Assembly (NCBI GenBank): GCA_036759545.1 | Contig: DAIOUL010000001.1 | Coordinates: 5,983 to 69,982 of the forward strand | Direction: 5' to 3' | Length of the DNA stretch: 64,000 bases | Source of the DNA: Rhodanobacteraceae bacterium | Lineage (GTDB): Bacteria > Pseudomonadota > Gammaproteobacteria > Xanthomonadales > Rhodanobacteraceae | Part shown: in pieces, positions 1-64,000 of the stretch | How the letters are laid out: each line of letters starts with the position of its first letter | Numbering within the stretch: the stretch's first letter is position 1 | The notes under the pieces: generated by a model | Database searches by the model: none | The model's input: the letters and a program-made list of their open reading frames with translations, nothing else | Told to the model about the DNA's origin: nothing | Translations under genes and position numbers: made by a program

Positions 1-27
1 CGGCGTCGGGCGCTATGATCTTTGCGC

Positions 28-1851
28 ATGATTTCCCAGGCGCCCATCGATGCGATGCGGCGGATCGAGGGTTTGCTGCGATCCGGTGATTTCCGTACCG
101 CGCTCGAGCAACTCGAACGCGTCATCGAAGAAAATCCCCGCTTCGCCGAGGCGCGGCGCCTGCTGGCCGGCACCCGGCTGGCGCTGGGTGACGCCGCAGG
201 AGCGGAGCGGGTTCTGCGCGACGCGATTGCGCTCGATCCCGGTTGGACGCCCACGCTGACGATGCTGGGCGAGCTGCTGCTCAACAGCGGCAAACACTCC
301 GAAGCCGAACAATTCCTGCAGCGCGCCGCCGGCGGAACCGCTGCCGATCCACGTGCGGCGTTGGTGCTGGCCCGCTTTTACAACGACTCGCAGCGGCCGG
401 CGCAGGCACTCGCGGCCGTCGCGCCTTTCTGCGCCAACGGCGACGCCGCACCGGAGCTGGCGGCCCAGAACGTGACCGCCTTGGCCGCGCTCGGCCGCAA
501 GGACGAGGCCGTTGCGTTCTATCAGCGCATACACATGGCTTCTCCGGATAACGTCGCCGCCGCACACGCGCTGGCGGTCGCGTTGCAGGCGTCCGGTCAG
601 CACGAAGAGGCAGAACGTGTCGCGACACGTGCGTTGAAGCGAGGTCATCCAACAGCGGGGTTGAGCTACACGCAGGCGCGGAGCTTGATCGAATTGGGCG
701 AATTCCAGCGCGCCGAGGCCGCGCTGTGCGATTGCCTGCGGCTGGAACCGCAGCACCTGGAGGCGCACAACGATCTTGCGAAACTGGTGTGGATGCGCAG
801 CGGCGACAGCGCGGAAGCGACAGCAATGCTCGATCAGGCGCTGCGCACCTTTTCCAACAACGACGCGTTGTGGGCCGCGAAGGCCGCCGTGCTGCAGGGC
901 GCGGGCGATCCGCGCGCTGCATACGCGTGCCTCGTTCCGCGGATCGGGCGGCCGCAATCCCCGCCCGCGTTGTTGGTGCGCGCCGGCCTCTCCGCACTGG
1001 AATTCGATCCACGGGCCGCACTGGAGCTCGCGCAGCGCGCGTTGCGCATCGTGCCGGGTGATGTGCCCGCGCTAAAACTGCAGGTGGCCGCGCTGCTCGG
1101 CATTGGTGATGCGCAAGCCGCGCTGCCCGCGTGCGAAACGTTGCTGAGCGAGACGAAGGACGATCAATATCTGATCGCGTTGCAGACCACCGCGTGGCGG
1201 ATGCTGGGCGACGAACGTTATGCGCGGCTGTGCGATTACCGCAACCTGGTTGTGCCGTATCGGCTCGAGACGCCGCCGCAATGGCGCAATCTTGGCGATT
1301 TTCTCCGCGATTTGAAGAGCAGCCTGGAAGCGCTGCATGCACGGTATCTGCATCCGCTGTTGTTCCAATCGCTGCGCCATGGAACCGAGACCACCGAAGA
1401 CCTGACGCGCAGTGAAGATCCTGCGATCCGCGCGTTGTTCGTGGCCTTCGACGCTCCGATCCGCGATTACATGACGCGCATGGGTCGCGGTACCGACCCG
1501 TTGCGACGGCGGAACAACGGTACGTATCGATTCAACGGGAGCTGGTCGGTGAAATTGCGCAGCCACGGTTTTCACCAGAATCACGTGCATCCGCGCGGCT
1601 GGATTTCGTCCGCGTGCTACATCGATCTGCCGGAAACGACGAGCGATCCACGCAGCAGGGAGGGTGCGCTGACCTTCGCCGAGCCGGGAATCGTCACGAC
1701 GCCGGCGTTGCACCCCGAATACGAAATCCGGCCCGGCACAGGCATGCTGGTGCTGTTCCCTTCGTACTTCTGGCACGGCACGGTTCCGTTTTCCAGCGAG
1801 CGGACCCGGCTGACCGTCGCATTCGATGCGGTGCCGGACAGGCCGGCCTGA
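28..1851 (+). CDS. TPR-repeat protein with C-terminal 2OG-Fe(II)-oxygenase-like domain (PF13759/TIGR02466-like)
   Basis: The track ORF is 22..1851 with TTG at 22; the first ATG is at 28. The N-terminal two-thirds is Ala/Leu-rich with TPR-like helical repeats (e.g. AERVLRDAIALDP, HEEAERVATRALK, FQRAEAALCDCLRLEP). The C-terminus has FHQNHVHPRGWISSACYIDL ... MLVLFPSYFWHGTVP, the H-x-H / aromatic / FPS..H pattern of this oxygenase-like fold. The start codon is uncertain. Confidence 0.7.
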   Translation: MISQAPIDAMRRIEGLLRSGDFRTALEQLERVIEENPRFAEARRLLAGTRLALGDAAGAERVLRDAIALDPGWTPTLTMLGELLLNSGKHSEAEQFLQRAAGGTAADPRAALVLARFYNDSQRPAQALAAVAPFCANGDAAPELAAQNVTALAALGRKDEAVAFYQRIHMASPDNVAAAHALAVALQASGQHEEAERVATRALKRGHPTAGLSYTQARSLIELGEFQRAEAALCDCLRLEPQHLEAHNDLAKLVWMRSGDSAEATAMLDQALRTFSNNDALWAAKAAVLQGAGDPRAAYACLVPRIGRPQSPPALLVRAGLSALEFDPRAALELAQRALRIVPGDVPALKLQVAALLGIGDAQAALPACETLLSETKDDQYLIALQTTAWRMLGDERYARLCDYRNLVVPYRLETPPQWRNLGDFLRDLKSSLEALHARYLHPLLFQSLRHGTETTEDLTRSEDPAIRALFVAFDAPIRDYMTRMGRGTDPLRRRNNGTYRFNGSWSVKLRSHGFHQNHVHPRGWISSACYIDLPETTSDPRSREGALTFAEPGIVTTPALHPEYEIRPGTGMLVLFPSYFWHGTVPFSSERTRLTVAFDAVPDRPA

Positions 1852-1854
1852 GCG

Positions 1855-4629
1855 CTAAGGCGCAGCCGATCGCCATTCGATCTCGATTCGATCGCGGATG
1901 CCGTGCGCCGGAACCGTCACGGACGCCGTTGCAGTGCCGGCCTCCCACGACCAATGTTCGACCTGCTCGCCATTCACAGCGATCGACACCGGTTTCCCGA
2001 TACCGTGCAACAGCACGGTATACGAGCGCCGTTGCACCTGACCACCGAACGCGCCGCGCGTGGGGCCGATCACGATCCGGTGAGAGCCGTGGCGGTCCGT
2101 CGTGTTCGAAATCGGTGTGAGCGCGTGATGTTGTTGGTAATCCAGCGAATCGCCACTGTCTTCGTACAAAGTGAAAGCGTCGTTGCCCGATCCGTACACG
2201 TTGACGATCAGATGCTCTAGCGGCTTTTCATCGGACCAGGCGTAGTCCGCCGGTTGTTCCGGGATGATCGCGCCCTCGCGCACGAATACGGGCGTATCTT
2301 CAACCGCGTAGTGCGCGGTGAACGTGCCGTTTTGGTAGTGCTTGCCGTCGAAGAAGCCGATCCATTCGCCGGGCGGCAAATAGATCCTGCGATTGCCCGA
2401 GGCATCGAACACCGGCGCGACCAGCATCGCATCGCCCAGCCAGTATTCGTGCGGATGTCGGTACGACTCTTCGGAATCGAGATCGTGCAGATACAACGGC
2501 CGCAGGATAGGCAATGATTGCTCGTGCGCGATCCATGCATAGGTGTAGAGGTAAGGAATCAATTGCGTGTGCAGCGTGAAGTACTTGCGGGCCAGTGCAA
2601 TACCGCGTTCGCCATAAGTCCAAGGCGTGCGCAGATTGCCCTCGCGCGGATTCTCGTGCGCGCTGTGCAGACGCAGGATCGGACCGAACGCGCCGAACTC
2701 CAGCCAGCGCGCGTACAAATCGAAATCGATCTTGCCGCCGTGGAATCCGCCGACGTCGTGGCTGATGTAAGGGATCAGCACGTTGCCGCCGCGCACGCTG
2801 TAGGCGATTTCGTAGCGCAGCACCGGCCATTCGGAATACGTATCGCCGGTGAAGTAGGCCGGATACCGTTCGCTGCCCCAGCCTCCGTAGCGCGCGAGGA
2901 TGAAGCCGCGCTTCGCCGTTGTCGCCTGAGTGCTTTCGTAGAACACGCGATTGGTCCACAACTGCGGATCCAGTCCGGGCATGTCCGCCGCGCCGCTGCC
3001 GCCATCCACCCACCAGAAGTCCGCGCCTTGCCGCAGCAGCGGGTCGTGCAGAATGCGCATCGAAACTTCCGCCTGCTTCTTGTTGGATAGATCGAAATAG
3101 ATCCGCGGCGGCGGTTGCACGTCACGGATCGCGATCAGCCCGCGCAGGAAACCGCTGCCGTATTCGCTCGGCTTCAGCCGCAGCGCGATCTGCGCCGCCT
3201 GCCCCGCGCGTACGTAAGGCGCGATGTCGGCGACAGTCAGCCGTTGCGGCCAGTGCGTCCGGCTGTGTTCGACCGGACGGCCGTCGATCCAGAGCTGGTA
3301 ATCGCGGCTTTGCTGGCTGAGATAGAGGTAGAGATGCGGCGGCAAATGCGCGGGCAAAGTCACTTGGCGGCGATACCAGACGACGCCCGTGTTCTTGCCG
3401 TAACCCTGTTCGGCCGGCGAAGCGTCGGTACGAACGGGCTGCCATTTCGAATCATCGTAGTCGCCCGCGAACCACTGTTCGCGCGTGCCTCGATCGCGAG
3501 GATCGGGGGCGAATCGCCAGCCTTGCGACAGATCCAGATCGAACGACGGCTTGGGCGGCAGCGCCTGCCCCAACGCTTCAAGCGCCGCCGGCGCGTGGCT
3601 GTCATCGTGGGAGAGGATGTTTTCCTGCGTGTTGGCGTAACCCGGATGATCGTTCAATTCCACTTTGAGGCCGCGTTCGTGCAACCATTTCAGCAACGAA
3701 TCGGGATGCGGAATCAACGGGCTCCAGTCGTAGCCGCCGTTCCAGCCGTAGTTGTGCCAGGCGAAATCCAGCACCAGCGTGTCCAGCGGGATATGGTTTT
3801 GCCGGAAACGGGTCGCTTCGTCTTCCAGATGTTCTTCGCCGTAACGCTGGAATTCCGGTGTCTTCGTTTGCGCGCTACCCGGGAAATATTCGAAGTTCAA
3901 ATCCGTGATCATCGGCCCCAACACATAACGCGGGATCATCGGGATCGGCCCGCACAGTTCCGCGTATTCTTGAAGCGCCTTGCGGTAGTCGCGGCCGTAG
4001 GCGAACAGATACCAGTCCTGTCCATCGTGCGGTTCGCGCGGCTCGATCCATTGCGCCTTCGCGTTCCAGAGCGGTGTGGCGCTGTCGTCGATGAAGGCGT
4101 AGCCGTTGCGGCTCAGCAGTCCGGAATGCGCGCTGGGTAACAACACGTCGATGCCAGGGATGAGGTCGTTGACCGGACTCGCCAGATCCTTGCCGTCGGC
4201 GGGCAGATTCCTGGCGCTGACGTTGTCCAACGAATAGGTCAGTCCGCCGAGATTTCGGCCATCGACCTGTCCCGGATGCCAGGAGTGTGTTTCACCATGA
4301 TCCGTCCAGGTCACCTCGAGATTGGCCGCGGTGAAAGCGCCGGAGCGCAGGCGATAACGCAACGTCACCGCGCCGGTGCTCGCGGTCAACCAGCCGCTTT
4401 CGGTCTTCTGAATCACTTGGACATTCGGCCAGTCCCGCCTTGCGACGATGGCAGTCGGCACATCGACGAATCGGCCGGACGGCGCGTATTCCATCCTCAC
4501 CAGCGTCGGCGTCAGGAATTCGAAACGTGCATTGCCGGCGCGCACCATGGTCGTCGCACAGGCACACCACGGCGCCAGCAGCGCGACGACGAGCAGGAGC
4601 GAAGCAATCGATTCGACGCGGATACGCAT
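1855..4629 (-). CDS. secreted glycoside hydrolase family 31 (alpha-glucosidase/alpha-xylosidase-like)
   Basis: The long ORF 1855..5265 was trimmed to the ATG at 4629 (MRIRVESIASLLLVVALLAPWCACA, a signal peptide). The upstream part of that ORF overlaps an independently recognisable gene in another frame. GH31-type blocks are present: LDFAWHNYGW, FWWVDGGSG (nucleophile region) and YISHDVGGFHGG (acid/base region). The stop TAG is at 1855-1857. Confidence 0.85.
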   Translation of the reverse strand: MRIRVESIASLLLVVALLAPWCACATTMVRAGNARFEFLTPTLVRMEYAPSGRFVDVPTAIVARRDWPNVQVIQKTESGWLTASTGAVTLRYRLRSGAFTAANLEVTWTDHGETHSWHPGQVDGRNLGGLTYSLDNVSARNLPADGKDLASPVNDLIPGIDVLLPSAHSGLLSRNGYAFIDDSATPLWNAKAQWIEPREPHDGQDWYLFAYGRDYRKALQEYAELCGPIPMIPRYVLGPMITDLNFEYFPGSAQTKTPEFQRYGEEHLEDEATRFRQNHIPLDTLVLDFAWHNYGWNGGYDWSPLIPHPDSLLKWLHERGLKVELNDHPGYANTQENILSHDDSHAPAALEALGQALPPKPSFDLDLSQGWRFAPDPRDRGTREQWFAGDYDDSKWQPVRTDASPAEQGYGKNTGVVWYRRQVTLPAHLPPHLYLYLSQQSRDYQLWIDGRPVEHSRTHWPQRLTVADIAPYVRAGQAAQIALRLKPSEYGSGFLRGLIAIRDVQPPPRIYFDLSNKKQAEVSMRILHDPLLRQGADFWWVDGGSGAADMPGLDPQLWTNRVFYESTQATTAKRGFILARYGGWGSERYPAYFTGDTYSEWPVLRYEIAYSVRGGNVLIPYISHDVGGFHGGKIDFDLYARWLEFGAFGPILRLHSAHENPREGNLRTPWTYGERGIALARKYFTLHTQLIPYLYTYAWIAHEQSLPILRPLYLHDLDSEESYRHPHEYWLGDAMLVAPVFDASGNRRIYLPPGEWIGFFDGKHYQNGTFTAHYAVEDTPVFVREGAIIPEQPADYAWSDEKPLEHLIVNVYGSGNDAFTLYEDSGDSLDYQQHHALTPISNTTDRHGSHRIVIGPTRGAFGGQVQRRSYTVLLHGIGKPVSIAVNGEQVEHWSWEAGTATASVTVPAHGIRDRIEIEWRSAAP

Positions 4630-4631
4630 GT

Positions 4632-5225
4632 TCACGTACCGAGTACCGCATTGAACGCGATGGTGATGCGCGGAACATCGTTGTCGTGCGGCTCGACGAA
4701 GTGTTCCATCCAGCACGGAAACAACACCAGCAGTCCGGCTTCCGGTGTCAGGCGGATGTCGCTGTAGCCATTCGGCACCGCGCCCTTGACATAGCCCAGC
4801 ACCACGCCCGGACGCGGATCGCGGAACACGAACTTGCCGGAGCCCGGCGGCACCTGCAGATAGAACGAACCCGACAGCAGGCAGCCTTCGTGCACGTGCA
4901 GGAAATTGAAACCGCCGCGGTCGTGCAGGTTCACCCACGATTGCAGGTCGAAGGGAATTTCGGGCACGCCCATTTCGCGCAGCACGTTGGCGCACGCGGC
5001 ACGCACCGAGTCGCGCAGCGGCGCGAACAACGGATGCTCCAGCACGCTCATGTCTTCGCTGTTCCAGCCCTGGCGATTGGTGCGCCCCGCGGGTTTCGGA
5101 TTCGCGGCGCGCATACGCATTACCGCCTGCACCCACGAATCGAATTGCGGACGCAAGGCAGGCAACCGCGCCTGCCAGATGCGCGTGGGAAAAAGATCGA
5201 AAGCTTGCAGGACGGGCGCGGCCAT
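4632..5225 (-). CDS. small 2OG-Fe(II)-oxygenase-like protein (TIGR02466/PF13759-like)
   Basis: The ORF 4632..5291 was trimmed to the internal ATG at 5225 (MAAPVLQAFDLFPTRIW...). Motifs FNFLHVHEGCLLSGSFYLQVP and LLVLFPCWMEHFVEPH match the same fold as the C-terminus of the 28..1851 product. Its stop sits 2 nt from the GH31 start. Confidence 0.7.
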   Translation of the reverse strand: MAAPVLQAFDLFPTRIWQARLPALRPQFDSWVQAVMRMRAANPKPAGRTNRQGWNSEDMSVLEHPLFAPLRDSVRAACANVLREMGVPEIPFDLQSWVNLHDRGGFNFLHVHEGCLLSGSFYLQVPPGSGKFVFRDPRPGVVLGYVKGAVPNGYSDIRLTPEAGLLVLFPCWMEHFVEPHDNDVPRITIAFNAVLGT

Positions 5226-5310
5226 GCAGAGAGCGAATGTTCCTCGTCTGAGGCGCCCGCCGCAACTGCGGCGAGGAGTGTGGCGCATCACCTCGCGGAA
5301 CGGGAATCGC

Positions 5311-7563
5311 TCACCGGATCCTCTCGATCACCACCAATTCCGAAGAATCGGGCAGCGGCAGCGAAACCGTGAAACCGGTGTGCATCAGCTCGGCGCCGCT
5401 CGCCGTGAGATCGGGCGACGAGCCGTCCCGGAAGTGCAGCTTGTACCAGTCGCCGGCACGCAGGCCTTTCAGGCGGAAAGCATGAGAGGCGGGCGTGGCA
5501 TCATTGCCGTGGAACGCGTAGAGCACACCGGCCCCGCGTCCCGCGTCGAAATATTCCATGCCGTCCCAATCCTTGCCATCGGGACGCGGACCTACGTGAT
5601 AGAGATCGGCTTCGCGAATCAGCGGGCGCAGCGTCGACTTGTAGAACGCGATCTCGCGGGCGGCCGCGGCGTGTTGTTCGCGTGTCCACTTGCTGGTGTC
5701 GATCATCACCGTGAACCAGCCCAGCATGCCGCTGCGGAGCATGTAGCGGAAGTTCTCGATGCGCGGCGCGGGGACCGCCATGACGTAGGTCTCCAGCATC
5801 GCCGGCGGTAACACGTGGCTGGCGTCGTAGAACGCCTTGCGATTGGACACGGGATCGTACGCATCCACGATCGAGAAATAATCGCCGTGCGCGGCGCTGC
5901 CGAAATCGACCATGCGTCCGCCGTCGTTGCAGATCTCAAGCAACAGACCGGGATGCCGGCGCTTCAATCCGGACTGGATGGCGTAGTAGGCGCGCGTCGC
6001 GTGCAGGCTGACGTCGCTGGAATTGCTGCTGTCGATCCAGAGGAAATCATCGTCGTGATACCGATGCGTTTTCGCCGGATCGATCGGCAGATGCGGATGA
6101 TCTTCGCGGTCGCAGCCCTGGGCCACGACATAGCCGTCGTGTTCGAGCATGTCGACGCGGTAGTCGCGCACGATACGCTCGGTTTCGCGCGCCGCCCACG
6201 CTTGAGCCTCCGGCACGCCGAGATCGACGGTGATGCCCTTGAAATCACGGGACTTCCAATTCGCCGGCGGGTCCGTGGTCAGCCAGTCGCGCACGCGTGG
6301 ATCGTCGGCGTTCAGCGCGCCCTTGGCGCTGCTGTCGCCGGCTTCGCTCCATGCCGCCCACAGTCCGAACTTCATGCCACGCCGGTGCGCATCGTCGGCG
6401 AGCGCAGCAAGTCCGTGCGGAAATTTCTTCGGATCCGGGCGCCAGTCGCCCACCGCGCGGAACCAGCCCGCATCGAGGTGAAACATTTCGAAGCCCAGCG
6501 CGCTCGCGTCGGCGATCATGTGCTGCGCCTGCTTTTCATCGATCGCCATCGCGCTGCCCCAACTGTTGTTGGTGACCAGCGGATAGTGCGGATCGCGCAA
6601 TGTGGCTGGGTCGTTCAACACCGCGCGCACCCAACGCCGCAAGGTATTGCCGGTATCGTCGAGGTCGCCATTGCCGGCTCCGACGAACACCGTGGGCGTG
6701 GCGAACGTCGCGTGCGGTGCTATGCGAGTGCGAAACGGTCCGGGTTGCGGATCGAGTCCGACTGCGCCCGTGAGTTCGTCGCCGTGCCGCTGCAGCGTCA
6801 GCGCGACGCGCCCGCTGAACTCCACGCCGACGTACCACCCGCTCGTCTTCGCGTCCGTTGCACGCACCAGAAAATATGGAATGATCTCGCGCGACTGTCC
6901 CGCGCGCGGGTGCGCAAAGGTGCTGGATCGCCCTCGCCAGTCGTAGCCATCCGGCACCGAAACCATATGCGTGCCGACCGGCGGCGCCTCGCCAGCGCCC
7001 TTGTCGATCCACATCTGCTGCAACGGCCGCCGCGCGTCCACCTGCCAGCGGAAATCGAAACTGTCCTGCAGCGGAATCTGCACCTCGTGTGCGCTGCGAT
7101 TCTCGATGAAGATCGTGTGCTCGATCGGTCCGTGCGCCGATCTCGCCTGCCAGGTCCAGCGCAGGCGCAAATCGGGATCGTGCGTGACGTAAACCAGGCT
7201 CGTGTGAGTCTTGCCCACGCGGCTGCGATCGGAATCGAAGCGCCAGTGCAACGCAACGGTCTTGCCGTCCACGATCGCGGTATCGATCAATTGCGCATCG
7301 CCTGCACCGATCCAGTCTTCATCACCGCCGCGGGTCAAGCGCAACACGCGCGGCGCCGCTGCGCCAGCCTCCACGACGATTCGATTATCGGTATTGCCGA
7401 TCGTGATCCGCGATTCTGCCGCCGCAAACGAGATCGATGGAATCGATGCGGCAAGCAGCAGTCCCGGCAGGGTGATGCGCACTGCGCGACGGATGGCCGC
7501 GATCGTCCGGTCAACCGCGCAGCAATCCGGCCTGCGAGTGCCCATCGGCGAAAGCGCGAGCAT
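5311..7563 (-). CDS. GH36-like alpha-galactosidase (melibiase family), probably secreted
   Basis: ATG at 7563. The N-terminus is hydrophobic (ITLPGLLLAASIPSISFAAA). Catalytic-barrel blocks typical of alpha-galactosidases are present: GFEMFHLDAGWF, FPHGLAALADDAHRRGMKFGLWAAW and RVDMLEHDGY. Confidence 0.75.
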   Translation of the reverse strand: MLALSPMGTRRPDCCAVDRTIAAIRRAVRITLPGLLLAASIPSISFAAAESRITIGNTDNRIVVEAGAAAPRVLRLTRGGDEDWIGAGDAQLIDTAIVDGKTVALHWRFDSDRSRVGKTHTSLVYVTHDPDLRLRWTWQARSAHGPIEHTIFIENRSAHEVQIPLQDSFDFRWQVDARRPLQQMWIDKGAGEAPPVGTHMVSVPDGYDWRGRSSTFAHPRAGQSREIIPYFLVRATDAKTSGWYVGVEFSGRVALTLQRHGDELTGAVGLDPQPGPFRTRIAPHATFATPTVFVGAGNGDLDDTGNTLRRWVRAVLNDPATLRDPHYPLVTNNSWGSAMAIDEKQAQHMIADASALGFEMFHLDAGWFRAVGDWRPDPKKFPHGLAALADDAHRRGMKFGLWAAWSEAGDSSAKGALNADDPRVRDWLTTDPPANWKSRDFKGITVDLGVPEAQAWAARETERIVRDYRVDMLEHDGYVVAQGCDREDHPHLPIDPAKTHRYHDDDFLWIDSSNSSDVSLHATRAYYAIQSGLKRRHPGLLLEICNDGGRMVDFGSAAHGDYFSIVDAYDPVSNRKAFYDASHVLPPAMLETYVMAVPAPRIENFRYMLRSGMLGWFTVMIDTSKWTREQHAAAAREIAFYKSTLRPLIREADLYHVGPRPDGKDWDGMEYFDAGRGAGVLYAFHGNDATPASHAFRLKGLRAGDWYKLHFRDGSSPDLTASGAELMHTGFTVSLPLPDSSELVVIERIR

Positions 7564-7640
7564 GAGGCGGCGACTCCGGTGGCGAAGGTGTATCGTAACC
7601 TCGAGCTTTCTATTGGACTCGACGCAGCAGCGAAGCGCGA

Positions 7641-8336
7641 ATGGCGAAACCTAGCTCACCCAACGCATGGTTCGTGATCGTCTTGTTGTTGCTGGTCAGC
7701 AGCGGCGTGCAAGCCCGTCCGCCGCCGCCGCAACATTGGCGGGCGGAAATCGATACGCTGGTCGCCAACGACTGCGTGCACCCGCCGCCGCAACACGGTG
7801 TGCTGTTCGTGGGCAGTTCCTCGATCCGCATGTGGGCGACATTGGCGCGGGATTTTCCCGGCGTGCCGGTGATCAACCGCGGCTTCGGCGGCTCCGCGAT
7901 CGCCGACAGCACTTACTACGCGGATCGGATCATCGTGCCGTATCACCCGCGACTGATCGTGCTATACGCCGGCGACAACGATATCGACGAAGGCGACACG
8001 CCCGCGCAGGTCCTGGATGAATTCGAGGGGTTCGTTGCGTGCGTACGTCGATCATTGCCGGGCGTCGCGATCGCGTACATCTCGATCAAGCCAAGCATTG
8101 CGCGCGCAGTGGAATGGCCGCGGATGCGCGAAGCCAATCGCGAGATCGAAAACTGGGCGCGCACGCAGCGACGGATCACCTACGTCGATGTCGTCACGAA
8201 AATGCTGGGTGCGAATGGAAAACCGCGGCCTGAACTGTTCCGCGAAGACGGCCTGCACATGTCGCGAGCAGGCTATGCGATCTGGATCGAAGCATTGAAA
8301 CCCGTGCTGGCGCGCAACGGCTTCGCAGTGCAATGA
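7641..8336 (+). CDS. SGNH/GDSL-family hydrolase (esterase), secreted
   Basis: ATG at 7641 with a signal peptide (MAKPSSPNAWFVIVLLLLVSSGVQA). SGNH blocks are present: block I LFVGSSSIRMW, block II GFGGS, block III YAGDND and block V EDGLHMSRAGY. Confidence 0.8.
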   Translation: MAKPSSPNAWFVIVLLLLVSSGVQARPPPPQHWRAEIDTLVANDCVHPPPQHGVLFVGSSSIRMWATLARDFPGVPVINRGFGGSAIADSTYYADRIIVPYHPRLIVLYAGDNDIDEGDTPAQVLDEFEGFVACVRRSLPGVAIAYISIKPSIARAVEWPRMREANREIENWARTQRRITYVDVVTKMLGANGKPRPELFREDGLHMSRAGYAIWIEALKPVLARNGFAVQ

Positions 8337-8343
8337 ATCACTG

Positions 8344-10173
<1,830 letters not shown>

Positions 10174-10638
10174 GCTGGATGCGCCTTGGGGCTCGACGGG
10201 GACCCGTCATGATACGTGCCAGCTCTGACCGCGAGAATACCGCCGCGTTCCATGCGCCGGCGTAGGGCGGCACCTACATGGATTTCGGTCGCTGGCCGTT
10301 TCAAAATGTTTGCGGAAGAGAGACAATGGACGTCCTGCGGCGAAGAACGTGAGCCAGAGGGGCACTGGAGGTAGGGAATGCCAAGTGTGGTCCGCATCGC
10401 CAACGCAGCCAAAAACACCATCTTCAAATAATTGAGCCGCGCCGGCGCGCACGCGCCAGCCGATATCCTGAGCGCCCGCAAACGTCATTTGGCGGATGGC
10501 GCCGCGGATGCTCCGGCATGGATCCTGCTTCGGATCTTGCCGTGCGGGATTTCAATTGCCGATTCCGCGCGAGGCACGGCCCTTCATCGAATCGAAACAC
10601 ATCTGCGCCGTAATGGCGTGGAGACGGACGGGAGTCGC
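10174..10638. promoter_or_regulatory. long divergent intergenic region between glmS and the EPS priming transferase
   Basis: This is about 465 nt without a convincing CDS and is locally less GC-rich (e.g. ...accatcttcaaataattgagcc...). It must carry the promoters for glmS (minus) and the sugar transferase (plus). No promoter motif was confidently identified. Confidence 0.3.
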
Positions 10639-12042
10639 GTGGTGTTCAGGCTGTTGAGACAACGAGCCTTGCGCTGGCAGTTGCTGCTTGCCGGTTGCGA
10701 ATTCCTGTTGCTGTTTGCCTGCGTTTTCTTCGCGGTGCACCTGCGCTTCTGGAACGATCCTGGATATCAGGTCGCTTTTGGCCACGCTCTGCGTCTGCGT
10801 GCCTTGCTGGTTGCGCTGATGATCGTGCTCGGCATGGCTGCGCTCGGGCTTTATCAGAATCAATTGCGCGCCAATTGGCGTGGGCTGCTGGTCCGCCAGG
10901 CGCTGGGTTTCGCGATGGGCGGCGTTTCGCTGCTGATCCTCTACTACGGCATTCCGGCAACCTACATCGGCCGCGGTGTGTTGGGACTTGCGCTGGTTAC
11001 CGGCTTCGTGGCGGTAACGGCATTCCGCATGTTGTTCCTGCAGGTAGTGGATGCCGAGCTGTTCAAGCGCCGCGTGGTGGTGCTGGGCGCGGGCCATCGC
11101 GCTGCGCTGATTTCGCAGCGCATGCGCCGGCGCTCGGATTCGCGCGGGTTCCGCGTGATCGGTTATGTGCCGATGGGCGACGAGCCCATCGCGGTGCCGC
11201 AGAACATGGTGTTGCGCCCGGATCGGCCATTCCGCGAATGGACCCGGCTGATGCAGGTCGACGAGCTGGTGGTCGGGCCGGATGATCGCCGCGGCGGTTT
11301 GCCGATGGCTGAACTGCTGGAATGCAAACAGAGCGGCGTGATCGTCACGGAGCTGGCCGCGTTCTTCGAACGGGAATCCGGGCAGATCAAGATGAGTCTG
11401 GTCAATCCGTCCTGGCTGGTGTTCTCCGATGGATTCGACACCTCACCCGTGCGCCGGCTGACCAAGCGCGCCTTCGACATCGCCGCCGCGCTGCTGGTGC
11501 TGGCAGTGACATGGCCTCTCATGCTGCTGGTGGCGCTGGCGATCCGGATCGAATCGGGCCGGGGCGCGCCGATCTTCTACCGGCAAGACCGGGTCGGCGA
11601 ACACGGCCAGGTATTTCCGCTGATCAAATTCCGCAGCATGCGCACAGATGCCGAACGCGACGGCGTGGCCCGCTGGGCGAGCAAGGATGATGACCGCGTC
11701 ACCCGCGTCGGCCGCTTCATCCGCAAGGGTCGTCTGGACGAGCTTCCGCAATTGTGGAACGTGCTGCACGGAGACATGAGCTTCATCGGGCCTCGTCCCG
11801 AACGGCCGCAGTTCGTGGACGATTTCAATGCCAAGATCCGCTATTACCCGCTGCGCCACTGCGTGAAACCGGGACTCACCGGCTGGGCGCAGTTGCGGTA
11901 CCCATACGGATCATCGGCGGAGGACGCAGAGGAAAAGCTGAAGTTCGACCTGTTCTACGTCAAGAACCACAATCTGCTGTTCGATCTGATGATCCTGATC
12001 CAGACGGTCGAGGTGGTGCTGTTCCGGCGCGGCGCGCGCTGA
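10639..12042 (+). CDS. exopolysaccharide polyprenyl glycosylphosphotransferase (bacterial sugar transferase; EpsB/WbaP-like priming enzyme)
   Basis: The C-terminal domain reads FDIAAALLVLAVTWPLMLLVALAIRIESGRGAPIFYRQDRVGEHGQVFPLIKFRSMRTDAE ... LDELPQLWNVLHGDMSFIGPRPERP ... KPGLTGWAQL. Several N-terminal TM helices are present. The track ORF starts at 10432, but family members begin just before the first TM, so I chose GTG at 10639 (GGGAG lies 5 nt upstream). The start is uncertain. Confidence 0.8.
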   Translation: MVFRLLRQRALRWQLLLAGCEFLLLFACVFFAVHLRFWNDPGYQVAFGHALRLRALLVALMIVLGMAALGLYQNQLRANWRGLLVRQALGFAMGGVSLLILYYGIPATYIGRGVLGLALVTGFVAVTAFRMLFLQVVDAELFKRRVVVLGAGHRAALISQRMRRRSDSRGFRVIGYVPMGDEPIAVPQNMVLRPDRPFREWTRLMQVDELVVGPDDRRGGLPMAELLECKQSGVIVTELAAFFERESGQIKMSLVNPSWLVFSDGFDTSPVRRLTKRAFDIAAALLVLAVTWPLMLLVALAIRIESGRGAPIFYRQDRVGEHGQVFPLIKFRSMRTDAERDGVARWASKDDDRVTRVGRFIRKGRLDELPQLWNVLHGDMSFIGPRPERPQFVDDFNAKIRYYPLRHCVKPGLTGWAQLRYPYGSSAEDAEEKLKFDLFYVKNHNLLFDLMILIQTVEVVLFRRGAR

Positions 12043-12058
12043 GGCGCCGGGTCGTTGC

Positions 12059-12487
12059 TCATTGCGCGATCGTTCCCCACCCCCAAAGCGCCCACGCCAG
12101 CGCCAGCAGTATCAGCAGCGCCAGCAGCACGCGTTTGCGCAGCGACTTCGGCTCCGGAGCAGTGGACACCGGCTCGCGGCGCAGATTGGACAGGCTCACT
12201 GCGGAATGCCCGCTGGGCGGAGTGGCAACGCTGTTGCGGCGAGCTCCGGCAGGATCCGCGCCCGGAAGCCGCCCGAAACGACGCTCGAACGCGATGGCGG
12301 CGCCGTAGAGGGTATTGAGATGCTGGATGGACTCGGACGTGCTACCGGCAGCCGAGGCGCAGTTGCGATCAGGATGCAGCAATGCGACGCGTCGGCGATA
12401 GGCCTGCTTCAACTGGTCCAGGCTGCAGCGTTCCGGCGACAGTCCGAGCTCCTGATAAAGAGCGAGAAAATCGATGTCGTTGGACAT
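12059..12487 (-). CDS. J-domain (DnaJ-like) protein with C-terminal membrane anchor
   Basis: ATG at 12487. The J-domain reads DFLALYQELGLSPERCSLDQLKQAYRRRVALLHPDRN and includes the HPD tripeptide. The C-terminus has one hydrophobic helix, RKRVLLALLILLALAWALWGWG. Confidence 0.75.
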   Translation of the reverse strand: MSNDIDFLALYQELGLSPERCSLDQLKQAYRRRVALLHPDRNCASAAGSTSESIQHLNTLYGAAIAFERRFGRLPGADPAGARRNSVATPPSGHSAVSLSNLRREPVSTAPEPKSLRKRVLLALLILLALAWALWGWGTIAQ

Positions 12488-12580
12488 GAGCCAGTTCCCC
12501 CTCCGGGTGACATATTAACCCCTGCCAGGCATCCGCGCTGATGGCGTCGGAACGCCCCGTCCTGCAGACAAATTCCTTCA

Positions 12581-13402
12581 CTAGCGCCCTGACATCGCCG
12601 CCCGGCTGAAGACAAAGCCGCGGTACTTTTCCACAGTGCAATCGGGATGGAAAGGGATATCGCAGCGGCGGTCCGGTTGATCCCAGTGATCGCGCGTTTC
12701 ATAACCCCGCCGCTTCAGTTCGTCCATGAATTCGCCCATGGCCTGGATGCGGTAGGCGCAATAGTGCGTTCCCATGTTCTGTACCGTGAAGAAAGACTTC
12801 TGGGGGTGCAGCGGCAATACGTTGACGAGGATATGTCGCGGAGGTACAGCCAAACGATCGAGCAATTCAATCAAAGTGTAGTCGAGATATTGCAGCGAGC
12901 CGGACGCGAACAGCACATCCTGTGCATTTGCATCTTCGCGTTTTTCGGTGAAGCCGATTTGGTGCTCTGCATCGTGATCGCGAGCCCACGCGGCCCCGGC
13001 GGCGACAATCATCGGCAGTTCGCAGACGGTCCAGCGCAGTTCGGAGGGGTAATCCAGGTAGCGCCGGAAAGCGTAGTACTTGATGCCGATATGGCCGCCC
13101 AGATCAAACACCGATCGTGCGCCCTCCCGGAACAATCGTTCCAGCCAGAAAAGCGCGGGGTAGTCGCAGGCCAGGATGTAGCGGGTCCTGGCGGCATACA
13201 GCGCCGCGCCTTCGGCATTGTCGTAACCCACCGGCCGCGTGGTTGGCGCGTGCGCCAGGGCGGCAGCGAAAGTGGGGAACACCCCATAGTACGCGTTGAA
13301 ATCATTCCCGTGATGCGCAAACCGGCGCCGATACGACCGCTCCAGGATGCCTCTCAGTCCGGGCAGCATGCGGGCTTGATGATAAATGGCCTTGAGCGAC
13401 AT
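12581..13402 (-). CDS. putative SAM-dependent methyltransferase (TIGR04325/LIC12133-like family seen in O-antigen loci)
   Basis: The ORF 12581..13540 was trimmed to the internal ATG at 13402 (MSLKAIYHQARMLPG...). Supporting motifs are YYGVFPTFAAALAH, VFDLGGHIGIKYY (motif-I-like) and LFASGSLQYLDY. The family call comes from motif memory only. Confidence 0.55.
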   Translation of the reverse strand: MSLKAIYHQARMLPGLRGILERSYRRRFAHHGNDFNAYYGVFPTFAAALAHAPTTRPVGYDNAEGAALYAARTRYILACDYPALFWLERLFREGARSVFDLGGHIGIKYYAFRRYLDYPSELRWTVCELPMIVAAGAAWARDHDAEHQIGFTEKREDANAQDVLFASGSLQYLDYTLIELLDRLAVPPRHILVNVLPLHPQKSFFTVQNMGTHYCAYRIQAMGEFMDELKRRGYETRDHWDQPDRRCDIPFHPDCTVEKYRGFVFSRAAMSGR

Positions 13403-13538
13403 TCCGGCCCCTCGAATACCAGAATCAGGCGGCTCGCCAGAAGTCCGGGATTCTCCCACCTTTGAACGGCTTGTTGGCCGGCGGAACGGGTGAGAAGATG
13501 GAGGTCCGCTTGGGTACGGATGATGCTTCAGGTTCGCC
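13403..13538. promoter_or_regulatory. divergent promoter region (methyltransferase <-> cupin/NRPS operon)
   Basis: A 136-nt gap lies between divergently oriented starts at 13402 (-) and 13539 (+). This is inferred from gene arrangement only. Confidence 0.3.
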
Positions 13539-14465
13539 ATGGGGGAGATAGCCGCTCGCTGGATCGATGTCGACTGGTCGTCGTTCGATCCTTGGCGCGT
13601 GCAGGGGCCCTTGCGGCACCGGCTGATGGAACACCCGCTGCTGCAATGGGATCAATTGCTGGAGCTGGGCAAACGCCTGGATCCGCTCGGGCAATTCCGC
13701 ACGCACAGCAATCAGGCTCAGGCAGGGACGCCTTTCAACGATGCGCCGCGGATGTTTCGCAACCGCAAGTCTGCGGTGGAGACCATCGAAAGCCTCTCCG
13801 ATGCGAATGCCTGGATGTCGCTCCTGAACGTGCAAACCGACCCGCTATACCGGACTTTGGTCGACGAGGTTCTGGATCAGATCAAGCCCGGGATGGATCG
13901 GGTCGATCCGGGCATGTGCTACCGCGCCGGCTGGATCTTCATGGCTTCGCCGCACACCATCACGCCTTTCCATTTCGATACCGAGCACAGCTTCATCGTG
14001 CAACTCGAAGGACACAAGACCCTGTATGTGTGGGATCCACAGGATCTGGAAGCCGCCAGCGAGCACGCGCGCGACCGTTTCCACGCCTATCACGACCGCA
14101 AGCTGCTGATCTGGCGGGAGGAGCTGCGCCAGCGCGCGCATGTGTTCCGGCTCGAACCCGGTGTCGGCGCCTACATGCCCTGCACCAGTCCGCACCTGGT
14201 GGAAAACGACGACGAACGTTCGTTGACCATGAGTTTTACCTTCTATACCGATTCCACGCGCCGCAGCCGCGCCTTGCACAAGCTGCACGCAGCGCTGCGC
14301 AATCTCGGCATCACGCCCCCCGCTGTGGGGGAGAATCGGCTGCTCGATGCGGTCGGACACGCCCTTTACCGGTGCAAAGACGCCTCGGAATTGACGCTGC
14401 GCCGGCTCACCGGGCGCAAGACGCATCCCGAAAACGCTCCCCACGCTTTCGCCGATGCGATCTGA
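13539..14465 (+). CDS. JmjC/cupin_8-like Fe(II)/2OG oxygenase (aspartyl/asparaginyl beta-hydroxylase-like)
   Basis: ATG at 13539. The double-stranded beta-helix core reads WIFMASPHTITPFHFDTEHSFIVQLEGHKTLYVW (H-x-D), with a distal His in AYMPCTSPHLVEN. It is the first gene in the same orientation as the NRPS/PKS genes. Confidence 0.6.
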   Translation: MGEIAARWIDVDWSSFDPWRVQGPLRHRLMEHPLLQWDQLLELGKRLDPLGQFRTHSNQAQAGTPFNDAPRMFRNRKSAVETIESLSDANAWMSLLNVQTDPLYRTLVDEVLDQIKPGMDRVDPGMCYRAGWIFMASPHTITPFHFDTEHSFIVQLEGHKTLYVWDPQDLEAASEHARDRFHAYHDRKLLIWREELRQRAHVFRLEPGVGAYMPCTSPHLVENDDERSLTMSFTFYTDSTRRSRALHKLHAALRNLGITPPAVGENRLLDAVGHALYRCKDASELTLRRLTGRKTHPENAPHAFADAI

Positions 14466-14558
14466 CGGGCTCGACGGGGTAGCGGTCGAAACAGTCGTTG
14501 TCGAGGCACCTGGCCCCTAGTTTGCTTACTTTCAGTCTCGCCGGTACGTTCATCGAAT

Positions 14559-17500
14559 ATGAGGACCGAAGAATCGCCCCGGCGCGGCAACGCGGGTGTT
14601 CCCGCGCTGCCCGTGTCAGATCCCACGCTCCACGCTTGTGTGGAGCGGCAGGCGCGGCGCGCGCCGGATGCCGTGGCGGTCAAATGCGGCGCGGAATCGT
14701 TCACCTACCGCGAGCTCAACGCCCGTGCCAACCGGCTGGCCCATAAATTGCGCTCGCTCGGCGCAGGTCCGGATTCGCTCGTGGGGATCGGGTTGGAGCG
14801 GTCGCCCGGTATGGTGGTCGGGCTGCTGGCGATCCTGAAATCGGGCGCAGCGTACCTGCCTCTGGACCTCGCCTATCCGCGCGAACGTCTGGAGTTCATG
14901 CTGGCCGACGCGGGCGTCGACATCGTCCTGACTTCACGATCCGGTGCCGAAGCGCTCGGCACCCGCACGGGAACGACGTTGTTGCTGGACGACGAGCAGA
15001 CCACGGCGGGACAACCGGATTCGGATCCGGCGCCGGTTTCGGCCGCAAGCAATCTGGCTTACGTGATCTACACCTCGGGCTCGACAGGCAAGCCGAAGGG
15101 TTGTCTCGTCACCCACGCGAACGTGGTGAGGCTGTTCGCGCAGACGCAGCCCTGGTTCGGCTTCGGACCCAAAGACATCTGGACTTTTTTTCACTCGCAC
15201 GCTTTCGATTTTTCCGTCTGGGAAATCTGGGGTGCGCTGGTGCACGGCGGGCGGGTGGTGGTAGTGCCGCACGAAGTCACCCGCTCGCCCGACGTCTTCC
15301 ACGCATTACTGGCGAGCGAGGGCGTGACAGTCCTCAATCAGACGCCTTCCGCATTCCGCGCATTGATTCAGGCCGATCTTGCTTCGAGCCTGCCGCCGTC
15401 CGAGTTCTCGTTGCGCTACGTGATTTTTGGAGGGGAGGCGCTTGATCTGCAGATGCTGGCGCCCTGGTTCGAAAAACACGGTGACGAGCGGCCGCGCTTG
15501 ATCAACATGTACGGCATCACCGAAACCACCGTGCACGTCACCTATCGACCACTGTCCCGGGTCGATCTGGATCGCAACGCCGGCAGCGTCATCGGGGTGC
15601 CGATTCCGGACCTCGCCGTGTACCTGCTCGATTCCAATTTGCGTCCAGTGCCGGAGGGCGAGATCGGCGAAATGTTCGTGGCCGGTGGCGGGGTGTCGCG
15701 TGGCTATCTCAACCGGCCGGAACTGACAGCGGAACGCTTCATCGACTGGAGCGCTCCCGATGGAGTCATCCGCAAGTTGTATCGGACAGGCGATCTCGCG
15801 CGGCGGCTGCCCGATGGCGATCTGCAATATCTCGGACGTTGCGATCAGCAGATCAAGATACGGGGATTCCGTATCGAAACAGGCGAAATCGAAAGCGCGT
15901 TGCAACGCCATCCCGGTGTGCAAGCCTGCGCCGTGATTGCGCGCGACGACGGACCTGAAGGCGCGCACCGGCTGGTGGCTTATGTGGTGCCGTCGGCGGA
16001 CACGATCTCACCGCCGCAGTTGCGCGAACATCTGGCGGCGAGTCTGCCCGATTACATGCTGCCTTCCGCCTACGTTTTTCTCGATTCACTGCCGCTTACC
16101 GAGAACGGAAAGCTGGACCGCAAGGCTTTGCCCGCTCCCGGACGCGAGCGGCCGGACCTGGCGGTGCCCTTCGACCCGCCGATAGGAGCCGACGAACTTC
16201 GCGTCTGCGGAGTATTCGCGGAGCTGCTGTCGCTGGATCGGGTCGGCCGCAACGACAACTTCTTCGAGCTGGGCGGCAATTCTCTGCTTGCGGCGCGTGC
16301 GGTCACTGCCTTGAACGGAACCGCTGCGAACCTCGCGGTCACTGACATCTTCCGCGCGCCGACTGCGGCCGGCTTGGCGGCGATCATCGCCCGCAGCGCG
16401 GGACACACTGTCGAGCCCTCCCGGCTGGGTGTGGCGAAGCAAGCCGGCGAAGGTGATCCTATCGCGATCATCGCGATGGCCGGCCGCTTTCCCGGCGCAA
16501 AGGATGTCGAGAGCTTCTGGAGGAACCTGTGCGACGGCGTAGAATCCATCACACGCTTCGCACCGGAGCAACTCGATCCTTCCATTCCCGCAGCGCTGCG
16601 CAACGATCCGGCGTACGTGGCCGCACGCGGCGTGATCGAAGGCGTGGAAAACTTCGATGCGGCATTCTTCGGTATCAGCCCGCGCGAAGCGGAATTGATG
16701 GATCCGCAGCAGAGGATCTTCCTCGAATTGTGCTGGGAATGCCTGGAGCGCGGCGGTCACGTCCCCGATGCGCAAAAGGCTCCGGTCGGCATTTTCGCCG
16801 GCATGTACAACGGTACGTACTTCCGCAACCACGTGCAGGCGCATCCGGAGCTGATCGCCAAGCTGGGCGAGTTCCAGGTGATGCTCGGCAACGAGAAGGA
16901 TTACATCGCCACGCGCACCGCGCACAAGCTCAATCTCACCGGGCCGGCGGTCAGCGTGCACACCGCGTGTTCGACCTCGCTCGTGGCGGTTTGCCAAGCC
17001 GTGGAAGCATTGCGCCGCGGCCAATGCCGGATGGCCCTGGCCGGCGGCGCGGCGGTGACGTGTCCGCCGGCGAGCGGTTATCTCCATCAGGAAGGTGCAA
17101 TGTTGTCGCGCGACGGCAGTACGCGCACTTTCGCCGCCGATGCCACCGGCACGGTTTTCAGCGACGGCGCGGCGGTAGTGTTGCTGAAACGCCTCGTCGA
17201 CGCGGAAGCGGATGGTGATCCCATTTATGCAGTGATCCGCGGTTGTGCCGTCAACAATGACGGCGCGGACAAGGCGAGCTTTACCGCACCGAGCGCGCCG
17301 GGCCAGGCCGCGGTGATCGCGATGGCGCTCGATGATGCGGGCGTCGACGCGCGATCGATTTCCTATGTGGAAGCGCACGGCACCGCGACACCGGTCGGCG
17401 ATCCGATCGAGATCGAAGGGCTCACCGCGGCGTTTCGGCGCGATACGCAAGATAGCGGGTATTGCGCGATCGGTTCGGTGAAGAGCAATGTCGGTCATCT

Positions 17501-20500
17501 GGTTACCGCCGCCGGCGCTGCGGGCCTGATCAAGACCGCCTTGGCTCTCTGCGAACGCAAACTGCCGCCAACGCTGCACGCGAAGCCCCTCAGTGCCGCG
17601 ATCGATTTCGCGAATTCCCCGTTCGTCGTCAACGACCGCCTGCGCGAGTGGCGCAGCGAATCCGCGCCGTTGCGCGCGGGCGTCAGCTCGTTCGGCGTCG
17701 GCGGCACCAACGCGCATGTGATCCTGGAAGAAGCACCGGTACGGGAACCTTCGACGCCCGCAGAGGGGCCGCAACTGCTGTTGCTGTCGGCACGCACTTC
17801 AGGCGCATTGAAGGAAGCACGCAAGCGGCTGGCGGCGGAACTCGCGGATCAACCCGGATGCAACTTGGCCGATGTGGCCTGGACCTTGTCCGTGGGCCGC
17901 AAGGCGTTCGCGGAACGCACATTCCTGGTTGCCGCAGAGTGTTCCGAAGCGGCAGCGAAATTGCGGCAAGCTGCTTTGCAGGCGTACACCGCGCAAACAC
18001 GCGAAGTAGTGTGGATGTTTCCGGGCCAGGGCGCCCAGTACGCCGGAATGGGCCGAGCGCTCCATGCCAGTGAACCCGAGTTCCGCGAGGCGCTGGATGC
18101 CTGCGCGGAAATCCTTGCAGGCGAACTCGGCTTCGATCTGCGCGAGCGTCTTTTCTCGGAAGATCCGGACGCACTCGGCGAAACGCGCATCACGCAGCCT
18201 GCCACCTTCGCGATCGAATACGCTCTTGCGCAATTGTGGCTCGCACGCGGCATCCGCCCGGCCGCGCTGATCGGGCACAGCGTCGGTGAGTTCGTCGCGG
18301 CCGTGATCGCGGGCGTGATGGGCCTGGATGACGCTTTGCGACTGGTGGCGCGGCGTGGACAGTTGATGCAGGCCCAGCCGGCGGGCGCGATGCTGTCGGT
18401 GAGGTTGAGCGCCGACAAGCTGGCCGCTCGATTGCCGCCGTCGCTGTCGCTGGCGGCGGAAAACGCGCCGGAGGCCTGCGTGGCGTCCGGTGAAATCGCC
18501 GACATCGAAACGCTGCGGATCGCGTTGGAAGCCGATGGCGTGGCGTGCCGCGCGTTGCGCACCTCTCACGCGTTCCATTCCGCGATGATGGATGCCGTGG
18601 TGGAACCCTTCCGCGCGGAGATGGAACGCGTACCGCTCGCTCCTCCCCGCATACCGATTGCTTCCACCTTGCTGGGCGAATGGCTCGACGAGCGGACGGC
18701 GACTTCGCCTGACTACTGGGCCCGCCATCTGCGAGGGACCGTACGTTTCGCGCGCGCGCTGTCCGTTGCCGCGGAGTTTTCGCCGGATTCCGTCCTGCTC
18801 GAACTGGGGCCGCGCACCACGTTGACGACGCTCGCGCGCATGAATCCGCACGCGCGTTCGCACCTTGCGATCGCGTCGCTCGAAAGCGATGCGCGCGATG
18901 AACGGAGCGTATGGCTTTCCGCAGCCGGACGATTGTGGTGCGCCGGCGCGCCGCTGGATGCCTCGAGCTTCGATCATCGCGAGCGCAAGCGTCGCCTGTG
19001 TTTGCCCACTTATCCGTTCGAGCGCGTGCGTCACTGGGTCGACCCGAGCGTGACGACGCCGGCAGTACAGGTCGCACAGAAATCCGCGGCCTTTGCGGCA
19101 AGCGCTCCGGCGGCTGTTCAGGAGCCGTCGATGACAACAAGTGCTTCCGCCGCGCCGCGCCGCGAGCGCCTCATTGCGCAGATTCTCGCAATGGTCGAAG
19201 ATGTTTCCGGGGAGGATCCGCAGTCGATCGATATCGGCACCAGTTTCGTCGCGCTCGGACTCGATTCGCTGGCGCTGACGCAACTCTCGATGCAGCTATC
19301 CAGGACCTTCGGCGTCAGGATCACTTTCCGTCAGCTGATGGAGGACTTGTCCTCCCCGGAGAAACTGGCCATGAGCATCGACCGCGAACTGCCTCCGGAA
19401 GCGAATCCCGCCGGTTTCGCCGAACAGCCGATGGCGGCTCCGCCGGCCGCGGCGCAAAACGGACTGCTGCAGCAGGTGATCGCGCAGCAGATGATGATCA
19501 TGCAGCAACAACTTGCGATGCTCGGCGGCGCCGGACCGGGCACCTCTGTTTTGCCGACCCATGCGCCGCCGGTCGGTACGAGCGTGCCTGCGGCTGCCGC
19601 ACCTCCGCCGGCGCAGGAAGAGGAAGCCGCGCTGTCGCACACGCGCTATGACGTGAAGAAAGCCTTCGGCGCCATCGCGCGCATACATTCGGGACAGACC
19701 GAACTGACGGAACGTCAGCGTGTGCGTCTCGCCGCTTTCATCGACCGCTACGTTGCGAAAACCCGCAAGTCGAAGGAATACACGGAGCGGCATCGCACCG
19801 TGCTCGCCGATCCGCGCGTCGTCAACGGCTTCCGCCCGCTGCTCAAGGAAGTCGTTTACCAAATCGTGGCCGAACGCTCCAAAGGTTCACGGTTGTGGGA
19901 TCTGGACGGCAACGAATACATCGACGCACTCAACGGCTTCGGCATGAACCTGTTCGGCTGGCAACCCGATTTCGTGCTCGATGCGGTCCGTCGACAGATC
20001 GAACTCGGCTACGAAATCGGCCCGCAGCATCCGCTCGCGGGTGAAGTGGCCGAGCTGGTCTGCGAGATGACGGGGTTCGACCGCGCTGCATTCTGCAATA
20101 CGGGCTCGGAAGCGGTGATGGGCACCGTTCGCGTGGCGCGCACGGTTACTGGGCGCGAAACGCTGGTGATCTTCAGCGGCTCGTATCACGGCATCTTCGA
20201 CGAAGTGATCATGCGCGGCACCAAATCGCTGCGCTCGGTACCGGCGGCGCCCGGCATCCTGCGCAACGCCGCGCAGAACGTGCTCGTGCTCGAATACGGC
20301 ACGGCGGAGTCGCTGGAAATCATTCGGCAGCGCGCGGGCGAAATCGCGGCCGTGCTGGTGGAGCCGGTACAAAGCCGGCGTCCCGACTTCCAGCCGCGCG
20401 AGTTTCTTGCGGAATTGCGCACGATCACCCGCGACGCCGGCGCGGTACTCATTTTCGACGAAGTCGTCACCGGCTTCCGCACGCATCCGCGCGGGGCACA

Positions 20501-21185
20501 ACACGCGCTCGGTATCGATGCGGACCTCGCCTCCTACGGCAAGGTCATCGGTGGAGGTTTCCCCGTCGGCGTGATCGCCGGCAAGCGCGAATACATGGAC
20601 GCCCTCGACGGCGGCCAATGGCAATTCGGCGACGATTCGATTCCCACCGTCGGCGTCACTTATTTCGCCGGCACCTTCGTTCGGCATCCGCTCGCACTGG
20701 CAGCGGCCAAGGCTTCTCTGCAACATCTGAAGACCGAAGGACCGGCGCTGCAGGAGCGGCTCAACGCACGCACCGCGGAGATGGTCGCCGGCCTGAACCG
20801 TTTCTGCGCCGAAGCGGGCGCGCCGATCACGGTGACGCATTTCGCATCGCTGTGGCGCATCGGATTCAACGAGGATCATCCGCTGCAGGATCTGCTGTTC
20901 GCGATGATGCGCAGCCGCGGCATCCACATCCTCGAGCACTTTCCCTGCTTTTTCACCACCGCGCACAGCGATGCCGACATCGCTGCCATCGCGAAGGCGT
21001 TCCGCGAATCCGTTGCCGAATTGCAGGAAGCGGAATTCCTGCCGCGCCGGCGTACGCCTTCGGCGTTCGACGCAAGCAAGCCGCCCGTTGCCGGTGCGCG
21101 GCTGGGCAAGGATCCCGAGGGCCGCCCGGCCTGGTATGTGCCCGACCCGGTGCAGCCTGGCAAGTACGTGAAGGTGGAGGCATGA
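14559..21185 (+). CDS. hybrid NRPS-PKS: A(Thr)-T-KS-AT(malonyl)-ACP-aminotransferase (class III PLP)
   Basis: Length is 2208 aa. A domain: LAYVIYTSGSTGKPKG, NMYGITE, YRTGDLAR, GRCDQQIKIRGFRIETGEIE and ENGKLDRKAL. T: FFELGGNSLLA with Ser575 at nt 16281-16283. KS: DPIAIIAMAGRFPGA, HTACSTSLVA with Cys804 at 16968-16970, EAHGTATPVGD and GSVKSNVGH. AT: FPGQGAQ, GHSVGE with Ser1241 at 18279-18281, and HAFHS. ACP: LGLDSLAL with Ser1570 at 19266-19268. C-terminal aminotransferase: SGSYHG, IFDEVVTGFR and ASYGKVIGGGFP with Lys1995 at 20541-20543. No KR, DH or ER was seen. Confidence 0.95.
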   Translation: MRTEESPRRGNAGVPALPVSDPTLHACVERQARRAPDAVAVKCGAESFTYRELNARANRLAHKLRSLGAGPDSLVGIGLERSPGMVVGLLAILKSGAAYLPLDLAYPRERLEFMLADAGVDIVLTSRSGAEALGTRTGTTLLLDDEQTTAGQPDSDPAPVSAASNLAYVIYTSGSTGKPKGCLVTHANVVRLFAQTQPWFGFGPKDIWTFFHSHAFDFSVWEIWGALVHGGRVVVVPHEVTRSPDVFHALLASEGVTVLNQTPSAFRALIQADLASSLPPSEFSLRYVIFGGEALDLQMLAPWFEKHGDERPRLINMYGITETTVHVTYRPLSRVDLDRNAGSVIGVPIPDLAVYLLDSNLRPVPEGEIGEMFVAGGGVSRGYLNRPELTAERFIDWSAPDGVIRKLYRTGDLARRLPDGDLQYLGRCDQQIKIRGFRIETGEIESALQRHPGVQACAVIARDDGPEGAHRLVAYVVPSADTISPPQLREHLAASLPDYMLPSAYVFLDSLPLTENGKLDRKALPAPGRERPDLAVPFDPPIGADELRVCGVFAELLSLDRVGRNDNFFELGGNSLLAARAVTALNGTAANLAVTDIFRAPTAAGLAAIIARSAGHTVEPSRLGVAKQAGEGDPIAIIAMAGRFPGAKDVESFWRNLCDGVESITRFAPEQLDPSIPAALRNDPAYVAARGVIEGVENFDAAFFGISPREAELMDPQQRIFLELCWECLERGGHVPDAQKAPVGIFAGMYNGTYFRNHVQAHPELIAKLGEFQVMLGNEKDYIATRTAHKLNLTGPAVSVHTACSTSLVAVCQAVEALRRGQCRMALAGGAAVTCPPASGYLHQEGAMLSRDGSTRTFAADATGTVFSDGAAVVLLKRLVDAEADGDPIYAVIRGCAVNNDGADKASFTAPSAPGQAAVIAMALDDAGVDARSISYVEAHGTATPVGDPIEIEGLTAAFRRDTQDSGYCAIGSVKSNVGHLVTAAGAAGLIKTALALCERKLPPTLHAKPLSAAIDFANSPFVVNDRLREWRSESAPLRAGVSSFGVGGTNAHVILEEAPVREPSTPAEGPQLLLLSARTSGALKEARKRLAAELADQPGCNLADVAWTLSVGRKAFAERTFLVAAECSEAAAKLRQAALQAYTAQTREVVWMFPGQGAQYAGMGRALHASEPEFREALDACAEILAGELGFDLRERLFSEDPDALGETRITQPATFAIEYALAQLWLARGIRPAALIGHSVGEFVAAVIAGVMGLDDALRLVARRGQLMQAQPAGAMLSVRLSADKLAARLPPSLSLAAENAPEACVASGEIADIETLRIALEADGVACRALRTSHAFHSAMMDAVVEPFRAEMERVPLAPPRIPIASTLLGEWLDERTATSPDYWARHLRGTVRFARALSVAAEFSPDSVLLELGPRTTLTTLARMNPHARSHLAIASLESDARDERSVWLSAAGRLWCAGAPLDASSFDHRERKRRLCLPTYPFERVRHWVDPSVTTPAVQVAQKSAAFAASAPAAVQEPSMTTSASAAPRRERLIAQILAMVEDVSGEDPQSIDIGTSFVALGLDSLALTQLSMQLSRTFGVRITFRQLMEDLSSPEKLAMSIDRELPPEANPAGFAEQPMAAPPAAAQNGLLQQVIAQQMMIMQQQLAMLGGAGPGTSVLPTHAPPVGTSVPAAAAPPPAQEEEAALSHTRYDVKKAFGAIARIHSGQTELTERQRVRLAAFIDRYVAKTRKSKEYTERHRTVLADPRVVNGFRPLLKEVVYQIVAERSKGSRLWDLDGNEYIDALNGFGMNLFGWQPDFVLDAVRRQIELGYEIGPQHPLAGEVAELVCEMTGFDRAAFCNTGSEAVMGTVRVARTVTGRETLVIFSGSYHGIFDEVIMRGTKSLRSVPAAPGILRNAAQNVLVLEYGTAESLEIIRQRAGEIAAVLVEPVQSRRPDFQPREFLAELRTITRDAGAVLIFDEVVTGFRTHPRGAQHALGIDADLASYGKVIGGGFPVGVIAGKREYMDALDGGQWQFGDDSIPTVGVTYFAGTFVRHPLALAAAKASLQHLKTEGPALQERLNARTAEMVAGLNRFCAEAGAPITVTHFASLWRIGFNEDHPLQDLLFAMMRSRGIHILEHFPCFFTTAHSDADIAAIAKAFRESVAELQEAEFLPRRRTPSAFDASKPPVAGARLGKDPEGRPAWYVPDPVQPGKYVKVEA

Positions 21186-24100
21186 CGTCCGCCGAGGTCA
21201 GTAGCACGACCGCTGCTCACGATCCATTCGCGGAAACGACGTTGGCGCGCGTCGTGCCCGCGATCGAGGCACAACGCGAAGTATGGCTGGCGGCCAAACT
21301 GGAGCCCGCCGCTTCGCTGGCCTACAACGAAGGCATTTCGCTGCACTTGCGCGGCAATCTCGACACGGCGGCGTTGCATGGCGCCCTGCAGGAGCTGCTC
21401 GCACGCCACGACGCATTGCGCGCGACGCTGAGTCCGGATGGCGCCGAGCTGTGCATCGCCGAGAGTGCCGAGGCGGCATGGGCGGAGCAGGACTTGTCGA
21501 CGCTCGACCACGACGCGCGCGATGCTGCGGTCGCGGCGACGTTGCGCCGCGCTGTGGAAACGCCGTTCGATCTCGAACACGGGCCGTTGCTGCGCGCCGA
21601 GCTGCTGCGGCTCGGCACGGACGATCATCTGCTGGTTCTGAGCGCGCACCATATCGTCTGTGACGGATGGTCCTGGGGCGTGCTAATGAGCGACCTCGCC
21701 GCCTGCTATGCCGCGCTGCTGCACCACCAGGCGCCGGCACTCGACGCAGCGGATTCCTTCGCCGACTACGCGCTCGAGGAGATTCATTACGCGGAATCGG
21801 ATGAATTCCGCGCCGCCGAACGCTATTGGCTGGGACGTTTCGACAAACTCCCCCCGGCTTTGGACCTGCCGACCGACCGGCCGCGACCACGAGTACGCAG
21901 CTTCGCTTCGCAGCGGCGCGATTGCACGCTCGATCCGGGCTTGGTCAAGGTCGCAACGCAAACCGCCGCACAACAGGGTGCGAGCCTGTATGCGTTACTC
22001 CTCGCCACTTTCGCGCTATTGCTGCACCGGCTTTCAGAACAGGACGATCTCGTCATCGGGATTCCCGCCGCGGGCCAAGCAGCGACGGGACGTCCCAATT
22101 TGGTCGGCCACTCGGTCAACATCCTTCCTTTGCGCTGCGCGATCGATGGCGGCGCGCCGTTTGCGCAAACACTTTCGCGGATCCGCGGCGATCTGCTGGA
22201 TGCGGTCGAACACCAGCGCTACACGTTCGGTACCTTGCTGAAGCGGCTGGCGATGCCGCGCGATCCGGCGCGGCTGCCGCTGGTGAACGTGCTTTTCAAT
22301 CTGGACCGCGCGCTCGGTCCGGAACAGGCGGCTTTCGAGGGCCTGGAATTCGAGCTGGCCACGCTGCCGCGCAGCTTCGAGAATTTCGAGTTGTTCGTCA
22401 ACGCGGTCCAGCTCGGCGACGGTGCCCTGAGCCTCGAGTGCCAGTTCAATAGCGATCTGTTCGACGCGGAGACGATCGACGCATGGCTGGATGCATACGC
22501 CACGCTGTTGCGTGCCGCTTGCACAGACCCGGCCCGCAGTGGCGACGCGCTGGAAATGCTTTCCCCCGGCGCGCGCGCGAAGCTCGACGGATTCCAGCCG
22601 CCAGCGGCCACGTTCCATGAAGCGCGGCTGGCGCACGAGTATTTCGAACGTGCCGTGGACCGTGCAGCGACGCGCCAAGCGCTGCGCTGCGCCGACATCC
22701 GTTGGACCTACGCCGAACTGGAGTCCCGCGCCAACCGCATTGCGCACGCTTTGCGCGCACGTGGGGTCGGCCGTGGCGCACTGGTCGGGCTGGCTCTCGC
22801 ACGCGGCCCGGACATGATCGCGAGCGTACTCGCGGTGCTCAAGGCCGGCGCGGGCTACGTTCCGCTCGACCCCTCGTTTCCGGTTCAACGTCTCGCGTTC
22901 ATGGCGAGCGATGCATCGCTCGCGGCATTGGTCGTGGACGACGCGCCGCCGGAATGGTTCGAACATTCGAGCGCTGTCTTGTCGCTCGCCGCCAATGCTG
23001 CGGAAATCGATGCGCAGCCCGAAACGCGGCTGCCTCGCGATGAGCGGTCGGCGGCTCCCGATTCGATCGCGTACGTGATCTACACATCCGGTTCGACCGG
23101 CCAACCCAAGGGCGTGCAGGTGCCGCACCGGACCACGTCTAACTTGTTGACGTCGATGCAGCGCGTGCCGGGCATCGACAAGGATGACAGGCTGGTCGCG
23201 GTAACGACGCTGTCTTTCGACATCGCGTTCGTGGAGCTGATGTTGCCGCTCTGCGCCGGGGCGGAAGTGGTGATTGCGGATCACGACCAGGTCCGTGACG
23301 GAGCGGCGTTGCGCGCGCTGATCGAGAACAGCGCGGCGACGGTGTTGCAGGCGACGCCTTCCGGCTGGCGCATCCTGCTCGACTCCGGCTGGACCGGCCA
23401 TCCGCGATTCAAGGCCATCACCGGCGGCGAACCTTTGACCCTCGATCTTGCGGAAGCGTTGCTGTCGCGCTGCGGCGAGGTCTGGAACGGCTACGGACCG
23501 ACCGAAACCACGGTGTACTCGACTTACTGGCGCGTCGCCGCGCCGCGCCGCGGCATCTTCATCGGCCAGCCGATCGCGAACACCGACGTTCGCATTCTGG
23601 ATGAGCGGGGAATGCAGTGTCCGGTGGGCGCCCCAGGCGAAATCACGATCGGGGGAGCCGGCGTTTCGCTGGGGTATCTCGGACGTCCGGAACTGACTGC
23701 CGAGCGGTTCATCGCGGACAGCTTTTTCCGCGAAGCGGGAACGTTGCGGTATCGCACCGGCGACCGTGGACGCTGGAGGTGGGACGGCAATATCGAACAC
23801 CTCGGCCGGCTCGATTTCCAGGTCAAGGTGCGCGGCTACCGGATCGAGCTGGGCGAAATCGAATCCGCACTCGTCGCGCTTCCCGAGGTGGCGCGCGCGG
23901 TGGTCGTTGCGCGCGAGGAGCGGCTCGGCGATACCCGGCTTGTCGCCTATGTTGTGCTGCGGGCGGGTGCCGCACTGGACAGCGCGGCGGCGCGGACGCG
24001 CCTCAAACAGATTCTGCCGGAATACATGATTCCGCAGCATGTGGTGTTGCTGGACGCGATCCCGCAGTTGCCGAACGGCAAGATCGATCGCAAGGCGTTG

Positions 24101-27100
24101 CCCGCACCCACGGTGCAAGCCTCTCCGTCGTCGGCGCATGTCGCACCCCGCAATGAGCACGAGCGGCGCGTCGCAACGGCCATGGAGGAGATTCTCGCGT
24201 TACCCGGCTTGGGTATCCACGATGATTTCTTCGCACTGGGTGGACACTCGCTGCTGGCTGCACAGCTCACCGCGCGGCTCAATCGCGAGTTCGGCCTCAC
24301 GCTATCGCTCCGCACCCTGTTCGACTCGCCGACCATCGCGGGGCTGTCTGCGGTCATCGAGGAGCGGTTGAAAGAAGGCCAGGGCGATGCGAGCGAGCCG
24401 ATCGAGCATCGCGCCGACCAGTCGCGCGCGCCCTTGTCGCTGGTGCAGCAGCGCATGTGGCTGCTGGAGGAGATGAATCCGGGCCGCGTCAACTACAACA
24501 CGCCATCGGCTCACCGGCTGCGGGGTCGGTTGGACGAGGCCGCCTTCGAGCGCGCTTTCCGCGAAATGGTGCGGCGACAGTCCGCCTTGCGCACCGCGAT
24601 CGTCCGGGAAAATGGCGAGCCGATGCAGGTGGTGGAACCTGAGATCGAAATCAAATTGTTTCCGGCGGAGGATTTGTCCGGCTTGCCGGCCGGAGAACGC
24701 GAAGCCGTGTTGATGGATCGTCTTCAACGATTGACGGATACACCCTTCGATCTTTCACGCGCGCCGCTGTTTCGCGTGCGCATGTTCCGCATGGCGGCGG
24801 ATGAGCATGTCCTGTTCTTCATGCCGCACCACATCATCTGGGACGGATGGTCCTTCGATCTGGTCTATGGCGAGCTCTCGGAGCTCTATCGCGCTTACAA
24901 GACCGGTTCGCAGCCGAAGCTTCCGGCGCTGCCGGTGAGCTACGGAGATTTTGCCGTCTGGCATACGCGCTGGCTGGAAGGACCGCAACTCCAGTCGCAG
25001 CTCGCTTTCTGGCGGGACAAGCTGGCCACCGTGGAAGAGCCGCAGAATCTTCCTGCCGACAAGCCGCGCAAGCCGGGCATGTCGGGAGAAGGCCGCACCG
25101 AATGGATCAAGGTTTCGGGTGAGCAAACCGATGCCATGCGCCGGATCGCGCGCGAGGCCGATGCGACATTGAACATGGCCTTGCTGGCTCTGTACTACGT
25201 GCTGCTGTTCGAAACCATGGGGCAGCACAATCTCGTGATCGGCACTCCGGTGCGCGGGCGCAGCCAGGTGGAAATCGAATCGGTGATGGGATGTTTCAAC
25301 AATCTCGTGCCGCTGTATCTGCGGCTGGAACCGAATCTCCCTTTCACGGAGCTGGTGCGGCGGGTCAAGCGCATCGTGGTCGAGAGTTTCGAGCACCCGG
25401 ATGTACCACTCGAACACCTGCAGAGCGAACTCAAGGCCAGGCACGGCGGAAACGCGTTGCTGTATCAGGCGCTGTTCTCGTTTCAGGACGCGCGCCAGCG
25501 CATCACGGATTGGGCCGGGCTCTCGCATGAACAGATCCTGCTGTTCCAGAGCGGAGCCAACGAGGACCTCGGCCTGTGGTTCTTGGAAAACAACTCCGGG
25601 ATGATCGGCGGAGTGACTTTCAACGCGGATGTTTTCCGTCCGGATACCGCGCGCATGCTGCGCGAGCGTTATCTCGAACTGTTGAGTCGGGTGATCGACG
25701 ATCCGGACCAAGCCGTTTCATCGCTGACCCGGATCAGCGATGCAGATCTTGCCAAAGTGCGGCAATGGAACATGCCCAAGGACATTCCAGGCGCAGCTGT
25801 CCGCATCGAAAAGGCGTTCGAGGCGCGCGCCGAACGCGCTCCCGCCGCGATTGCGGTGGCGGCGGCAAACAAGGATTTCACTTGTGCTGAAATCGAGCGC
25901 CTGGCGAACCAGATCGCCGCCTGTCTGCACCGGCGCGGCGTCGGCAGGAACAGCGTGGTCGCGCTGGCCGAGGAGCAGGGAGCCGATCGCACAGCCAGCC
26001 TGCTGGGAATCTGGAAGGCCGGCGGCATCTGTCTGCCGCTCGAGCCGGCCGATCCGCCTTCGCGCCTGAAGTCGATCATCGTCGATGCGAACGTGGCGGT
26101 AGTCATCGGCAGGTCGAAGCTGGAGCCTGCACTCGACTGGCCGCGTTCGCGTGCGCTCTGGCTCGATGCCGATCAGACGGAGATCGTCTCGGCTTCCGAA
26201 TCGACCGGTGTGCCTGAAGCAGGTGCCGATGACGTCGCCCTCCTGATCTATCCCGGCGACACGGCAGAAACGGGAAGCGCGCGCATATTTTCGCACCGCG
26301 AGATCGGCCGAAACGCTTGGGCACTGCGCGGCCTGCTCGGGCTCGGCGACGAAGCGCGGGTGCTGGGGACCTCCGCGCCTTCCACCGCCATGTCGATGCT
26401 CGAGTGCGTGTTGCCGATGATCGGTGGAGCGATCGTGGCGGCGCGTCCGGATGAAATTTCAAATGGCACGACGCTGATCCAGAGGATCAGGACCGGAAAA
26501 CCGGACATCGTGTTCGCGGCGACGGATATCTGGAAAAAAATGCTGGCAGTCGACGTGGCCGGCATGCCCCGACTGAAAGCTGTCTGCTTCGGGGGAACCC
26601 CCAAGCCGCAACTTGTCGAAAAGATACTCGCCCGTCACGGCGAACTCTGGAACGCGCTATCGCTGGACGACGGCATCGTTGCCAGCTGCGGGCGTGTCGA
26701 GTCGACCGACGCTGCGATCCACGCGGGAGGGCCACTTGCGGGCAACGTCATTTCGATAGTCGGCGACGATGGACGACCGCAACCGATCGGCGCGATCGGG
26801 GAAATCTGCGTGGCGGGCGATTGTGCGGGACAGGAGGCGGGCTCGCTGGAAGCCGTGGCTGCCCAAGCCGCGCGGCGCACCGGGTTCCGCGGCCGCTGGC
26901 TTGCCGGCGGCGAAATCGAAGAGCTGGGTCGGCTGGATCGGCGAATCTGCGCGAGCGGCCGCGTGGTTGATCCCGCAGCCATAGAGCAGGTGTTGCGCAA
27001 GCAGGCGGGCGTGGAAGACGCCCTTGTCATCTCCAATGTGGATGCGGACGGAGCCGTCAAGCTGATCGCTTACGCAGTCAGGAAACGGGGTGCATCACCG

Positions 27101-28399
27101 GATGCGGGGATGTTGCAGCGCGCGCTGAAAGCGAATCTGCCTGCTGCGGCCAATCCGAGCAGCATCGCGATAATCGACGGGCTGCCCCGGTTGCCGAACG
27201 GCAAGATTGATCAAAATGCCTTGTCGAGTCTCGCCTCATCTCCCTCTGCGGTTCAGATCGAAACCCCGGGCGGCGATGCAACCCGGCAAAACCTGGGTGC
27301 ACTGGAACGGGGGCTCGTCGATATCTGGCGCGAACTGCTGAGAGTGCAGCAGATCGGCATTCACGACGATTTCTTCGATCTCGGGGGCGACTCGCTGCTG
27401 GCGGTGCGCATGTTCCAGCGCGCGCAGAAACTCACCGGAATCAATCTGCCGCTGGCCACCCTGCTGACCGCGCCCACCATCGCGCGCCAGGCGGCGGCAT
27501 ATCGCGCGGCCGGAGCAAAGGAACCCGAAATTTTCCTACCCTCCGGTTCACCGGCCGAACCCGCACACGATCCGTGGGCACCACTGGTGCCGATCCAGCC
27601 GGGCGGTTCGAAAGCGCCGCTGTTCTGCGTGCATGCGGTCGGTGGAAACGTTTTGAACTACGTACCGCTTGCCAAGGCGCTCGACGAGGATCAGCCGTTC
27701 TACGGCCTTCAGGCGATCGGGCTGGACGGGATCACGCCCCCGATCGATTCGCTGACCGCGATGGCCACGCGCTACGTGGCGGAGATCAGGAAGCTGCGGC
27801 CGCACGGTCCCTATTTTCTGGCCGGCGGATCGATGGGCGGCATGATTGCCTATGAAATGGCACAACAGTTGCGCGCCGCCGGAGAGAAGATCGCACTGCT
27901 CGCGTTGTTCGATACATACGGGCCCGAAAACAGGCAATTCGAGATCAAGCAGGACGATCCGCTCAGTCTGATGGGCAGGCGCTGGCGCGCGCGGCTGCAA
28001 CGCGCGAGCGGTCTGGACATCCGCGGCAAGGCGGCGATGTTCGCTAACGCCATCGGCTGGCGGATGCGGCGAGCGGGAGACATTCTGCGCGTGCGCTGGT
28101 CGCGGGCGCGCGGAACGGCATTGCCCCACGAGCTTCGCTATCGCGAAGTGGAGCGCATACACGAGCAGGCTTATCTCGCCTACAAGCCAAAGCCCTATGA
28201 AGGTTCGATCGTGCTGTTCCGCGCCGCGGAGCAATGCGAAGGCATCAATGCGAGCAGGACATTGGGCTGGGAAGGCGTGGTCACCGGCGGAATCGAAATC
28301 GTCGATCTGCCCGGAGGGCACGATTCGCTGATCGAGCAGCCATTGCTGGTCGAGAACCTGCGCAAGGTGCTGGAGCGCGCGCAGGCCGCGGCGGGTTGA
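21182..28399 (+). CDS. NRPS: C-A-T-C-A(degenerate)-T-TE
   Basis: The ORF 20618..28399 was trimmed to the ATG at 21182, which overlaps the upstream stop (ATGA). Length is 2405 aa. C1: HHIVCDG at 21647-21667. A1: YTSGSTGQPKG at 23081-23113, plus NGYGPTE, YRTGDRGR and LPNGKIDRKAL. T1: FFALGGHSLLA with Ser1023 at 24248-24250. C2: HHIIWDG at 24827-24847. T2: FFDLGGDSLLA with Ser2071 at 27392-27394. TE: PLFCVHAVGGN and GGSMGG with Ser2217 at 27830-27832. Confidence 0.95.
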   Translation: MTSAEVSSTTAAHDPFAETTLARVVPAIEAQREVWLAAKLEPAASLAYNEGISLHLRGNLDTAALHGALQELLARHDALRATLSPDGAELCIAESAEAAWAEQDLSTLDHDARDAAVAATLRRAVETPFDLEHGPLLRAELLRLGTDDHLLVLSAHHIVCDGWSWGVLMSDLAACYAALLHHQAPALDAADSFADYALEEIHYAESDEFRAAERYWLGRFDKLPPALDLPTDRPRPRVRSFASQRRDCTLDPGLVKVATQTAAQQGASLYALLLATFALLLHRLSEQDDLVIGIPAAGQAATGRPNLVGHSVNILPLRCAIDGGAPFAQTLSRIRGDLLDAVEHQRYTFGTLLKRLAMPRDPARLPLVNVLFNLDRALGPEQAAFEGLEFELATLPRSFENFELFVNAVQLGDGALSLECQFNSDLFDAETIDAWLDAYATLLRAACTDPARSGDALEMLSPGARAKLDGFQPPAATFHEARLAHEYFERAVDRAATRQALRCADIRWTYAELESRANRIAHALRARGVGRGALVGLALARGPDMIASVLAVLKAGAGYVPLDPSFPVQRLAFMASDASLAALVVDDAPPEWFEHSSAVLSLAANAAEIDAQPETRLPRDERSAAPDSIAYVIYTSGSTGQPKGVQVPHRTTSNLLTSMQRVPGIDKDDRLVAVTTLSFDIAFVELMLPLCAGAEVVIADHDQVRDGAALRALIENSAATVLQATPSGWRILLDSGWTGHPRFKAITGGEPLTLDLAEALLSRCGEVWNGYGPTETTVYSTYWRVAAPRRGIFIGQPIANTDVRILDERGMQCPVGAPGEITIGGAGVSLGYLGRPELTAERFIADSFFREAGTLRYRTGDRGRWRWDGNIEHLGRLDFQVKVRGYRIELGEIESALVALPEVARAVVVAREERLGDTRLVAYVVLRAGAALDSAAARTRLKQILPEYMIPQHVVLLDAIPQLPNGKIDRKALPAPTVQASPSSAHVAPRNEHERRVATAMEEILALPGLGIHDDFFALGGHSLLAAQLTARLNREFGLTLSLRTLFDSPTIAGLSAVIEERLKEGQGDASEPIEHRADQSRAPLSLVQQRMWLLEEMNPGRVNYNTPSAHRLRGRLDEAAFERAFREMVRRQSALRTAIVRENGEPMQVVEPEIEIKLFPAEDLSGLPAGEREAVLMDRLQRLTDTPFDLSRAPLFRVRMFRMAADEHVLFFMPHHIIWDGWSFDLVYGELSELYRAYKTGSQPKLPALPVSYGDFAVWHTRWLEGPQLQSQLAFWRDKLATVEEPQNLPADKPRKPGMSGEGRTEWIKVSGEQTDAMRRIAREADATLNMALLALYYVLLFETMGQHNLVIGTPVRGRSQVEIESVMGCFNNLVPLYLRLEPNLPFTELVRRVKRIVVESFEHPDVPLEHLQSELKARHGGNALLYQALFSFQDARQRITDWAGLSHEQILLFQSGANEDLGLWFLENNSGMIGGVTFNADVFRPDTARMLRERYLELLSRVIDDPDQAVSSLTRISDADLAKVRQWNMPKDIPGAAVRIEKAFEARAERAPAAIAVAAANKDFTCAEIERLANQIAACLHRRGVGRNSVVALAEEQGADRTASLLGIWKAGGICLPLEPADPPSRLKSIIVDANVAVVIGRSKLEPALDWPRSRALWLDADQTEIVSASESTGVPEAGADDVALLIYPGDTAETGSARIFSHREIGRNAWALRGLLGLGDEARVLGTSAPSTAMSMLECVLPMIGGAIVAARPDEISNGTTLIQRIRTGKPDIVFAATDIWKKMLAVDVAGMPRLKAVCFGGTPKPQLVEKILARHGELWNALSLDDGIVASCGRVESTDAAIHAGGPLAGNVISIVGDDGRPQPIGAIGEICVAGDCAGQEAGSLEAVAAQAARRTGFRGRWLAGGEIEELGRLDRRICASGRVVDPAAIEQVLRKQAGVEDALVISNVDADGAVKLIAYAVRKRGASPDAGMLQRALKANLPAAANPSSIAIIDGLPRLPNGKIDQNALSSLASSPSAVQIETPGGDATRQNLGALERGLVDIWRELLRVQQIGIHDDFFDLGGDSLLAVRMFQRAQKLTGINLPLATLLTAPTIARQAAAYRAAGAKEPEIFLPSGSPAEPAHDPWAPLVPIQPGGSKAPLFCVHAVGGNVLNYVPLAKALDEDQPFYGLQAIGLDGITPPIDSLTAMATRYVAEIRKLRPHGPYFLAGGSMGGMIAYEMAQQLRAAGEKIALLALFDTYGPENRQFEIKQDDPLSLMGRRWRARLQRASGLDIRGKAAMFANAIGWRMRRAGDILRVRWSRARGTALPHELRYREVERIHEQAYLAYKPKPYEGSIVLFRAAEQCEGINASRTLGWEGVVTGGIEIVDLPGGHDSLIEQPLLVENLRKVLERAQAAAG
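25795..27225 (+). other. degenerate adenylation-like domain of the terminal NRPS module
   Basis: The region has A-domain length and position and keeps the A10-like LPRLPNGKIDQNAL. The core motifs are replaced: A3 is LLIYPGDTAETGSARIF (no TSGSTGxPKG), A5 is WNALSLDDG (no NxYGPTE), A7 is RTGFRGRW (no YRTGD), and A8 is GRLDRRICASGRVVDPAAIE (no GRxDxQVKIRGxRIELGEIE). Confidence 0.6.
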
Positions 28400-28505
28400 A
28401 GGCGGCGGCGCGCGTCTCGGGCTCGGTCGATCAGCGCAGTACAAGAGCACGCACAAACGATCACGCGCGTGCGGACGGATGCATCGGTCGAGCTGGCGCC
28501 ACGAC

Positions 28506-29510
28506 ATGCCCGATTTGCGACTCAGTGTGATCATCCCGACATGGAATCGCGGGGCGATGACCCTGCGCGCGTTGCGTTCGGTGCTGGCACAGCCTGACGC
28601 GAATCGCCTTGAAATCATCGTGATCATCGATGGTTCGACGGACGACACCGAAATGCTGCTGCGCGCGAACCACGGCGAGGATCCGCGTGTGGACATCCTT
28701 GTTGTCCCGCACGGCGGCGTAAGCGCCGCGCGCAATGCGGGTTTCGCGAGGTCGCGCGGCGAGCTGATCTGCTTTCTCGATTCCGACGACTACTGGTTGC
28801 CCGGCGCTTTCGCCATCGCCGAAAGCGTGTTTGCGCGGCATCCTGGACTGGCTTTCGTCAGCCTCGACGGGAGCACCTTGCCCCGTCCCGGAGCGCCGGC
28901 GCTGTCGCGCGTCATGCGTGCCAATGGGCCCGGCTGGTCACATGCGGCTTTCGCGAACGCGCCGCTCGCCTTCGAAGATATCAGAGCCGGAACCGACAAC
29001 CGCGCAACGCGCGTGCTGCTGGGGGATTTTTTCCCGGCGATCATTCACGGTGATCTGTTCCAGGTCGACGGGCTGTTCATGCGCCGCGAGGCGATAACGC
29101 GCGCCGGGCTCTTCGACTCCCGTTTCGACTATCTCGAGGATTGGGAATTCTTTGCGCGGCTATGTCTGCAGGGACACGGCGCTTACGTGGATTGCGCCGG
29201 CTTCTGCCGCGATGTGGGCCGTGACGACGAACTCACGCATCACCGCGCGGATACCTCGGTGCCGCTTCGGCACCTGCAGATCCTGCATTCGCTGCCGCGG
29301 CGATTTCCGCACCGCATGGCAGCATATGCGGACTGTTTGCGCGGCGCGATGGTGGATGCGCGCTACCAGATGGGTGCGGCGCTTTCGCGCAGCCGGCACC
29401 GGCGCTGGTCCCGGCCATATCTATGTCGCTGCCTGAAGCAACGTTACAAACCCGCGAGATCCCTGGTTCATCTCGCGAGATCGCTGCTTCCACGCGGCCG
29501 AGTTCGGTGA
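28506..29510 (+). CDS. glycosyltransferase family 2
   Basis: The ORF was trimmed to the ATG at 28506. The sequence reads LSVIIPTWNRGAMTLRALRSVLAQ ... IIVIIDGSTDDT ... AARNAGFARSRGELICFLDSDDYW (GT-A fold with DxD). It lies 106 nt downstream of the NRPS TE. Confidence 0.85.
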   Translation: MPDLRLSVIIPTWNRGAMTLRALRSVLAQPDANRLEIIVIIDGSTDDTEMLLRANHGEDPRVDILVVPHGGVSAARNAGFARSRGELICFLDSDDYWLPGAFAIAESVFARHPGLAFVSLDGSTLPRPGAPALSRVMRANGPGWSHAAFANAPLAFEDIRAGTDNRATRVLLGDFFPAIIHGDLFQVDGLFMRREAITRAGLFDSRFDYLEDWEFFARLCLQGHGAYVDCAGFCRDVGRDDELTHHRADTSVPLRHLQILHSLPRRFPHRMAAYADCLRGAMVDARYQMGAALSRSRHRRWSRPYLCRCLKQRYKPARSLVHLARSLLPRGRVR

Positions 29511-29513
29511 GAA

Positions 29514-30440
29514 TCACATCCAGTGCGAGAGGTCGCGCCCGATCAACACCGACAAACGTTCGACATCCGGTCGGCAGCGCGCGCGAAGTTCCGCGTCACG
29601 CGGATCGGGCGGCTTCGGCTTGCCCTGATGCAGCCGCCGCACGGCCAGAACCACTCGGCGCCGGACAGCGTAGGGAAAAATCCGGTCCGACACTTGTCTG
29701 ATCCCCGGTTGTGAATGGACCGCGTTCAAGAAACGCTCCAGTCCACCCTTGATCGGAGGCTCGTTATATACCCGGAATTCCGGCACGAACGAGGGATCGA
29801 CCTGGAGGAATTCCAGGATTCCGCGATAGGTTTTCACAGGGTCCGCCGCGAGATCCTCAAGCAGCACTACATGCACGGAGTCGCGTCCGAACGTGCGCAG
29901 ATAGCGCTCGACTTGCCCCGCGAACTGGGCCACGCCGAAATAATCCTGCCACGCTGGAATTCCGCGGGGCGCCAATCGCAAACCCCTGCGGCGCTCGCCG
30001 CTCGCCGCGACCGCTTCATGGAAGTCGGCGATATTCTCGGTCGGCCCCAGCAGACAGTCTGCATGCCAGGAATGCATCTGTTGCACCGGGTCCCTGAGGG
30101 TGATCAGTATCCGGGCGTCGGGGCAAAACTCCTTGATACGAACGGCGGCCTCTTTCGAGTAGAGATAGAAGGCCGAGGCGTCGCCCCGCCACTTGTAGCC
30201 CTCGCTTCCCGCGTACATCGCGAGATAGACCTGTTCATCCTTGATCGATTTTTCCGCGGGAAGATCGAGGTCGACGCAGAAATATGCCGGCTCTTTTGCA
30301 TGCCAGTAGGCACTTTCTTCGTCGCCGGCCGGAAAGAAGATCTGCGGATGCTTGCGCAGATACTCGTAGAGGGAGGTCGTTCCGCATTTCGGCGCACCTA
30401 CCAGGAAGAGATTGGGACCTGTGCGTGCGGCTGAAGCCAT
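29514..30440 (-). CDS. PAPS-dependent sulfotransferase (PF00685-type)
   Basis: ATG at 30440 is preceded by GGAGG with a 6-nt spacer; the track ORF starts at 30470. The 5'-PSB loop is LFLVGAPKCGTTSLYEYL and the 3'-PB motif is ILITLRDPVQQMHSWH. Confidence 0.85.
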   Translation of the reverse strand: MASAARTGPNLFLVGAPKCGTTSLYEYLRKHPQIFFPAGDEESAYWHAKEPAYFCVDLDLPAEKSIKDEQVYLAMYAGSEGYKWRGDASAFYLYSKEAAVRIKEFCPDARILITLRDPVQQMHSWHADCLLGPTENIADFHEAVAASGERRRGLRLAPRGIPAWQDYFGVAQFAGQVERYLRTFGRDSVHVVLLEDLAADPVKTYRGILEFLQVDPSFVPEFRVYNEPPIKGGLERFLNAVHSQPGIRQVSDRIFPYAVRRRVVLAVRRLHQGKPKPPDPRDAELRARCRPDVERLSVLIGRDLSHWM

Positions 30441-30518
30441 CGAGAACCTCCGGGCATGTGCCCGAAGCATCGCGGATAATTAGATCACGCATTTCGCTCC
30501 GGCGGCAGAGCCGGAGCG

Positions 30519-32192
30519 TCAGCTCTTGCGTCCGAGCAGGTCCTTTGCGAGCCCTTTGGCTTGCGACCAGCGCATCGGCAGCGAGTCACCCACGCGAACC
30601 TCCACGAGGGTCACTCCCTGGTTGCCCAGCGCGTCGTGCAGTGTGTTGTCCGGCTCACTTTCGAAACGCACGTAACGGGCACCCAACGCTGCGGCCAGGG
30701 CTTTACAGTCGACAGCCCCGAGCTGCGTGCCGAATGCGTGACCGTGAGCCGCGCGTTGCTGATTGCGGATGGCGCCATAGGCGCCGTCGACGAACACGAT
30801 CACCGTCAAGCTGAGGCCTTCGCGTACCGCAGTCAGCAGTTCCAGTCCCGACATGCCCAGTCCGCCGTCTCCGATCAGCGCGACCACCGGGCGATCCGGC
30901 GCGGCGAGCTTTGCACCGATCGCCGCGCCGATTCCGAAACCCATCGACTGCAGATTGGTCGGAGTGATCAGGCCGCGCGCGGACCAGACCGGAAAATGGC
31001 GGCGTGCAAGGTCCTGGTGCTGCCCCGAATCGGTCACAAGGATAGAGTCGCGCGGCAATGCGCGTCGCAGTGCACCGAAAAAAGCCGCAGGAGCGCCGGC
31101 GGCAACGCCGTGGATGCGCGGTTCGATCACGCCTTCCAATTTCTCGGCGGTGGCGCGCCGCTTCCACTGCGCCATTTCGCCGGCTTCGAAGCCACGCGAT
31201 GGATCCGCCTCTTCCAGGCGCACGCAAAGGTCCTGCAAGAACCTGCGCGCATCGGCGCGGATCACGAGACGCGCCGGGTAGTTCGCACCGAGCACTTCTT
31301 CCGATGCATCCACGTGGATCAGTTTTTCTTGCGGGATGCGCAGCCGAAAACCGCGACTGCCGTTGTGGGAAAACTTGCATCCTACGGCCAGCACCTGATC
31401 GCAACTCTCGATCAAGGCATTCAAGCTTTCCACGTTGTTGCCGCTGCATTCGAAACCCAGCGACAACGGATGGTCTTCCGCCAAAACACCGCGGCCGGAA
31501 GTTGTGGTGATCACCGCGGCGTGCAGCCTTTCGGCCAATCGAAGCGCGGATTCGGCCGCGCCATGGCAACCCTGGCCCAACAACAATACGCAGCGCCGCG
31601 CCCGGTTCAGGGCAAGCGCCGTCGTTGCGATCGCTTCTTCGTTCGACAGAGGCGAATGCATCTCCTTTTCCGGCCAACGGGATTCGATCGGAGAACCGCC
31701 ATCAGGCCGCTGCGAGATTTGCAGCAGCACCGGACCGGGTTCGCCTTCCAGCGAGAGCCGGTACGCGCGCACCAAGGCTTCGCCCAATTCGCCGATGTGC
31801 TCGACGGAAAAAACCGCCTTGTACAACGGCGCGGCCACGGACGTCTGATTGAAGGCCTGCAATTGAAAGTGACTGCCAGGAGCCGTCGCGGGTGCTCCCG
31901 TGATGTGGAGCAGCGCCGCCGAATCCAGCGCCGCTTCCGCGATGCCCGGCAGCGCCCACGCGAAACCGGGACCAGGAATGGTAAGCACCACTCCGGGCCG
32001 GCCGCTGGCGCGGTAATAGCCATTCGCCATCATCGCCGCGGACAACTCGCTGGTCGCGACGACGGAACGCAAACTGGAAGTGCGCAGCGCTTCGTACAGC
32101 GCGACGTTCTGCGTGCCGGGCAGTCCGAATACGCAATCGGCACCGACCTGCCGCAACGCGTCCACCAGCTTGTCGGCACCTCGAGTATTCAT
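30519..32192 (-). CDS. thiamine-diphosphate-dependent enzyme (acetolactate synthase large-subunit-like; substrate unknown)
   Basis: ATG at 32192 (MNTRGADKLVDALRQVGADCVFGLPGTQNVALYEAL); GAGG lies upstream. The ThDP-binding motif is IGDGGLGMSGLELLTAVREGLSLTVIVFVDGAYG (GDG...N/D pattern). Length is 557 aa. Confidence 0.85.
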   Translation of the reverse strand: MNTRGADKLVDALRQVGADCVFGLPGTQNVALYEALRTSSLRSVVATSELSAAMMANGYYRASGRPGVVLTIPGPGFAWALPGIAEAALDSAALLHITGAPATAPGSHFQLQAFNQTSVAAPLYKAVFSVEHIGELGEALVRAYRLSLEGEPGPVLLQISQRPDGGSPIESRWPEKEMHSPLSNEEAIATTALALNRARRCVLLLGQGCHGAAESALRLAERLHAAVITTTSGRGVLAEDHPLSLGFECSGNNVESLNALIESCDQVLAVGCKFSHNGSRGFRLRIPQEKLIHVDASEEVLGANYPARLVIRADARRFLQDLCVRLEEADPSRGFEAGEMAQWKRRATAEKLEGVIEPRIHGVAAGAPAAFFGALRRALPRDSILVTDSGQHQDLARRHFPVWSARGLITPTNLQSMGFGIGAAIGAKLAAPDRPVVALIGDGGLGMSGLELLTAVREGLSLTVIVFVDGAYGAIRNQQRAAHGHAFGTQLGAVDCKALAAALGARYVRFESEPDNTLHDALGNQGVTLVEVRVGDSLPMRWSQAKGLAKDLLGRKS

Positions 32193-32244
32193 TCGCCTCG
32201 TACCTGCGCTATTTGCCGCCGCAAGCCGGCCACATTCCTCGCCG

Positions 32245-35049
32245 TTACAGCAATTTTTCCAGCTCGCCAGCCAAAGCTCGCGCGAATACATCATCCCGCA
32301 TGCTCAGGTAATGCGAACGCAATGAAGGAGGGAAGCGCGCGGCGAGTTCCTGCGTGCGTCCGGCAGCGACGCCCAGCGCCAGCCGGTGCACCCGGAGCTG
32401 GGTCACATATGGCGCGAACTGCGACGCCAGCAAACCACAATGCGGCCCCTCGGGATCGAACAATGTCAGCGTGCCGTCGAACGGCTGAAGCCGATATCGG
32501 TGCTGCGTGCGCACTTGCAACTGATACTGGATCGCGATCAGCTCGATGTTTTTGGGGTCGATCTCGGGAGCCGCGCTGCTCGCTTTGATCAACAGTGCCG
32601 GAAGATATTGCTTCGGCTGCAATGAATCCAGTTCGCGCTCCTCCAGCGCGAATGGAAGGCCGGAATTGAGTTCCAGCAACGCCGACAGCTCCAGAACATG
32701 TTGGCGGCTGGTTCTCACCTCGGTTTCGAATTCCAGGAATTGCTCGCGCGTCAGCGCGAAGTCGTCCGCCACGTTCGAGAGGCCATTTTGGTTTGAACGT
32801 GGCGCGACCCGGTGCAAGAGACCGGCGAAATGAATGAGGCGTGCGAATGCCGGTCGCATGAATCTGGCCCGGAACGCCCAATGGCCGAAGCGGCGCTCGT
32901 CGGCGCAGTCCATCGCCAGAGGGTCGACCAGCGCCAGAAGCGCGATCTCCTCGCCCGCACAACGAAGTTGCCGCGCGATCTCGTATGCGAACGCACCGGC
33001 AGACGAATAAGCGAGCAGATAGTAGGGGCCCTCCGGCTGTCGCTCGCGGATCGCGTTCAGATAGAGCCTCGTCCAATTCTGAAATCCGGTTGTCGGATCT
33101 CTCGCGCCCTGCAGAAATGGATCCCGTACGCCAATCACTTCCCGTCCGGTTTTGAGCGCATGGATGGTTTTTTCGTATGCGCCCAGCGTTCCGCCTGCAG
33201 ACGAAATGACGAACAACGGAGCAGCATGGGCATCCCGCGCAGACTTCAAGGTGACGAGTATGGAGCCCGCGGAGGCGAAGCCGGAAGCGTGGCCTTCGCG
33301 CGCACGATCAATGTGGGATGCCAACGTGCGGATGGTGGGGAACCGGTACACGGCGTCGTCCGGGAGCTGATCGCGCTCGAGCCCGAACGCCTCGCGCAAT
33401 CGTGCAATGACCGAAAACGTCTTCAGCGAGCTTCCACCCACTTCGAAGAAATTGCTGTCGAGCTGAAACCGGTCATGCATCAGGACGGCCTTCCACACGC
33501 CGGCCACCCGTTGCTCGGTGTCCGTTCCGGCAACAACGGGAGGAACAGTTGCTGCCAGCGGTGCATCGGTCTCCAGCAGTTTCAATCTGTCGACCTTCCC
33601 GCTCAAGGTGAGGGGGAACGTCGCCAGCCCGATCACGTGAGCAGGCATCATGTAATCGGGTAACTGTTCCCTGAGCGCCCGCAATACTTCAGCAGCAGGA
33701 ATGTCCGCAGGAGATACGAAGGCGACCAACGCGGCGCTGCCGTCAGGTTGCTCCTTTGCGATTACCGCGCACTGTCTGACCATCGAAAGCGCCGAAATCG
33801 TTTTTTCGACTTCCTGGAGATCCACCCGAAAGCCCCTGATCTTGACGGTGTGATCGATACGGCCGATAAATTCCAGCGAGCCGTCCCCTGTTCGGCGCAC
33901 TTGGTCGTTCGTGCGATAGAGCCGCTGGCCGTCGAGCATGATGAACGCGCGCTCGGTGAGCGCGGGGTTCCCGAAGTACTCGGAGAAGAGCGCAGGTCCG
34001 CCGATGTGGAGCATGCCTGCCGCGCCCACGGCGGCGGGCTGGAGATTGTCATCCAGGACGTACGCCCGCACTTCCGGAGAGATCGGTTTTCCGAGCGGCA
34101 GTTCACCGCCCCTTCGAGCCGATTCCCGGAGATCGCACACCAAAACCGAACTGGCTTCGGTGCTGCCGTAGATCGAATAGATGTTTGTCGCACCCGGAAA
34201 TGCCGCGAGTGTTCGCGCTGCGAGCTCGGGGTGCAGATATTCGCCCATCAGCACCAGCACGCGAACATCCGGCGCGGCAAAGCCGGGCATGTCCAGCGAT
34301 GCCTGCAATACCGACGGAACGATCAGCAGCCGCGAGATGCCGCGCCGCTCGATCGTGTCCCAGAATGTTTCCAGCTTCTTCGTTTCCCGGTCGGAGATGA
34401 TGCAGACGGGAACCCCGCGAAGCAGCGGCTCGAAAAGTTCGTAGACGGCGTGGGTCGTCGTCATGTGGGCCTTCTGGCAGCACACTTCACCGGCGGCGTA
34501 TGGATGCATGTCCCAAGTCCACTGCAGCCGGTGAAAGAAAGAGCGGTGGCTTCGCACGATCATCTTCGGCGCCCCGGTGGAACCGGACGAGCAAAGAACG
34601 AATGCTGGCCGGGCCGGGTTGCCATCCTGGAGGACTTGGGTCGCCTCCCGTGCGAGTTCATCGGAGGCGTGCAGGATGCGATGGTGCAGGCCCGGATCGA
34701 GAGGGGATTTGCAGTCGTCGATCACCGCATCGAGGCCGGTAAACGACAGGATCCTGCGCAGGCGGCCGATCGGATAGGAGGGTGGCAAGGGCACGGCTGC
34801 CCCGTTCGCTTTCAGCACCCCCAGAACGCTTGCGACATAGTGGCGCGAGCGCTCCATGTGGATTCCCACGAAAGCGCCCTCCGGAACATTGCGGGTACGG
34901 ATCGCTGCGGCCAACCGGTTCGACGCGGAATCGAGCTCCGCGAAGTTCATCGTGCCGTCGTCATCCAGCAGTGCGATTGCCTCGGGCGTGCGCGCCGCCT
35001 GCTCCTCGAAAAGCCGGTCGAGACGAAAAACAGGCACTGGCGAGTTCAC
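32245..35049 (-). CDS. stand-alone NRPS-like enzyme A-T-TE
   Basis: GTG start at 35049 with GAGG 5 nt upstream. A domain: LCSSGSTGAPKMIV (nt 34564-34590 region), YSIYGSTE, YRTNDQVR, GRIDHTVKIRGFRVDLQEVE and LSGKVDRLKL. T: FFEVGGSSLKT with Ser541 at 33427-33429. TE: PLFVISSAGG and AYSSAG with Ser683 at 33001-33003. Confidence 0.9.
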   Translation of the reverse strand: MNSPVPVFRLDRLFEEQAARTPEAIALLDDDGTMNFAELDSASNRLAAAIRTRNVPEGAFVGIHMERSRHYVASVLGVLKANGAAVPLPPSYPIGRLRRILSFTGLDAVIDDCKSPLDPGLHHRILHASDELAREATQVLQDGNPARPAFVLCSSGSTGAPKMIVRSHRSFFHRLQWTWDMHPYAAGEVCCQKAHMTTTHAVYELFEPLLRGVPVCIISDRETKKLETFWDTIERRGISRLLIVPSVLQASLDMPGFAAPDVRVLVLMGEYLHPELAARTLAAFPGATNIYSIYGSTEASSVLVCDLRESARRGGELPLGKPISPEVRAYVLDDNLQPAAVGAAGMLHIGGPALFSEYFGNPALTERAFIMLDGQRLYRTNDQVRRTGDGSLEFIGRIDHTVKIRGFRVDLQEVEKTISALSMVRQCAVIAKEQPDGSAALVAFVSPADIPAAEVLRALREQLPDYMMPAHVIGLATFPLTLSGKVDRLKLLETDAPLAATVPPVVAGTDTEQRVAGVWKAVLMHDRFQLDSNFFEVGGSSLKTFSVIARLREAFGLERDQLPDDAVYRFPTIRTLASHIDRAREGHASGFASAGSILVTLKSARDAHAAPLFVISSAGGTLGAYEKTIHALKTGREVIGVRDPFLQGARDPTTGFQNWTRLYLNAIRERQPEGPYYLLAYSSAGAFAYEIARQLRCAGEEIALLALVDPLAMDCADERRFGHWAFRARFMRPAFARLIHFAGLLHRVAPRSNQNGLSNVADDFALTREQFLEFETEVRTSRQHVLELSALLELNSGLPFALEERELDSLQPKQYLPALLIKASSAAPEIDPKNIELIAIQYQLQVRTQHRYRLQPFDGTLTLFDPEGPHCGLLASQFAPYVTQLRVHRLALGVAAGRTQELAARFPPSLRSHYLSMRDDVFARALAGELEKLL

Positions 35050-35180
35050 GATGCCTCGGTTCCATGCGGGCGCGGCGACTGCTCCGGCACGAAAAAATTC
35101 TCCGTGCCGTGTGGACGCGCGGATGCCGCGCTTGCAGTAGAGTAAGCCGCTGTTTGCGCACTGGGGGTCTGCGGGTCGGC
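35050..35180. promoter_or_regulatory. divergent promoter region (A-T-TE operon <-> ATP-grasp/sulfotransferase pair) containing a 7-bp-stem inverted repeat
   Basis: The gap between divergent starts is 131 nt. An inverted repeat CGGCACG (35085-35091) / CGTGCCG (35103-35109) has an 11-nt A-rich loop. No sigma-70 boxes were confidently assigned. Confidence 0.3.
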
Positions 35181-36464
35181 ATGGCGAATCATGGGGAAAA
35201 CCGATGGGCCAGGAGCGCTGATCCTATCCCAGTGCAGCACGCGCACATGGTGCAGCCGGTCGAGCACAGGGGATTGCGGGCGGCGGGGCTTGAGCGGAAA
35301 GCCTTGCCGGCGATCGTGGTCGGGAGTGGTCATACCGGGCTGGGCATGCTGCGCGCGCTGCATCTCGCGGGAATCGAAACCTGGGTTGCGTGTCCGGCGA
35401 ACGATCTGGCCGCGCATTCGCGTTGGTATCGCCCCGTGCCCGGCGTTCGCTGGGATGGCAGCCTCGGTCCGCAAACGCCCGCGCTGCTGGAAGCATTGCC
35501 CGACGCCGTGCTCATTCCGGGGGCCGACGATGCGGCGTTGTGGATTTCTGATTTGCCCTCTTCACCGCTCGGGCGCCGCTTTCCGGTAAGCACCAGTTCT
35601 CGCGGAACGCTGGAAATCCTGCAGAACAAGTCCCGATTCGCCGATTTCCTGCGCGGTACCGCGATACCGCACCCACGCAGTTTTCCGTTGCGCGCTGCCG
35701 CAGATATCGCTGCCATCCCCTTCGAAGAAATCGACCGCGTTTTCGTCAAGCCTGCCAACTCGCAGGAATTCACCCGCCACACCGGTGTGAAGGGGTTGGC
35801 TGCGAATGGCCGTGCGGACGTCGAGCGCATCTGGGACCAGCTCCAGCGGCGGGGTCTGGAAGCGATGGTGCAGGAATACATCCCCGGGCCGGCCAGCGAG
35901 CACTACTTCATCGACGGCTTCCGCGATCGAAACGGCATGCTGACGGGATTATTCGCGCGCCGGCGGCTGCGGATCCATCCACCCGATTTCGGCAACAGTT
36001 CATACTGCGAAAGCATCGCCCTGGATGAAGTCGATCCGGCGCTGCAGAATCTTGCCGGCTTGCTGGACATGCTCGGCTATCGCGGCATTTTCAGCGCGGA
36101 GTTCAAGCGCGACGCGCGCGACGGCGAGTTTCGAATACTGGAAATCAACACGCGCGGCTGGTGGTACGTGGAATTTGCTGCGCGTTGTGGCGTGAATGTG
36201 TGCCGGATGGCCTACGACGATGCGCAGGGAAAGTCCGTCAGGCCGGCATCGCGCAAGTACCGCATCGGGGCCGGTTGCGTCAACCTCGCGGGCGACATCA
36301 AAACGGTATTCAGGTCACCCGCTGGACGCGGATCGTGGTGGACGGTTGTCCGGCAATGGGTGCGAACGCGATTCCTGGTCTTTCGTTCCGATGACCCTGG
36401 GCCGGCGTGGTTCACCGTGAAGAGGATGCTGCGCCGCCGCTGGCGAAGAGCTAGTGCGAACTGA
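35181..36464 (+). CDS. ATP-grasp family carboxylate-amine ligase (COG3919-like)
   Basis: The ORF 34782..36464 was trimmed to the ATG at 35181; an alternative ATG is at 35247. Motifs are PAIVVGSGHTGLGMLRALHLAGIE, VFVKPANSQEF, MVQEYIPGPASEHYFIDGF and YRGIFSAEFKRDARDGEFRILEINTRGWWY (ATP-grasp Mg/ATP site pattern E-x-N). Confidence 0.7.
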   Translation: MANHGENRWARSADPIPVQHAHMVQPVEHRGLRAAGLERKALPAIVVGSGHTGLGMLRALHLAGIETWVACPANDLAAHSRWYRPVPGVRWDGSLGPQTPALLEALPDAVLIPGADDAALWISDLPSSPLGRRFPVSTSSRGTLEILQNKSRFADFLRGTAIPHPRSFPLRAAADIAAIPFEEIDRVFVKPANSQEFTRHTGVKGLAANGRADVERIWDQLQRRGLEAMVQEYIPGPASEHYFIDGFRDRNGMLTGLFARRRLRIHPPDFGNSSYCESIALDEVDPALQNLAGLLDMLGYRGIFSAEFKRDARDGEFRILEINTRGWWYVEFAARCGVNVCRMAYDDAQGKSVRPASRKYRIGAGCVNLAGDIKTVFRSPAGRGSWWTVVRQWVRTRFLVFRSDDPGPAWFTVKRMLRRRWRRASAN

Positions 36465-36474
36465 GGGGCAGGTC

Positions 36475-37491
36475 ATGGATGACAGCGAAATCCGGCTATT
36501 GCGCGGCGCAGCGGAAACCGCCCACAATGGCGCCTCCAGGGCGCGCAGCGAAAAGCCGCCTCTGTCGCACGCCGATGGGCGCGAAGGGCAACGTGGTTCG
36601 CCGATGCAGCGCGTCAAGATCGACAGACCCATTTTCGTCGTCGGCGTCGGCCGCAGCGGCTCGAGTATTTTTCATCAGATGTTCGCCGAACATCCGGACT
36701 TGGTCTGGTTGTCCACCTTGTGCGATCTGCTCCCGTTCAATCTCGGGCCGCACCGCACACTGATGCGGATGATCGACTGGCCCTTGCTCGGTTCCCTGCT
36801 GAAGCGCCGCTACGAACCCGCGGAATGTTACGTGTTCTGGAATCACCACTGCCTGGGATTTCGCCAGCCATTTCGCGATTTGCTGGCGTCGGATGTGAGC
36901 GAACTGAACCGGCGGCAGGTGCATCGGGTGATGGGTGCATTGCCGGTCGGACGCAGGCAACGGTTGCTCTACAAGATCACCGGCTGGCCGCGGATCGGAT
37001 TTCTGCATGAGCTGTTTCCGGACGCACGCTTCATCCACGTCTACCGCGATGGGCGCGCCGTGGCGAATTCGCTGCTGGCGGTAGATTTCTGGCAAGGCTG
37101 GCATGGTCCGCCGCAATGGCGCTGGGGCGCGTTGTCTCCCGAGCACCAGGCCGAATGGGAGCGACACGGCAAATCTTTCGTCGCCTTGGCGGGAATTCAG
37201 TGGAAGTTGTTGATGGACGCCACCGCCGAAGCGGCAGCGCGCATCCCTCCCGGGCAGTTCATGGCTATCCGCTACGAGGAATTCGTTACCGACCCTTTGT
37301 CCAATTTCAAGCAGGTCGTGGAATTTTGCGGGCTGGACTGGTCCCGCAAATTCGAGAAAGCGATCGCTTCGTATACGCTGGAAACCGCCAATGGCAAATG
37401 GCGCGAGGATCTCACCCCGCCTCAGCAGGCAATCCTGCAATCGGTGCTTGCTGAAAGCTTGGTGAAATACGGCTACTCACCGGACGCTTGA
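36475..37491 (+). CDS. sulfotransferase family protein (Sulfotransfer_3/PF13469-like)
   Basis: ATG at 36475 follows GAGGGG; a later candidate ATG at 36604 lies just before the P-loop. The PAPS-binding loop is IFVVGVGRSGSSIFHQMF and the 3'-PB-like motif is FIHVYRDGRAVANSL. It starts 10 nt after the ATP-grasp stop. Confidence 0.75.
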   Translation: MDDSEIRLLRGAAETAHNGASRARSEKPPLSHADGREGQRGSPMQRVKIDRPIFVVGVGRSGSSIFHQMFAEHPDLVWLSTLCDLLPFNLGPHRTLMRMIDWPLLGSLLKRRYEPAECYVFWNHHCLGFRQPFRDLLASDVSELNRRQVHRVMGALPVGRRQRLLYKITGWPRIGFLHELFPDARFIHVYRDGRAVANSLLAVDFWQGWHGPPQWRWGALSPEHQAEWERHGKSFVALAGIQWKLLMDATAEAAARIPPGQFMAIRYEEFVTDPLSNFKQVVEFCGLDWSRKFEKAIASYTLETANGKWREDLTPPQQAILQSVLAESLVKYGYSPDA

Positions 37492-37818
37492 CTGGAAGAT
37501 CCTCCTTCGCCCGGATTCGACACCGTTCCCTTGCGGCTCGCATCGCATGCTCTTTTGCGCCTTAAACCATGTATACGGTCAAGTGCAGCGGCATTCTTGC
37601 GCTCTTCGCGTGCCAGGCGCGTACGGGATAAGTTTGCCGGCGACTGCCGCTACGTAATCGGGGACCAAAGTGGACGCGAACGAGCAGAACTAGAAGGCCG
37701 TGGTCATCGGCTGTTGCGTATCAATCGATTTTGTTCAGGTGATCAGTGGATGTTGCACCTCAGTGCCTCGGTAAATCGCGGTTAAGTCCAACCTTGGCAC
37801 ACATCAAGGGGCGATAGC

Positions 37819-38484
37819 ATGAAGCAGCTGCTCAAGAAGGTCGCATCGCGCCTACCTCATAGGGCTCAACAGGAGTTGAAGAGAAGATATTTCGCGAGGC
37901 AGATCAAGTACGGAAATTTCAGAACGGCCGAGCCTGAATATGACATGTTGTCATCGCTAGTAGGGAAAGGGGATTGGGTGATCGATATCGGTGCGAATAT
38001 CGGACACTATGCTTTGCGCTTATCCGAGCTCGTCGCAACCGATGGGAGAGTAATTGCTTTCGAACCCGTGCCGGAAACTTTTGAGTTATTGGCTGCCAAT
38101 GCAAGCCTCAGCATGTTTTCCAATCTGACGTTGATAAATGCCGCGGTATCGAACGCGGTCCGCATGAGTGGAATGATGATTCCGAAATTCCGGGACACCG
38201 GCCTGGGAGACTGCTACGAGGCGGAATTGACGTCAGCAGATTCCGCATTGCAAGTGTTTTGCCTGACGTTAGACTTGCTAAACCTTCCACACCAAATTCG
38301 ATTGGTGAAGATCGACGTAGAGGGCCACGAACTTTCGGCGCTGCAGGGCATGGTCGAACTTCTCCGTCGCGATCATCCGTTGCTGATCGTCGAGGACAAT
38401 GACCCTCGTGTATCCGCTTTTCTGATGGATTTCGGCTATCGGCATGAGAAAGTCGCCGGCTCAAGCAATTTGGTATTCCGATGA
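37819..38484 (+). CDS. FkbM-family SAM-dependent methyltransferase
   Basis: ATG at 37819. The sequence reads GDWVIDIGANIGHYALRLSELVATDGRVIAFEPVPETFELL ... KIDVEGHELSALQG. The gene is conspicuously less GC-rich than its neighbours. Confidence 0.8.
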   Translation: MKQLLKKVASRLPHRAQQELKRRYFARQIKYGNFRTAEPEYDMLSSLVGKGDWVIDIGANIGHYALRLSELVATDGRVIAFEPVPETFELLAANASLSMFSNLTLINAAVSNAVRMSGMMIPKFRDTGLGDCYEAELTSADSALQVFCLTLDLLNLPHQIRLVKIDVEGHELSALQGMVELLRRDHPLLIVEDNDPRVSAFLMDFGYRHEKVAGSSNLVFR

Positions 38485-39479
38485 CAAAAACAGAAACCAT
38501 CCTGGTCACCGGAGGCGCGGGTTACATCGGAAGCCACGTGGTGCTGCAACTCGTCGAGGCCGGCGAACGGGTGGTGGTGCTGGACGATCTCAGCGCGGGC
38601 TTCCGGGAAGCGGTGATCGGTGCGGAACTGATCGTGGGCAATGTCGGCGATCCGCAACTGGTCGCGCGTGTACTGCGCGAAAACGACGTCGACACGGTGA
38701 TGCATTTCGCCGCGCGCACGATCGTGCCCGAATCGGTGGCAGATCCGCTGCGCTATTACGGCAACAACACCTGCGCCACGCGCAATCTGCTGGCCTGCTG
38801 CAAGGACGCGGGGGTCGCGCACTTCGTGTTCTCGTCCACGGCCGCGGTTTACGGCATCCCGGCGGGCGGCGTTGCGGATGAAGACACGCCGACCGTGCCG
38901 ATCAACCCGTACGGCACATCCAAATTGATGAGCGAGTGGATGTTGCGGGATCTGGCCGCTGCGGGCGGGCCGCGTTATGCGGCACTGCGCTATTTCAACG
39001 TGGCCGGCTGCGATCCGCAGGGCCGCATCGGCCAGTCGACGAAAAACGCGACGTTGCTGGTCAAGGCCGCATGCGAAGCCGCGCTCGGCAAACGGCCGGC
39101 CCTGGCGATTTTCGGTACGGATTACGACACGCCGGATGGAACCGGCGTTCGCGACTACATCCACGTGGACGACCTGGCGCGCGCGCATCTCGACGCGCTT
39201 GCGTATCTGCGCGGCGGTGGCGAGTCGGTCACGCTCAATTGCGGGTACGGCCATGGCTACTCGGTGCGCGAAGTGCTGGCCGCCGTCGGCCGGGCCAACG
39301 GCGTGCCGGTGCCTTATGTGGAGCGGCCGCGGCGGGCAGGCGACCCGCCGTCGCTGATCGCGAAGTCGCGCCGTATCCGCGAAGTGCTGGGATGGCGGCC
39401 GCGCCACGATGATCTGGACTTCATCGCGCGGACGGCATTGGAGTGGGAACGGAAGTTGCGGGCCGAAAGCTGTGCCTAA
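38481..39479 (+). CDS. galE: UDP-glucose 4-epimerase
   Basis: The ATG at 38481 overlaps the upstream stop (ATGA). Motifs are ILVTGGAGYIGSHVVLQL, VFSSTAAVYG, YGTSKLMSE (YxxxK), YFNVAG and RDYIHVDDLA. Length is 332 aa. Confidence 0.9.
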   Translation: MTKTETILVTGGAGYIGSHVVLQLVEAGERVVVLDDLSAGFREAVIGAELIVGNVGDPQLVARVLRENDVDTVMHFAARTIVPESVADPLRYYGNNTCATRNLLACCKDAGVAHFVFSSTAAVYGIPAGGVADEDTPTVPINPYGTSKLMSEWMLRDLAAAGGPRYAALRYFNVAGCDPQGRIGQSTKNATLLVKAACEAALGKRPALAIFGTDYDTPDGTGVRDYIHVDDLARAHLDALAYLRGGGESVTLNCGYGHGYSVREVLAAVGRANGVPVPYVERPRRAGDPPSLIAKSRRIREVLGWRPRHDDLDFIARTALEWERKLRAESCA

Positions 39480-39520
39480 TCGTCAGTCTTTCTGCGCGCT
39501 GGAGGAGGTACTCGTTCCAC

Positions 39521-40702
39521 ATGCGCCAGCTTCGTGTCGTACTGATCACCAATGCGTTCTTGCCGCACGCAGGCGGTTCGCGGTTGCTTTACTACCACCT
39601 TTTCAAGCAGATCGCGGCGCCCGATTGCGAAGTGACGATAGTCACCGGCAAGGTGCCGGGATGGCGGGCGTTCGATGCGCGCGAACAGACGCGGTCGTTC
39701 AGGATCAAGCGGTACTTCAAGCCGTTGCTCGATCACAGCTATTTCCAATTGCCGAAGATGATCGGCCCCGTCGCGGCAGGCGCGCTGACTTCGCTGTTTC
39801 GCCGGGCGGACGTGGTTTGCTGCGGCGACCTGTTTCCGGCGGGCTTGACCGGTCTCGCGCTGAAGAAGGCATTCGGTTTTCCTTTGGTCACTTTTTGCCA
39901 CGGGGAAGACGTGACATTGACGGACCAGCGCCGCTTTCAGCCCAAGGTTCGCGACAGGATTTTCTCAGCAGCAGATGCCGTCATCGCAAACGGCGGGTTT
40001 GCGGTTGAAAATCTGCGGCGCATCGGTGTGCACGATTTGAAAGTCCACAAGATTACCCCCGGTGTCGACACGTCCGCCTTTTTTCCGGATGCGCCGGACG
40101 ATGCATTGCGGCGGCGCTATGGCATCCGCGAGGAACTCGTCATCCTGACCGTGGCACGGTTGGTGCCGCGCAAGGGACACCGCTACGTGATGAGCGCGCT
40201 GGCGGCACTTGCGAGTGAGATTCCGCCGTTCAAGTACTTGATCGTCGGGCAAGGTTCCGAGGAAGCTGCGTTGCGATCCCTGGCTGAAACATTGAAGTTG
40301 CAGGACAAGGTGGTGTTTGCAGGCTTCGTACCCGGGCACGATCTGAACAATCATTACAATCTGGCCGACGTCGTAGTGATGCCCAACATCTCCGAAGCCG
40401 GAGATCTGGAAGGCTTCGGGATGGTATTCCTTGAAGCCAATGCGGCAGGCAAGCCGGTGATCGGAGGACGCTCCGGCGGTACCGCCGAAGCCGTGGTGGA
40501 TGGCCGCACCGGCATTCTGGTCGATCCCGAGCAGGGCGGACAGTTGGCAGACGCCTTGCGCCTGCTGCTCACGGATGCGGCGTCGCGCCGCAACATGGGT
40601 GAGGCGGGATTGCATAGAGTGGGATCGGAATTCGGATGGGACACACGTGCGAGAACATTCAGGCGGATTCTGGACGACGTGGTAACGAATTACAGCGGAT
40701 AA
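39521..40702 (+). CDS. glycosyltransferase family 4 (GT-B)
   Basis: ATG at 39521 with GGAGGAGG upstream. The sequence reads LRVVLITNAFLPHAGGSRLL ... EGFGMVFLEANAAGKPVIGGRSGGTAEAVVDGRTGILVDP (E-x7-E region). Confidence 0.85.
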   Translation: MRQLRVVLITNAFLPHAGGSRLLYYHLFKQIAAPDCEVTIVTGKVPGWRAFDAREQTRSFRIKRYFKPLLDHSYFQLPKMIGPVAAGALTSLFRRADVVCCGDLFPAGLTGLALKKAFGFPLVTFCHGEDVTLTDQRRFQPKVRDRIFSAADAVIANGGFAVENLRRIGVHDLKVHKITPGVDTSAFFPDAPDDALRRRYGIREELVILTVARLVPRKGHRYVMSALAALASEIPPFKYLIVGQGSEEAALRSLAETLKLQDKVVFAGFVPGHDLNNHYNLADVVVMPNISEAGDLEGFGMVFLEANAAGKPVIGGRSGGTAEAVVDGRTGILVDPEQGGQLADALRLLLTDAASRRNMGEAGLHRVGSEFGWDTRARTFRRILDDVVTNYSG

Positions 40703-40755
40703 TCTCGCAGAGCGTTGGCGCCAATTGAAAGTCTTGGCGTCGCCGGGAGAAAAGG

Positions 40756-42423
40756 ATGTTCACAAAACCGGTGCGTCTGGCTGCCGTGGCGGTGTTCTTG
40801 GCTTGCGGTTCGACTATTTCGAACCATGTTTCGGCTTCGACGTATTACATCCGTACAGACGGCGGCACCGCGGCGCAATGCACGGGGCTCGCCGATGCGG
40901 CTTATCCGGGCAGCGGCAGCGCCAGGGCGTGCGCTTGGAAATCTCCGATGGAAGCGCTGCCGCCTCGTGCCGACAACCAGCCGAACAAACCACGTATCGC
41001 CGGCGGCGATACGCTGATCATCGGCCCGGGCAGCTACATGATCGGCTACAGCGCGGTCGCGCGCGAAGCCTATGGCTCGAACGTGTGCGACGCGAACTAC
41101 CCGTATGATTGCGTACCGCAAGCAGTGCCTTCCGGCCCTGATCCGCTGCATCCAACCGTGATCAAGGGCGCATCCTGCATCGCCAAACCGCAGCTGTGGG
41201 GCACGCAAGGAGCGTCGCACGTTCTTTCGCTGGACGGTTCGAGCAATGTCAGGCTCGAATGCCTCGAACTTACCGATCATTCCCCATGCATCGTGTTCTA
41301 CAAACCCGATCCGCGCTTCGCCTGCAGCCGCAGTTGGGGAAAGGATGTCGGCTCCTGGGCATTGGCCGGATTGCACGCGCAGGATTCCGGCCAGGTCACG
41401 TTGCAGGATCTGGACATCCACGGCTTTGCGAGCGACGGGGTGAATGCGGGCCGGCTGCATGACTGGACCGCGCGGCGTGTGGCGATCCGCGCGAACGGGT
41501 GGAGCGGATGGAACGGCGATCTGGGCGGCAACAACCACTCGTCCGCGAATTCCGGCAAGCTCGTCTTCGATCAGTTGACCATTGCGTGGAGCGGTTGCGC
41601 GGAGAACTATCCGGATTCGGCCATCATCAATTGCTGGGGGCAGGAAGAGGGGGGTTACGGTGACGGTTTTGGCGAAGCCTGGACGGGGGGCGACTGGATA
41701 TTCACCCGCGCGGACATCCACGACAACACGCAGGACGGCCTGGATCTGCTCTACAACAATGGAACCGGCAGCACGAAGGTGGTGCAGAGCCGGTTCTATG
41801 GCAATGCCGGCAATCAAGTGAAGATTTCGGGCCCATCCTCGATCGTCAACTCGATCGTGGTAGGGAACTGCATGTGGACGCAACAGAAAGCGGGCACAAC
41901 GATGCTCGGGGCGATGCAGTCTGCAGACGACTGCCGCGCGCTGGGTTCGGCGGTCGAAGTGGATTTCCCATTGTCGAACCAGCTCTCGACGCTGGCATTC
42001 AATACCATCACCGGACAGGGTGACGGTCTGGTCGATGCATCGCAAACCGGAAAAGGCAACAAGGTGGTGCTGGCCAACAACATCCTGGACGGAAGGCACA
42101 GCGACAAACGCGGCGATGAATCTACGTTCGGATACTACGGGGGCGATGACAATCCGGTTGCGGTGAGCTGGATCGGCAATCTCGTCCACGGGATCCGGCA
42201 CGGCTCTTGTCCCGGCGGTTCGATCTGCAGTGATCCGATGCTGCGCGATTCCGATTTCGCACGCTATGATCCTGCGCTGGAACCGGGGTCTCCCGCGATC
42301 GCGGCGGCTTCAGCGAAAGTGAGTATCGGTACGGACTTTCAGGGAAAGCCGAGGTCCGCCCACGCCAGCGTCGGTGCGCTCGAATACTCAACTTCGCCCA
42401 AGCGCGACCGACCTCGTCACTAG
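40756..42423 (+). CDS. secreted Cys-rich right-handed parallel beta-helix repeat protein (paralog 1)
   Basis: ATG at 40756 with GGGAGAAAAGG upstream. A signal peptide ends ...HVSA|STYYIRTDGG. Repeated short beta-helix-like turns are present (LHAQDSGQVTLQDLDIHGFASDGVNAG, IHDNTQDGLDLLY, FYGNAGNQVKISG). Function is not assignable from sequence alone. Confidence 0.65.
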   Translation: MFTKPVRLAAVAVFLACGSTISNHVSASTYYIRTDGGTAAQCTGLADAAYPGSGSARACAWKSPMEALPPRADNQPNKPRIAGGDTLIIGPGSYMIGYSAVAREAYGSNVCDANYPYDCVPQAVPSGPDPLHPTVIKGASCIAKPQLWGTQGASHVLSLDGSSNVRLECLELTDHSPCIVFYKPDPRFACSRSWGKDVGSWALAGLHAQDSGQVTLQDLDIHGFASDGVNAGRLHDWTARRVAIRANGWSGWNGDLGGNNHSSANSGKLVFDQLTIAWSGCAENYPDSAIINCWGQEEGGYGDGFGEAWTGGDWIFTRADIHDNTQDGLDLLYNNGTGSTKVVQSRFYGNAGNQVKISGPSSIVNSIVVGNCMWTQQKAGTTMLGAMQSADDCRALGSAVEVDFPLSNQLSTLAFNTITGQGDGLVDASQTGKGNKVVLANNILDGRHSDKRGDESTFGYYGGDDNPVAVSWIGNLVHGIRHGSCPGGSICSDPMLRDSDFARYDPALEPGSPAIAAASAKVSIGTDFQGKPRSAHASVGALEYSTSPKRDRPRH

Positions 42424-42679
42424 ATTCGGATCGAGATTGCTCCGGCCGTTTGCGGCGGCGAGCACGGGCAAGTTCAGTCTTTTACCAGTGATGTGGCTCA
42501 CAGCCGTTTCCCATATACGTCTGCGCACCGGACCGAATGATAAGAATTGTGAACTCAATCACCGGGGTGCTTGATCGAGCTCTGTAAGGTAGCCGCCGCC
42601 TGGATGGCACCGTGGGTTGGCGGGGAACCACACACGGACTCCGTTGCTGGATGCAGCTTCAATCCACGGAGCAGAGCAA

Positions 42680-44569
42680 ATGCCCAAGTATTGGTTCAGG
42701 TGCGGCTTGGCCGCACTCATGGTGTGGTGCGCTTTCGCGATCTTCAACACGGCATCGGCGACCACTTATTACGTTCGTACCGATGGCGGTACTCCCACGC
42801 AATGTACCGGACTGGCGAACGCCGCCTACTCCGGCAGCGGCAGTGGTCAATCCTGCGCGTGGCATTCACCGATGGATGCGCTGCCTCCGGCAGCCAGCAA
42901 TCAGCCGAACAAGGCTCGCATCAAGGGCGGCGACACGCTCGTGATCAATTCCGGCAGTTACATGATCGGATACAGCTCGAGTGCACAAAGCCAATATGGT
43001 GTGAACGTTTGCGCTATCAATTACCCGTATCTTTGCGTGCCTCAGCCCGTGCCGTCAGGCCCGGATGCCCAACATCCAACCGTGATCAAGGGTGCGTCCT
43101 GTACGGCGCCGCCCGTGTTGTGGGGAACGCAGGGTGCGCAGACAATCCTTTCTCTGGACGGCAGCAACAATGTGTCGATCCAATGCCTCGAGCTGACCGA
43201 TCATTCGCCCTGCATCGTCTATTACAAGCCCAGCGCGTCGGGTCAATGCAATCGCAATTGGGGCCAGGATGTCGGAACCTGGGCCGACATGGGAATTCAT
43301 GCGCAGGATTCCGGCAATGTGAGTCTGCAGAATCTCAACATCCACGGCTTCGCCGACCGGGGCGTGAATGCCGGGCGCATCCACGACTGGAATGTGTCGA
43401 ACGTCATCGTGCGCGCGAATGGCTGGGCCGGCTGGGACGGCGATCTCGGCGGCAACAACCACAACTCCAGCAATTCCGGCACCCTCACGTTCGATCAGTT
43501 GACAGTCGAATGGAACGGTTGTGCGGAAGCGTATCCCGCAACCACGATCATCAACTGTTGGGGCCAGAACGAGGGCGGCTATGGTGATGGCTTTGCCGAA
43601 GCATGGACCGGCGGCAATTTCGTCTTCACCAATTCGCAGTTCCTCCACAATTCGTCCGATGGACTGGATCTGCTCTACGCGAATGGCACCGGTTCGATCA
43701 TGCTGGACCGTGTGTACGCCGCGTACAGCGCCGGAAACCAGATCAAGACTTCCGGAACCGCGACGCTGCAGAACAGCGTGATCGACGGGTACTGCAACGA
43801 TTGGCAGCCGCCGATGCCGATTGCCGGTGATGGCAGCTCGGGAGTCGCCGGAACCATGTGCCGGGCCGATGGCACGGCGGTCGTGATGGAGTTCGTCGGC
43901 AAGAGCGAAAAAGTCCTGCTCCAGTACAACACGATCACCGGCAATGGTGACACCCTCTTCGTCGGGGGCAGCGAATCGATGACACCCGACGCTTCGGACG
44001 TGACCACCTTCAGCAACAATATCTGGCTGGGTCAGCACAGCGTCATTCCGCGTGACGATGGCGGCTACACCGCGCTGGACTATTACTCGGACGGCACCTA
44101 CTACGGTGTGGTCAACTACCAGAACAATCTCATCTGGAACGTCAAGAACAACTTCTGCCCTTCCGGCAACGTCTGCAAGGATCCGAAACTCGCGAACGAA
44201 ACGCTGGCCAGCTTCGACGCCACGCTGCTGTCGGGCAGTCCCGCGATCGGTGCAGCCAAGGGCGGAGTAGTGCTGGCGTATGACTACGACGGCAACACAC
44301 GCAAGAATCCCACCAGCATCGGGGCCGTCGAATATGGCAGCACCGGGTCGGGTGGCGGCGGCGGCGCTCCTCCTCCTCCTGTCGTGCCGCCGCGTGCGCC
44401 GGGCCATCCACTCTGCAAATGGAAGTTCTGCAACCGGATCATGAGTGGTGCGGGCGAGCAGGCATATCCGAGCACGGGAAGCTATCGCGCTCCGGTGCCT
44501 TACACAGCACCCGCGAAGCCCTATACGCCGCGCACGCCGTACAGCACGGTTGACCAAAACAAGTTGTAG
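42680..44569 (+). CDS. secreted Cys-rich right-handed parallel beta-helix repeat protein (paralog 2) with Gly/Pro/Tyr-rich C-terminal tail
   Basis: The ORF 42617..44569 was trimmed to the ATG at 42680 (GGAG upstream). The signal peptide is MPKYWFRCGLAALMVWCAFAIFNTASA|TTYYVRTDGG. The protein is collinear with the 40756..42423 product. Confidence 0.65.
   Translation: MPKYWFRCGLAALMVWCAFAIFNTASATTYYVRTDGGTPTQCTGLANAAYSGSGSGQSCAWHSPMDALPPAASNQPNKARIKGGDTLVINSGSYMIGYSSSAQSQYGVNVCAINYPYLCVPQPVPSGPDAQHPTVIKGASCTAPPVLWGTQGAQTILSLDGSNNVSIQCLELTDHSPCIVYYKPSASGQCNRNWGQDVGTWADMGIHAQDSGNVSLQNLNIHGFADRGVNAGRIHDWNVSNVIVRANGWAGWDGDLGGNNHNSSNSGTLTFDQLTVEWNGCAEAYPATTIINCWGQNEGGYGDGFAEAWTGGNFVFTNSQFLHNSSDGLDLLYANGTGSIMLDRVYAAYSAGNQIKTSGTATLQNSVIDGYCNDWQPPMPIAGDGSSGVAGTMCRADGTAVVMEFVGKSEKVLLQYNTITGNGDTLFVGGSESMTPDASDVTTFSNNIWLGQHSVIPRDDGGYTALDYYSDGTYYGVVNYQNNLIWNVKNNFCPSGNVCKDPKLANETLASFDATLLSGSPAIGAAKGGVVLAYDYDGNTRKNPTSIGAVEYGSTGSGGGGGAPPPPVVPPRAPGHPLCKWKFCNRIMSGAGEQAYPSTGSYRAPVPYTAPAKPYTPRTPYSTVDQNKL
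44354..44380 (+). repeat. in-frame trinucleotide repeats (GGC)4-GCT-(CCT)4
   Basis: Read directly: ggc ggc ggc ggc gct cct cct cct cct. This encodes GGGGAPPPP in the linker of beta-helix paralog 2. Confidence 0.85.
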
Positions 44570-44588
44570 AAAAACACGAGCGAGTTGG

Positions 44589-44626
44589 AAAAAACGGCTC
44601 ATGCGTGCATGAGCCGTTTTCTTTTG
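44589..44626 (+). terminator. Rho-independent terminator
   Basis: It lies 20 nt after the TAG at 44567-44569. The perfect 11-bp stem is AACGGCTCATG (44593-44603) / CATGAGCCGTT (44608-44618) with loop CGTG, followed by TTTCTTTTG. Confidence 0.75.
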
Positions 44627-44754
44627 CGCGCGGAACGTTCACCGCTGCTCGACAGTGACCAGGGAATGTCACTGCCTGGCGCCCGCACTGGTTAGAATCG
44701 AACGACCCGGGCAGTGATCGCTCGGGCCCTTTGTTGCGAGAGTCCAGCGGGGAC

Positions 44755-46239
44755 ATGTCCGAAGCAGCGCGTCCAGGCATCGCCACGCACTACCTGCGGT
44801 ACACGATCGGCAATGTGCTGGTGATGGTGGCGGGATTTGTTTCCTACCCCTTCATGGCCCGGCTGCTGAGTTACAAAGAGTTCGGCATTTTCGGCTATGT
44901 CGATACCTGGCTGCTGATCCTCGCTGGCGTGTTCAAGCTCGGAGGACAGCACGCCATTCTCCGCTTCTATCCGCATCGGGGCGGCCGCGATGCATTGGCC
45001 CGCTTCGGCTCGAATTTCGTGCTGCTGCCGCTGCTCTGCAGCATCGGCCTGTGGCTGCTGGCCCTGATCGCCTTCGGTACGTATTCCCTGGTGGTGCCGG
45101 ATACGCGAGGCGCCATCGCCTGGCTGATGCTTGCGGTATTGCTGCCGACCATGTGGATCAGCTTCGTCTCGGCGGTGTTCAGCGCGGAAGAGCGCTCGGA
45201 CTTGAGCGTGCGCGTCAATGTCTGCTGGCGATGGCTGGAAGTGGCTGCCATCCTGCCCATTCTCTATTTCGTCGCGCGCAGCGCGGACGGAGTCTACGTC
45301 GGCAGATTCATCGCCGCGGCCCTGGTCGCGACGGCCTTGTCCCTGTGGTTGTGGCGGCGGATGCCGATGCGGTGGCGCGATCACGACACCGCGAGTTGGC
45401 TGGCCGGAGTGCGTTACGGCATCCCGATGATGGCCAACGAGCTGTCCTCGGTGCTGCTTTCGTTCGTCGATCGGTTGATGCTGCGCCACTTGATGGGAGC
45501 GTTCGCGCCGGTCGGCGTCTACACGATCGGCTACAACCTGGCGATGACGATCAACGCGCTGATCCAGAACGCGTTGAACGTGGCTTTCACCCAGGTCAGC
45601 GTACGCCAGTACGAAACCGAAGGCCCGCAGGCAGTGGTGCGAACCAAGCATGCCGTGCTGCACGTGCTGGTGTACGTGGTGACTGCGGCGATTGTCGGCC
45701 TTATCACCGTCGGCAATGACGCACTGCTGTTCATGGCGGGCAGCGCCAAGGCCGCCTCTGCGCCGGTCTTCGTTCTCATCGGCATCAATTATCTGCTCAA
45801 CGGATTGCTGGGCATCTGTTCCGCCGGTTTGATGCTGCACAAGCGTTCCGGCACCATTTTCGTCACCACCGCCGGCGCTACCGTGCTCAACGTGCTGCTG
45901 AATCTGCTATGGATCCCCACGCTCGGGGTAATGGGTGCCGTGTGGGCCACGCTAGTCAGCTTCGTTGTCCTCAACGTGGCGCGTTATCTCCTGTGTCCGC
46001 GTGACCTGCGTGCTCTGCCGAATGGCCGGGCGACGATCACGGCCGTCGCGCTTGCCGCGCTGGTGTGGCTGATCGCCCATTTCACCGGCATGTTCAGGGT
46101 TCATTCGCACCTCGGAAGATTGGCGGCAATGGCCGCATTGCTGGCCGTGTTCTATGCCGGACCCGCGCTGGTGCTGGACGCGAATCTGCGCAACGCGATA
46201 CGGAGCTGGTGGTTGCATCGGCGGGGTGCGCTGACATGA
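44755..46239 (+). CDS. polysaccharide biosynthesis protein / Wzx-like oligosaccharide flippase (MOP superfamily)
   Basis: ATG at 44755; the track ORF starts with TTG at 44731. The protein has about 12-14 hydrophobic helices. The N-terminus THYLRYTIGNVLVMVAGFVSYPFMARLLSYKEFGIFGY is typical of the family. It sits in a polysaccharide locus. Confidence 0.7.
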   Translation: MSEAARPGIATHYLRYTIGNVLVMVAGFVSYPFMARLLSYKEFGIFGYVDTWLLILAGVFKLGGQHAILRFYPHRGGRDALARFGSNFVLLPLLCSIGLWLLALIAFGTYSLVVPDTRGAIAWLMLAVLLPTMWISFVSAVFSAEERSDLSVRVNVCWRWLEVAAILPILYFVARSADGVYVGRFIAAALVATALSLWLWRRMPMRWRDHDTASWLAGVRYGIPMMANELSSVLLSFVDRLMLRHLMGAFAPVGVYTIGYNLAMTINALIQNALNVAFTQVSVRQYETEGPQAVVRTKHAVLHVLVYVVTAAIVGLITVGNDALLFMAGSAKAASAPVFVLIGINYLLNGLLGICSAGLMLHKRSGTIFVTTAGATVLNVLLNLLWIPTLGVMGAVWATLVSFVVLNVARYLLCPRDLRALPNGRATITAVALAALVWLIAHFTGMFRVHSHLGRLAAMAALLAVFYAGPALVLDANLRNAIRSWWLHRRGALT

Positions 46240-46258
46240 AGCAGCTTGGAGTGCGCAC

Positions 46259-47041
46259 ATGAGCGAACAATTCGTGCTCTCGCCCCTGAGCTGGGCCATT
46301 TTTTTTCTGTTGCTGCTGATCTTCCTGTGGCGCAGGATGCCGCGGACTCTTCAATACGCCGGGGTCGCGATCGAAGCGTTGCTCGTTCTGTTGATGACGC
46401 CCTGTGGCGCCAATCTTCTCGTGCGCGTAGTGGAATCGCGGACGCCTTCCGCACAAGCCTGCTCGCGGCCTTCTCCCGGAACCATTGTGGTCTTGAGCGG
46501 CGGCTTCGATCGCCCACCCGCATCCATCGACGATTTCTCGGCCGCCAATGCCGAAAGCCTGCACCGGCTGTTTGCAGCAGTGGATCTGTGGCAGCGGACG
46601 CCGCATTCCACCCTGATCGTATCCGGCGGCAGCGAGCGGCGGATTTCACAGGGCGCTCTGCTGGCGAGGCTCGCCGAACGGCTCGGTGTCCCTGCCGGAT
46701 CCATCCGCGTGGAGAGGAATTCCCAAACCACTTGGCAGAATGCGCGCGGAGTCGCGGCGATGTCGCCGCCGGTATCCCGGCACGTCTGGCTGGTCAGTTC
46801 GGCCCTGCATCTGCCACGCGCGTTGGGCGCCTTTCGCGCATTCGGCTTTGATCCTTGCGCATGGTCCAGCGGTTCGATCTACCTGCCGCCGGAAGGCGCC
46901 GGCTATTTCATTCCACAAAGCTCGTCGCTCGACAAAGCGGAAGTGTCGATACACGAAATCGTCGGAGGGCTCGTATACGCCTGGCGTGCTCGCAATACGG
47001 AAAAAAACAGGGAAGGCGGTCCTCGATCAGCAACGGAATGA
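46259..47041 (+). CDS. YdcF/ElyC-like DUF218 protein
   Basis: ATG at 46259 with GGAG upstream. N-terminal TM helices are present. Motifs are TIVVLSGGFDRPP, TLIVSGGSER, NSQTTWQNA and VWLVSSALHLPRALGAFRAFGF. Confidence 0.7.
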   Translation: MSEQFVLSPLSWAIFFLLLLIFLWRRMPRTLQYAGVAIEALLVLLMTPCGANLLVRVVESRTPSAQACSRPSPGTIVVLSGGFDRPPASIDDFSAANAESLHRLFAAVDLWQRTPHSTLIVSGGSERRISQGALLARLAERLGVPAGSIRVERNSQTTWQNARGVAAMSPPVSRHVWLVSSALHLPRALGAFRAFGFDPCAWSSGSIYLPPEGAGYFIPQSSSLDKAEVSIHEIVGGLVYAWRARNTEKNREGGPRSATE

Positions 47042-47709
47042 AACGGAGCGCGAACGTGCCACCCGAATCGCAAATCGAATATCACCTGCGCGAGCTCGAA
47101 GCGGCACTCGATCCTGCTTCTCCTGCGCATGCCTTGCCCGAATTCCGTCAAACCGACCGTTCCGTGCTGGACATCGGATGTGGAATCGGCCAGTCGCTGA
47201 TCGCCAGCGGCGATCACTCCGGGTGCCTGAAAGTGGGCATAGACGTGGACATGCAAGGCTTGGCTTACGGACACAGGCACTACCCGCACATATGTCATGT
47301 GCTCGCTTCCGCCGAGGCCCTTCCGTTTCGCGACGGGGTTTTCGATCTCGTCATGTCGCGCGTGGCGTTGCCTTACACCGATCTGCGCGAATCGCTTCCT
47401 GAAATCGCGCGGGTATCGGCAGACAACGGCCGTATCTGGCTGAGCCTGCATTCATTCAAAGCCGTCGCGCGTCACCTGTTCGAATCGATGAGAGCCCGCG
47501 CGTGGAAAGACGTGATGTTCCGCTTCTACGTAACCGCCAATGGCCTGGCGTTTCATTTCTGCGAAGCACAGCTCCGGTTTCCACGGGGACATCGATGCGA
47601 ATCGTTCCAGACCCGGGCTGGATTCGTCCGCACCTTGCGTCGGCTCGGCTTCGATGAAATCCGTTTCCCGAAGGGCCGCCATTTTCTTTGCACGGCGCAC
47701 AAGCATTGA
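47038..47709 (+). CDS. class I SAM-dependent methyltransferase
   Basis: The ATG at 47038 overlaps the upstream stop (ATGA). Motif I is VLDIGCGIGQSL. The post-I/II region is LASAEALPFRDGVFDLVMSRVALPY. Confidence 0.75.
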   Translation: MKRSANVPPESQIEYHLRELEAALDPASPAHALPEFRQTDRSVLDIGCGIGQSLIASGDHSGCLKVGIDVDMQGLAYGHRHYPHICHVLASAEALPFRDGVFDLVMSRVALPYTDLRESLPEIARVSADNGRIWLSLHSFKAVARHLFESMRARAWKDVMFRFYVTANGLAFHFCEAQLRFPRGHRCESFQTRAGFVRTLRRLGFDEIRFPKGRHFLCTAHKH

Positions 47710-47717
47710 ATCGGTGG

Positions 47718-49397
47718 CTACGCGCCGACCCGCCAGCGCAATCTCGGCTGTTTGATATCCAGGACCTCGAGATCATCCAGCAGGGCGTAGGTGTGATAGC
47801 CCCATCGCGCGCCGCGGACAGGGGGTTCGAGCCGGCCGATGCATTGTTCCCGGTACTGCTCCGGATCGAGGATCAGGATTTCGTTGAACACCACCGCGCG
47901 GCCGTAGCCGCCTGCGCAATCCTGGCTCGGCCTGATCAACTGGCCTTCGTGCGTAAAGATGCGCCCGGCCGGCCTTGCGTGGCGCACGTCCGACACAACC
48001 GGATTTTGCGGATGCGGCTCGAACGGCCCGAGCGGAGTATCTGCATGGAAAAGGAACAGCTCGTCGTTTTCGCTGCCGCCTGCCTCGCAAACATTCGCGA
48101 ACATGTACCAGCGGCCCCGGTGTTCGTGCAGTGTGGCATCGACGGCCAGCCGACCTGACAGCAGTTCGCCGGCCAACTCCCAGTCGTCGGGAAAATGCCG
48201 CGCGCGGAAAAGACGGACCGGGCCGCCGGAACTGCCGATTTCCGGGACCATGTAAACCTCGTCTCTCCACTCGAACACGTGCGGATAGGAAAGGTGTTCC
48301 GCCAACTGCAGCGCGGCGCGCGCGGGGCCTGCGGGGCCCTGTTCACTCCATGGAATCACCGCGATGTCGGCGTGCCCTTTGGCATAGTCGTAATCTTCAA
48401 CGAACAGCCAGTCCTCGCCGCGATGACGGAACAAAAACGGATCGGCGTAGAAATGCCCGCGTGGGCACGGCACGGCCTGTGCGGCCTGGAACGCGGGTGC
48501 AGCGGGGTCCAGCGGCCGGCCTCTCCTCCAGAGCACCGACCAGTGTTCGACGCTCGTGCGGTTTCGGATCAGCGCGCGCGCCTTGTGAACTAGATTGCGC
48601 ACCAGAAAATGCGCCATTTCCGGGTTGCCGCGGCCAAGAGGTCGTTCCGGCCGTTGCGACGGCTCGGATGGCAGCCGGCCCGTCCGCGCGAGCTGCCGCA
48701 GGCATCGCATCACGAAGGCCGAAGATTTCCATGATGCAGCCTGCTGCGCGAGTTCCAACGAGTGCGGGTGGGTGGAACCCCATGAGCGATACAGTAGCCG
48801 TGGTGGTTCCCCTGCCGGCGGCAGTTGCCAAAGTTCGCTCGCGGACACCGTGGCACCACCTTGAATCTCCCGCAGCAGATTCGGATCGTTCGCGCTTTCC
48901 GGAGTGATGCCGTGCGCGTACATCCAGATTCCGTGCTTCGCCACGGAAACCAGTTCGGCACACAGCTCGCCACGAAAGCCGAAGCGCAGGAGCACATCCA
49001 ATCGCGCTTTTCGTATTTCGTCCAGATCGGCGGACGAGAGACACCGCTTTTCTCCGTCTCGTCGAGGAACGACGCGCAACCAGGCGGCATCCGTCAAAAC
49101 ACCCCGGAGATCGCGCTTGGAAAATGCGGACTGCAGATCGCGCCGGCGCCGGATTTCATTGCGGACATATCCGTCGTAGAGGAACCGGCCGCGCGCCGTG
49201 TCGCGTGCACCGGTGCCTTCCGCATCGATGACGACCAGCACGATCTCGCAGAATTCGCTGTCCTCGATCTCGTCTGTGATGCGCGCGATCCACGCGGGCA
49301 CCGTCGGTTCATCCAGCAACAGCCCGATGCGCAGCCTGGGCTCGCCGGCCGCCGGCTCGACGTACAGAGGGCTGGCTGAGTGGGCGGGCGCGTTCAT
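47718..49397 (-). CDS. two-domain protein of unknown function (formyltransferase-like N-terminal half; beta-propeller/GH43-like C-terminal half)
   Basis: The ATG at 49397 overlaps the upstream stop. The N-terminal half reads LRIGLLLDEPTVPAWI ... LDVLLRFGFRGELCAELVSVAKHGIWMYAHG and resembles the formyl-transferase N-domain. The C-terminal half reads FYADPFLFRHRGEDWLFVEDYDY ... LSYPHVFEWRDEVYMVPE ... ATLHEHRGRWYMFAN, with repeated blade-like units. The CDS itself is solid; the function is not. Confidence 0.5.
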   Translation of the reverse strand: MNAPAHSASPLYVEPAAGEPRLRIGLLLDEPTVPAWIARITDEIEDSEFCEIVLVVIDAEGTGARDTARGRFLYDGYVRNEIRRRRDLQSAFSKRDLRGVLTDAAWLRVVPRRDGEKRCLSSADLDEIRKARLDVLLRFGFRGELCAELVSVAKHGIWMYAHGITPESANDPNLLREIQGGATVSASELWQLPPAGEPPRLLYRSWGSTHPHSLELAQQAASWKSSAFVMRCLRQLARTGRLPSEPSQRPERPLGRGNPEMAHFLVRNLVHKARALIRNRTSVEHWSVLWRRGRPLDPAAPAFQAAQAVPCPRGHFYADPFLFRHRGEDWLFVEDYDYAKGHADIAVIPWSEQGPAGPARAALQLAEHLSYPHVFEWRDEVYMVPEIGSSGGPVRLFRARHFPDDWELAGELLSGRLAVDATLHEHRGRWYMFANVCEAGGSENDELFLFHADTPLGPFEPHPQNPVVSDVRHARPAGRIFTHEGQLIRPSQDCAGGYGRAVVFNEILILDPEQYREQCIGRLEPPVRGARWGYHTYALLDDLEVLDIKQPRLRWRVGA

Positions 49398-50635
49398 GAG
49401 GACGGCATTGTGGCGGAGGCGGCGCCGCGGTCTTCACCTCTGCTTTCAATCAATGCCTCGTAGTGGGACAGCAGGGCTGCACCGATCGCGTCCCATCCGT
49501 ACTCGCGTTCGGCGACGCTTCTGGCATTACATCCCAAGCGCCGGATTTCCGCTGGATTGGAGATCAATTCCAGGACCGTCTCCGCGAAGGCTCCAGCCTC
49601 GTCGGCAAACAAGGCATCAACACCGGGTCCGAGCGAAATGCCCTCCGCGCCCGCGCGGGTGGTGACGATCGCCTTGCCGAGCGCCATGGCCTCGAGGATT
49701 TTCAGCCGCGTTCCGCTGCCGGTCCGCAACGGCACGATGTACACCCCTGCAGCTTGGATGTACGGCCGCACGTCGTCCACGAATCCGGCCAATCGCACGT
49801 TCGCCGCCATTGAGGGCGGTACCTTCAACCCATCGGATTTGCCTACGACCGTCAACCGTACATCGGGACGCGCGCTGAGGACGCGGGGCAACACCTCGGA
49901 CAATAACCACTCCATGCCGTCGCGGTTCGGAAACCAGCTCATCTGGCCGACGAACACCAAATGCGATGCGTCTGGTTCGTTTGCGCCGGGCCGATTGAAT
50001 TCCAGATCGACACCGTTGGGCACGACGTGAACCGGCGTCCCCGGTGCGAGACCGAGGAGCTGCTCGGCATCCGCCCGCGAGCAGGCGAGTACCGCATCGG
50101 CACGCTCGCACGCGCCGCGTTCGAATGCCCGCAAACGCGGCAATTGTGTTCGCAAGAACCAGCGGGCGAACGCACTGGATTCCACCTCGATTCGCCGCTC
50201 CAGCAGGGTCTGTTCGACGTTGTGCGCGTTCAGCGCCAGCGGGGTCGAAGCGGGGACCTGGTCCGCATACGCCATCAGCGGCAGCATGTCGACGTGCACC
50301 AGATCGAAGTGCGGCACGAGTTCGGCAAGCCGTGCACGCAACGCCGGAATTTCGTACTTGCGGGCGACGAATGGTGTGGACGACAGCAAGCTGCCGATCG
50401 CGGCATGGATCAGCTTCGGGCGTGAGCGGGTGCTGGGAAGCGGGAAGCTTTCGAAGCCTGCGAGCATTTCGCGCAAGGGGCCGGTTTCGTCGGGCGCATC
50501 GTCGGGCCGCAGGCAACTCAGCAGATGCACCTGGTGTTTCGACGCGAGCGCGCGCAGCAGGTGGAACGTGCGCAACTGATGTCCTTCCCGCGGCGGCCAG
50601 GGAACACGGCTGGTCAGGGCGAGGATGCGCGCCAT
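49394..50635 (-). CDS. glycosyltransferase family 4 (resembles the PEP-CTERM/EpsH1-associated sugar transferase family, TIGR03087)
   Basis: ATG at 50635. The N-terminus MARILALTSRVPWPPREGHQLRTFHLLRAL is characteristic of the family. The C-terminal GT-B block is SGTRLKILEAMALGKAIVTTRAGAEGI. Confidence 0.8.
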   Translation of the reverse strand: MARILALTSRVPWPPREGHQLRTFHLLRALASKHQVHLLSCLRPDDAPDETGPLREMLAGFESFPLPSTRSRPKLIHAAIGSLLSSTPFVARKYEIPALRARLAELVPHFDLVHVDMLPLMAYADQVPASTPLALNAHNVEQTLLERRIEVESSAFARWFLRTQLPRLRAFERGACERADAVLACSRADAEQLLGLAPGTPVHVVPNGVDLEFNRPGANEPDASHLVFVGQMSWFPNRDGMEWLLSEVLPRVLSARPDVRLTVVGKSDGLKVPPSMAANVRLAGFVDDVRPYIQAAGVYIVPLRTGSGTRLKILEAMALGKAIVTTRAGAEGISLGPGVDALFADEAGAFAETVLELISNPAEIRRLGCNARSVAEREYGWDAIGAALLSHYEALIESRGEDRGAASATMPSS

Positions 50636-50636
50636 G

Positions 50637-51761
50637 TCAATGCTTCTTCCACAGTCCGCGCGGATCCAGCGCAATGCACGCCGGCAATGAGAGCAACGCG
50701 GCGGCATTCAACATCGCGAAAGTGCCCGCGGTTCTCAATAACGGGACGCGTGCCGCCGCGCGCGGCCAGAGGATCGCCGCTGCCGCGCCGACATAGGCGG
50801 CGAGTTGCAGCCACATCACGAAGAAATAGAAATCGCCGGCTGCGAGGGCCGATGCGAGCAACGCGGCAAGCAACGCCCAAGGCGCGACCAGCCGCAGCAG
50901 CTTGTGCGAAACAAACGCGAAGAATGCGGGATTCGCAAACGGGTTCAACAGGCGCGGCAAACGCGCCATCAACTGCCAATTGCCCGCCAGCGTGCGCAGT
51001 TTGCGGCGGAACTCCGCGGCCGTGCTGGCACTCGGCGCGTCGATCGCGACGGCTTCGCGCGCCATCCAGACCCAGCCGCCGGAAAACACGACGCTCAACG
51101 GCAGATACATGTCATCCAGTATCAAGCCCGGCGGGAGCGCAGGAATCAGTTCACGGCGCATGGCATGGATGGCTCCGCTGACGCCGTGCAGCCAGCGGAG
51201 TCGTGCCTCACCTTCGCGCAGCGCGACTTCCATGCGCCAGTACAGTCCTACATCGGTGCTCACACTGCTGCCTGCTGCCGCAATCGACAATTCTCCGCTC
51301 ACCGCCCCTACCGCCGGATCGGCGAACGGCGCGACCAAGTTGCGCAGCGCGCCGGGCGCGAACCGCTGCCGCGCATCGGTGAACGCGACGAGTCCGGCCT
51401 CGACTTTACTCAGCGCGACGTTCAATGCAGCGGCCTTGCCTTCGTTTTGCTCCAGCCGCAGTACATGCACGCGCGAGTCCCCGATCGCAGCGGCCCGGGC
51501 GGTCTGATCGGTGCTGCCGTCATCCACGACGACCACGCGCAGGTTTTCCAGGGGGTAATCCTGCGCCAACACGTCGCGCACCCGCGCTTCGATGCGCTGC
51601 GCTTCATTGTGCGCGGCGATTACCACGGTCAATGCGGGCGTTTGCGCATTCGATTGCGGCGTGCGTCCGCGGTTGCGTGCCAGCAGCAAGACCAGCACCG
51701 GGTACAAGAGGTAGGTGTAGAGGACCAGCGCGATGCTGACCCAGAAGACGACCGCGCTCAT
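50637..51761 (-). CDS. membrane-bound glycosyltransferase family 2
   Basis: The ATG at 51761 overlaps the upstream stop. An N-terminal TM (VVFWVSIALVLYTYLLYPVLVLLL) is followed by TVVIAAHNEAQRIEARVRDVL, VVVVDDGSTDQT, FTDARQ and ILDDMYLP. C-terminal TM helices are present. Confidence 0.8.
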   Translation of the reverse strand: MSAVVFWVSIALVLYTYLLYPVLVLLLARNRGRTPQSNAQTPALTVVIAAHNEAQRIEARVRDVLAQDYPLENLRVVVVDDGSTDQTARAAAIGDSRVHVLRLEQNEGKAAALNVALSKVEAGLVAFTDARQRFAPGALRNLVAPFADPAVGAVSGELSIAAAGSSVSTDVGLYWRMEVALREGEARLRWLHGVSGAIHAMRRELIPALPPGLILDDMYLPLSVVFSGGWVWMAREAVAIDAPSASTAAEFRRKLRTLAGNWQLMARLPRLLNPFANPAFFAFVSHKLLRLVAPWALLAALLASALAAGDFYFFVMWLQLAAYVGAAAAILWPRAAARVPLLRTAGTFAMLNAAALLSLPACIALDPRGLWKKH

Positions 51762-52528
51762 CCGGGCAGGAGCCGCGCGCGCAGACGTTCGTATCGGCGA
51801 TTCCCCAGCAGCGCCTTCGGCCAGGAGAGCAAGCGGTAGCGCACCCGAATCAGCCGCGGCCGTACCCCGCGCCATCGCAGCAGGTTCGAAAAGTCATCGA
51901 GGTCCAAGCCGCGCGTTATCGCGATCCGTTCGCGGCAATCATTGGCGAACGCACCACGGTTCACGCCGGGGATCGACGTCAGCACATGACGATAACCCAG
52001 CCTCAAAGCGGCGGCGCGCTCGCGCTCACCGCCGCGTCCGCCCGGCAACGCGAGCGCAGTCACCGCTTGACCGGTGATGCTTTCCAGCCGCCGCTTGCTT
52101 TCGATCAGTTCGGCGTCGAGTTCCTTCGCATCCAGATCTTCGAGGAATCGATGGCTGCGGCCATGCGATTGCACGCCCATGCCCGCCATAGCAAGCGCGC
52201 GCACGTCGTCTTCGGACACCATTCCCGGCCGGCCGATGAAGTCGGAGGTAACGAAGAATTCGGCCACCATTCCGCGCGCAGCCAGCAACGGCAGCGCGAC
52301 GCTGCAATTGGTGGCGTCGCCATCGTCGAAGCTGATCACCACGCATTTGTCATGCGCTGCGACCGGCGCCGGCCCATCCAGACGAATGGTACGGAAGCCA
52401 TGATCGCTCAGCCAGTCGAGCTGCCTTTCGAAATCCGCAGGCAGCACACTGTAAACGCGGTCCGCGCGAGCCTCTGCCGCCTGGTGCAGCCCGTGATACA
52501 TCAACACGGGCAGCCGCGGCCCGTTCAT
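51758..52528 (-). CDS. polysaccharide deacetylase (NodB/CE4 fold)
   Basis: ATG at 52528. Motifs are LPVLMYHGL, VVISFDDGDATN (NodB motif 1) and GVQSHGRSH (motif 2). Confidence 0.8.
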   Translation of the reverse strand: MNGPRLPVLMYHGLHQAAEARADRVYSVLPADFERQLDWLSDHGFRTIRLDGPAPVAAHDKCVVISFDDGDATNCSVALPLLAARGMVAEFFVTSDFIGRPGMVSEDDVRALAMAGMGVQSHGRSHRFLEDLDAKELDAELIESKRRLESITGQAVTALALPGGRGGERERAAALRLGYRHVLTSIPGVNRGAFANDCRERIAITRGLDLDDFSNLLRWRGVRPRLIRVRYRLLSWPKALLGNRRYERLRARLLPG

Positions 52529-53946
52529 TTTGCCGCCAGCCGCTTCTGCAGCAGTTGTTCGCGGCGGGTCGGGCGTCGCGGCATTGCGTAGCGGCGGATG
52601 GGGATCGCCGGTTGCGGCGCCTTCGTTTCGGGGCGCTCCACCTTGGCGCGTTCGGCCAATGCCAGCTCACGCGCCTTGAGCATCAGCGCCACGAATACCC
52701 AGAAGTAGCCGATCATCTGGGCGTAGGTGAAGCGGTCTCCCCAGAAATTGCCTATTACCAACGCTGGCCACGCACCCAGCATGCCCAAGCCCAGCGCATA
52801 ACCGACACTGCCCGGTGGAGAGTCGCGGAAAGTACGCCATGCGGCACGAAGGAAACTGAAGAACAATCCGACGAGAATGGAGATGCCGATCAGCCCCTCT
52901 TCGGCCAGGGTGCGCATGTACAAGTTGTGCGTATCCATCCCGTAAGGACTGACGGAGGAGAACGTGTAATTACCGGTGCCGAAAAGAGGATGTTTCTGCC
53001 ATATACCCAAGGCCACGTCCCAAAACTCGTATCGGTCTGCGGTACTTGCGTCCACCTGCCCCCCTTCGACGTGCGTGCTGTCGAAGCGTTCGCTGACCGA
53101 GTGCGGCATCATGGGTGGAACGATCGCGAGCGCGAGCGCCACCGGGATGACCATCTTCCAGCGGCCGCGCCACAACAGCAGGATCACCGCCGCACCGACC
53201 AGGACGGAAACGTACGCCGCGCGGGAGTACGCCCAGAGCACGCCTAGCACCATGCAGATCACGCCGCCGGCCAGCAACGTTCGCCATACCTTCGACAAGC
53301 CACCGGCGATCATGAGGGCGAACAACATCAGGGCCATGGTGACGCAGAACGCCGCGAACTCGTTGGCGCCCAGCATGGAAAACGTTCCCTGCAGCCGCAT
53401 GTCGTCGCTGTAGTGCCAGGCGCTGACGCTCATGTGTTCGGACCAGGTCACGCGCAGGATGTACGGCAGCGGCAGGAGCATGAAGAGGATCACCCGTTTC
53501 AGGTTGAACCAGTCGGTCACGCTCATCTCCACCACGAACAGCAGCAGCACTGCGAGCATCGAATCCTTGAGATCGTTGACCCGGCTGGAACCCGGGTCGG
53601 GATGGAGCCACATTCCGATCAGCAGCGTGATCACCGACCAGAGGACGTACAGCCACACCCAGCGATGCACGCCGCTCCAGCGGCTGATGTGTCCGCGCAT
53701 CCGCCACGCGCCGATCAATGCCAGCAGAAAACCGACATTCAGAAAGTTGATGCCGAATGGCAGTTTCGGCAGATAGCCCGTCTGGATGTTCTGCAGCGGC
53801 AGCAGAAAAAGAAATGCATACAAGGCCCAGTTATGCCGGGTCGCAACCGGTTCGGACGCAGAAGGCGCCGCAGCCGCGGTCAACCCGCGGAGCCGCGAGG
53901 AAGCGGCGTGCGGCGCGCGCGAACGCTCAGGCAAAGGCGTAGCCAT
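52525..53946 (-). CDS. O-antigen ligase/polymerase-like (Wzy_C) integral membrane protein
   Basis: The ORF 52525..54408 was trimmed to the ATG at 53946 because the upstream part overlaps the GT4 gene. About 10-12 TM helices are present. A large loop reads HSVSERFDSTHVEGGQVDASTADRYEFWDVALGIWQKHPLFGTG, typical of O-antigen ligase-like proteins. Confidence 0.7.
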   Translation of the reverse strand: MATPLPERSRAPHAASSRLRGLTAAAAPSASEPVATRHNWALYAFLFLLPLQNIQTGYLPKLPFGINFLNVGFLLALIGAWRMRGHISRWSGVHRWVWLYVLWSVITLLIGMWLHPDPGSSRVNDLKDSMLAVLLLFVVEMSVTDWFNLKRVILFMLLPLPYILRVTWSEHMSVSAWHYSDDMRLQGTFSMLGANEFAAFCVTMALMLFALMIAGGLSKVWRTLLAGGVICMVLGVLWAYSRAAYVSVLVGAAVILLLWRGRWKMVIPVALALAIVPPMMPHSVSERFDSTHVEGGQVDASTADRYEFWDVALGIWQKHPLFGTGNYTFSSVSPYGMDTHNLYMRTLAEEGLIGISILVGLFFSFLRAAWRTFRDSPPGSVGYALGLGMLGAWPALVIGNFWGDRFTYAQMIGYFWVFVALMLKARELALAERAKVERPETKAPQPAIPIRRYAMPRRPTRREQLLQKRLAAK

Positions 53947-55054
53947 GGCTCCTCCACAAGTCACGGTATACGTTCGCGTAGGCTTGTGCCATTCGATCCG
54001 ACGAATACCTTTCACTGACACGGCGGCGCAAGTCGGGCCGCGCACCGGCCTCGCCCAGAGCCGCTTGCATCGCCGATGCCAGTGCCGGGGCGTCCGCGAC
54101 CGGCACCAACCGCGCCGACAGTCCGGAAAGAACGACCTGGGTCTGCCCGACATCGGTGCATACCACCGGCCGTGCTGCGGCCATGGCCTCGAGCAGCGCC
54201 AGCGGCAATCCTTCGTAGTGCGACGGAAGTACGAAGCAATCCAGCATGGGGTAGTAGCGCTCCAGGTCATCGCGCGCCCCGAGCAGGCGCACCCTCGCAA
54301 CAATTCCGAGCCGCTCGGCGTGCGCCAACAACGCTGACCGGAGCGGGCCTTCTCCGGCGACGGTGAGCCACGCCGAGGGGGCCTGATCCGCCACGATGGC
54401 GAATGCATCCAGAAGGCCGAGCGGATTTTTCTCCTCGGACAACCTCATCGCACTGCCGAACACGAATGCGTCCGCGGGTATGCCGAACTCCGCCCGCGGC
54501 AACGGCGGTGCGTCGGGCCTGAAACGCTCCGTATCGATTCCGTTTTCCACCAGGCAGATCCGGTCGGGTGCGACGCCGGCGTGCTTCACGTCATCCTGCA
54601 TGCGCGCGGACACCACGCAGACCTTGTCGAAGCGCCGCAACAACCAGCGTTCGATCTGCGTATAAAACCGCAACCGCAGCGAAGTTGAAATCGGTCCATG
54701 GAGGGTGGCAATGATGGGTGTCGAGCTTCCATGCCGCGCCAGCCACGCATAAAACGCGCTTTTGTAGCCGTGCACATGCAGCAAGGAATTGGGTTCCTCA
54801 GCGATCCGGCTTTGCAGCGAGCGAATCGTGCCCCAATCCAGCCGGCCACGGCAGGAAATACGTTCGGCCGGGACGCCCAACTCGCGCGCGCGCGAGAGCA
54901 GCGGTTGATCCGGATGCAGAGGGCTGTCCAGACACACCAATGTGCTGCGCACGCCCATGCGAGCCAACGCCGGGATCAGACCCAGCAAGACGTATTCGGC
55001 GCCGTACACTCCCGCGCTCGAATGCAAATGCAACACATGCGGCTCAGTGTTCAC
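53927..55054 (-). CDS. glycosyltransferase family 4
   Basis: GTG at 55054; an alternative GTG is at 55036. The sequence reads VLHLHSSAGVYGAEYVLLGL ... EGLPLALLEAMAAARPVVCTDVG. Confidence 0.85.
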   Translation of the reverse strand: MNTEPHVLHLHSSAGVYGAEYVLLGLIPALARMGVRSTLVCLDSPLHPDQPLLSRARELGVPAERISCRGRLDWGTIRSLQSRIAEEPNSLLHVHGYKSAFYAWLARHGSSTPIIATLHGPISTSLRLRFYTQIERWLLRRFDKVCVVSARMQDDVKHAGVAPDRICLVENGIDTERFRPDAPPLPRAEFGIPADAFVFGSAMRLSEEKNPLGLLDAFAIVADQAPSAWLTVAGEGPLRSALLAHAERLGIVARVRLLGARDDLERYYPMLDCFVLPSHYEGLPLALLEAMAAARPVVCTDVGQTQVVLSGLSARLVPVADAPALASAMQAALGEAGARPDLRRRVSERYSSDRMAQAYANVYRDLWRSHGYAFA

Positions 55055-56207
55055 CGAGCAGGTCCTGATAGAGGCGCAGGTACGCGTTCACCATGCCCTG
55101 GAGCGAGTGCTTCAGCTCCACCGTCGCACGGGCAGTAGTGCCGAGTGCACGGCGGAGCGCCCGGTTCTGCAGCAATTCCAGCATCGCCGACGCCAAGGCT
55201 TCCGGTTGTGAGGCCTCGACCAGCCTGCCGCAGTTCTCCCCGACCAGCTCCGGGTTGCCGCCGACCCGGGTGGCGATCACCGGCAGGGCGCAGGCCTGTG
55301 CTTCCAGAATTGCGTTCGACAAACCTTCGCTGCTCGATGCCAGTACGAACACGTCCAGTGCCGGAAGAATGCTCGCAATGTCATCCCGATCGCCGAGCAG
55401 GCGCACCGCATCGGTCAATCCGTGGAAGACGATCTGCTGTTCAACCGCATCGCGCAGCGGGCCGTCGCCCACCAGCAGCAGGTGCGCGCTGGGCACGGCC
55501 GCGTGCACTCCCGCGAACGCTTCGATCAAGTCCGAGTGGCGCTTGACCGGATAGAGATTGGCGACACAACCGACGAGCAACTCGTCGCCGGCAAAGCCCA
55601 GCTCTGCACGCATGGCGCTTCGTCCCGCTTCCTGCGGAACGAATTTCTGTGTGTCGACCCCATTCGGGATGCATATCAATTTGGCGGGATCGACCCGCTC
55701 AGTGGCGGCCAGCAAATCCAGGATCGCCCTGCTGGGCGCGACGATGCGGTCGAAACGGTGATTCAAGCGGCGCATCAGCCAACGCATCCTTCCGGATTTC
55801 TGGAATCCCATGTCGCGCCGGTTCGAGAGCCGCCGCATCCGGCGAGGGTGGCGCGGCAGCAGGGCGTTTATGAGATCCGACTTCTCGTGATGCGATTGCA
55901 CGATGTCGTACTTGCCTTCTCGCACCAGCCGGCGTATGCGCCAGATGGCGCGCAAGCCCGCGAACCCGTAGATCGCGCGAACCGGATGGTAGAGCAGACG
56001 CACATGGGCTCGGTCCAGATTGCCCACAATGCTCGAGGTGTCCGGTTCGCTGGTGAGCTGCAACACATCCACCCGGCACTGCGGCGGCAATCGGCTGAGC
56101 AGGTTGCGCAGAAAACGTTCGCTGCCGCCCGCTCCGAGAATGGGTGTGTCGGTCAGCACCAGAATCCGCAGCCCTTCCGCCGCTGCTTCGCGGCCGCTTT
56201 CTTCCAT
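55044..56207 (-). CDS. glycosyltransferase family 4
   Basis: ATG at 56207. The sequence reads LRILVLTDTPILGAGGSERFLRNLL ... EGLSNAILEAQACALPVIATRVGGNPELV. Confidence 0.85.
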   Translation of the reverse strand: MEESGREAAAEGLRILVLTDTPILGAGGSERFLRNLLSRLPPQCRVDVLQLTSEPDTSSIVGNLDRAHVRLLYHPVRAIYGFAGLRAIWRIRRLVREGKYDIVQSHHEKSDLINALLPRHPRRMRRLSNRRDMGFQKSGRMRWLMRRLNHRFDRIVAPSRAILDLLAATERVDPAKLICIPNGVDTQKFVPQEAGRSAMRAELGFAGDELLVGCVANLYPVKRHSDLIEAFAGVHAAVPSAHLLLVGDGPLRDAVEQQIVFHGLTDAVRLLGDRDDIASILPALDVFVLASSSEGLSNAILEAQACALPVIATRVGGNPELVGENCGRLVEASQPEALASAMLELLQNRALRRALGTTARATVELKHSLQGMVNAYLRLYQDLLGEH

Positions 56208-56212
56208 GGTGA

Positions 56213-57652
56213 TCAGCGCTTGTAGCTGATGACGAAGAACACCACGTTTTCGTTGTAGCTCAGCCCGGGTTGGTTGCTGTTGTGCTGATTGCGGGTGAGA
56301 TTGAGCCGCCAGCTCCAGTGTGGCGTCAACTGGTCGGTCATGCTCGGACCGTAGCTGTACAGTTCATCGCGGCGGTCCAGCGAGGTGTAGCTGGTGCGCT
56401 CCGCAGCGGCGGCAAAACCGGCAGTCAGCAGTGGACGCAGGCGGTATTCCACATTGAACGCAAGCCCCGGACCCTGCTGGCTGAAAGTCGGATCGTTCAG
56501 ATAGTTCTGTTGCCGATAGTAAGGCGCGATCGAAAAACCCAGGCGCGGACCCTGATATGCATAATTGGCATCGAACCGCTTTTCGAGATAGATCTGCGGA
56601 GTGATCACCGCATTGCCCACGGTGATGCTGGTGGTGTCGATACTGGTGCCGATTTGCGTCGGATCGACAATCAGTTGCTCCGAAGCATCGGTGAACTGAC
56701 GTGTGCCGCCAATGCCCAGCGTGCTCTCCGGTGTGACGTTCCAGTTCAACAGCGCACGCACCATGCTGCCCGATTGGTCTGGCGCGCCGTCGCCGAAAAC
56801 GTATTTGGACCATCCCAGGATCGCATCGATCTGGATACTGGCAAGTTTGCTCTGGTAGCGACCGTAGATGTTGTAGCTGTCGTAGTCGGGAGTGAACTGG
56901 CCCGGGCCGGTGCCGGGGTTGGTGAAGTGCGCGTGTTCGGCTTCCACATTCGCCGAGACCTGATCGGTCGCGTTGAGCTCTCGCACCAGTCGCAGCGCAC
57001 CCGAACCACGCTGTGAATCGAAATACTTGGTCTTTGATGCGGTGGTATTGATGTAGCGGAGGTCCGCCTGCGCGCGCAACGCATTGCTGAAGTGAAGCAG
57101 CAGAGTGGGACCCGCCGAGAAGACGTTGGTCTGCTGCACGTTGGTCGGCGCGTTGTTGGCCAGGGGATTCACAGGCTCGACGCCGCTGTTTTCCGTAATC
57201 GCGAAGGCCAGCCGTTCCGGAAGCATCACCCAGTTGAGCGCCGCCGCCAGATTGCCCCGGAATTCATTGCCGAAATCGCCCTGTAGGTAGTCGCGGTATT
57301 CGATCTGCCCGACCGCATGCGCCTGCAAGGTCGAGCCGACCTGGTCATAGGAGAAGAACAACCGCGGGATCAGCAGGTCCTGACTGATCGGATCGTACTG
57401 GCTCAGATTGATGTTGCTGCTGTGTTCCGCGCCCAGTTCGAGCGTGTAGTTGAGTTGTGCGGCGGGCCCTTCGTTCGGATGGAGGCCGGAAGGGACATTG
57501 GTGCCGTAGCTCGGCTGGATGACCGGCTGCACGTTCGCGTCGGGCGGAGGCGAGGATGGCGGCGGACCATAATCCTGTGCGCCCGCAGCGGCGCTGACCG
57601 CGCCGATCAGTGCAAAGGCCACGCCGCGGGCGAGCATGGTTGGTACCGGCAT
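56213..57652 (-). CDS. outer-membrane beta-barrel protein of EPS loci (resembles TIGR03016, PEP-CTERM-locus hypothetical barrel)
   Basis: ATG at 57652 with a signal peptide (MPVPTMLARGVAFALIGAVSAAAGAQ). Alternating-hydrophobic strands with frequent aromatic girdle residues run throughout (e.g. LFFSYDQ, AVGQIEYRDY, YNIYGRYQS, FNVEYRL, VVFFVISY). Confidence 0.6.
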   Translation of the reverse strand: MPVPTMLARGVAFALIGAVSAAAGAQDYGPPPSSPPPDANVQPVIQPSYGTNVPSGLHPNEGPAAQLNYTLELGAEHSSNINLSQYDPISQDLLIPRLFFSYDQVGSTLQAHAVGQIEYRDYLQGDFGNEFRGNLAAALNWVMLPERLAFAITENSGVEPVNPLANNAPTNVQQTNVFSAGPTLLLHFSNALRAQADLRYINTTASKTKYFDSQRGSGALRLVRELNATDQVSANVEAEHAHFTNPGTGPGQFTPDYDSYNIYGRYQSKLASIQIDAILGWSKYVFGDGAPDQSGSMVRALLNWNVTPESTLGIGGTRQFTDASEQLIVDPTQIGTSIDTTSITVGNAVITPQIYLEKRFDANYAYQGPRLGFSIAPYYRQQNYLNDPTFSQQGPGLAFNVEYRLRPLLTAGFAAAAERTSYTSLDRRDELYSYGPSMTDQLTPHWSWRLNLTRNQHNSNQPGLSYNENVVFFVISYKR

Positions 57653-57668
57653 AGGCCACCTTCGGCAA

Positions 57669-58433
57669 TCAGGGTGATTCGTTGAATACCAGTCCCGCCA
57701 GCTTGCTGGGATCGAAACCGGCTACCGCTCGATTGATGCTGGCCGGAGTGTCGCGCCCGTAGCCGGCCACCACGACCACGTAGTCGGCCAGGTCAGACAG
57801 GATGCGCGCGTCCGGCGAGCCCTTGATCGGCGGGCCATCCAGGAACAGATAACGGTCCGGGTAGCGGCAGCGCAGCGAGTCCAGCACCGCGCGCATGCGG
57901 AACGAGGAGAAGTACTCCATGTGTCCATCGTGCACGTTGCCTGCTGGCACCAGCCGCAGCCGCGGAATGCCTGTGTGATAGAGGATGGGCTTGATGCCGA
58001 CCGCGGGATGTTCGAGATAATCGGCCAACCCGCCCGAATTCGGATCCACGCCCAGGGCGATGTGCTGGCTGGGCCGCTGCAAATCGCAATCCACCAGCAG
58101 CGCGGTACGCGCTTCGTCGAAAGCAAAGGCCAATGCCAGATTGCGCGCAATGAAGCTGGCGCCGGAGCCGCGGCCGACCGGTACGATCAGCGTGGTGAAA
58201 TTCTGTCCGTCGCTCAATTCCAGCAGGCGTGTTCGCAACTCGCGAAAGGAGTTGGTGAGTTCGCGCGTCGACGCATCGCCGTTGATCAGCCGTCGCGCTT
58301 CGAGCTGGTGCGGCGCAAGTGCGCCGCCTTCTTTCATCAGCGCGATCGAATGACCGGCACTGCCCCGGCGGGACTCGGACGCAACGGCAGTTTCTGCGCC
58401 CCGCAGGGTCTGTTCGCCTTCGATGGTGCTCAT
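57669..58433 (-). CDS. BY-kinase/ParA-fold protein with degenerate Walker A (polysaccharide co-polymerase partner)
   Basis: The ATG at 58433 overlaps the upstream stop. The fold signature is TLIVPVGRGSGASFIARNLALAFA (Walker A position), ALLVDCDLQRP (Walker A') and RYLFLDGPP (Walker B). No GK[ST] is present and there is no C-terminal Tyr cluster. Confidence 0.7.
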   Translation of the reverse strand: MSTIEGEQTLRGAETAVASESRRGSAGHSIALMKEGGALAPHQLEARRLINGDASTRELTNSFRELRTRLLELSDGQNFTTLIVPVGRGSGASFIARNLALAFAFDEARTALLVDCDLQRPSQHIALGVDPNSGGLADYLEHPAVGIKPILYHTGIPRLRLVPAGNVHDGHMEYFSSFRMRAVLDSLRCRYPDRYLFLDGPPIKGSPDARILSDLADYVVVVAGYGRDTPASINRAVAGFDPSKLAGLVFNESP

Positions 58434-59995
58434 GTCCCCCTCGACGCGCGGATGAGATAAAGCAGGATGTATGTCGCAAACACCGCAGCCACGATCGCCG
58501 CGGCGAGGATTGCGCGGCGGCGGTCCCGCTGCTGGTCGTGCGCGGTGCGGAAGGCCGGAATCGTCGCCAATACCGGCAGACCAGTGCTTTGCTCGAGCAG
58601 GTCGCTGCGGCGCGCGCGCGGATCGAAGCGCGCGATGCCGAACAGCAGCCCGAACGGAACCAGCACAGCCAATGCCAGACCCGCGGCGGCGAAATGCATC
58701 AGCCGCAGACCGGACGGCATCAGCGGCAACATCGCCGGATCCTGGACGGTGAAGGTGAGTCCCCGCCGCTCCTTGTCCAGATCCATCGACACGCGCGCAT
58801 TCTCGCGGCGTTTCAGCAGATCCTGATAGATCGCCTGCGTGGTCTGGTAGTCGGCCGAAAGCTGCGACATCTCATCGGCGGTCGCGGCGATTCGCTTGCT
58901 GCGTTCCAGTTCACTCTGCAATTGCGAGGAGCTGGAGCCCAGGCGCGCCTGCGCTGCGGCGAGGTCCGCGCGCAGCTCCGCCTGTTTGGTTTGCAAGGTT
59001 TGATACACCGGGTTGAATTGCACGGTGTTGTCGATCGACGTCGGCGTGCCGGCGAGCTTCGCCGCGCTTTTCTGCTGTTCAGCCTGCTGCAGTTGCTTGC
59101 GCAGATCCTCGATCTGATGACGCGTGCGCACCACGTCCGGATAATTGTCGGTGTAGGTCAACTGCAACTGCTGGAGCTTGGACTGCAGCTCCGCGATCTG
59201 TGCGAGGTAGACGCCTTCGCGCGTCTGTACCGCGGATACTTCCGATTGGCCCGAAAGCTGCCCGCCGAGCGTCGCGCTTTGCGAACCCAACTCGGCGATG
59301 TTCATGCGCGCGGTTTCCATGTCGGTGCGCAACTGTGCGATGCGCGTACTGGTATCGACCTGGTTGCCCGGCGCGGCATCCTCGTGCGTTTCCAGGAACT
59401 GCTTGATCTTGTCGGATTCGGCGTCCAGCTTCTTCTGGTATTCCTTCACCTGGTTGTCCATGAACTCATAGGCGCTGGCGCTTTCGCGCTCCTTGGACTC
59501 CAGGCTTTCCTGGATGAACAACTGCGCCATCTCCCGCGTTACCTTGTAGGCGCGTTGCGGATCGGTATCGGAATAGCTGATTTCCAGCAGATTGTCGCGC
59601 GGGGTGTCGATCGAAGTGCGCGACTTGATGTCGTTGATCAGCCGCACCTGTTCCAGCGGCGAAGGATGATTGGCCATCCAGCCGCCGTCTTTCAGGATCT
59701 GCTCCATCACCTTGCGGCTGAAGATCACCTCGGAAGCGATGCCCGCCCGATCGGCAACCGCGGTGGGAGCGGCCAGACCCTCGGTCAGCGGCTTGATGAT
59801 GTTGTTTTCCTGTACCAGGATGGTCGTGACGGAAACGAACTTCTTCGGCCAGAGCACACCCACCACCAACGCGAGCAACGCGATCACGGCGAAGATGATC
59901 ACCAATGTCAGGCGGCGACGCCTGGCTTCCGTGACAATGGTCCCCCCCAGCGCGGTGACGCTGTAGGGATTGAGCGGGATCAGATCGGTGTTCAC
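58430..59995 (-). CDS. polysaccharide chain-length determinant (Wzz/GumC-type PCP; resembles PEP-CTERM-locus subfamily TIGR03007)
   Basis: GTG at 59995. The N-terminal TM is LTLVIIFAVIALLALVVGVLWPKKF. A long coiled-coil periplasmic region follows (LQSKLQQLQLTYTDNYPDVVRTRHQIEDLRKQLQQAEQQ). The C-terminal TM is FAAAGLALAVLVPFGLLFGIA. Confidence 0.8.
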   Translation of the reverse strand: MNTDLIPLNPYSVTALGGTIVTEARRRRLTLVIIFAVIALLALVVGVLWPKKFVSVTTILVQENNIIKPLTEGLAAPTAVADRAGIASEVIFSRKVMEQILKDGGWMANHPSPLEQVRLINDIKSRTSIDTPRDNLLEISYSDTDPQRAYKVTREMAQLFIQESLESKERESASAYEFMDNQVKEYQKKLDAESDKIKQFLETHEDAAPGNQVDTSTRIAQLRTDMETARMNIAELGSQSATLGGQLSGQSEVSAVQTREGVYLAQIAELQSKLQQLQLTYTDNYPDVVRTRHQIEDLRKQLQQAEQQKSAAKLAGTPTSIDNTVQFNPVYQTLQTKQAELRADLAAAQARLGSSSSQLQSELERSKRIAATADEMSQLSADYQTTQAIYQDLLKRRENARVSMDLDKERRGLTFTVQDPAMLPLMPSGLRLMHFAAAGLALAVLVPFGLLFGIARFDPRARRSDLLEQSTGLPVLATIPAFRTAHDQQRDRRRAILAAAIVAAVFATYILLYLIRASRGT

Positions 59996-60014
59996 GTTGC
60001 TGCTCGCGGCTGCT

Positions 60015-60638
60015 TCAGAAGGTGCGGGTAGGTACGGTGATCACGTCACCGGGCTGCACCGGGTAGTTGGTCGACAGATCTCCGGATTCCAGCACCTTGT
60101 CCAGACGCACGTTGTACGCCTTGGTCGCGCCGTCCGGACCCTTCCGGTACAGCTCGGTACTGTCTGGCGCGGCGAAATCGTTGAGGCCACCTGCGGCCAG
60201 AACGGCGTCGAGCACGGTCATGCCTTGGCGATAGGGGATCGAAATCGGTTGCCGCACGGCACCGGTGACGCGCACCCGCGAGAGATACTCGTGGCTGCGC
60301 AATTCGGTCAGCACCACGGTCACCTGCGGATCGCGGATGTACTGGCCGAGCTTGTCCTTGATTTCGGCGGCAACATCTTCCGCCGTCCGCCCGCCCGCCT
60401 GCACATCACCGATCAACGGCACGGAAATCTTGCCGTCCGGACGCACCGGCGCGCTGATGCTCAAGTCCGGGTTCTGCCAGACCGTCACCTGCACCTGGTC
60501 ATCGACGCCGATGTGATAACTCTTGACCTGCTGCGCGTCGGGGTTGAAGGGCGGCGCCTGATTGGAGCCGGTAGTGGTGGCGCATGCCGCCAGCAGCAGG
60601 AGACAACCGAGCGCGATGAAACGAATGAGGGTCTTCAT
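60015..60638 (-). CDS. polysaccharide export lipoprotein (Wza/EpsA-like, Poly_export + SLBB)
   Basis: The lipoprotein signal is MKTLIRFIALGCLLLLAAC|ATT. Motifs are YHIGVDDQVQVTVWQNPDLS (PES motif region), DGKISVPLIGDVQAGGRT and TVLDAVLAAGGL. Confidence 0.85.
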   Translation of the reverse strand: MKTLIRFIALGCLLLLAACATTTGSNQAPPFNPDAQQVKSYHIGVDDQVQVTVWQNPDLSISAPVRPDGKISVPLIGDVQAGGRTAEDVAAEIKDKLGQYIRDPQVTVVLTELRSHEYLSRVRVTGAVRQPISIPYRQGMTVLDAVLAAGGLNDFAAPDSTELYRKGPDGATKAYNVRLDKVLESGDLSTNYPVQPGDVITVPTRTF

Positions 60639-60706
60639 GGCTTTCCCGTCCGCTTGATTATCCGAACCGTGAAACCTAGCACAGTCACAACCAACTTTCT
60701 GTGTTC
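60639..60706. promoter_or_regulatory. candidate promoter/leader for the 11-gene EPS export-assembly operon
   Basis: This 68-nt, less GC-rich gap (…ttgattatccgaaccgtgaaacctagcacagtcacaaccaactttctgtgttcttaacg…) lies upstream of the Wza-like start. It is the only gap above 20 nt anywhere between 61726 and 47718 on the minus strand. Inferred from arrangement only. Confidence 0.3.
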
Positions 60707-61726
60707 TTAACGTTTAGACTCAAACCCATAGAAGCCGCGATACCACTCGACAAACCGGCGCACGCCTTCTTCCACCGGCGTAGCGGGTTGATACCCCGTG
60801 TCACGCGCCAGTTCGGTCACGTCGGCGTGGGTATCCGGGACGTCGCCGGGCTGCAGCGGCAACAGGATCTTTTCCGCCTTGCGCCCGAGACAGTCCTCCA
60901 GCACCTCGATGTAGCGGGCCAGTTGCACCGGCTGATGGTTGCCGATGTTGTAAACGCGATAGGGCGCCGAAGAGGAATCCGGCGCGGGATCGATGAAATC
61001 GAAAGCAGGATTTGTGCCGGGAGGCCGGTCCAGAACGCGGATCACCCCCTCCACGATGTCGTCGATGTAGGTGAAATCGCGGGTGTGGTGGCCCTGATTG
61101 AAAACCTGGATCGGTTCTCCAGCCAGAATCCTGCGCGTGAACAGGAACAGCGCCATGTCGGGCCGTCCCCACGGACCGTAGACGGTGAAGAAGCGCAGGC
61201 CCGTCGTGGGCAAGCCATAGAGATGGCTGTAGGTATGCGCCATCAGTTCGTTCGCCTTCTTGGTCGCGGCGTAAAGGCTGACCGGATGATCGACCGCATC
61301 GCGCACCGAAAACGGCAGCTTGCGGTTGGCCCCGTATACCGAACTGGAGGAAGCGTAGACCAGGTGCTCAATTTGGCCGTGCCGACAGGCTTCCAGGATA
61401 TTGATGAAGCCGACCAGATTGGATTCGACGTAGGCGTGCGGGTTCTCGATCGAGTAACGCACACCGGCCTGCGCCGCGAGATTGACCACCCGCGCCGGTT
61501 TGAAGCTGGCGAAAGCGCGCTCGACCGCCGCGCGGTCCTCGATGCCGGCCTGCACGAACGAGAAGCCCGGACGCGGCGTCAGCCGCTCCAGCCGCGCGCG
61601 CTTCAACGAAACGTCGTAGTAGGCGTTGAGGTTGTCGAACCCCAGCACCTCATCGCCCCGGTCCAAGAGCCGCTGCGACAGCGCGGCGCCGATGAACCCG
61701 GCCGCCCCTGTGACCAGAATCCGCAT
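60707..61726 (-). CDS. NAD-dependent nucleotide-sugar epimerase (UDP-glucuronate 4-epimerase-like, CapI/LpsL/WbnF family)
   Basis: The ORF was trimmed to the ATG at 61726. The sequence reads [49 protein letters not shown], with YAATKKANE (YxxxK) and [14 protein letters not shown]. Confidence 0.85.
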
Positions 61727-61884
61727 TCCTTTGTCCTTTTCTGCCACCGCTCCGCCCTGCGGACGCCATAGTATGCCTGCGCCGGGGCCGTGGTGCGGGT
61801 CGAGCGCTTCATCTATTGCTTTGGTCACGTAGTCCCCGGGCTCCACATCAGGGATGATCCGCTGGTCCCGCAGGGAGAGCCGCG

Positions 61885-63663
61885 ATGAAAACTATCTGCC
61901 AGGTGTTGGTGCTGCTGGCGATCGCGCTGGCGTGGCCTGCCTGGGCCGACGATGCGAAGCCCGAAAACGTGGTCGTGGACCTGCACCACATGATTCCGTT
62001 GCGCGACGGCGTGCAACTAGCGGCGACGATCTGGCGGCCTTCGGACCAATCCAAACCGTTGCCGGCGGTGCTGGTGATGACGCCTTACATCGCCGACGAA
62101 ACCCAGGAGCGCGCGGTGAAATTCGCCGGGCACGGCTACGTGTACGTCAGCGTGGACGTGCGCGGACGCGGTTCTTCCGGCGGCAAATACACGCCGCTGT
62201 ACGGCAATGGTCCGGATGGCGCCGACGTGATCGCGTGGCTGGCGAAACAACCTTGGTGCGACGGCCGCGTGGTGACTCGCGGCGGCTCCTATCGTGGCAT
62301 GGATCAGTGGCAGATCCTGGCGCAGCATCCCGCGCATCTCGCCGCCGCCGTGCCGACCGCGGCGGTGTACCCGGGCTGGGATTATCCGCAGCCCAAAGGC
62401 ATTTTCCTGAGTTACATGGCGCAGTGGCTGGCCTACACCAGCGGACATACCGGGCAGGACAACCTGTTCGGCGACGGGAAATATTGGCGCACGCGTTTCG
62501 TCGATGCGTACGAGCAGAATCTACCCTTCCACCAGCTCGCCGATCTGTCCGGCACCAATCGCGACGCGTTCCTGCAGTGGCTGGAGCATCCTGCTTACGA
62601 CGATTACTGGGCCGCGTTCAACCCCAAACCGTCCGATTACGCCACGATCAATATTCCCATCCTGACCATCACCGGCTATTTCGACGGCGACCAGCCCGGT
62701 GCGCTGCGCTATAACCGCGAATTCATGGCGAGTGCCTCGGCGAAAGCGAAGCAGCGTTTCTATCTTTTGATTGGGCCTTGGGATCATCCCGGCACGCGGC
62801 ACCCGCAGGAGAAACTCGGCGGGTTGACCTTCGACAGGAAATCGGTGCTGGACATCGATCAATTGCACATCGATTTCTTCGACTGGGTACTGAAAGGCGG
62901 CAAGCGCCCGAAGATGCTGAGCGCGCGCGTCAATTACTGGGTGATGGGCGCGGACGAATGGCGGCACGCCGGTTCGCTGAAGGATTTGTCGGATCACACG
63001 TTGCGGCTGTACCTGTCTTCGCCGGATGGCGCGGCGAACGATCTGTTTCATGCCGGCGTGTTGACGCAGGCGCAGCCGTCCGAACAACCCGCCGATACGT
63101 TCCGCGACGATCCGCTGGCGCTGCAACCGGCGGACGAATTGCTGAAGGACCAGAGCGACGATTACCTCGTCCATTCGGATGAGGCATACAAACCGAACCG
63201 TCTGATCTACGTCGGCGATCCGCTGCCGAAGGCGACCACGATTGCGGGCACGATGAATCTGCTCGCAAACATTTCCGTCGACACGCCCGATGCCGACGTG
63301 GGCGCGGAAATCGACGCGGTGCTGCCGGACGGCCGCACGCTGGTGCTGGGCCAGGACATGATGCGCGCGCGGTTCCGCCGCGATCTATCGAAACCGGTGC
63401 CGGTCACGCCAGGCACCATCGATCCGTGGCGTTTCGACGGTTTCTATTTCACCGTGCGCGAATTGCCGAAAGGCACGCGCCTGCGCGTGGTGCTGGGACC
63501 GATCAACATCCCGGACCTGCAGAAGAACTACAATTCCGGCGGCCGCATCGGCTACGAAACCGCGAAGGACTCGCGCACCGCCACGATTTCGGTGCACCTG
63601 GATCCGCAGCACGCGAGCTATCTGGAATTGCCGCTCGCAGCGGAAACACGCGACAACAAGTGA
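61885..63663 (+). CDS. CocE/NonD-family hydrolase (X-Pro dipeptidyl-peptidase S15-like), secreted
   Basis: ATG at 61885 with GGGAGA upstream. The signal peptide is [21 protein letters not shown]. Motifs are [41 protein letters not shown] and TRGGSYRG (nucleophile-elbow-like). The C-terminus has a beta-sandwich. Confidence 0.8.
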
Positions 63664-63672
63664 GTCAGACCA

Positions 63673-63999
63673 CTACAACCTGCCATCGACCGCCTCCAGC
63701 GGCAGCAGGTTCTTGACGTCGAACAGCACGCAGCCGGGTTTGCCTAAGCGCCGCAATTGGTTCGCGCCCATCTCGACGAACTGTTTGTGGCCGACGGCGA
63801 GGATGATCGCGTCGTAGCTGTCGGGTTTCAGTTCGCTGACCAGGTCCAACCCGTATTCGTGGCGCGCCTCGGCAGCGTCAACCCATGGATCGTGCACATC
63901 CACTTGTGCGTGATAGCCGCGAAATTCCTCGATCACGTCCACCACGCGCGTGTTGCGCAAGTCCGGGCAGTTTTCCTTGAACGCCAGTCCGAGGATCAA
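63673..63999 (-). CDS. nucleotide-sugar dehydrogenase (UDP-glucose/GDP-mannose dehydrogenase family), C-terminal fragment; gene continues beyond the window
   Basis: The sequence reads ILGLAFKENCPDLRNTRVVDVIEEF ... AIILAVGHKQF ... VLFDVKNLLP. TAG is at 63673-63675. The 5' part lies outside the window. Confidence 0.8.
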   Translation of the reverse strand: MILGLAFKENCPDLRNTRVVDVIEEFRGYHAQVDVHDPWVDAAEARHEYGLDLVSELKPDSYDAIILAVGHKQFVEMGANQLRRLGKPGCVLFDVKNLLPLEAVDGRL

Positions 64000-64000
64000 C

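Follow-up and report, generated by a model that had tools for sequence, protein, structure and literature searches.

A conserved PKS/NRPS assembly line forms part of an XrtA/PEP-CTERM-type exopolysaccharide locus in Rhodanobacteraceae, Lysobacter, and relatives

RESULTS

Organization of the exopolysaccharide locus

The PKS/NRPS line encoded in a 64-kb stretch of Rhodanobacteraceae DNA (64,000 nucleotides, referred to as the window) is a conserved, integral module of the exopolysaccharide (EPS) locus in Rhodanobacteraceae, Lysobacter, and relatives, which are soil bacteria, and not a foreign insert. On the best, though unproven, reading, the peptide that it makes is installed on the polysaccharide or works with it.

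Profile searches of the 64 kb identified a Wzx/Wzy-dependent EPS locus of the XrtA/PEP-CTERM type containing a complete thiotemplate line, the setting that an earlier note on this DNA had described. All genes listed in that note are present, with boundaries that agree to within a few codons; a conserved J-domain gene was missing from its list. The features of the locus are as follows.

8344 to 10173, minus strand: GlmS, glutamine-fructose-6-phosphate aminotransferase (Pfam SIS and GATase), at the left edge of the locus
10642 to 12042, plus strand: EpsB_2, the priming polyprenyl-phosphate glycosyl-phosphotransferase (TIGR03013)
12059 to 12487, minus strand: J-domain protein of 142 aa with a C-terminal membrane helix (Pfam DnaJ, 29.8 bits)
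12581 to 13402, minus strand: SAM-type methyltransferase of the TIGR04325 (LIC12133) family (222 bits; cutoff, 80)
13539 to 14465, plus strand: JmjC/cupin-8 Fe(II)/2-oxoglutarate oxygenase (Pfam JmjC_2/Cupin_8)
14559 to 21185, plus strand: hybrid NRPS-PKS, A(Thr)-T-KS-AT(malonyl)-ACP-aminotransferase (class III) (Pfam domains)
21182 to 28399, plus strand: NRPS, C-A1(Gly-like)-T-C-A2(degenerate)-T-TE (Pfam)
28506 to 29510, plus strand: GT2 of the EPS repeat-unit type (Pfam Glycos_transf_2), closing the PKS/NRPS operon
29514 to 30440, minus strand: ST1, PAPS-type sulfotransferase, carbohydrate-sulfotransferase-like (PF13469/PF00685)
30519 to 32192, minus strand: ThDP-dependent enzyme of the acetolactate-synthase/2-oxoacid-decarboxylase family (three TPP domains)
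32245 to 35049, minus strand: stand-alone A-T-TE protein (Pfam)
35247 to 36464, plus strand: ATP-grasp ligase (weak Pfam/NCBIfam matches)
36475 to 37491, plus strand: ST2, PAPS-type sulfotransferase (PF13469, 98 bits)
37819 to 61846: remaining EPS locus (Pfam and NCBIfam)

Profile searches confirmed the ThDP, ATP-grasp, JmjC/cupin, GT2, and TIGR04325 methyltransferase assignments. The thiotemplate enzymes total 5547 aa (2208 + 2405 + 934), in agreement with the roughly 5,500 aa first estimated. We count four transcription units rather than the three proposed previously: the methyltransferase and J-domain genes (minus strand), JmjC-PKS-NRPS-GT2 (plus), A-T-TE-ThDP-ST1 (minus), and ATP-grasp-ST2 (plus). 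The methyltransferase gene, whose call (273 aa) was taken from a 99.8% identical contig (L050), is divergent from the JmjC gene, and the PKS stop and NRPS start overlap in an ATGA at 21182 to 21185.

From 37819 onward, the locus encodes an FkbM methyltransferase, a GalE-like epimerase, a GT4, two secreted choice-of-anchor-Q proteins, Wzx, a DUF218 protein, and a methyltransferase. The minus-strand operon at 47718 to 60638, already recognized as an export-assembly operon, encodes a GINT1_N-like protein, a GT4, a GT2, a deacetylase, Wzy_C, two further GT4, a TIGR03016-like porin, a TIGR03018-like kinase, TIGR03007, and TIGR03027. A TviC-like epimerase (60707 to 61846) is 65% identical to the epimerase adjoining TviB in Dyella, and the right end of the window still belongs to the EPS locus, with a TviB-like UDP-GlcNAc 6-dehydrogenase cut at 63676 to 64000. 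Searches of the 64 kb found no PPTase (tblastn with three PPTases of related loci as queries), no MbtH motif, and, by profile, neither a separate type II thioesterase nor a dedicated small-molecule exporter. These absences had been noted before; the accompanying statement that transporters are lacking needs qualifying, because a flippase (Wzx) and export proteins of the Wza/Wzc type are encoded in the locus, although these are EPS transporters.

The class assignment rests on three families that exceed their cutoffs: TIGR03013 (557.8 bits for EpsB_2 against 393.35; the Dyella ortholog scores 564.7), the XrtA-system chain-length determinant TIGR03007 (370.6 against 278.85), and the XrtA-system export protein TIGR03027 (204.8 against 180). 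The XrtA-associated tyrosine autokinase TIGR03018 (165.4 against 230.65) and outer-membrane protein TIGR03016 (41.4 against 90.85) are best matches below cutoff. No exosortase (XrtA/EpsH) family match was found among the large open reading frames of the window, nor any PEP-CTERM-like tail in its six frames; exosortase, for which a transpeptidase role has been proposed in the case of EpsH (PMC1569441), and PEP-CTERM proteins may be encoded elsewhere in the genome.

XrtA/PEP-CTERM loci carry small accessory sets, namely, FemAB-like TIGR03019, deacetylase TIGR03006, and acyl-CoA ligase/hydrolases TIGR03098 to TIGR03101, and are linked with N-acyl amino acid synthases; here, in contrast, a multimodular PKS/NRPS replaces or supplements these sets. 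Traces of the accessory genes appear in relatives, all below cutoff: their FemAB-like gene best matches TIGR03019, and the gene directly 3′ of the NRPS in locus L017 is hydr2_PEP-like (TIGR03101, 70 against 203). The ligase/ACP/decarboxylase/hydrolase set itself was considered and rejected for the window, where the A domain of A-T-TE scores 144 against 592 for TIGR03098 and the PLP decarboxylase is absent.

Conservation of the module across genera

For comparison, we used 24 orthologous and 11 unrelated NRPS/PKS metagenome loci from one scan, together with 9 distinct loci obtained by exact look-up of related proteins, with flanks covered up to 10 kb. A block of EpsB_2, J-domain, methyltransferase, JmjC, PKS, and NRPS genes recurs in Dyella, Dokdonella, Lysobacter, and Pseudoxanthomonas, with 48 to 85% identity (L010, L011, L012, L013, L006, L008, L053, and L054). 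EpsB_2 is the first gene of this block, and its orthologs adjoin the PKS/NRPS core in L008, L010, L017, L053, and L054; J-domain orthologs do so in L006, L008, L010, L012, L017, and L053, methyltransferase orthologs are found in L006, L008, L010, L011, L013, and L054, and the JmjC gene always lies immediately 5′ of the PKS. Orthologs of GlmS (74 to 76%), an amino-sugar supply gene, adjoin the core in L013 and L017; L013 is a minimal locus that reads Epim-MT-JmjC-PKS-NRPS-GalE-VanZ-GlmS.

Each of the 24 orthologous metagenome loci carries EPS-type genes 3′ of the NRPS, arranged in one of three gene orders, whereas none of the 11 unrelated NRPS/PKS loci of the same scan carries any. Among the looked-up loci, EPS genes adjoin the PKS/NRPS in eight of nine; the ninth holds the ATP-grasp gene only. 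In relatives, a PPTase often adjoins the priming transferase: it sits between sugar-nucleotide genes and that gene in four loci and directly 5′ of the TIGR03013 gene in L008, L053, and L054, and in the last two it is preceded by a TviB-like dehydrogenase (627 bits, above cutoff) and an epimerase. This conserved linkage gives more weight to decoration of the polysaccharide, one of the options raised earlier, while attachment itself is a sequence-based prediction.

The earlier note had viewed the region as an island that splits the priming transferase from its locus. A 25-kb secondary-metabolite island, acquired horizontally and landing by chance between EpsB_2 and the remaining EPS genes, is extremely improbable. 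EpsB_2 on one side and the glycosyltransferase/export genes on the other do enclose the thiotemplate genes, and there are signs of partial exchange: compared with L010, the ThDP enzyme is 64% identical (flanking genes, 87%) and the ATP-grasp ligase 59% (neighbors, 87 to 88%), and A-T-TE takes the slot that holds a FemAB-like gene in L010, L011, L014 to L016, and L006. However, a GC profile and a synteny comparison, both suggested in the earlier note, contradict an insertion. Windowed GC is 0.62 to 0.66 in the region versus 0.61 to 0.65 in the flanks, per-gene GC/GC3 is 0.65/0.76 for the PKS/NRPS versus 0.65/0.80 for GlmS, and the sole composition outlier, FkbM, is located outside the region. 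The window has no Pfam match to an integrase, transposase, or mobility gene and no genuine tRNA target (two ARAGORN calls are aberrant and fall within coding sequence); boundary repeats are likewise absent, the repeats present being NRPS motif paralogy. A limited search of relatives found no empty site with contiguous flanks. The core occurs with the same EpsB_2 left junction in five genera and in 24 of 24 metagenome loci, within a conserved EpsB_2/J-domain/(methyltransferase)/JmjC/PKS arrangement.

Predicted product of the assembly line

From its domains and codes, the line is predicted to make a β,γ-diamino acyl-Gly-Gly peptide. The loading A domain (A0) carries DFWNIGMVHK, the canonical Thr code, in both the window and L010; orthologs are mostly Val coded (L011 to L013, L031, L053, and L054). 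Catalytic motifs of the PKS are present (KS active-site Cys in TACSTS; malonyl-type AT with GHSVGE/HAFH; PLP Lys of the aminotransferase in SYGKVIGGG), and Pfam places KS-AT-ACP-aminotransferase contiguously before a C domain. The same KS-AT-ACP-aminotransferase (class III)-C order in MycA converts a β-ketothioester to a β-amino acyl unit for the NRPS (PMC3870968), and the aminotransferase function is assigned here by this analogy. Thr (Val in most orthologs) would be loaded by A0, one malonate unit would be added by KS/AT, and amination of the β-keto group by the in-line aminotransferase would then yield a 3,4-diamino-5-hydroxyhexanoyl unit.

In the NRPS, the A1 code (DIVQIGGVYK) shares just five of its ten residues with the canonical Gly code, which makes Gly a probable assignment; A1 and intact A2 codes among homologs are Gly-like, one being exactly DILQLGLIWK. 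The A2 domain of the window is degenerate, lacking the P-loop and NxYGPTE and carrying TGF in place of TGD. Because C2 (HHxxxDG) and the T2 Ser are nevertheless intact in 61 of 61 homologs with a dead A2, T2 is probably loaded in trans, most simply via A1, and two modules would contribute Gly-like residues. The JmjC enzyme, with a visible HxD...H triad, yields a model (pLDDT 91) whose best folds (YxbC, NO66/MINA53, FIH, and YcfD) are all residue hydroxylases; it is predicted to hydroxylate an amino-acid residue, and the methyltransferase would methylate the product. The NRPS of the window terminates in a normal TE, release by which would give a compound of ~276 Da (C10H20N4O5) prior to tailoring. 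A TE is missing from 58 of 61 orthologs; this, like the lack of an exosortase or PEP-CTERM protein in the window, counts against a glycoconjugate.

An in-line aminotransferase at a PKS/NRPS junction is a likeness to MycA of the mycosubtilin/iturin synthetase and to microcystin McyE, and the order of AMP-binding, carrier, KS, AT, carrier, aminotransferase, and C domains is that of MycA (PMC3870968). An iturin-type lipopeptide, whose β-amino fatty acid would anchor the polysaccharide in the membrane, is nonetheless very improbable. The FDxS and NxYGxTE motifs and the exact Thr code identify A0 as an NRPS A domain; together with the Val codes of orthologs, this rules out a fatty acyl-AMP ligase starter and leaves the "anchor" of the earlier note unsupported. 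Only one extension module is present, a starter C domain is lacking, and the ~220-aa N-terminal extension of some orthologs has no recognizable domain. With an amino-acid starter (Thr or Val code) in place of a fatty acid or polyketide, the unit would be a β,γ-diamino acid; the line further differs in having only two NRPS modules, one with a dead A domain, and in residing in an EPS locus rather than an antibiotic cluster.

Tailoring enzymes and their likely targets

Both sulfotransferases belong to PF13469/PF00685 but are very distant from one another, with similarity confined to the PAPS loop, consistent with the two dissimilar enzymes originally described. ST1 has a PKxGTT loop and matches PDB 3rnl (1e-44), followed by heparan sulfate N- and 3-O-sulfotransferases; ST2, which has an 88% ortholog in L010, weakly matches tyrosylprotein sulfotransferases in the PDB. 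The best NCBIfam matches of GT2, all below cutoff, are EpsD, TuaG, and WcaA; it has a 77% ortholog in L010/L015, and a GT2 lies 3′ of the NRPS in many Dyella-type loci. Because ST1 resembles glucosaminyl N-/3-O-sulfotransferases, GT2 resembles EPS repeat-unit transferases, and the common Dyella-type loci lack sulfotransferase genes, the sulfotransferases and GT2 more likely act on sugar than on the peptide, the target envisaged in the earlier note.

The ThDP enzyme reaches no equivalog, with IlvB and BbmA as best PDB matches. In the A domain of A-T-TE, Asp235, which binds the α-amino group, is replaced by Thr, so the substrate is probably not an amino acid; no A-T-TE ortholog was found in any other locus examined. 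The sulfotransferase/ThDP/ATP-grasp set is lineage-specific tailoring, and ST1, ST2, ThDP, A-T-TE, and ATP-grasp may form a cassette for sulfation and non-amino acyl transfer on the same glycoconjugate. The ATP-grasp family is widespread in Xanthomonadales, with abundant homologs of ~60% identity, and Rhodanobacter carries the gene away from any cluster of this kind; the model (pLDDT 90) has a generic ATP-grasp fold. Both the occurrence of this family far from such clusters and its generic fold match count against the glycoconjugate reading.

A candidate route to the polysaccharide

Conserved locus membership suggests, without proof, that an amine-rich small peptide is made for the polysaccharide; the conserved neighborhood demonstrates linkage, not attachment. 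We see an even chance that this short, amino-acid-primed line, as an integral module of the locus, makes a peptide that is joined to the repeat unit and exported with the polymer. Joining would take place in the cytoplasm, on the undecaprenyl-linked repeat unit begun by EpsB_2, either at an amino sugar freed by the locus deacetylase, which is found in all related loci, or through peptide amines and a 2-acetamido-uronic acid; no peptide-to-sugar joining enzyme was identified. Export of the peptide would follow the Wzx/Wzy/Wza route of the polymer and would account for the missing dedicated exporter.

A free secreted small molecule, for instance an antibiotic, a metal-chelating compound, or a signal active in biofilms or flocs, is rather unlikely. 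Such a product would suit the normal TE at the NRPS end, since a TE usually frees its product, and PEP-CTERM loci have been linked to small acylated amino acids (Craig, Cherry, and Brady 2011, as cited in PMC8776678); metal binding is also conceivable through the vicinal diamine, hydroxyl, and carboxylate. Against it, no exporter, receptor, or resistance gene adjoins the core in about 30 loci, the PPTase gene is interspersed among those for sugar nucleotides and the priming transferase, most orthologs dispense with the TE, and linkage to EPS genes persists through the three gene orders.

Comparison with known systems

No described cluster matching this gene combination was found, in line with the earlier note. 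Nod-factor tailoring involves the NodB deacetylase, N-acyl transfer by NodA from the NodF carrier, the NodH sulfotransferase, and the NodS methyltransferase. Enzymes of all four kinds are found in the window or its relatives, and the shared logic would comprise amino-sugar deacetylation, carrier-bound acyl transfer to the freed amine, PAPS sulfation, and methylation; here, however, the acyl group would be a peptide-polyketide and the acceptor a polymer repeat unit, and there is no NodA-like transferase. In teichoic-acid D-alanylation, an adenylating enzyme and a carrier protein (DltA/DltC) decorate a cell-surface glycopolymer. A-T-TE, with its A and T domains, matches DltA models at 200 bits against a cutoff of 560, but it lacks Asp235 and has a fused TE, and no DltB-type MBOAT was found; Dlt-type acylation was therefore rejected. 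Mycobacterial glycopeptidolipids are surface glycoconjugates made by PKS, NRPS, glycosyltransferases, methyltransferases, and, in some species, sulfotransferases. The combination is the same, but glycopeptidolipids are lipid primed, use GT1-type transferases, and arise outside any Wzx/Wzy polymer pathway.

Synechan (xss) is a sulfated EPS of Synechocystis with sulfotransferases inside its Wzx/Wzy-type EPS cluster (PMC8205485); that paper calls sulfated EPS unique to cyanobacteria among bacteria. That system is cyanobacterial and has no thiotemplate enzymes, while sulfation here is a prediction; as in synechan, PAPS-loop sulfotransferases lie inside a locus with Wzx, Wzy_C, Poly_export, and Wzz-like proteins.

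The PKS/NRPS genes belong to a conserved EPS locus

ORF listing combined with Pfam and NCBIfam scans matched the gene list of the earlier note almost codon for codon, adding one J-domain protein that it had overlooked. We find four transcription units in the region around 12581-37491, where three had been claimed.

Genes of the window

Left part, before EpsB_2: GH31, 2OG oxygenase, GH36, GDSL esterase, GlmS (-)
10642-12042: EpsB_2 priming transferase (TIGR03013, 557.8 bits against a cut-off of 393)
12059-12487 (-): J-domain protein, 142 aa, with a C-terminal membrane helix
14559-21185: PKS
21182-28399: NRPS
28506-29510 (+): GT2 glycosyltransferase
29514-30440 (-): sulfotransferase ST1
32245-35049 (-): stand-alone A-T-TE protein, 934 aa
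36475-37491 (+): sulfotransferase ST2
Right of the 25-kb region: FkbM, GalE-like epimerase, GT4, two secreted choice-of-anchor-Q proteins, Wzx, DUF218, methyltransferase
47718-60638 (-): operon with GINT1_N-like protein, GT4, GT2, deacetylase, Wzy_C, two GT4, TIGR03016-like porin, TIGR03018-like kinase, TIGR03007, TIGR03027
Right end: epimerase, S15 peptidase, TviB-like sugar dehydrogenase (cut by the window end)

Because this gene set includes EpsB_2, Wzx, Wzy_C, and members of TIGR03007 (370.6 against a cut-off of 278.85) and TIGR03027 (204.8 against 180), the locus is an XrtA/PEP-CTERM-type, Wzx/Wzy-dependent EPS locus. The Pfam and NCBIfam scans found no exosortase gene within the 64-kb window, nor was a PEP-CTERM protein found there. 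Several reported absences were borne out: tblastn of the window with three phosphopantetheinyl transferases (PPTases) from related loci was empty, the window contains no MbtH motif, and the family scans detected no stand-alone thioesterase in it. The reported lack of any transporter holds for small-molecule exporters, of which the same scans found none in the window, but not for the locus as a whole, which contains Wzx.

The 25-kb region had been described as an island inserted between the priming transferase and the rest of the EPS genes. The genes are present as described; insertion is not supported. The PKS/NRPS genes (GC 0.65, GC3 0.76) resemble GlmS (0.65, 0.80) and EpsB_2 (0.63, 0.80) in composition, and no mobility genes were found at the region. 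Scans for island borders gave two ARAGORN tRNA calls, at 16989-17076 (88 nt) and 28661-28757 (97 nt), one of them with a four-base anticodon; both are false positives that fall within coding regions, of the PKS and of the GT2. The direct repeats are paralogy among NRPS motifs.

Dyella, Luteibacter, Dokdonella, Rhodanobacter, and Lysobacter have many NRPS homologues with 48 to 80% identity, and the JmjC family has the same taxonomic spread. The flanks of related loci, covered to 10 kb, repeatedly contain the same block of EpsB_2, J-domain protein (J), methyltransferase (MT), JmjC, PKS, and NRPS.

Gene order at related loci

L010 (80%): EpsB_2, J, MT, JmjC, PKS, NRPS, GT2, ST1, ThDP, FemAB-like, ATP-grasp, deacetylase, ST2, GT2
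L012 (Dyella nitratireducens): J, JmjC, PKS, NRPS, deacetylase, Wzy, CapK-like, GT4, GT4, deacetylase, GT4, GT2
L013: epimerase, MT, JmjC, PKS, NRPS, GalE, VanZ, GlmS
L008 (Lysobacter niastensis): PKS, JmjC, J, EpsB_2, PPTase, MT, ATP-grasp
L053 (Dyella japonica-type) and L054 (Pseudoxanthomonas): TviB-like dehydrogenase, epimerase, PPTase, EpsB_2 (TIGR03013, 565 bits), J and/or MT-like, JmjC, PKS, NRPS

The PPTase missing from the window directly adjoins the priming transferase in relatives and in two of them follows sugar-nucleotide genes. A metagenome scan, queried with an alignment of the degenerate second NRPS adenylation domain (A2), returned 36 loci. EPS-type genes follow the NRPS in all 24 orthologous loci, in three gene orders, and in none of the 11 unrelated NRPS/PKS loci that the scan also returned and that served as an internal control. 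Composition, synteny, and metagenome linkage together show that no insert divides the priming transferase from the rest of its locus: the transferase forms one conserved block with the PKS/NRPS genes, whose linkage to EPS genes is conserved and which bear no signs of foreign DNA. Chance insertion, the reading that the island description implied, is very improbable given the flank-like composition, the lack of mobility genes, and the conserved synteny.

The only compositionally foreign gene of the locus lies outside the 25-kb region: FkbM (37819-38484, +) has a GC of 0.51 and a GC3 of 0.60, where its neighbors have about 0.63 and 0.76. Synteny with L010, the closest relative, is lost at this gene, right after ST2. 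In six or more related loci, the membrane-anchored J-domain protein adjoins the PKS/NRPS core; DjlA of E. coli, also a membrane J-protein, induces capsule synthesis.

The PKS protein is predicted to make a diamino acyl thioester

The PKS gene encodes the domains A-T-KS-AT-ACP-AMT, the last a class III aminotransferase (Pfam); an exact-sequence database look-up of the 2208-aa protein gave no match. Adenylation-domain codes were read from alignments to the GrsA Phe-A domain, which was checked by recovery of its own code, DAWTIAAICK. The ten specificity residues of the loading domain (A0) are DFWNIGMVHK, the canonical Thr code of Stachelhaus-type tables. The nearest known enzymology is the aminotransferase junction of MycA and McyE, but the window lacks their defining fatty-acid starter, and the extracted code rules out A0 as a fatty acyl-AMP ligase of an iturin/mycosubtilin-like lipopeptide. 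We therefore leave only a very small probability to a lipopeptide that serves as a lipid anchor.

The KS retains TACSTS, with the active-site Cys, and the two motifs of the catalytic His residues (EAHGTATP and KSNVGHL). The AT carries GHSVGE and HAFH, the latter indicating malonyl as the predicted substrate, and the AMT keeps the PLP lysine (SYGKVIGGG). In MycA, the AMT aminates an ACP-bound beta-ketothioester (PMC3870968). By analogy with MycA, the product of the PKS protein should be a 3,4-diamino-5-hydroxyhexanoyl thioester.

Within otherwise orthologous PKS genes, the A0 code switches between Thr (window and L010) and Val (DAFWLGGTFK and DALWLGGTFK, in L011, L012, L013, L031, L053, and L054). 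Since Val and Thr are isosteric, this predicted change is a clean natural specificity swap. Some PKS orthologues reach 2400 aa through an N-terminal extension of about 220 aa without a Pfam domain, possibly the product of over-long gene calls.

The NRPS retains a conserved but inactive adenylation domain

The NRPS gene, whose ATG overlaps the stop codon of the PKS gene, encodes C-A-T-C-A-T-TE (Pfam). We surveyed adenylation-domain codes in 93 homologues of the same length. Among these, the code of the first domain (A1), DIVQIGGVYK, grades through single changes into DILQIGAVWK, which is close to the Gly code DILQLGLIWK. These codes point to a Gly-like substrate for A1, with Gly itself probable rather than certain.

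The A2 domain lacks the P-loop and NxYGPTE and has Phe in place of the invariant Asp in YRTGD. Such a dead A2 is common to 61 of the 93 homologues, and all 61 keep both the HHxxxDG motif of the adjoining condensation domain (C2) and the serine of the carrier (T2). The remaining 32 have an intact A2 with Gly codes, one of them exactly DILQLGLIWK. Because the dead domain is so widely shared, its partners keep their motifs, and the intact versions are Gly-coded, the module is not simply decaying. Most simply, both carriers would receive the same residue from A1; in yersiniabactin HMWP2, likewise, one adenylation domain serves several carriers. Before tailoring, the predicted scaffold, (Thr-derived beta,gamma-diamino acyl)-Gly-Gly, would have a mass of about 276 Da. 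Except for A2, the domain chemistry is competent.

The TE domain is absent from 58 of the 61 orthologues. The TE of the window's NRPS best matches the Pks13 TE region (86 bits), which is only a lead towards transfer to a sugar and not evidence for it.

The degenerate domain (window positions 26200-27200) has lost the P-loop, the A5 motif, and the A7 Asp, and often the A10 Lys as well. Its length and sequence (RTG[YFW]RGRW, GRLDRR) are nevertheless conserved in the 61 homologues across genera (homologues P0121-P0240), and this conservation despite motif loss suggests a retained non-catalytic role.

We know of no described natural product containing the predicted Val/Thr-derived beta,gamma-diamino acid. 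The A2, dead yet conserved in 61 homologues whose C and T partners are live, offers a clean natural case of trans-loading. Both the building block and the trans-loading case hold whatever the role of the cluster.

Tailoring genes include a variable cassette

The JmjC protein has the HxD...H triad, and its model (pLDDT 91) best matches the folds of the residue hydroxylases YxbC, NO66/MINA53, FIH, and YcfD. ST1 matches PDB entry 3rnl and heparan sulfate N- and 3-O-sulfotransferases, while ST2 has a weak PDB match to tyrosylprotein sulfotransferases. In PDB sequence searches, the JmjC and ST2 matches were marginal or weak, and neither the ATP-grasp protein nor the methyltransferase had any match. 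The model of the ATP-grasp protein is confident, but its fold matches are generic carboxylases/ligases that do not point to a substrate; this family was rejected as a cluster marker, being abundant in Xanthomonadales and found in Rhodanobacter between ahcY and metF. The GT2 at 28506-29510 resembles EPS repeat-unit enzymes, not natural-product transferases. A promoter and terminator scan of 27.5-38.5 kb gave nothing above shuffled expectation.

Only the nearest relatives (L010, L011, and L014-L016), and in part Dokdonella, share the sulfotransferases, ThDP enzyme, and ATP-grasp protein with the window; the common Dyella-type loci lack them. Identities to L010 are 87 to 88% for ST1 and ST2, 64% for the ThDP enzyme, and 59% for the ATP-grasp protein. 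Between the last two, the A-T-TE gene takes the place of a FemAB-like gene of relatives (best match TIGR03019, below cut-off), and no other fetched locus has an A-T-TE orthologue. This pattern looks like cassette exchange. The A-T-TE adenylation domain has Thr in the position of Asp235 and hence probably takes a substrate without an alpha-amino group. The ThDP enzyme, encoded in the same operon, is acetolactate-synthase-like and has no equivalog. At the locus edge of the closest relatives, and not in the window, lies a fusion of ATP-grasp and low-molecular-weight phosphotyrosine phosphatase (571 to 587 aa; L010 26623-27212, L011 25576-27218).

A possible peptide decoration of the polysaccharide

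The conserved PKS/NRPS module is integrated into the EPS pathway. To a model in which the peptide is joined to the EPS repeat unit and exported with the polymer, its attachment inferred from gene linkage only, we give an even chance. A small amine-rich peptide would be made in the cytoplasm and joined to the undecaprenyl-linked repeat unit begun by EpsB_2. Either its thioester would react with an amino sugar that the ever-present deacetylase has freed, or its amines would be linked to a 2-acetamido-uronic acid, for which the TviB/TviC-like genes point to GlcNAcA or GalNAcA; the peptide would then leave the cell with the polymer. Such attachment would account for the missing exporter in about 30 loci, for the PPTase among sugar genes, and for the TE-less majority, in which a transferase, not hydrolysis, could release the chain. 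That the linkage reflects a free metabolite co-regulated with EPS is possible, if doubtful.

An improbable further reading is that the assembly line builds a putative exosortase acceptor: a flexible Gly-Gly linker with a terminal vicinal diamine on the repeat unit, onto whose free amine XrtA would transfer PEP-CTERM proteins. The role is assigned by analogy with the Fem-built pentaglycine bridge, the acceptor of sortase. It would fit the Gly codes, the AMT-made amines, and the alternation of FemAB-like, A-T-TE, and CapK-like genes at these loci.

If the peptide is on the polymer, as in the attachment model, it would be the first decoration of a polysaccharide that, as far as we know, a PKS/NRPS line builds, and bacteria would have a new way to make their EPS cationic or zwitterionic and possibly sulfated. 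The locus also bears on the old question of what non-sugar biosynthetic genes do in PEP-CTERM/exosortase loci, and on what exosortase attaches its proteins to. Culturable strains of Dyella, Dokdonella, Lysobacter, and Pseudoxanthomonas that share this core make these questions testable.

We found no published description of this cluster in the literature on Dyella, Rhodanobacteraceae, PEP-CTERM, and EPS; a Luteibacter preprint mentions NRPS and T1PKS clusters only generically. The nearest genomic setting is the XrtA locus and its accessory genes (FemAB-like, deacetylase, and ligase/hydrolase), and the nearest logic is that of Nod-factor tailoring and Dlt alanylation. N-acyl amino acid synthases have been linked to PEP-CTERM systems (Craig et al. 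2011, as cited in PMC8776678), and EpsH was proposed as a transpeptidase by Haft et al. (PMC1569441). Synechan (PMC8205485) provides a precedent for sulfotransferases in a Wzx/Wzy cluster.

Other genes of the locus

The TviB-like UDP-GlcNAc 6-dehydrogenase (63676-64000, -, cut by the window end) and the TviC-like epimerase (60707-61846, -) are neighbors in Dyella and are split in the window by an S15 X-Pro dipeptidyl-peptidase (61885-63663, +). In the left part, the long mechanical ORF 1855-5265 conceals a 197-aa 2OG-Fe(II) oxygenase gene (PF13759; 4632-5225, -), which leaves about 924 aa for the true GH31 gene; a distant paralogue of the oxygenase (26% identity) lies on the opposite strand at about 1390-1833 (+). 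Two secreted paralogues in the middle of the EPS locus (40756-42423 and 42680-44569, +), 54% identical and with signal peptides, match choice-of-anchor-Q weakly and no Pfam family; they could be polymer-modifying or polymer-degrading enzymes. The 3'-most gene of the minus-strand EPS operon (47718-49397, -) encodes a GINT1_N domain (1e-39), which is named after the eukaryotic glucosamine inositolphosphorylceramide transferase and is unusual for a bacterium.

Follow-up and report, generated by a model that had tools for sequence, protein, structure and literature searches.

The 2208-residue protein encoded by a single open reading frame at 14559..21185 (+) of our window, the 64,000-nucleotide stretch of DNA that we analyzed, is a hybrid NRPS-PKS synthetase with the domain order A-T-KS-AT-ACP-AMT. 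We consider it likely, at a probability of roughly 0.7, that this synthetase supplies a short hybrid assembly line with its loading module and its first extension module, which together would turn threonine into a diamino-hydroxy unit. The frame begins with ATG in the ORF listing, and because close homologues are of matching length (2185-2219 aa), we regard the gene as intact.

Pfam placed AMP-binding at residues 29-384 (E 3e-91) and AMP-binding_C at 443-518, giving a loading A domain of residues 29-518 (14643..16112, +). Two PP-binding stretches were detected, the first of which corresponds to T1 (approximate limits 16200..16394, +), with GGNSL at residue 572 and Ser575 within it. The KS (residues 633-1008; 16455..17582, +) was matched by PF00109 and PF02801 at 633-882 (E 3e-70) and 890-1008 (E 5e-42), a KS-AT linker was detected, and the AT (residues 1151-1424; 18009..18830, +) matched Acyl_transf_1 (PF00698) with an E-value of 4e-56. 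The second and best PP-binding stretch, residues 1541-1604, marks the ACP (19179..19370, +), which has a DSL serine motif at 1569, seen as LGLDSL in the translation, and the AMT (residues 1713-2163; 19695..21047, +) contains an Aminotran_3 match at 1767-2125 (E 2e-46). With such E-values, the domain calls are not due to chance. Across the 2208 residues, Pfam found no KR, DH, or ER domain at E <= 0.01, and since the AT-ACP gap of about 117 aa and the ACP-AMT gap of about 110 aa, rich in Ala, Pro, and Gln, leave no room for one, we conclude that none is concealed there. The first-pass annotation had proposed this same domain order without reducing domains, and the Pfam calls bear it out; every motif it quoted is present in the translation.

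That annotation had also named threonine as the substrate of the A domain, reading its specificity residues by hand as DFWNIGMVHK. We obtained the same ten residues from the anchor motifs FDFSVWEIW (216), VLNQTPS (258), VIFGGE (288), INMYGITETTVHV (315), and ENGKLD (515), and found that DFWN[IV]GMVHK is retained in 109 of the 120 nearest homologues. By sequence, then, the substrate is predicted to be threonine, in the sense that this is the canonical Thr code, a Stachelhaus code that does not distinguish L-Thr from allo-Thr and that is also compatible with modification of Thr on T1. The best PDB matches of the domain are NRPS A domains. We rejected a fatty-acyl ligase (FAAL) identity, given a canonical NRPS A domain that scores 707 bits against LgrA.

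The remaining catalytic motifs are likewise in place. The KS carries TACSTS, EAHGTAT, and NVGHL, and thus an intact Cys-His-His set (Cys804, His940, and His980), while the AT has GHSVG at 1239 together with HAFHS at 1337, in agreement with its earlier assignment as a malonyl-type AT. At the C terminus, the class-III PLP aminotransferase previously proposed was recovered with its lysine: Lys1995, within SYGKVIGGG (1992), aligns with TYGKIIGGG in MycA. The AMT matches the MycA AMT domain (PDB 6KFM/6KFU) at E 6.5e-128 and 431 bits, the DE(V/I)xTGFR motif is conserved between the two, and most of the aligned length is identical. The best match to a GSA aminomutase was far lower (E 1.1e-52, 183 bits), and we rejected a GSA-aminomutase identity for this domain, which groups instead with MycA. 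The AMT of MycA acts on a beta-keto thioester and uses Gln as amine donor (PMC3870968).

The stop codon of the synthetase gene overlaps the start of a second NRPS gene (21182..28399, +) in an ATGA junction, an arrangement of translational coupling. From Pfam, a motif map, and the junction sequence, we read its product as C1-A2-T2-C2-A3*-T3-TE, in which A3* is degenerate. It opens with a C domain carrying HHIVCDG, as required for the hand-over of a beta-aminoacyl thioester. The A2 code is DIVQIGGVYK when taken directly from one alignment (a gapped second alignment reads DIVQTGGVYK before hand correction), and it is Gly-like at only about five of ten positions. The A3 domain (25802..27244, +) is without TSGSTGxPK and FDxS, and where NxYGPTE would be expected it reads NALSLDDG. 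Relatives show A3 either absent altogether (C-T-TE in L081 and C-T in L083) or intact, in which case it has the same Gly-type code as A2.

Taken together, these features suggest the following route. The A domain would adenylate L-threonine, as its code implies, and load it onto T1, and the AT, judging from GHSVG and HAFHS, would charge the ACP with malonyl-CoA. The KS would then take Thr from T1 and, by decarboxylative Claisen condensation, form 4-amino-5-hydroxy-3-oxohexanoyl-S-ACP, whose 3-oxo group the PLP domain would convert to an amine to give 3,4-diamino-5-hydroxyhexanoyl-S-ACP. The coupled NRPS would condense this diamino thioester with a small, glycine-like residue, and T3 may contribute a second residue, loaded by some means other than the decayed A3. 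Release by the TE could occur through hydrolysis or, via one free amine, as a lactam. The product is probably tailored by a JmjC-like oxygenase, a TIGR04325 methyltransferase, a GT2, and two sulfotransferases encoded nearby.

The genes for these candidate tailoring enzymes flank the synthetase set. Directly upstream lies the JmjC/cupin-8-like oxygenase gene (13539..14465, +), whose JmjC_2 and Cupin_8 matches (E ~5e-6 to 7e-6) are near but not clearly above the Pfam gathering scores, and divergent from it is the gene for the TIGR04325-family methyltransferase (12581..13540, -; 222 bits in NCBIfam, cut-off 80). Downstream, at the 3' side of the NRPS gene, Pfam identified the GT2 glycosyltransferase (28479..29510, +) and two Sulfotransfer_3 proteins (29514..30470, -, and 36454..37491, +, the latter with E 1e-27). 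L081, the closest contextualized relative (73% identical), also has a GT2 gene and two sulfotransferases after the NRPS. Across the 80 wider loci, we found no conservation of the sulfotransferase, TPP-enzyme, A-T-TE, or ATP-grasp genes.

The synthetase is located within an EPS locus of the XrtA/PEP-CTERM type that spans 10 to 61 kb of the window. This region encodes a priming sugar transferase, the TIGR03013 XrtA/PEP-CTERM glycosyltransferase (10432..12042, +; 558 bits, cut-off 393), as well as a TIGR03007 chain-length determinant and a TIGR03027 export protein, all above their NCBIfam cut-offs; the stp1/stp2 glycosyltransferase, XrtA-associated tyrosine-kinase, and exosortase-A O-ligase models matched below cut-off. 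From this synteny, the synthetase set is probably functionally tied to the polyprenyl-phosphate-dependent EPS locus. One reading, with the same chemistry, is that the undecaprenyl-phosphate-linked glycan pathway encoded nearby either glycosylates the diamino-acyl peptide or serves as the scaffold on which it is assembled, so that it would end as an EPS or oligosaccharide decoration or as an aglycone. We regard this as a plausible but tentative proposal, somewhat short of even odds. In addition to the EPS genes of the window, a gene of the Bac_transf type is found no more than 10 kb away in 29 of 84 related loci spread over several phyla, including loci of Variovorax, Bacteroidota, Acidobacteria, and one cyanobacterium. 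The order in Chamaesiphon is Bac_transf ... GT2-A-T-KS-AT-ACP-AMT, C-A-T-TE, Wzy_C, Wzx, GT4, GT4, and Lysobacter fragariae has Bac_transf upstream and Wzx downstream of the synthetase. Two alpha/beta hydrolases, whose best NCBIfam matches (below cut-off) are exosortase-A-associated hydrolases 1 and 2, also recur near family synthetases, in 23 and 18 loci. However, the support here is one of synteny, many family loci (e.g., Variovorax L083) are without glycan genes within 10 kb, and neither PEP-CTERM tails nor an exosortase was found in the window. We know of no case in which a Wzx/Wzy glycan carries an NRPS-PKS product. This proposal concerns biological role and is compatible with our main explanation.

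Less probable, and on balance unlikely, is that Thr is extended but that the unit handed on differs, either through modification on the carrier or through loading of allo-Thr or another beta-hydroxy amino acid. The carrier-bound modifications we envisage are JmjC-like hydroxylation, TIGR04325 methylation, O-glycosylation, and O-sulfation, and the JmjC-like oxygenase and the methyltransferase could indeed modify the diamino unit. Domains of the DFWNIGMVHK type also supply modified Thr residues, as with SyrB1 and 4-chloro-Thr. The two adjacent genes are kept with the synthetase in distant taxa, a JmjC homologue adjoining it in 17-18 of 80 loci from several phyla and the methyltransferase occurring in 15 of 80, and in Chamaesiphon, a cyanobacterium, the Thr-loading homologues carry a fused N-terminal GT2 domain homologous to the GT2 gene of the window. 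Yet the two genes occur with synthetases primed by Val as well as by Thr and hence have no tie to the Thr hydroxyl, and the sequence does not give the timing of their action.

It is very improbable that the AMT is inactive on the ACP-bound beta-keto group or bypassed, yielding a tetramic acid, a keto unit as in the gamma-amino-beta-keto amides of the andrimid type, or, with a trans-acting KR, a statine-type residue. Lactamization is an established tendency of free gamma-amino-beta-keto thioesters, a free 4-amino group beside the beta-keto thioester could give a tetramic acid before transamination, and AMT-less variants (A-T-KS-AT-ACP-C..., in L063 and P0071-P0077) imply that related lines can process the keto form, but against this stand the resemblance to the MycA domain described above, an AMT that is the best-conserved domain among relatives (68-80% identity, which argues for purifying selection and an active enzyme), and the absence of an SDR/KR gene among those ORFs of the window that were scanned, where the only Rossmann enzymes are sugar epimerases/dehydratases.

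The design of the synthetase is not rare: it belongs to a widespread orphan family, only a minority of whose members are primed with Thr. An A-T-KS-AT-ACP-AMT-C-A-T core is present in 61 of 80 species-level loci. Of these 61 complete loci, 30 have a Val code for the primer, 13 a Pro code, 6 a Thr code, and 3 a Ser code, and the module after the primer/AMT unit is mostly Gly-like. The first-pass annotation did not know such a unit from a characterized pathway, and in the open-access literature we also found no characterized pathway with an amino-acid-primed KS-AMT module, nor biochemical or metabolite data on family members.

Compared with known systems, the threonine-primed line we propose resembles MycA/ItuA of mycosubtilin and iturin in passing from PKS extension to an embedded class-III PLP AMT and then to an NRPS C domain, with KR absent in both. 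MycA uses a fatty-acyl-AMP ligase domain to activate its fatty-acid primer, whereas here that step falls to a canonical A domain of the NRPS type, which carries the Thr code; with an amino-acid primer, the AMT substrate would already have an alpha-amine, and the product would therefore be a vicinal diamine. The synthetase also has its own cis-AT, unlike MycA/ItuA, and its AMT ends the polypeptide, leaving the C domain to the next coupled protein, which is arranged differently in MycA/ItuA. Modules of the McyE/NdaF, puwainaphycin, microginin, and flavipulchrin type share the KS-AT-ACP-AMT order followed by a C domain, and convert beta-keto to beta-amino groups on the carrier (PMC4219810, PMC2885083, PMC12819058). 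These take a polyketide or fatty-acyl chain, however, and in none does an A domain of the same module supply an alpha-amino acid as primer.

Statine-type modules, such as those for isostatine in didemnin, dolaproine, and dolaisoleuine, have the order A-T-KS-AT-KR-ACP. Like our synthetase, they combine an aminoacyl thioester with one malonyl unit into a gamma-amino-beta-oxo acyl thioester, but their KR then forms a beta-hydroxyl, while here an AMT follows the ACP in place of a KR, and the predicted product is therefore beta-amino rather than beta-hydroxy. In biotin synthesis, BioF and BioA lead through 8-amino-7-oxononanoate to 7,8-diaminononanoate. As proposed for our AMT, BioA is a class-III PLP aminotransferase that turns an alpha-amino ketone into a vicinal diamine, a likeness of chemistry only: the biotin enzymes are free-standing and act on free acids, and their amino ketone comes from an alpha-oxoamine synthase and not a KS. 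A Val-primed version of the design has been described in silico in the cyanobacterium Pseudanabaena galeata CCNP1313, with no product assigned (PMC11356792). That synthetase differs in its upstream C domain and its predicted Val primer, but its order, C-A(Val)-PCP-KS-AT-ACP-AMT and then C-A-PCP modules with a TE, follows the same logic at the level of sequence (PMC11356792).

Domain order, catalytic motifs and homology could all be read directly from the protein encoded by the hybrid synthetase gene (14559-21185, + strand). The gene is a single uninterrupted open reading frame of 2208 aa, and given that its close homologues range from 2185 to 2219 aa, we conclude that it is intact; the nearest named relative of the protein belongs to a Rhodanobacteraceae MAG (85% identity). 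Pfam placed AMP-binding at residues 29-384 (E 3e-91) and AMP-binding_C at residues 443-518, followed by a first PP-binding stretch (T1, with its carrier serine in GGNSL) that leads into the N and C parts of Ketoacyl-synt at residues 633-1008. After the KS-AT linker families come Acyl_transf_1 at residues 1151-1424, a second PP-binding stretch (the ACP, residues 1541-1604, with its DSL motif at residue 1569 in LGLDSL) and Aminotran_3 at residues 1767-2125 (E 2e-46). The order is thus the A-T-KS-AT-ACP-AMT proposed in the first-pass annotation, and every string quoted there was recovered, each at a single position of the protein. The KS motifs TACSTS, EAHGTAT and NVGHL were all found. The AT has GHSVG at residue 1239 and, as had been reported, HAFHS at residue 1337, which is the malonyl-type HAFH and not YASH, and these motifs predict a cis-AT specific for malonyl-CoA. 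The same annotation held that the protein lacks KR, DH and ER domains, and this agrees with our results: Pfam detected none of the three in the protein at E <= 0.01, adh_short likewise gave no match, and the AT-ACP and ACP-AMT spacers, at ~110-120 residues each, are too small to hold any of them.

The C-terminal domain had been called a class-III PLP aminotransferase with its lysine in place, a call upheld by the Aminotran_3 match and by Lys1995 in SYGK. When we compared the domain with all PDB entries, the top match was the aminotransferase domain of mycosubtilin synthase A (MycA; 6KFM, 6KFR and 6KFU), with an E value of 6.5e-128 and a score of 431 bits; the alignment covers residues 6-456 of a query of 501 residues. 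The PLP lysine aligns with that of MycA (SYGKVIGGG versus TYGKIIGGG), and a DE(V/I)xTGFR stretch is common to the two. It could be argued that the domain is instead a glutamate-1-semialdehyde 2,1-aminomutase (HemL), as both hemL models do match it. We rejected this alternative because those matches fall below the NCBIfam cut-offs (TIGR00713, 243 bits against 527; PRK00062, 265 against 398), because the domain forms part of a megasynthase, and because it is much nearer to the MycA domain, the best glutamate-1-semialdehyde aminomutase in the PDB scoring 183 bits. Since the domain is closer to MycA than to these aminomutases and has kept its lysine, the earlier interpretation survives, and neither of the outcomes named as its undoing, a grouping with GSA mutases or a loss of PLP binding, is what we found. 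The MycA domain is biochemically characterized and uses Gln as the amine donor for a beta-keto thioester bound to the ACP (PMC3870968).

We then consider the loading A domain and its primer. Read from motif anchors, the specificity positions 235, 236, 239, 278, 299, 301, 322, 330, 331 and 517 give DFWNIGMVHK, the same ten residues as in the first-pass reading. We take this to be the Thr code of the established Stachelhaus scheme, so that the earlier claim of a Thr-activating domain holds at the level of the code, and Thr is its predicted substrate. Of the 120 closest protein clusters, 109 share the pattern DFWN[IV]GMVHK, but Thr types are over-represented in this list because it is ordered by similarity to the query. 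The best PDB matches of the domain were NRPS A domains (among them LgrA, at 707 bits, ObiF1, McyA and TycA). A fatty-acyl-AMP ligase loader of the kind found in MycA is ruled out by these top matches together with Asp235 and Lys517.

For the hybrid synthetase, the proposed substrates, transamination step and product are predictions from these domains. Thr would be loaded onto T1 and malonyl onto the ACP, and decarboxylative condensation by the KS would give 4-amino-5-hydroxy-3-oxohexanoyl-S-ACP. With no C domain in the loading module, the Thr alpha-amine would stay free. The AMT would then turn the ketone into 3,4-diamino-5-hydroxyhexanoyl-S-ACP, the C1 domain of the downstream NRPS would hand the diamino unit to the residue on T2, and the TE would release the product either by hydrolysis or as a lactam closed through one of its two free amines. 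We put the probability of the overall chemical logic, in which Thr and malonyl give a transaminated beta,gamma-diamino thioester, at roughly 70%.

The downstream NRPS (21182-28399, + strand) is directly coupled to the hybrid gene, whose stop codon overlaps its start (GC-ATG-A at 21182-21185). Pfam matches and motif mapping gave the order C1 (HHIVCDG), A2, T2, C2 (HHIIWDG), A3*, T3 and TE, in which the opening C domain with HHIVCDG is the expected acceptor of the beta-aminoacyl thioester. A2 has kept all core motifs. Its code was read directly as DIVQIGGVYK in a separate alignment, and the DIVQTGGVYK of a gapped alignment was corrected by hand to the same string. The Gly code is DILQLGLIWK, which the A2 code resembles at about half of the positions, and we give its substrate no assignment more precise than a small, Gly-like residue. 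The third A domain (A3*, 25802-27244, + strand) is degenerate: it lacks the TSGSTGxPK P-loop, has STAM where FDxS is expected and so no Asp235, and shows NALSLDDG for NxYGPTE, RRTGFRG for YRTGD and GRLDRRICASG for GRxDxQVKIRG. The closest relative with genomic context (L081, 73% identical) has C-T-TE at this position, the downstream NRPS of a Variovorax locus (L083) reads C-A-T-C-T, and two Luteibacter loci keep a similarly degenerate A3 remnant. Given that relatives have C-T-TE or C-T there with no A domain, an A-less last module is a trait of the family. Where A3 is intact (e.g., in loci L002, L018, L038 and L065), it shares the Gly-type code of A2. On the simplest reading, T3 would be served by A2 or in trans, and the line would make X-Gly-like-(Gly-like).

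To place this synthetase within its wider family, we examined the best 80 of more than 589 related stretches, with one genome taken per species; the total is an upper bound, as some of the search patterns were generic PKS motifs. The complete A...KS-AT-ACP-AMT arrangement was present in 61 of these 80 loci, and the module after the AMT was usually Gly-type. Primer codes varied across the 61: nearly half (30) were Val-type (DA[LF]WLGGTFK), mostly in Lysobacterales and Variovorax, 13 were Pro-type (DVQF[IM]A[HQ]VVK), all in Bacteroidota, and the remainder comprised Thr (6), Ser (3), Asn (1) and other codes (8). Given this variation, Thr priming is one flavour of a general alpha-amino-acid-primed, beta-transaminating family. 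Across the Val, Pro, Thr and Ser versions, KS and AMT domains are 70-80% identical and A domains ~42%. The loading A domain of the window (14643-16112) is likewise only 42% identical to that of a Dyella locus (L040), versus 76% for the KS, 68% for the AT and 79% for the AMT. Compared with Val-primed relatives, these three domains are 68-79% identical and the A domain about 42%, and given this gap the loader appears to have been swapped on a retained PKS-AMT chassis. Some variants lack an AMT (locus L063 and protein entries P0071-P0077). The hosts, at least 61 species-level genomes, include Pseudomonadota (Lysobacterales, Variovorax and Bradyrhizobium), Bacteroidota, Acidobacteriota and Myxococcota, and cyanobacterial homologues were found as well.

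Judging from the annotated gene content, the synthetase genes sit within an exopolysaccharide locus of ~50 kb, represented in the window by 10432-12042 (+ strand) and 49394-60638 (- strand). The gene at 10432-12042 encodes a priming sugar transferase of TIGR03013, the XrtA/PEP-CTERM system glycosyltransferase (558 bits, cut-off 393). At 49-61 kb we found NCBIfam matches to the chain-length determinant TIGR03007 (371 bits, cut-off 279) and the export protein TIGR03027 (205 bits, cut-off 180), below-cut-off matches to the stp1/stp2 glycosyltransferase models and to the XrtA-associated tyrosine kinase model, and also a GT2, a deacetylase and a protein resembling O-antigen ligase. No exosortase model was matched by the window's ORFs in NCBIfam scans, and no [VIL]PEP C-terminal tails of PEP-CTERM substrates occur in the window; both kinds of gene may lie beyond it. 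The left flank (1855-10173) holds ordinary carbohydrate metabolism, namely a GH31, a GH36/melibiase-like hydrolase, a GDSL lipase and a GlmS-type amidotransferase, and a CocE/NonD-family hydrolase lies at the right end (61885-63663).

Directly beside the hybrid synthetase, a TIGR04325 methyltransferase and a JmjC/cupin-like gene form a divergent pair, and in 15 and 17-18 of the best 80 loci, respectively, they are again neighbours of the synthetase, with hosts that include Kofleriaceae, Bradyrhizobium and Candidatus Cybelea. Between the priming transferase and this methyltransferase lies a small DnaJ-like ORF (12257-12511, - strand), which is 50% identical to a DnaJ-domain protein whose gene neighbours the synthetase in L081 and in 13 Lysobacterales loci. 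Downstream of the NRPS are a GT2, two sulfotransferases, a TPP enzyme, an A-T-TE protein, an ATP-grasp-like protein, an FkbM methyltransferase, an epimerase and a GT4, and in L081, too, the NRPS is immediately followed by two sulfotransferases, a GT2 and an epimerase. Among the best 80 loci, the genes for the sulfotransferases, the TPP enzyme and the A-T-TE, ATP-grasp and FkbM proteins are essentially unconserved, with 0-1 loci for each unambiguous one; the numerous A-T-TE matches there are to the synthetase genes. Sharing is limited to L081, with its two sulfotransferases and its GT2. The TPP-dependent enzyme, the A-T-TE protein and the ATP-grasp-like ORF occupy 30519-36464, on both strands, between the two sulfotransferases. 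The first resembles acetolactate synthase below all NCBIfam cut-offs, and the A domain of the stand-alone A-T-TE protein has no Asp235, raising the question of a non-amino-acid substrate. Farther along are two paralogous, apparently secreted proteins (40756-42423 and 42617-44569, + strand) that share an N-terminal 'YY(I/V)RTDGGT..QCTGL'; they gave weak 'choice-of-anchor Q' matches and no other family match, and homologues occur near the synthetase in loci L054 and L074.

An association with glycan genes recurs well beyond the window. A Bac_transf-type priming transferase lies <=10 kb from the synthetase in 29 of the 84 related loci (L001-L084), across several phyla, with examples in Variovorax, Niabella, Mucilaginibacter, Fibrella, two Acidobacteria and Chamaesiphon. 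In Chamaesiphon polymorphus (L084:3212-23449), Bac_transf precedes [GT2-A-T-KS-AT-ACP-AMT] and [C-A-T-TE], which are followed by Wzy_C, Wzx, two GT4 genes and an epimerase, and in Lysobacter fragariae (L082:6837-24996), Bac_transf lies upstream of the synthetase and a Wzx-type flippase downstream. In ~20 cyanobacterial homologues a GT2 domain is fused in front of the Thr-coded A domain. These fused domains are 30-40% identical to the free-standing GT2 of the window, which by itself is weak evidence, since the N-terminal parts of GT2 proteins tend to be alike. Alpha/beta hydrolases of two families were found in 23 and 18 loci, downstream of assembly lines that lack a TE (e.g., L015:23227-24156, L018:8547-9404 and L083:22462-24211), and their only or best NCBIfam matches, below cut-off, are to 'hydrolase 1' and 'hydrolase 2, exosortase A system-associated'. 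Another recurrent neighbour, in 30 loci, is a PPTase. Using tblastn, we found no homologues of the two hydrolases in the window, and for the PPTase only a marginal 41-aa match near 54.4-54.5 kb (E 0.001), which we take as noise. With no clear counterpart of these hydrolases or of the PPTase, the window has a cis TE instead.

This synteny provides moderate evidence that the product may be glycosylated or joined to a glycan. A bolder possibility, to which we give rather poor odds, is that amino-acid-primed KS-AT-ACP-AMT synthetases make up a cross-phylum system that links a beta,gamma-diamino-acyl peptide covalently to a glycan built on undecaprenyl phosphate. The peptide would be either a peptide-polyketide decoration or an exopolysaccharide aglycone, and in XrtA-type loci the system would stand in for an enigmatic gene set, namely the acyl-CoA ligase, the ACP, the PLP decarboxylase and hydrolases 1 and 2. 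If this were true, the product would represent a new class of NRPS-PKS/polysaccharide conjugate, and it might be relevant to the question of what is added to the polymers of exosortase-type loci.

This widespread family is an orphan: given that no characterized pathway is known to follow its logic and that it nevertheless occurs in at least 61 species-level genomes, its products constitute a blind spot. That it is repeatedly sited by priming sugar transferases, Wzx/Wzy genes and glycosyltransferases, either fused or adjacent, suggests a connection between NRPS-PKS assembly lines and surface polysaccharides. If the predicted chemistry is true, the hybrid synthetase would be a natural, modular assembly line that makes a vicinal (beta,gamma) diamino acid out of an ordinary alpha-amino acid, and for engineering, its KS-AT-ACP-AMT module could be a template for the biosynthesis of chiral 1,2-diamines.

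In the open-access literature we found no characterized example of an amino-acid-primed KS-AMT pathway, of a vicinal diamine made by a PKS, or of NRPS-PKS genes in PEP-CTERM or EPS loci. Nor did we find a family member with a known product there, which is absence of evidence. Solanimycin, coralinone and flavipulchrin were set aside as precedents, as their logic differs from that of the hybrid synthetase. A similar C-A(Val)-PCP-KS-AT-ACP-AMT arrangement occurs in Pseudanabaena galeata, where it is known from sequence alone (PMC11356792). Assembly-line beta,gamma-diamino acids are an uncharacterized product class, and the enzymology of the hybrid synthetase is predictable from known domains. A statine-type module (A-T-KS-AT-KR-ACP) has the same first half, joining an aminoacyl unit to malonyl, but the hybrid synthetase has no KR. 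In biotin synthesis, BioF and BioA bring an alpha-amino ketone to a vicinal diamine by means of a class-III aminotransferase, a parallel in chemical outcome only. In architecture, the module resembles the KS-ACP-AMT unit of MycA, ItuA and McyE, in which the AMT likewise directly follows the ACP of a KR-less module and is itself followed by a C domain. However, the primer in those systems is a fatty or polyketide chain, whereas the hybrid synthetase would be primed with an amino acid loaded by its A domain. In all but this primer, its sequence features are those expected of a MycA-type transaminating synthetase.
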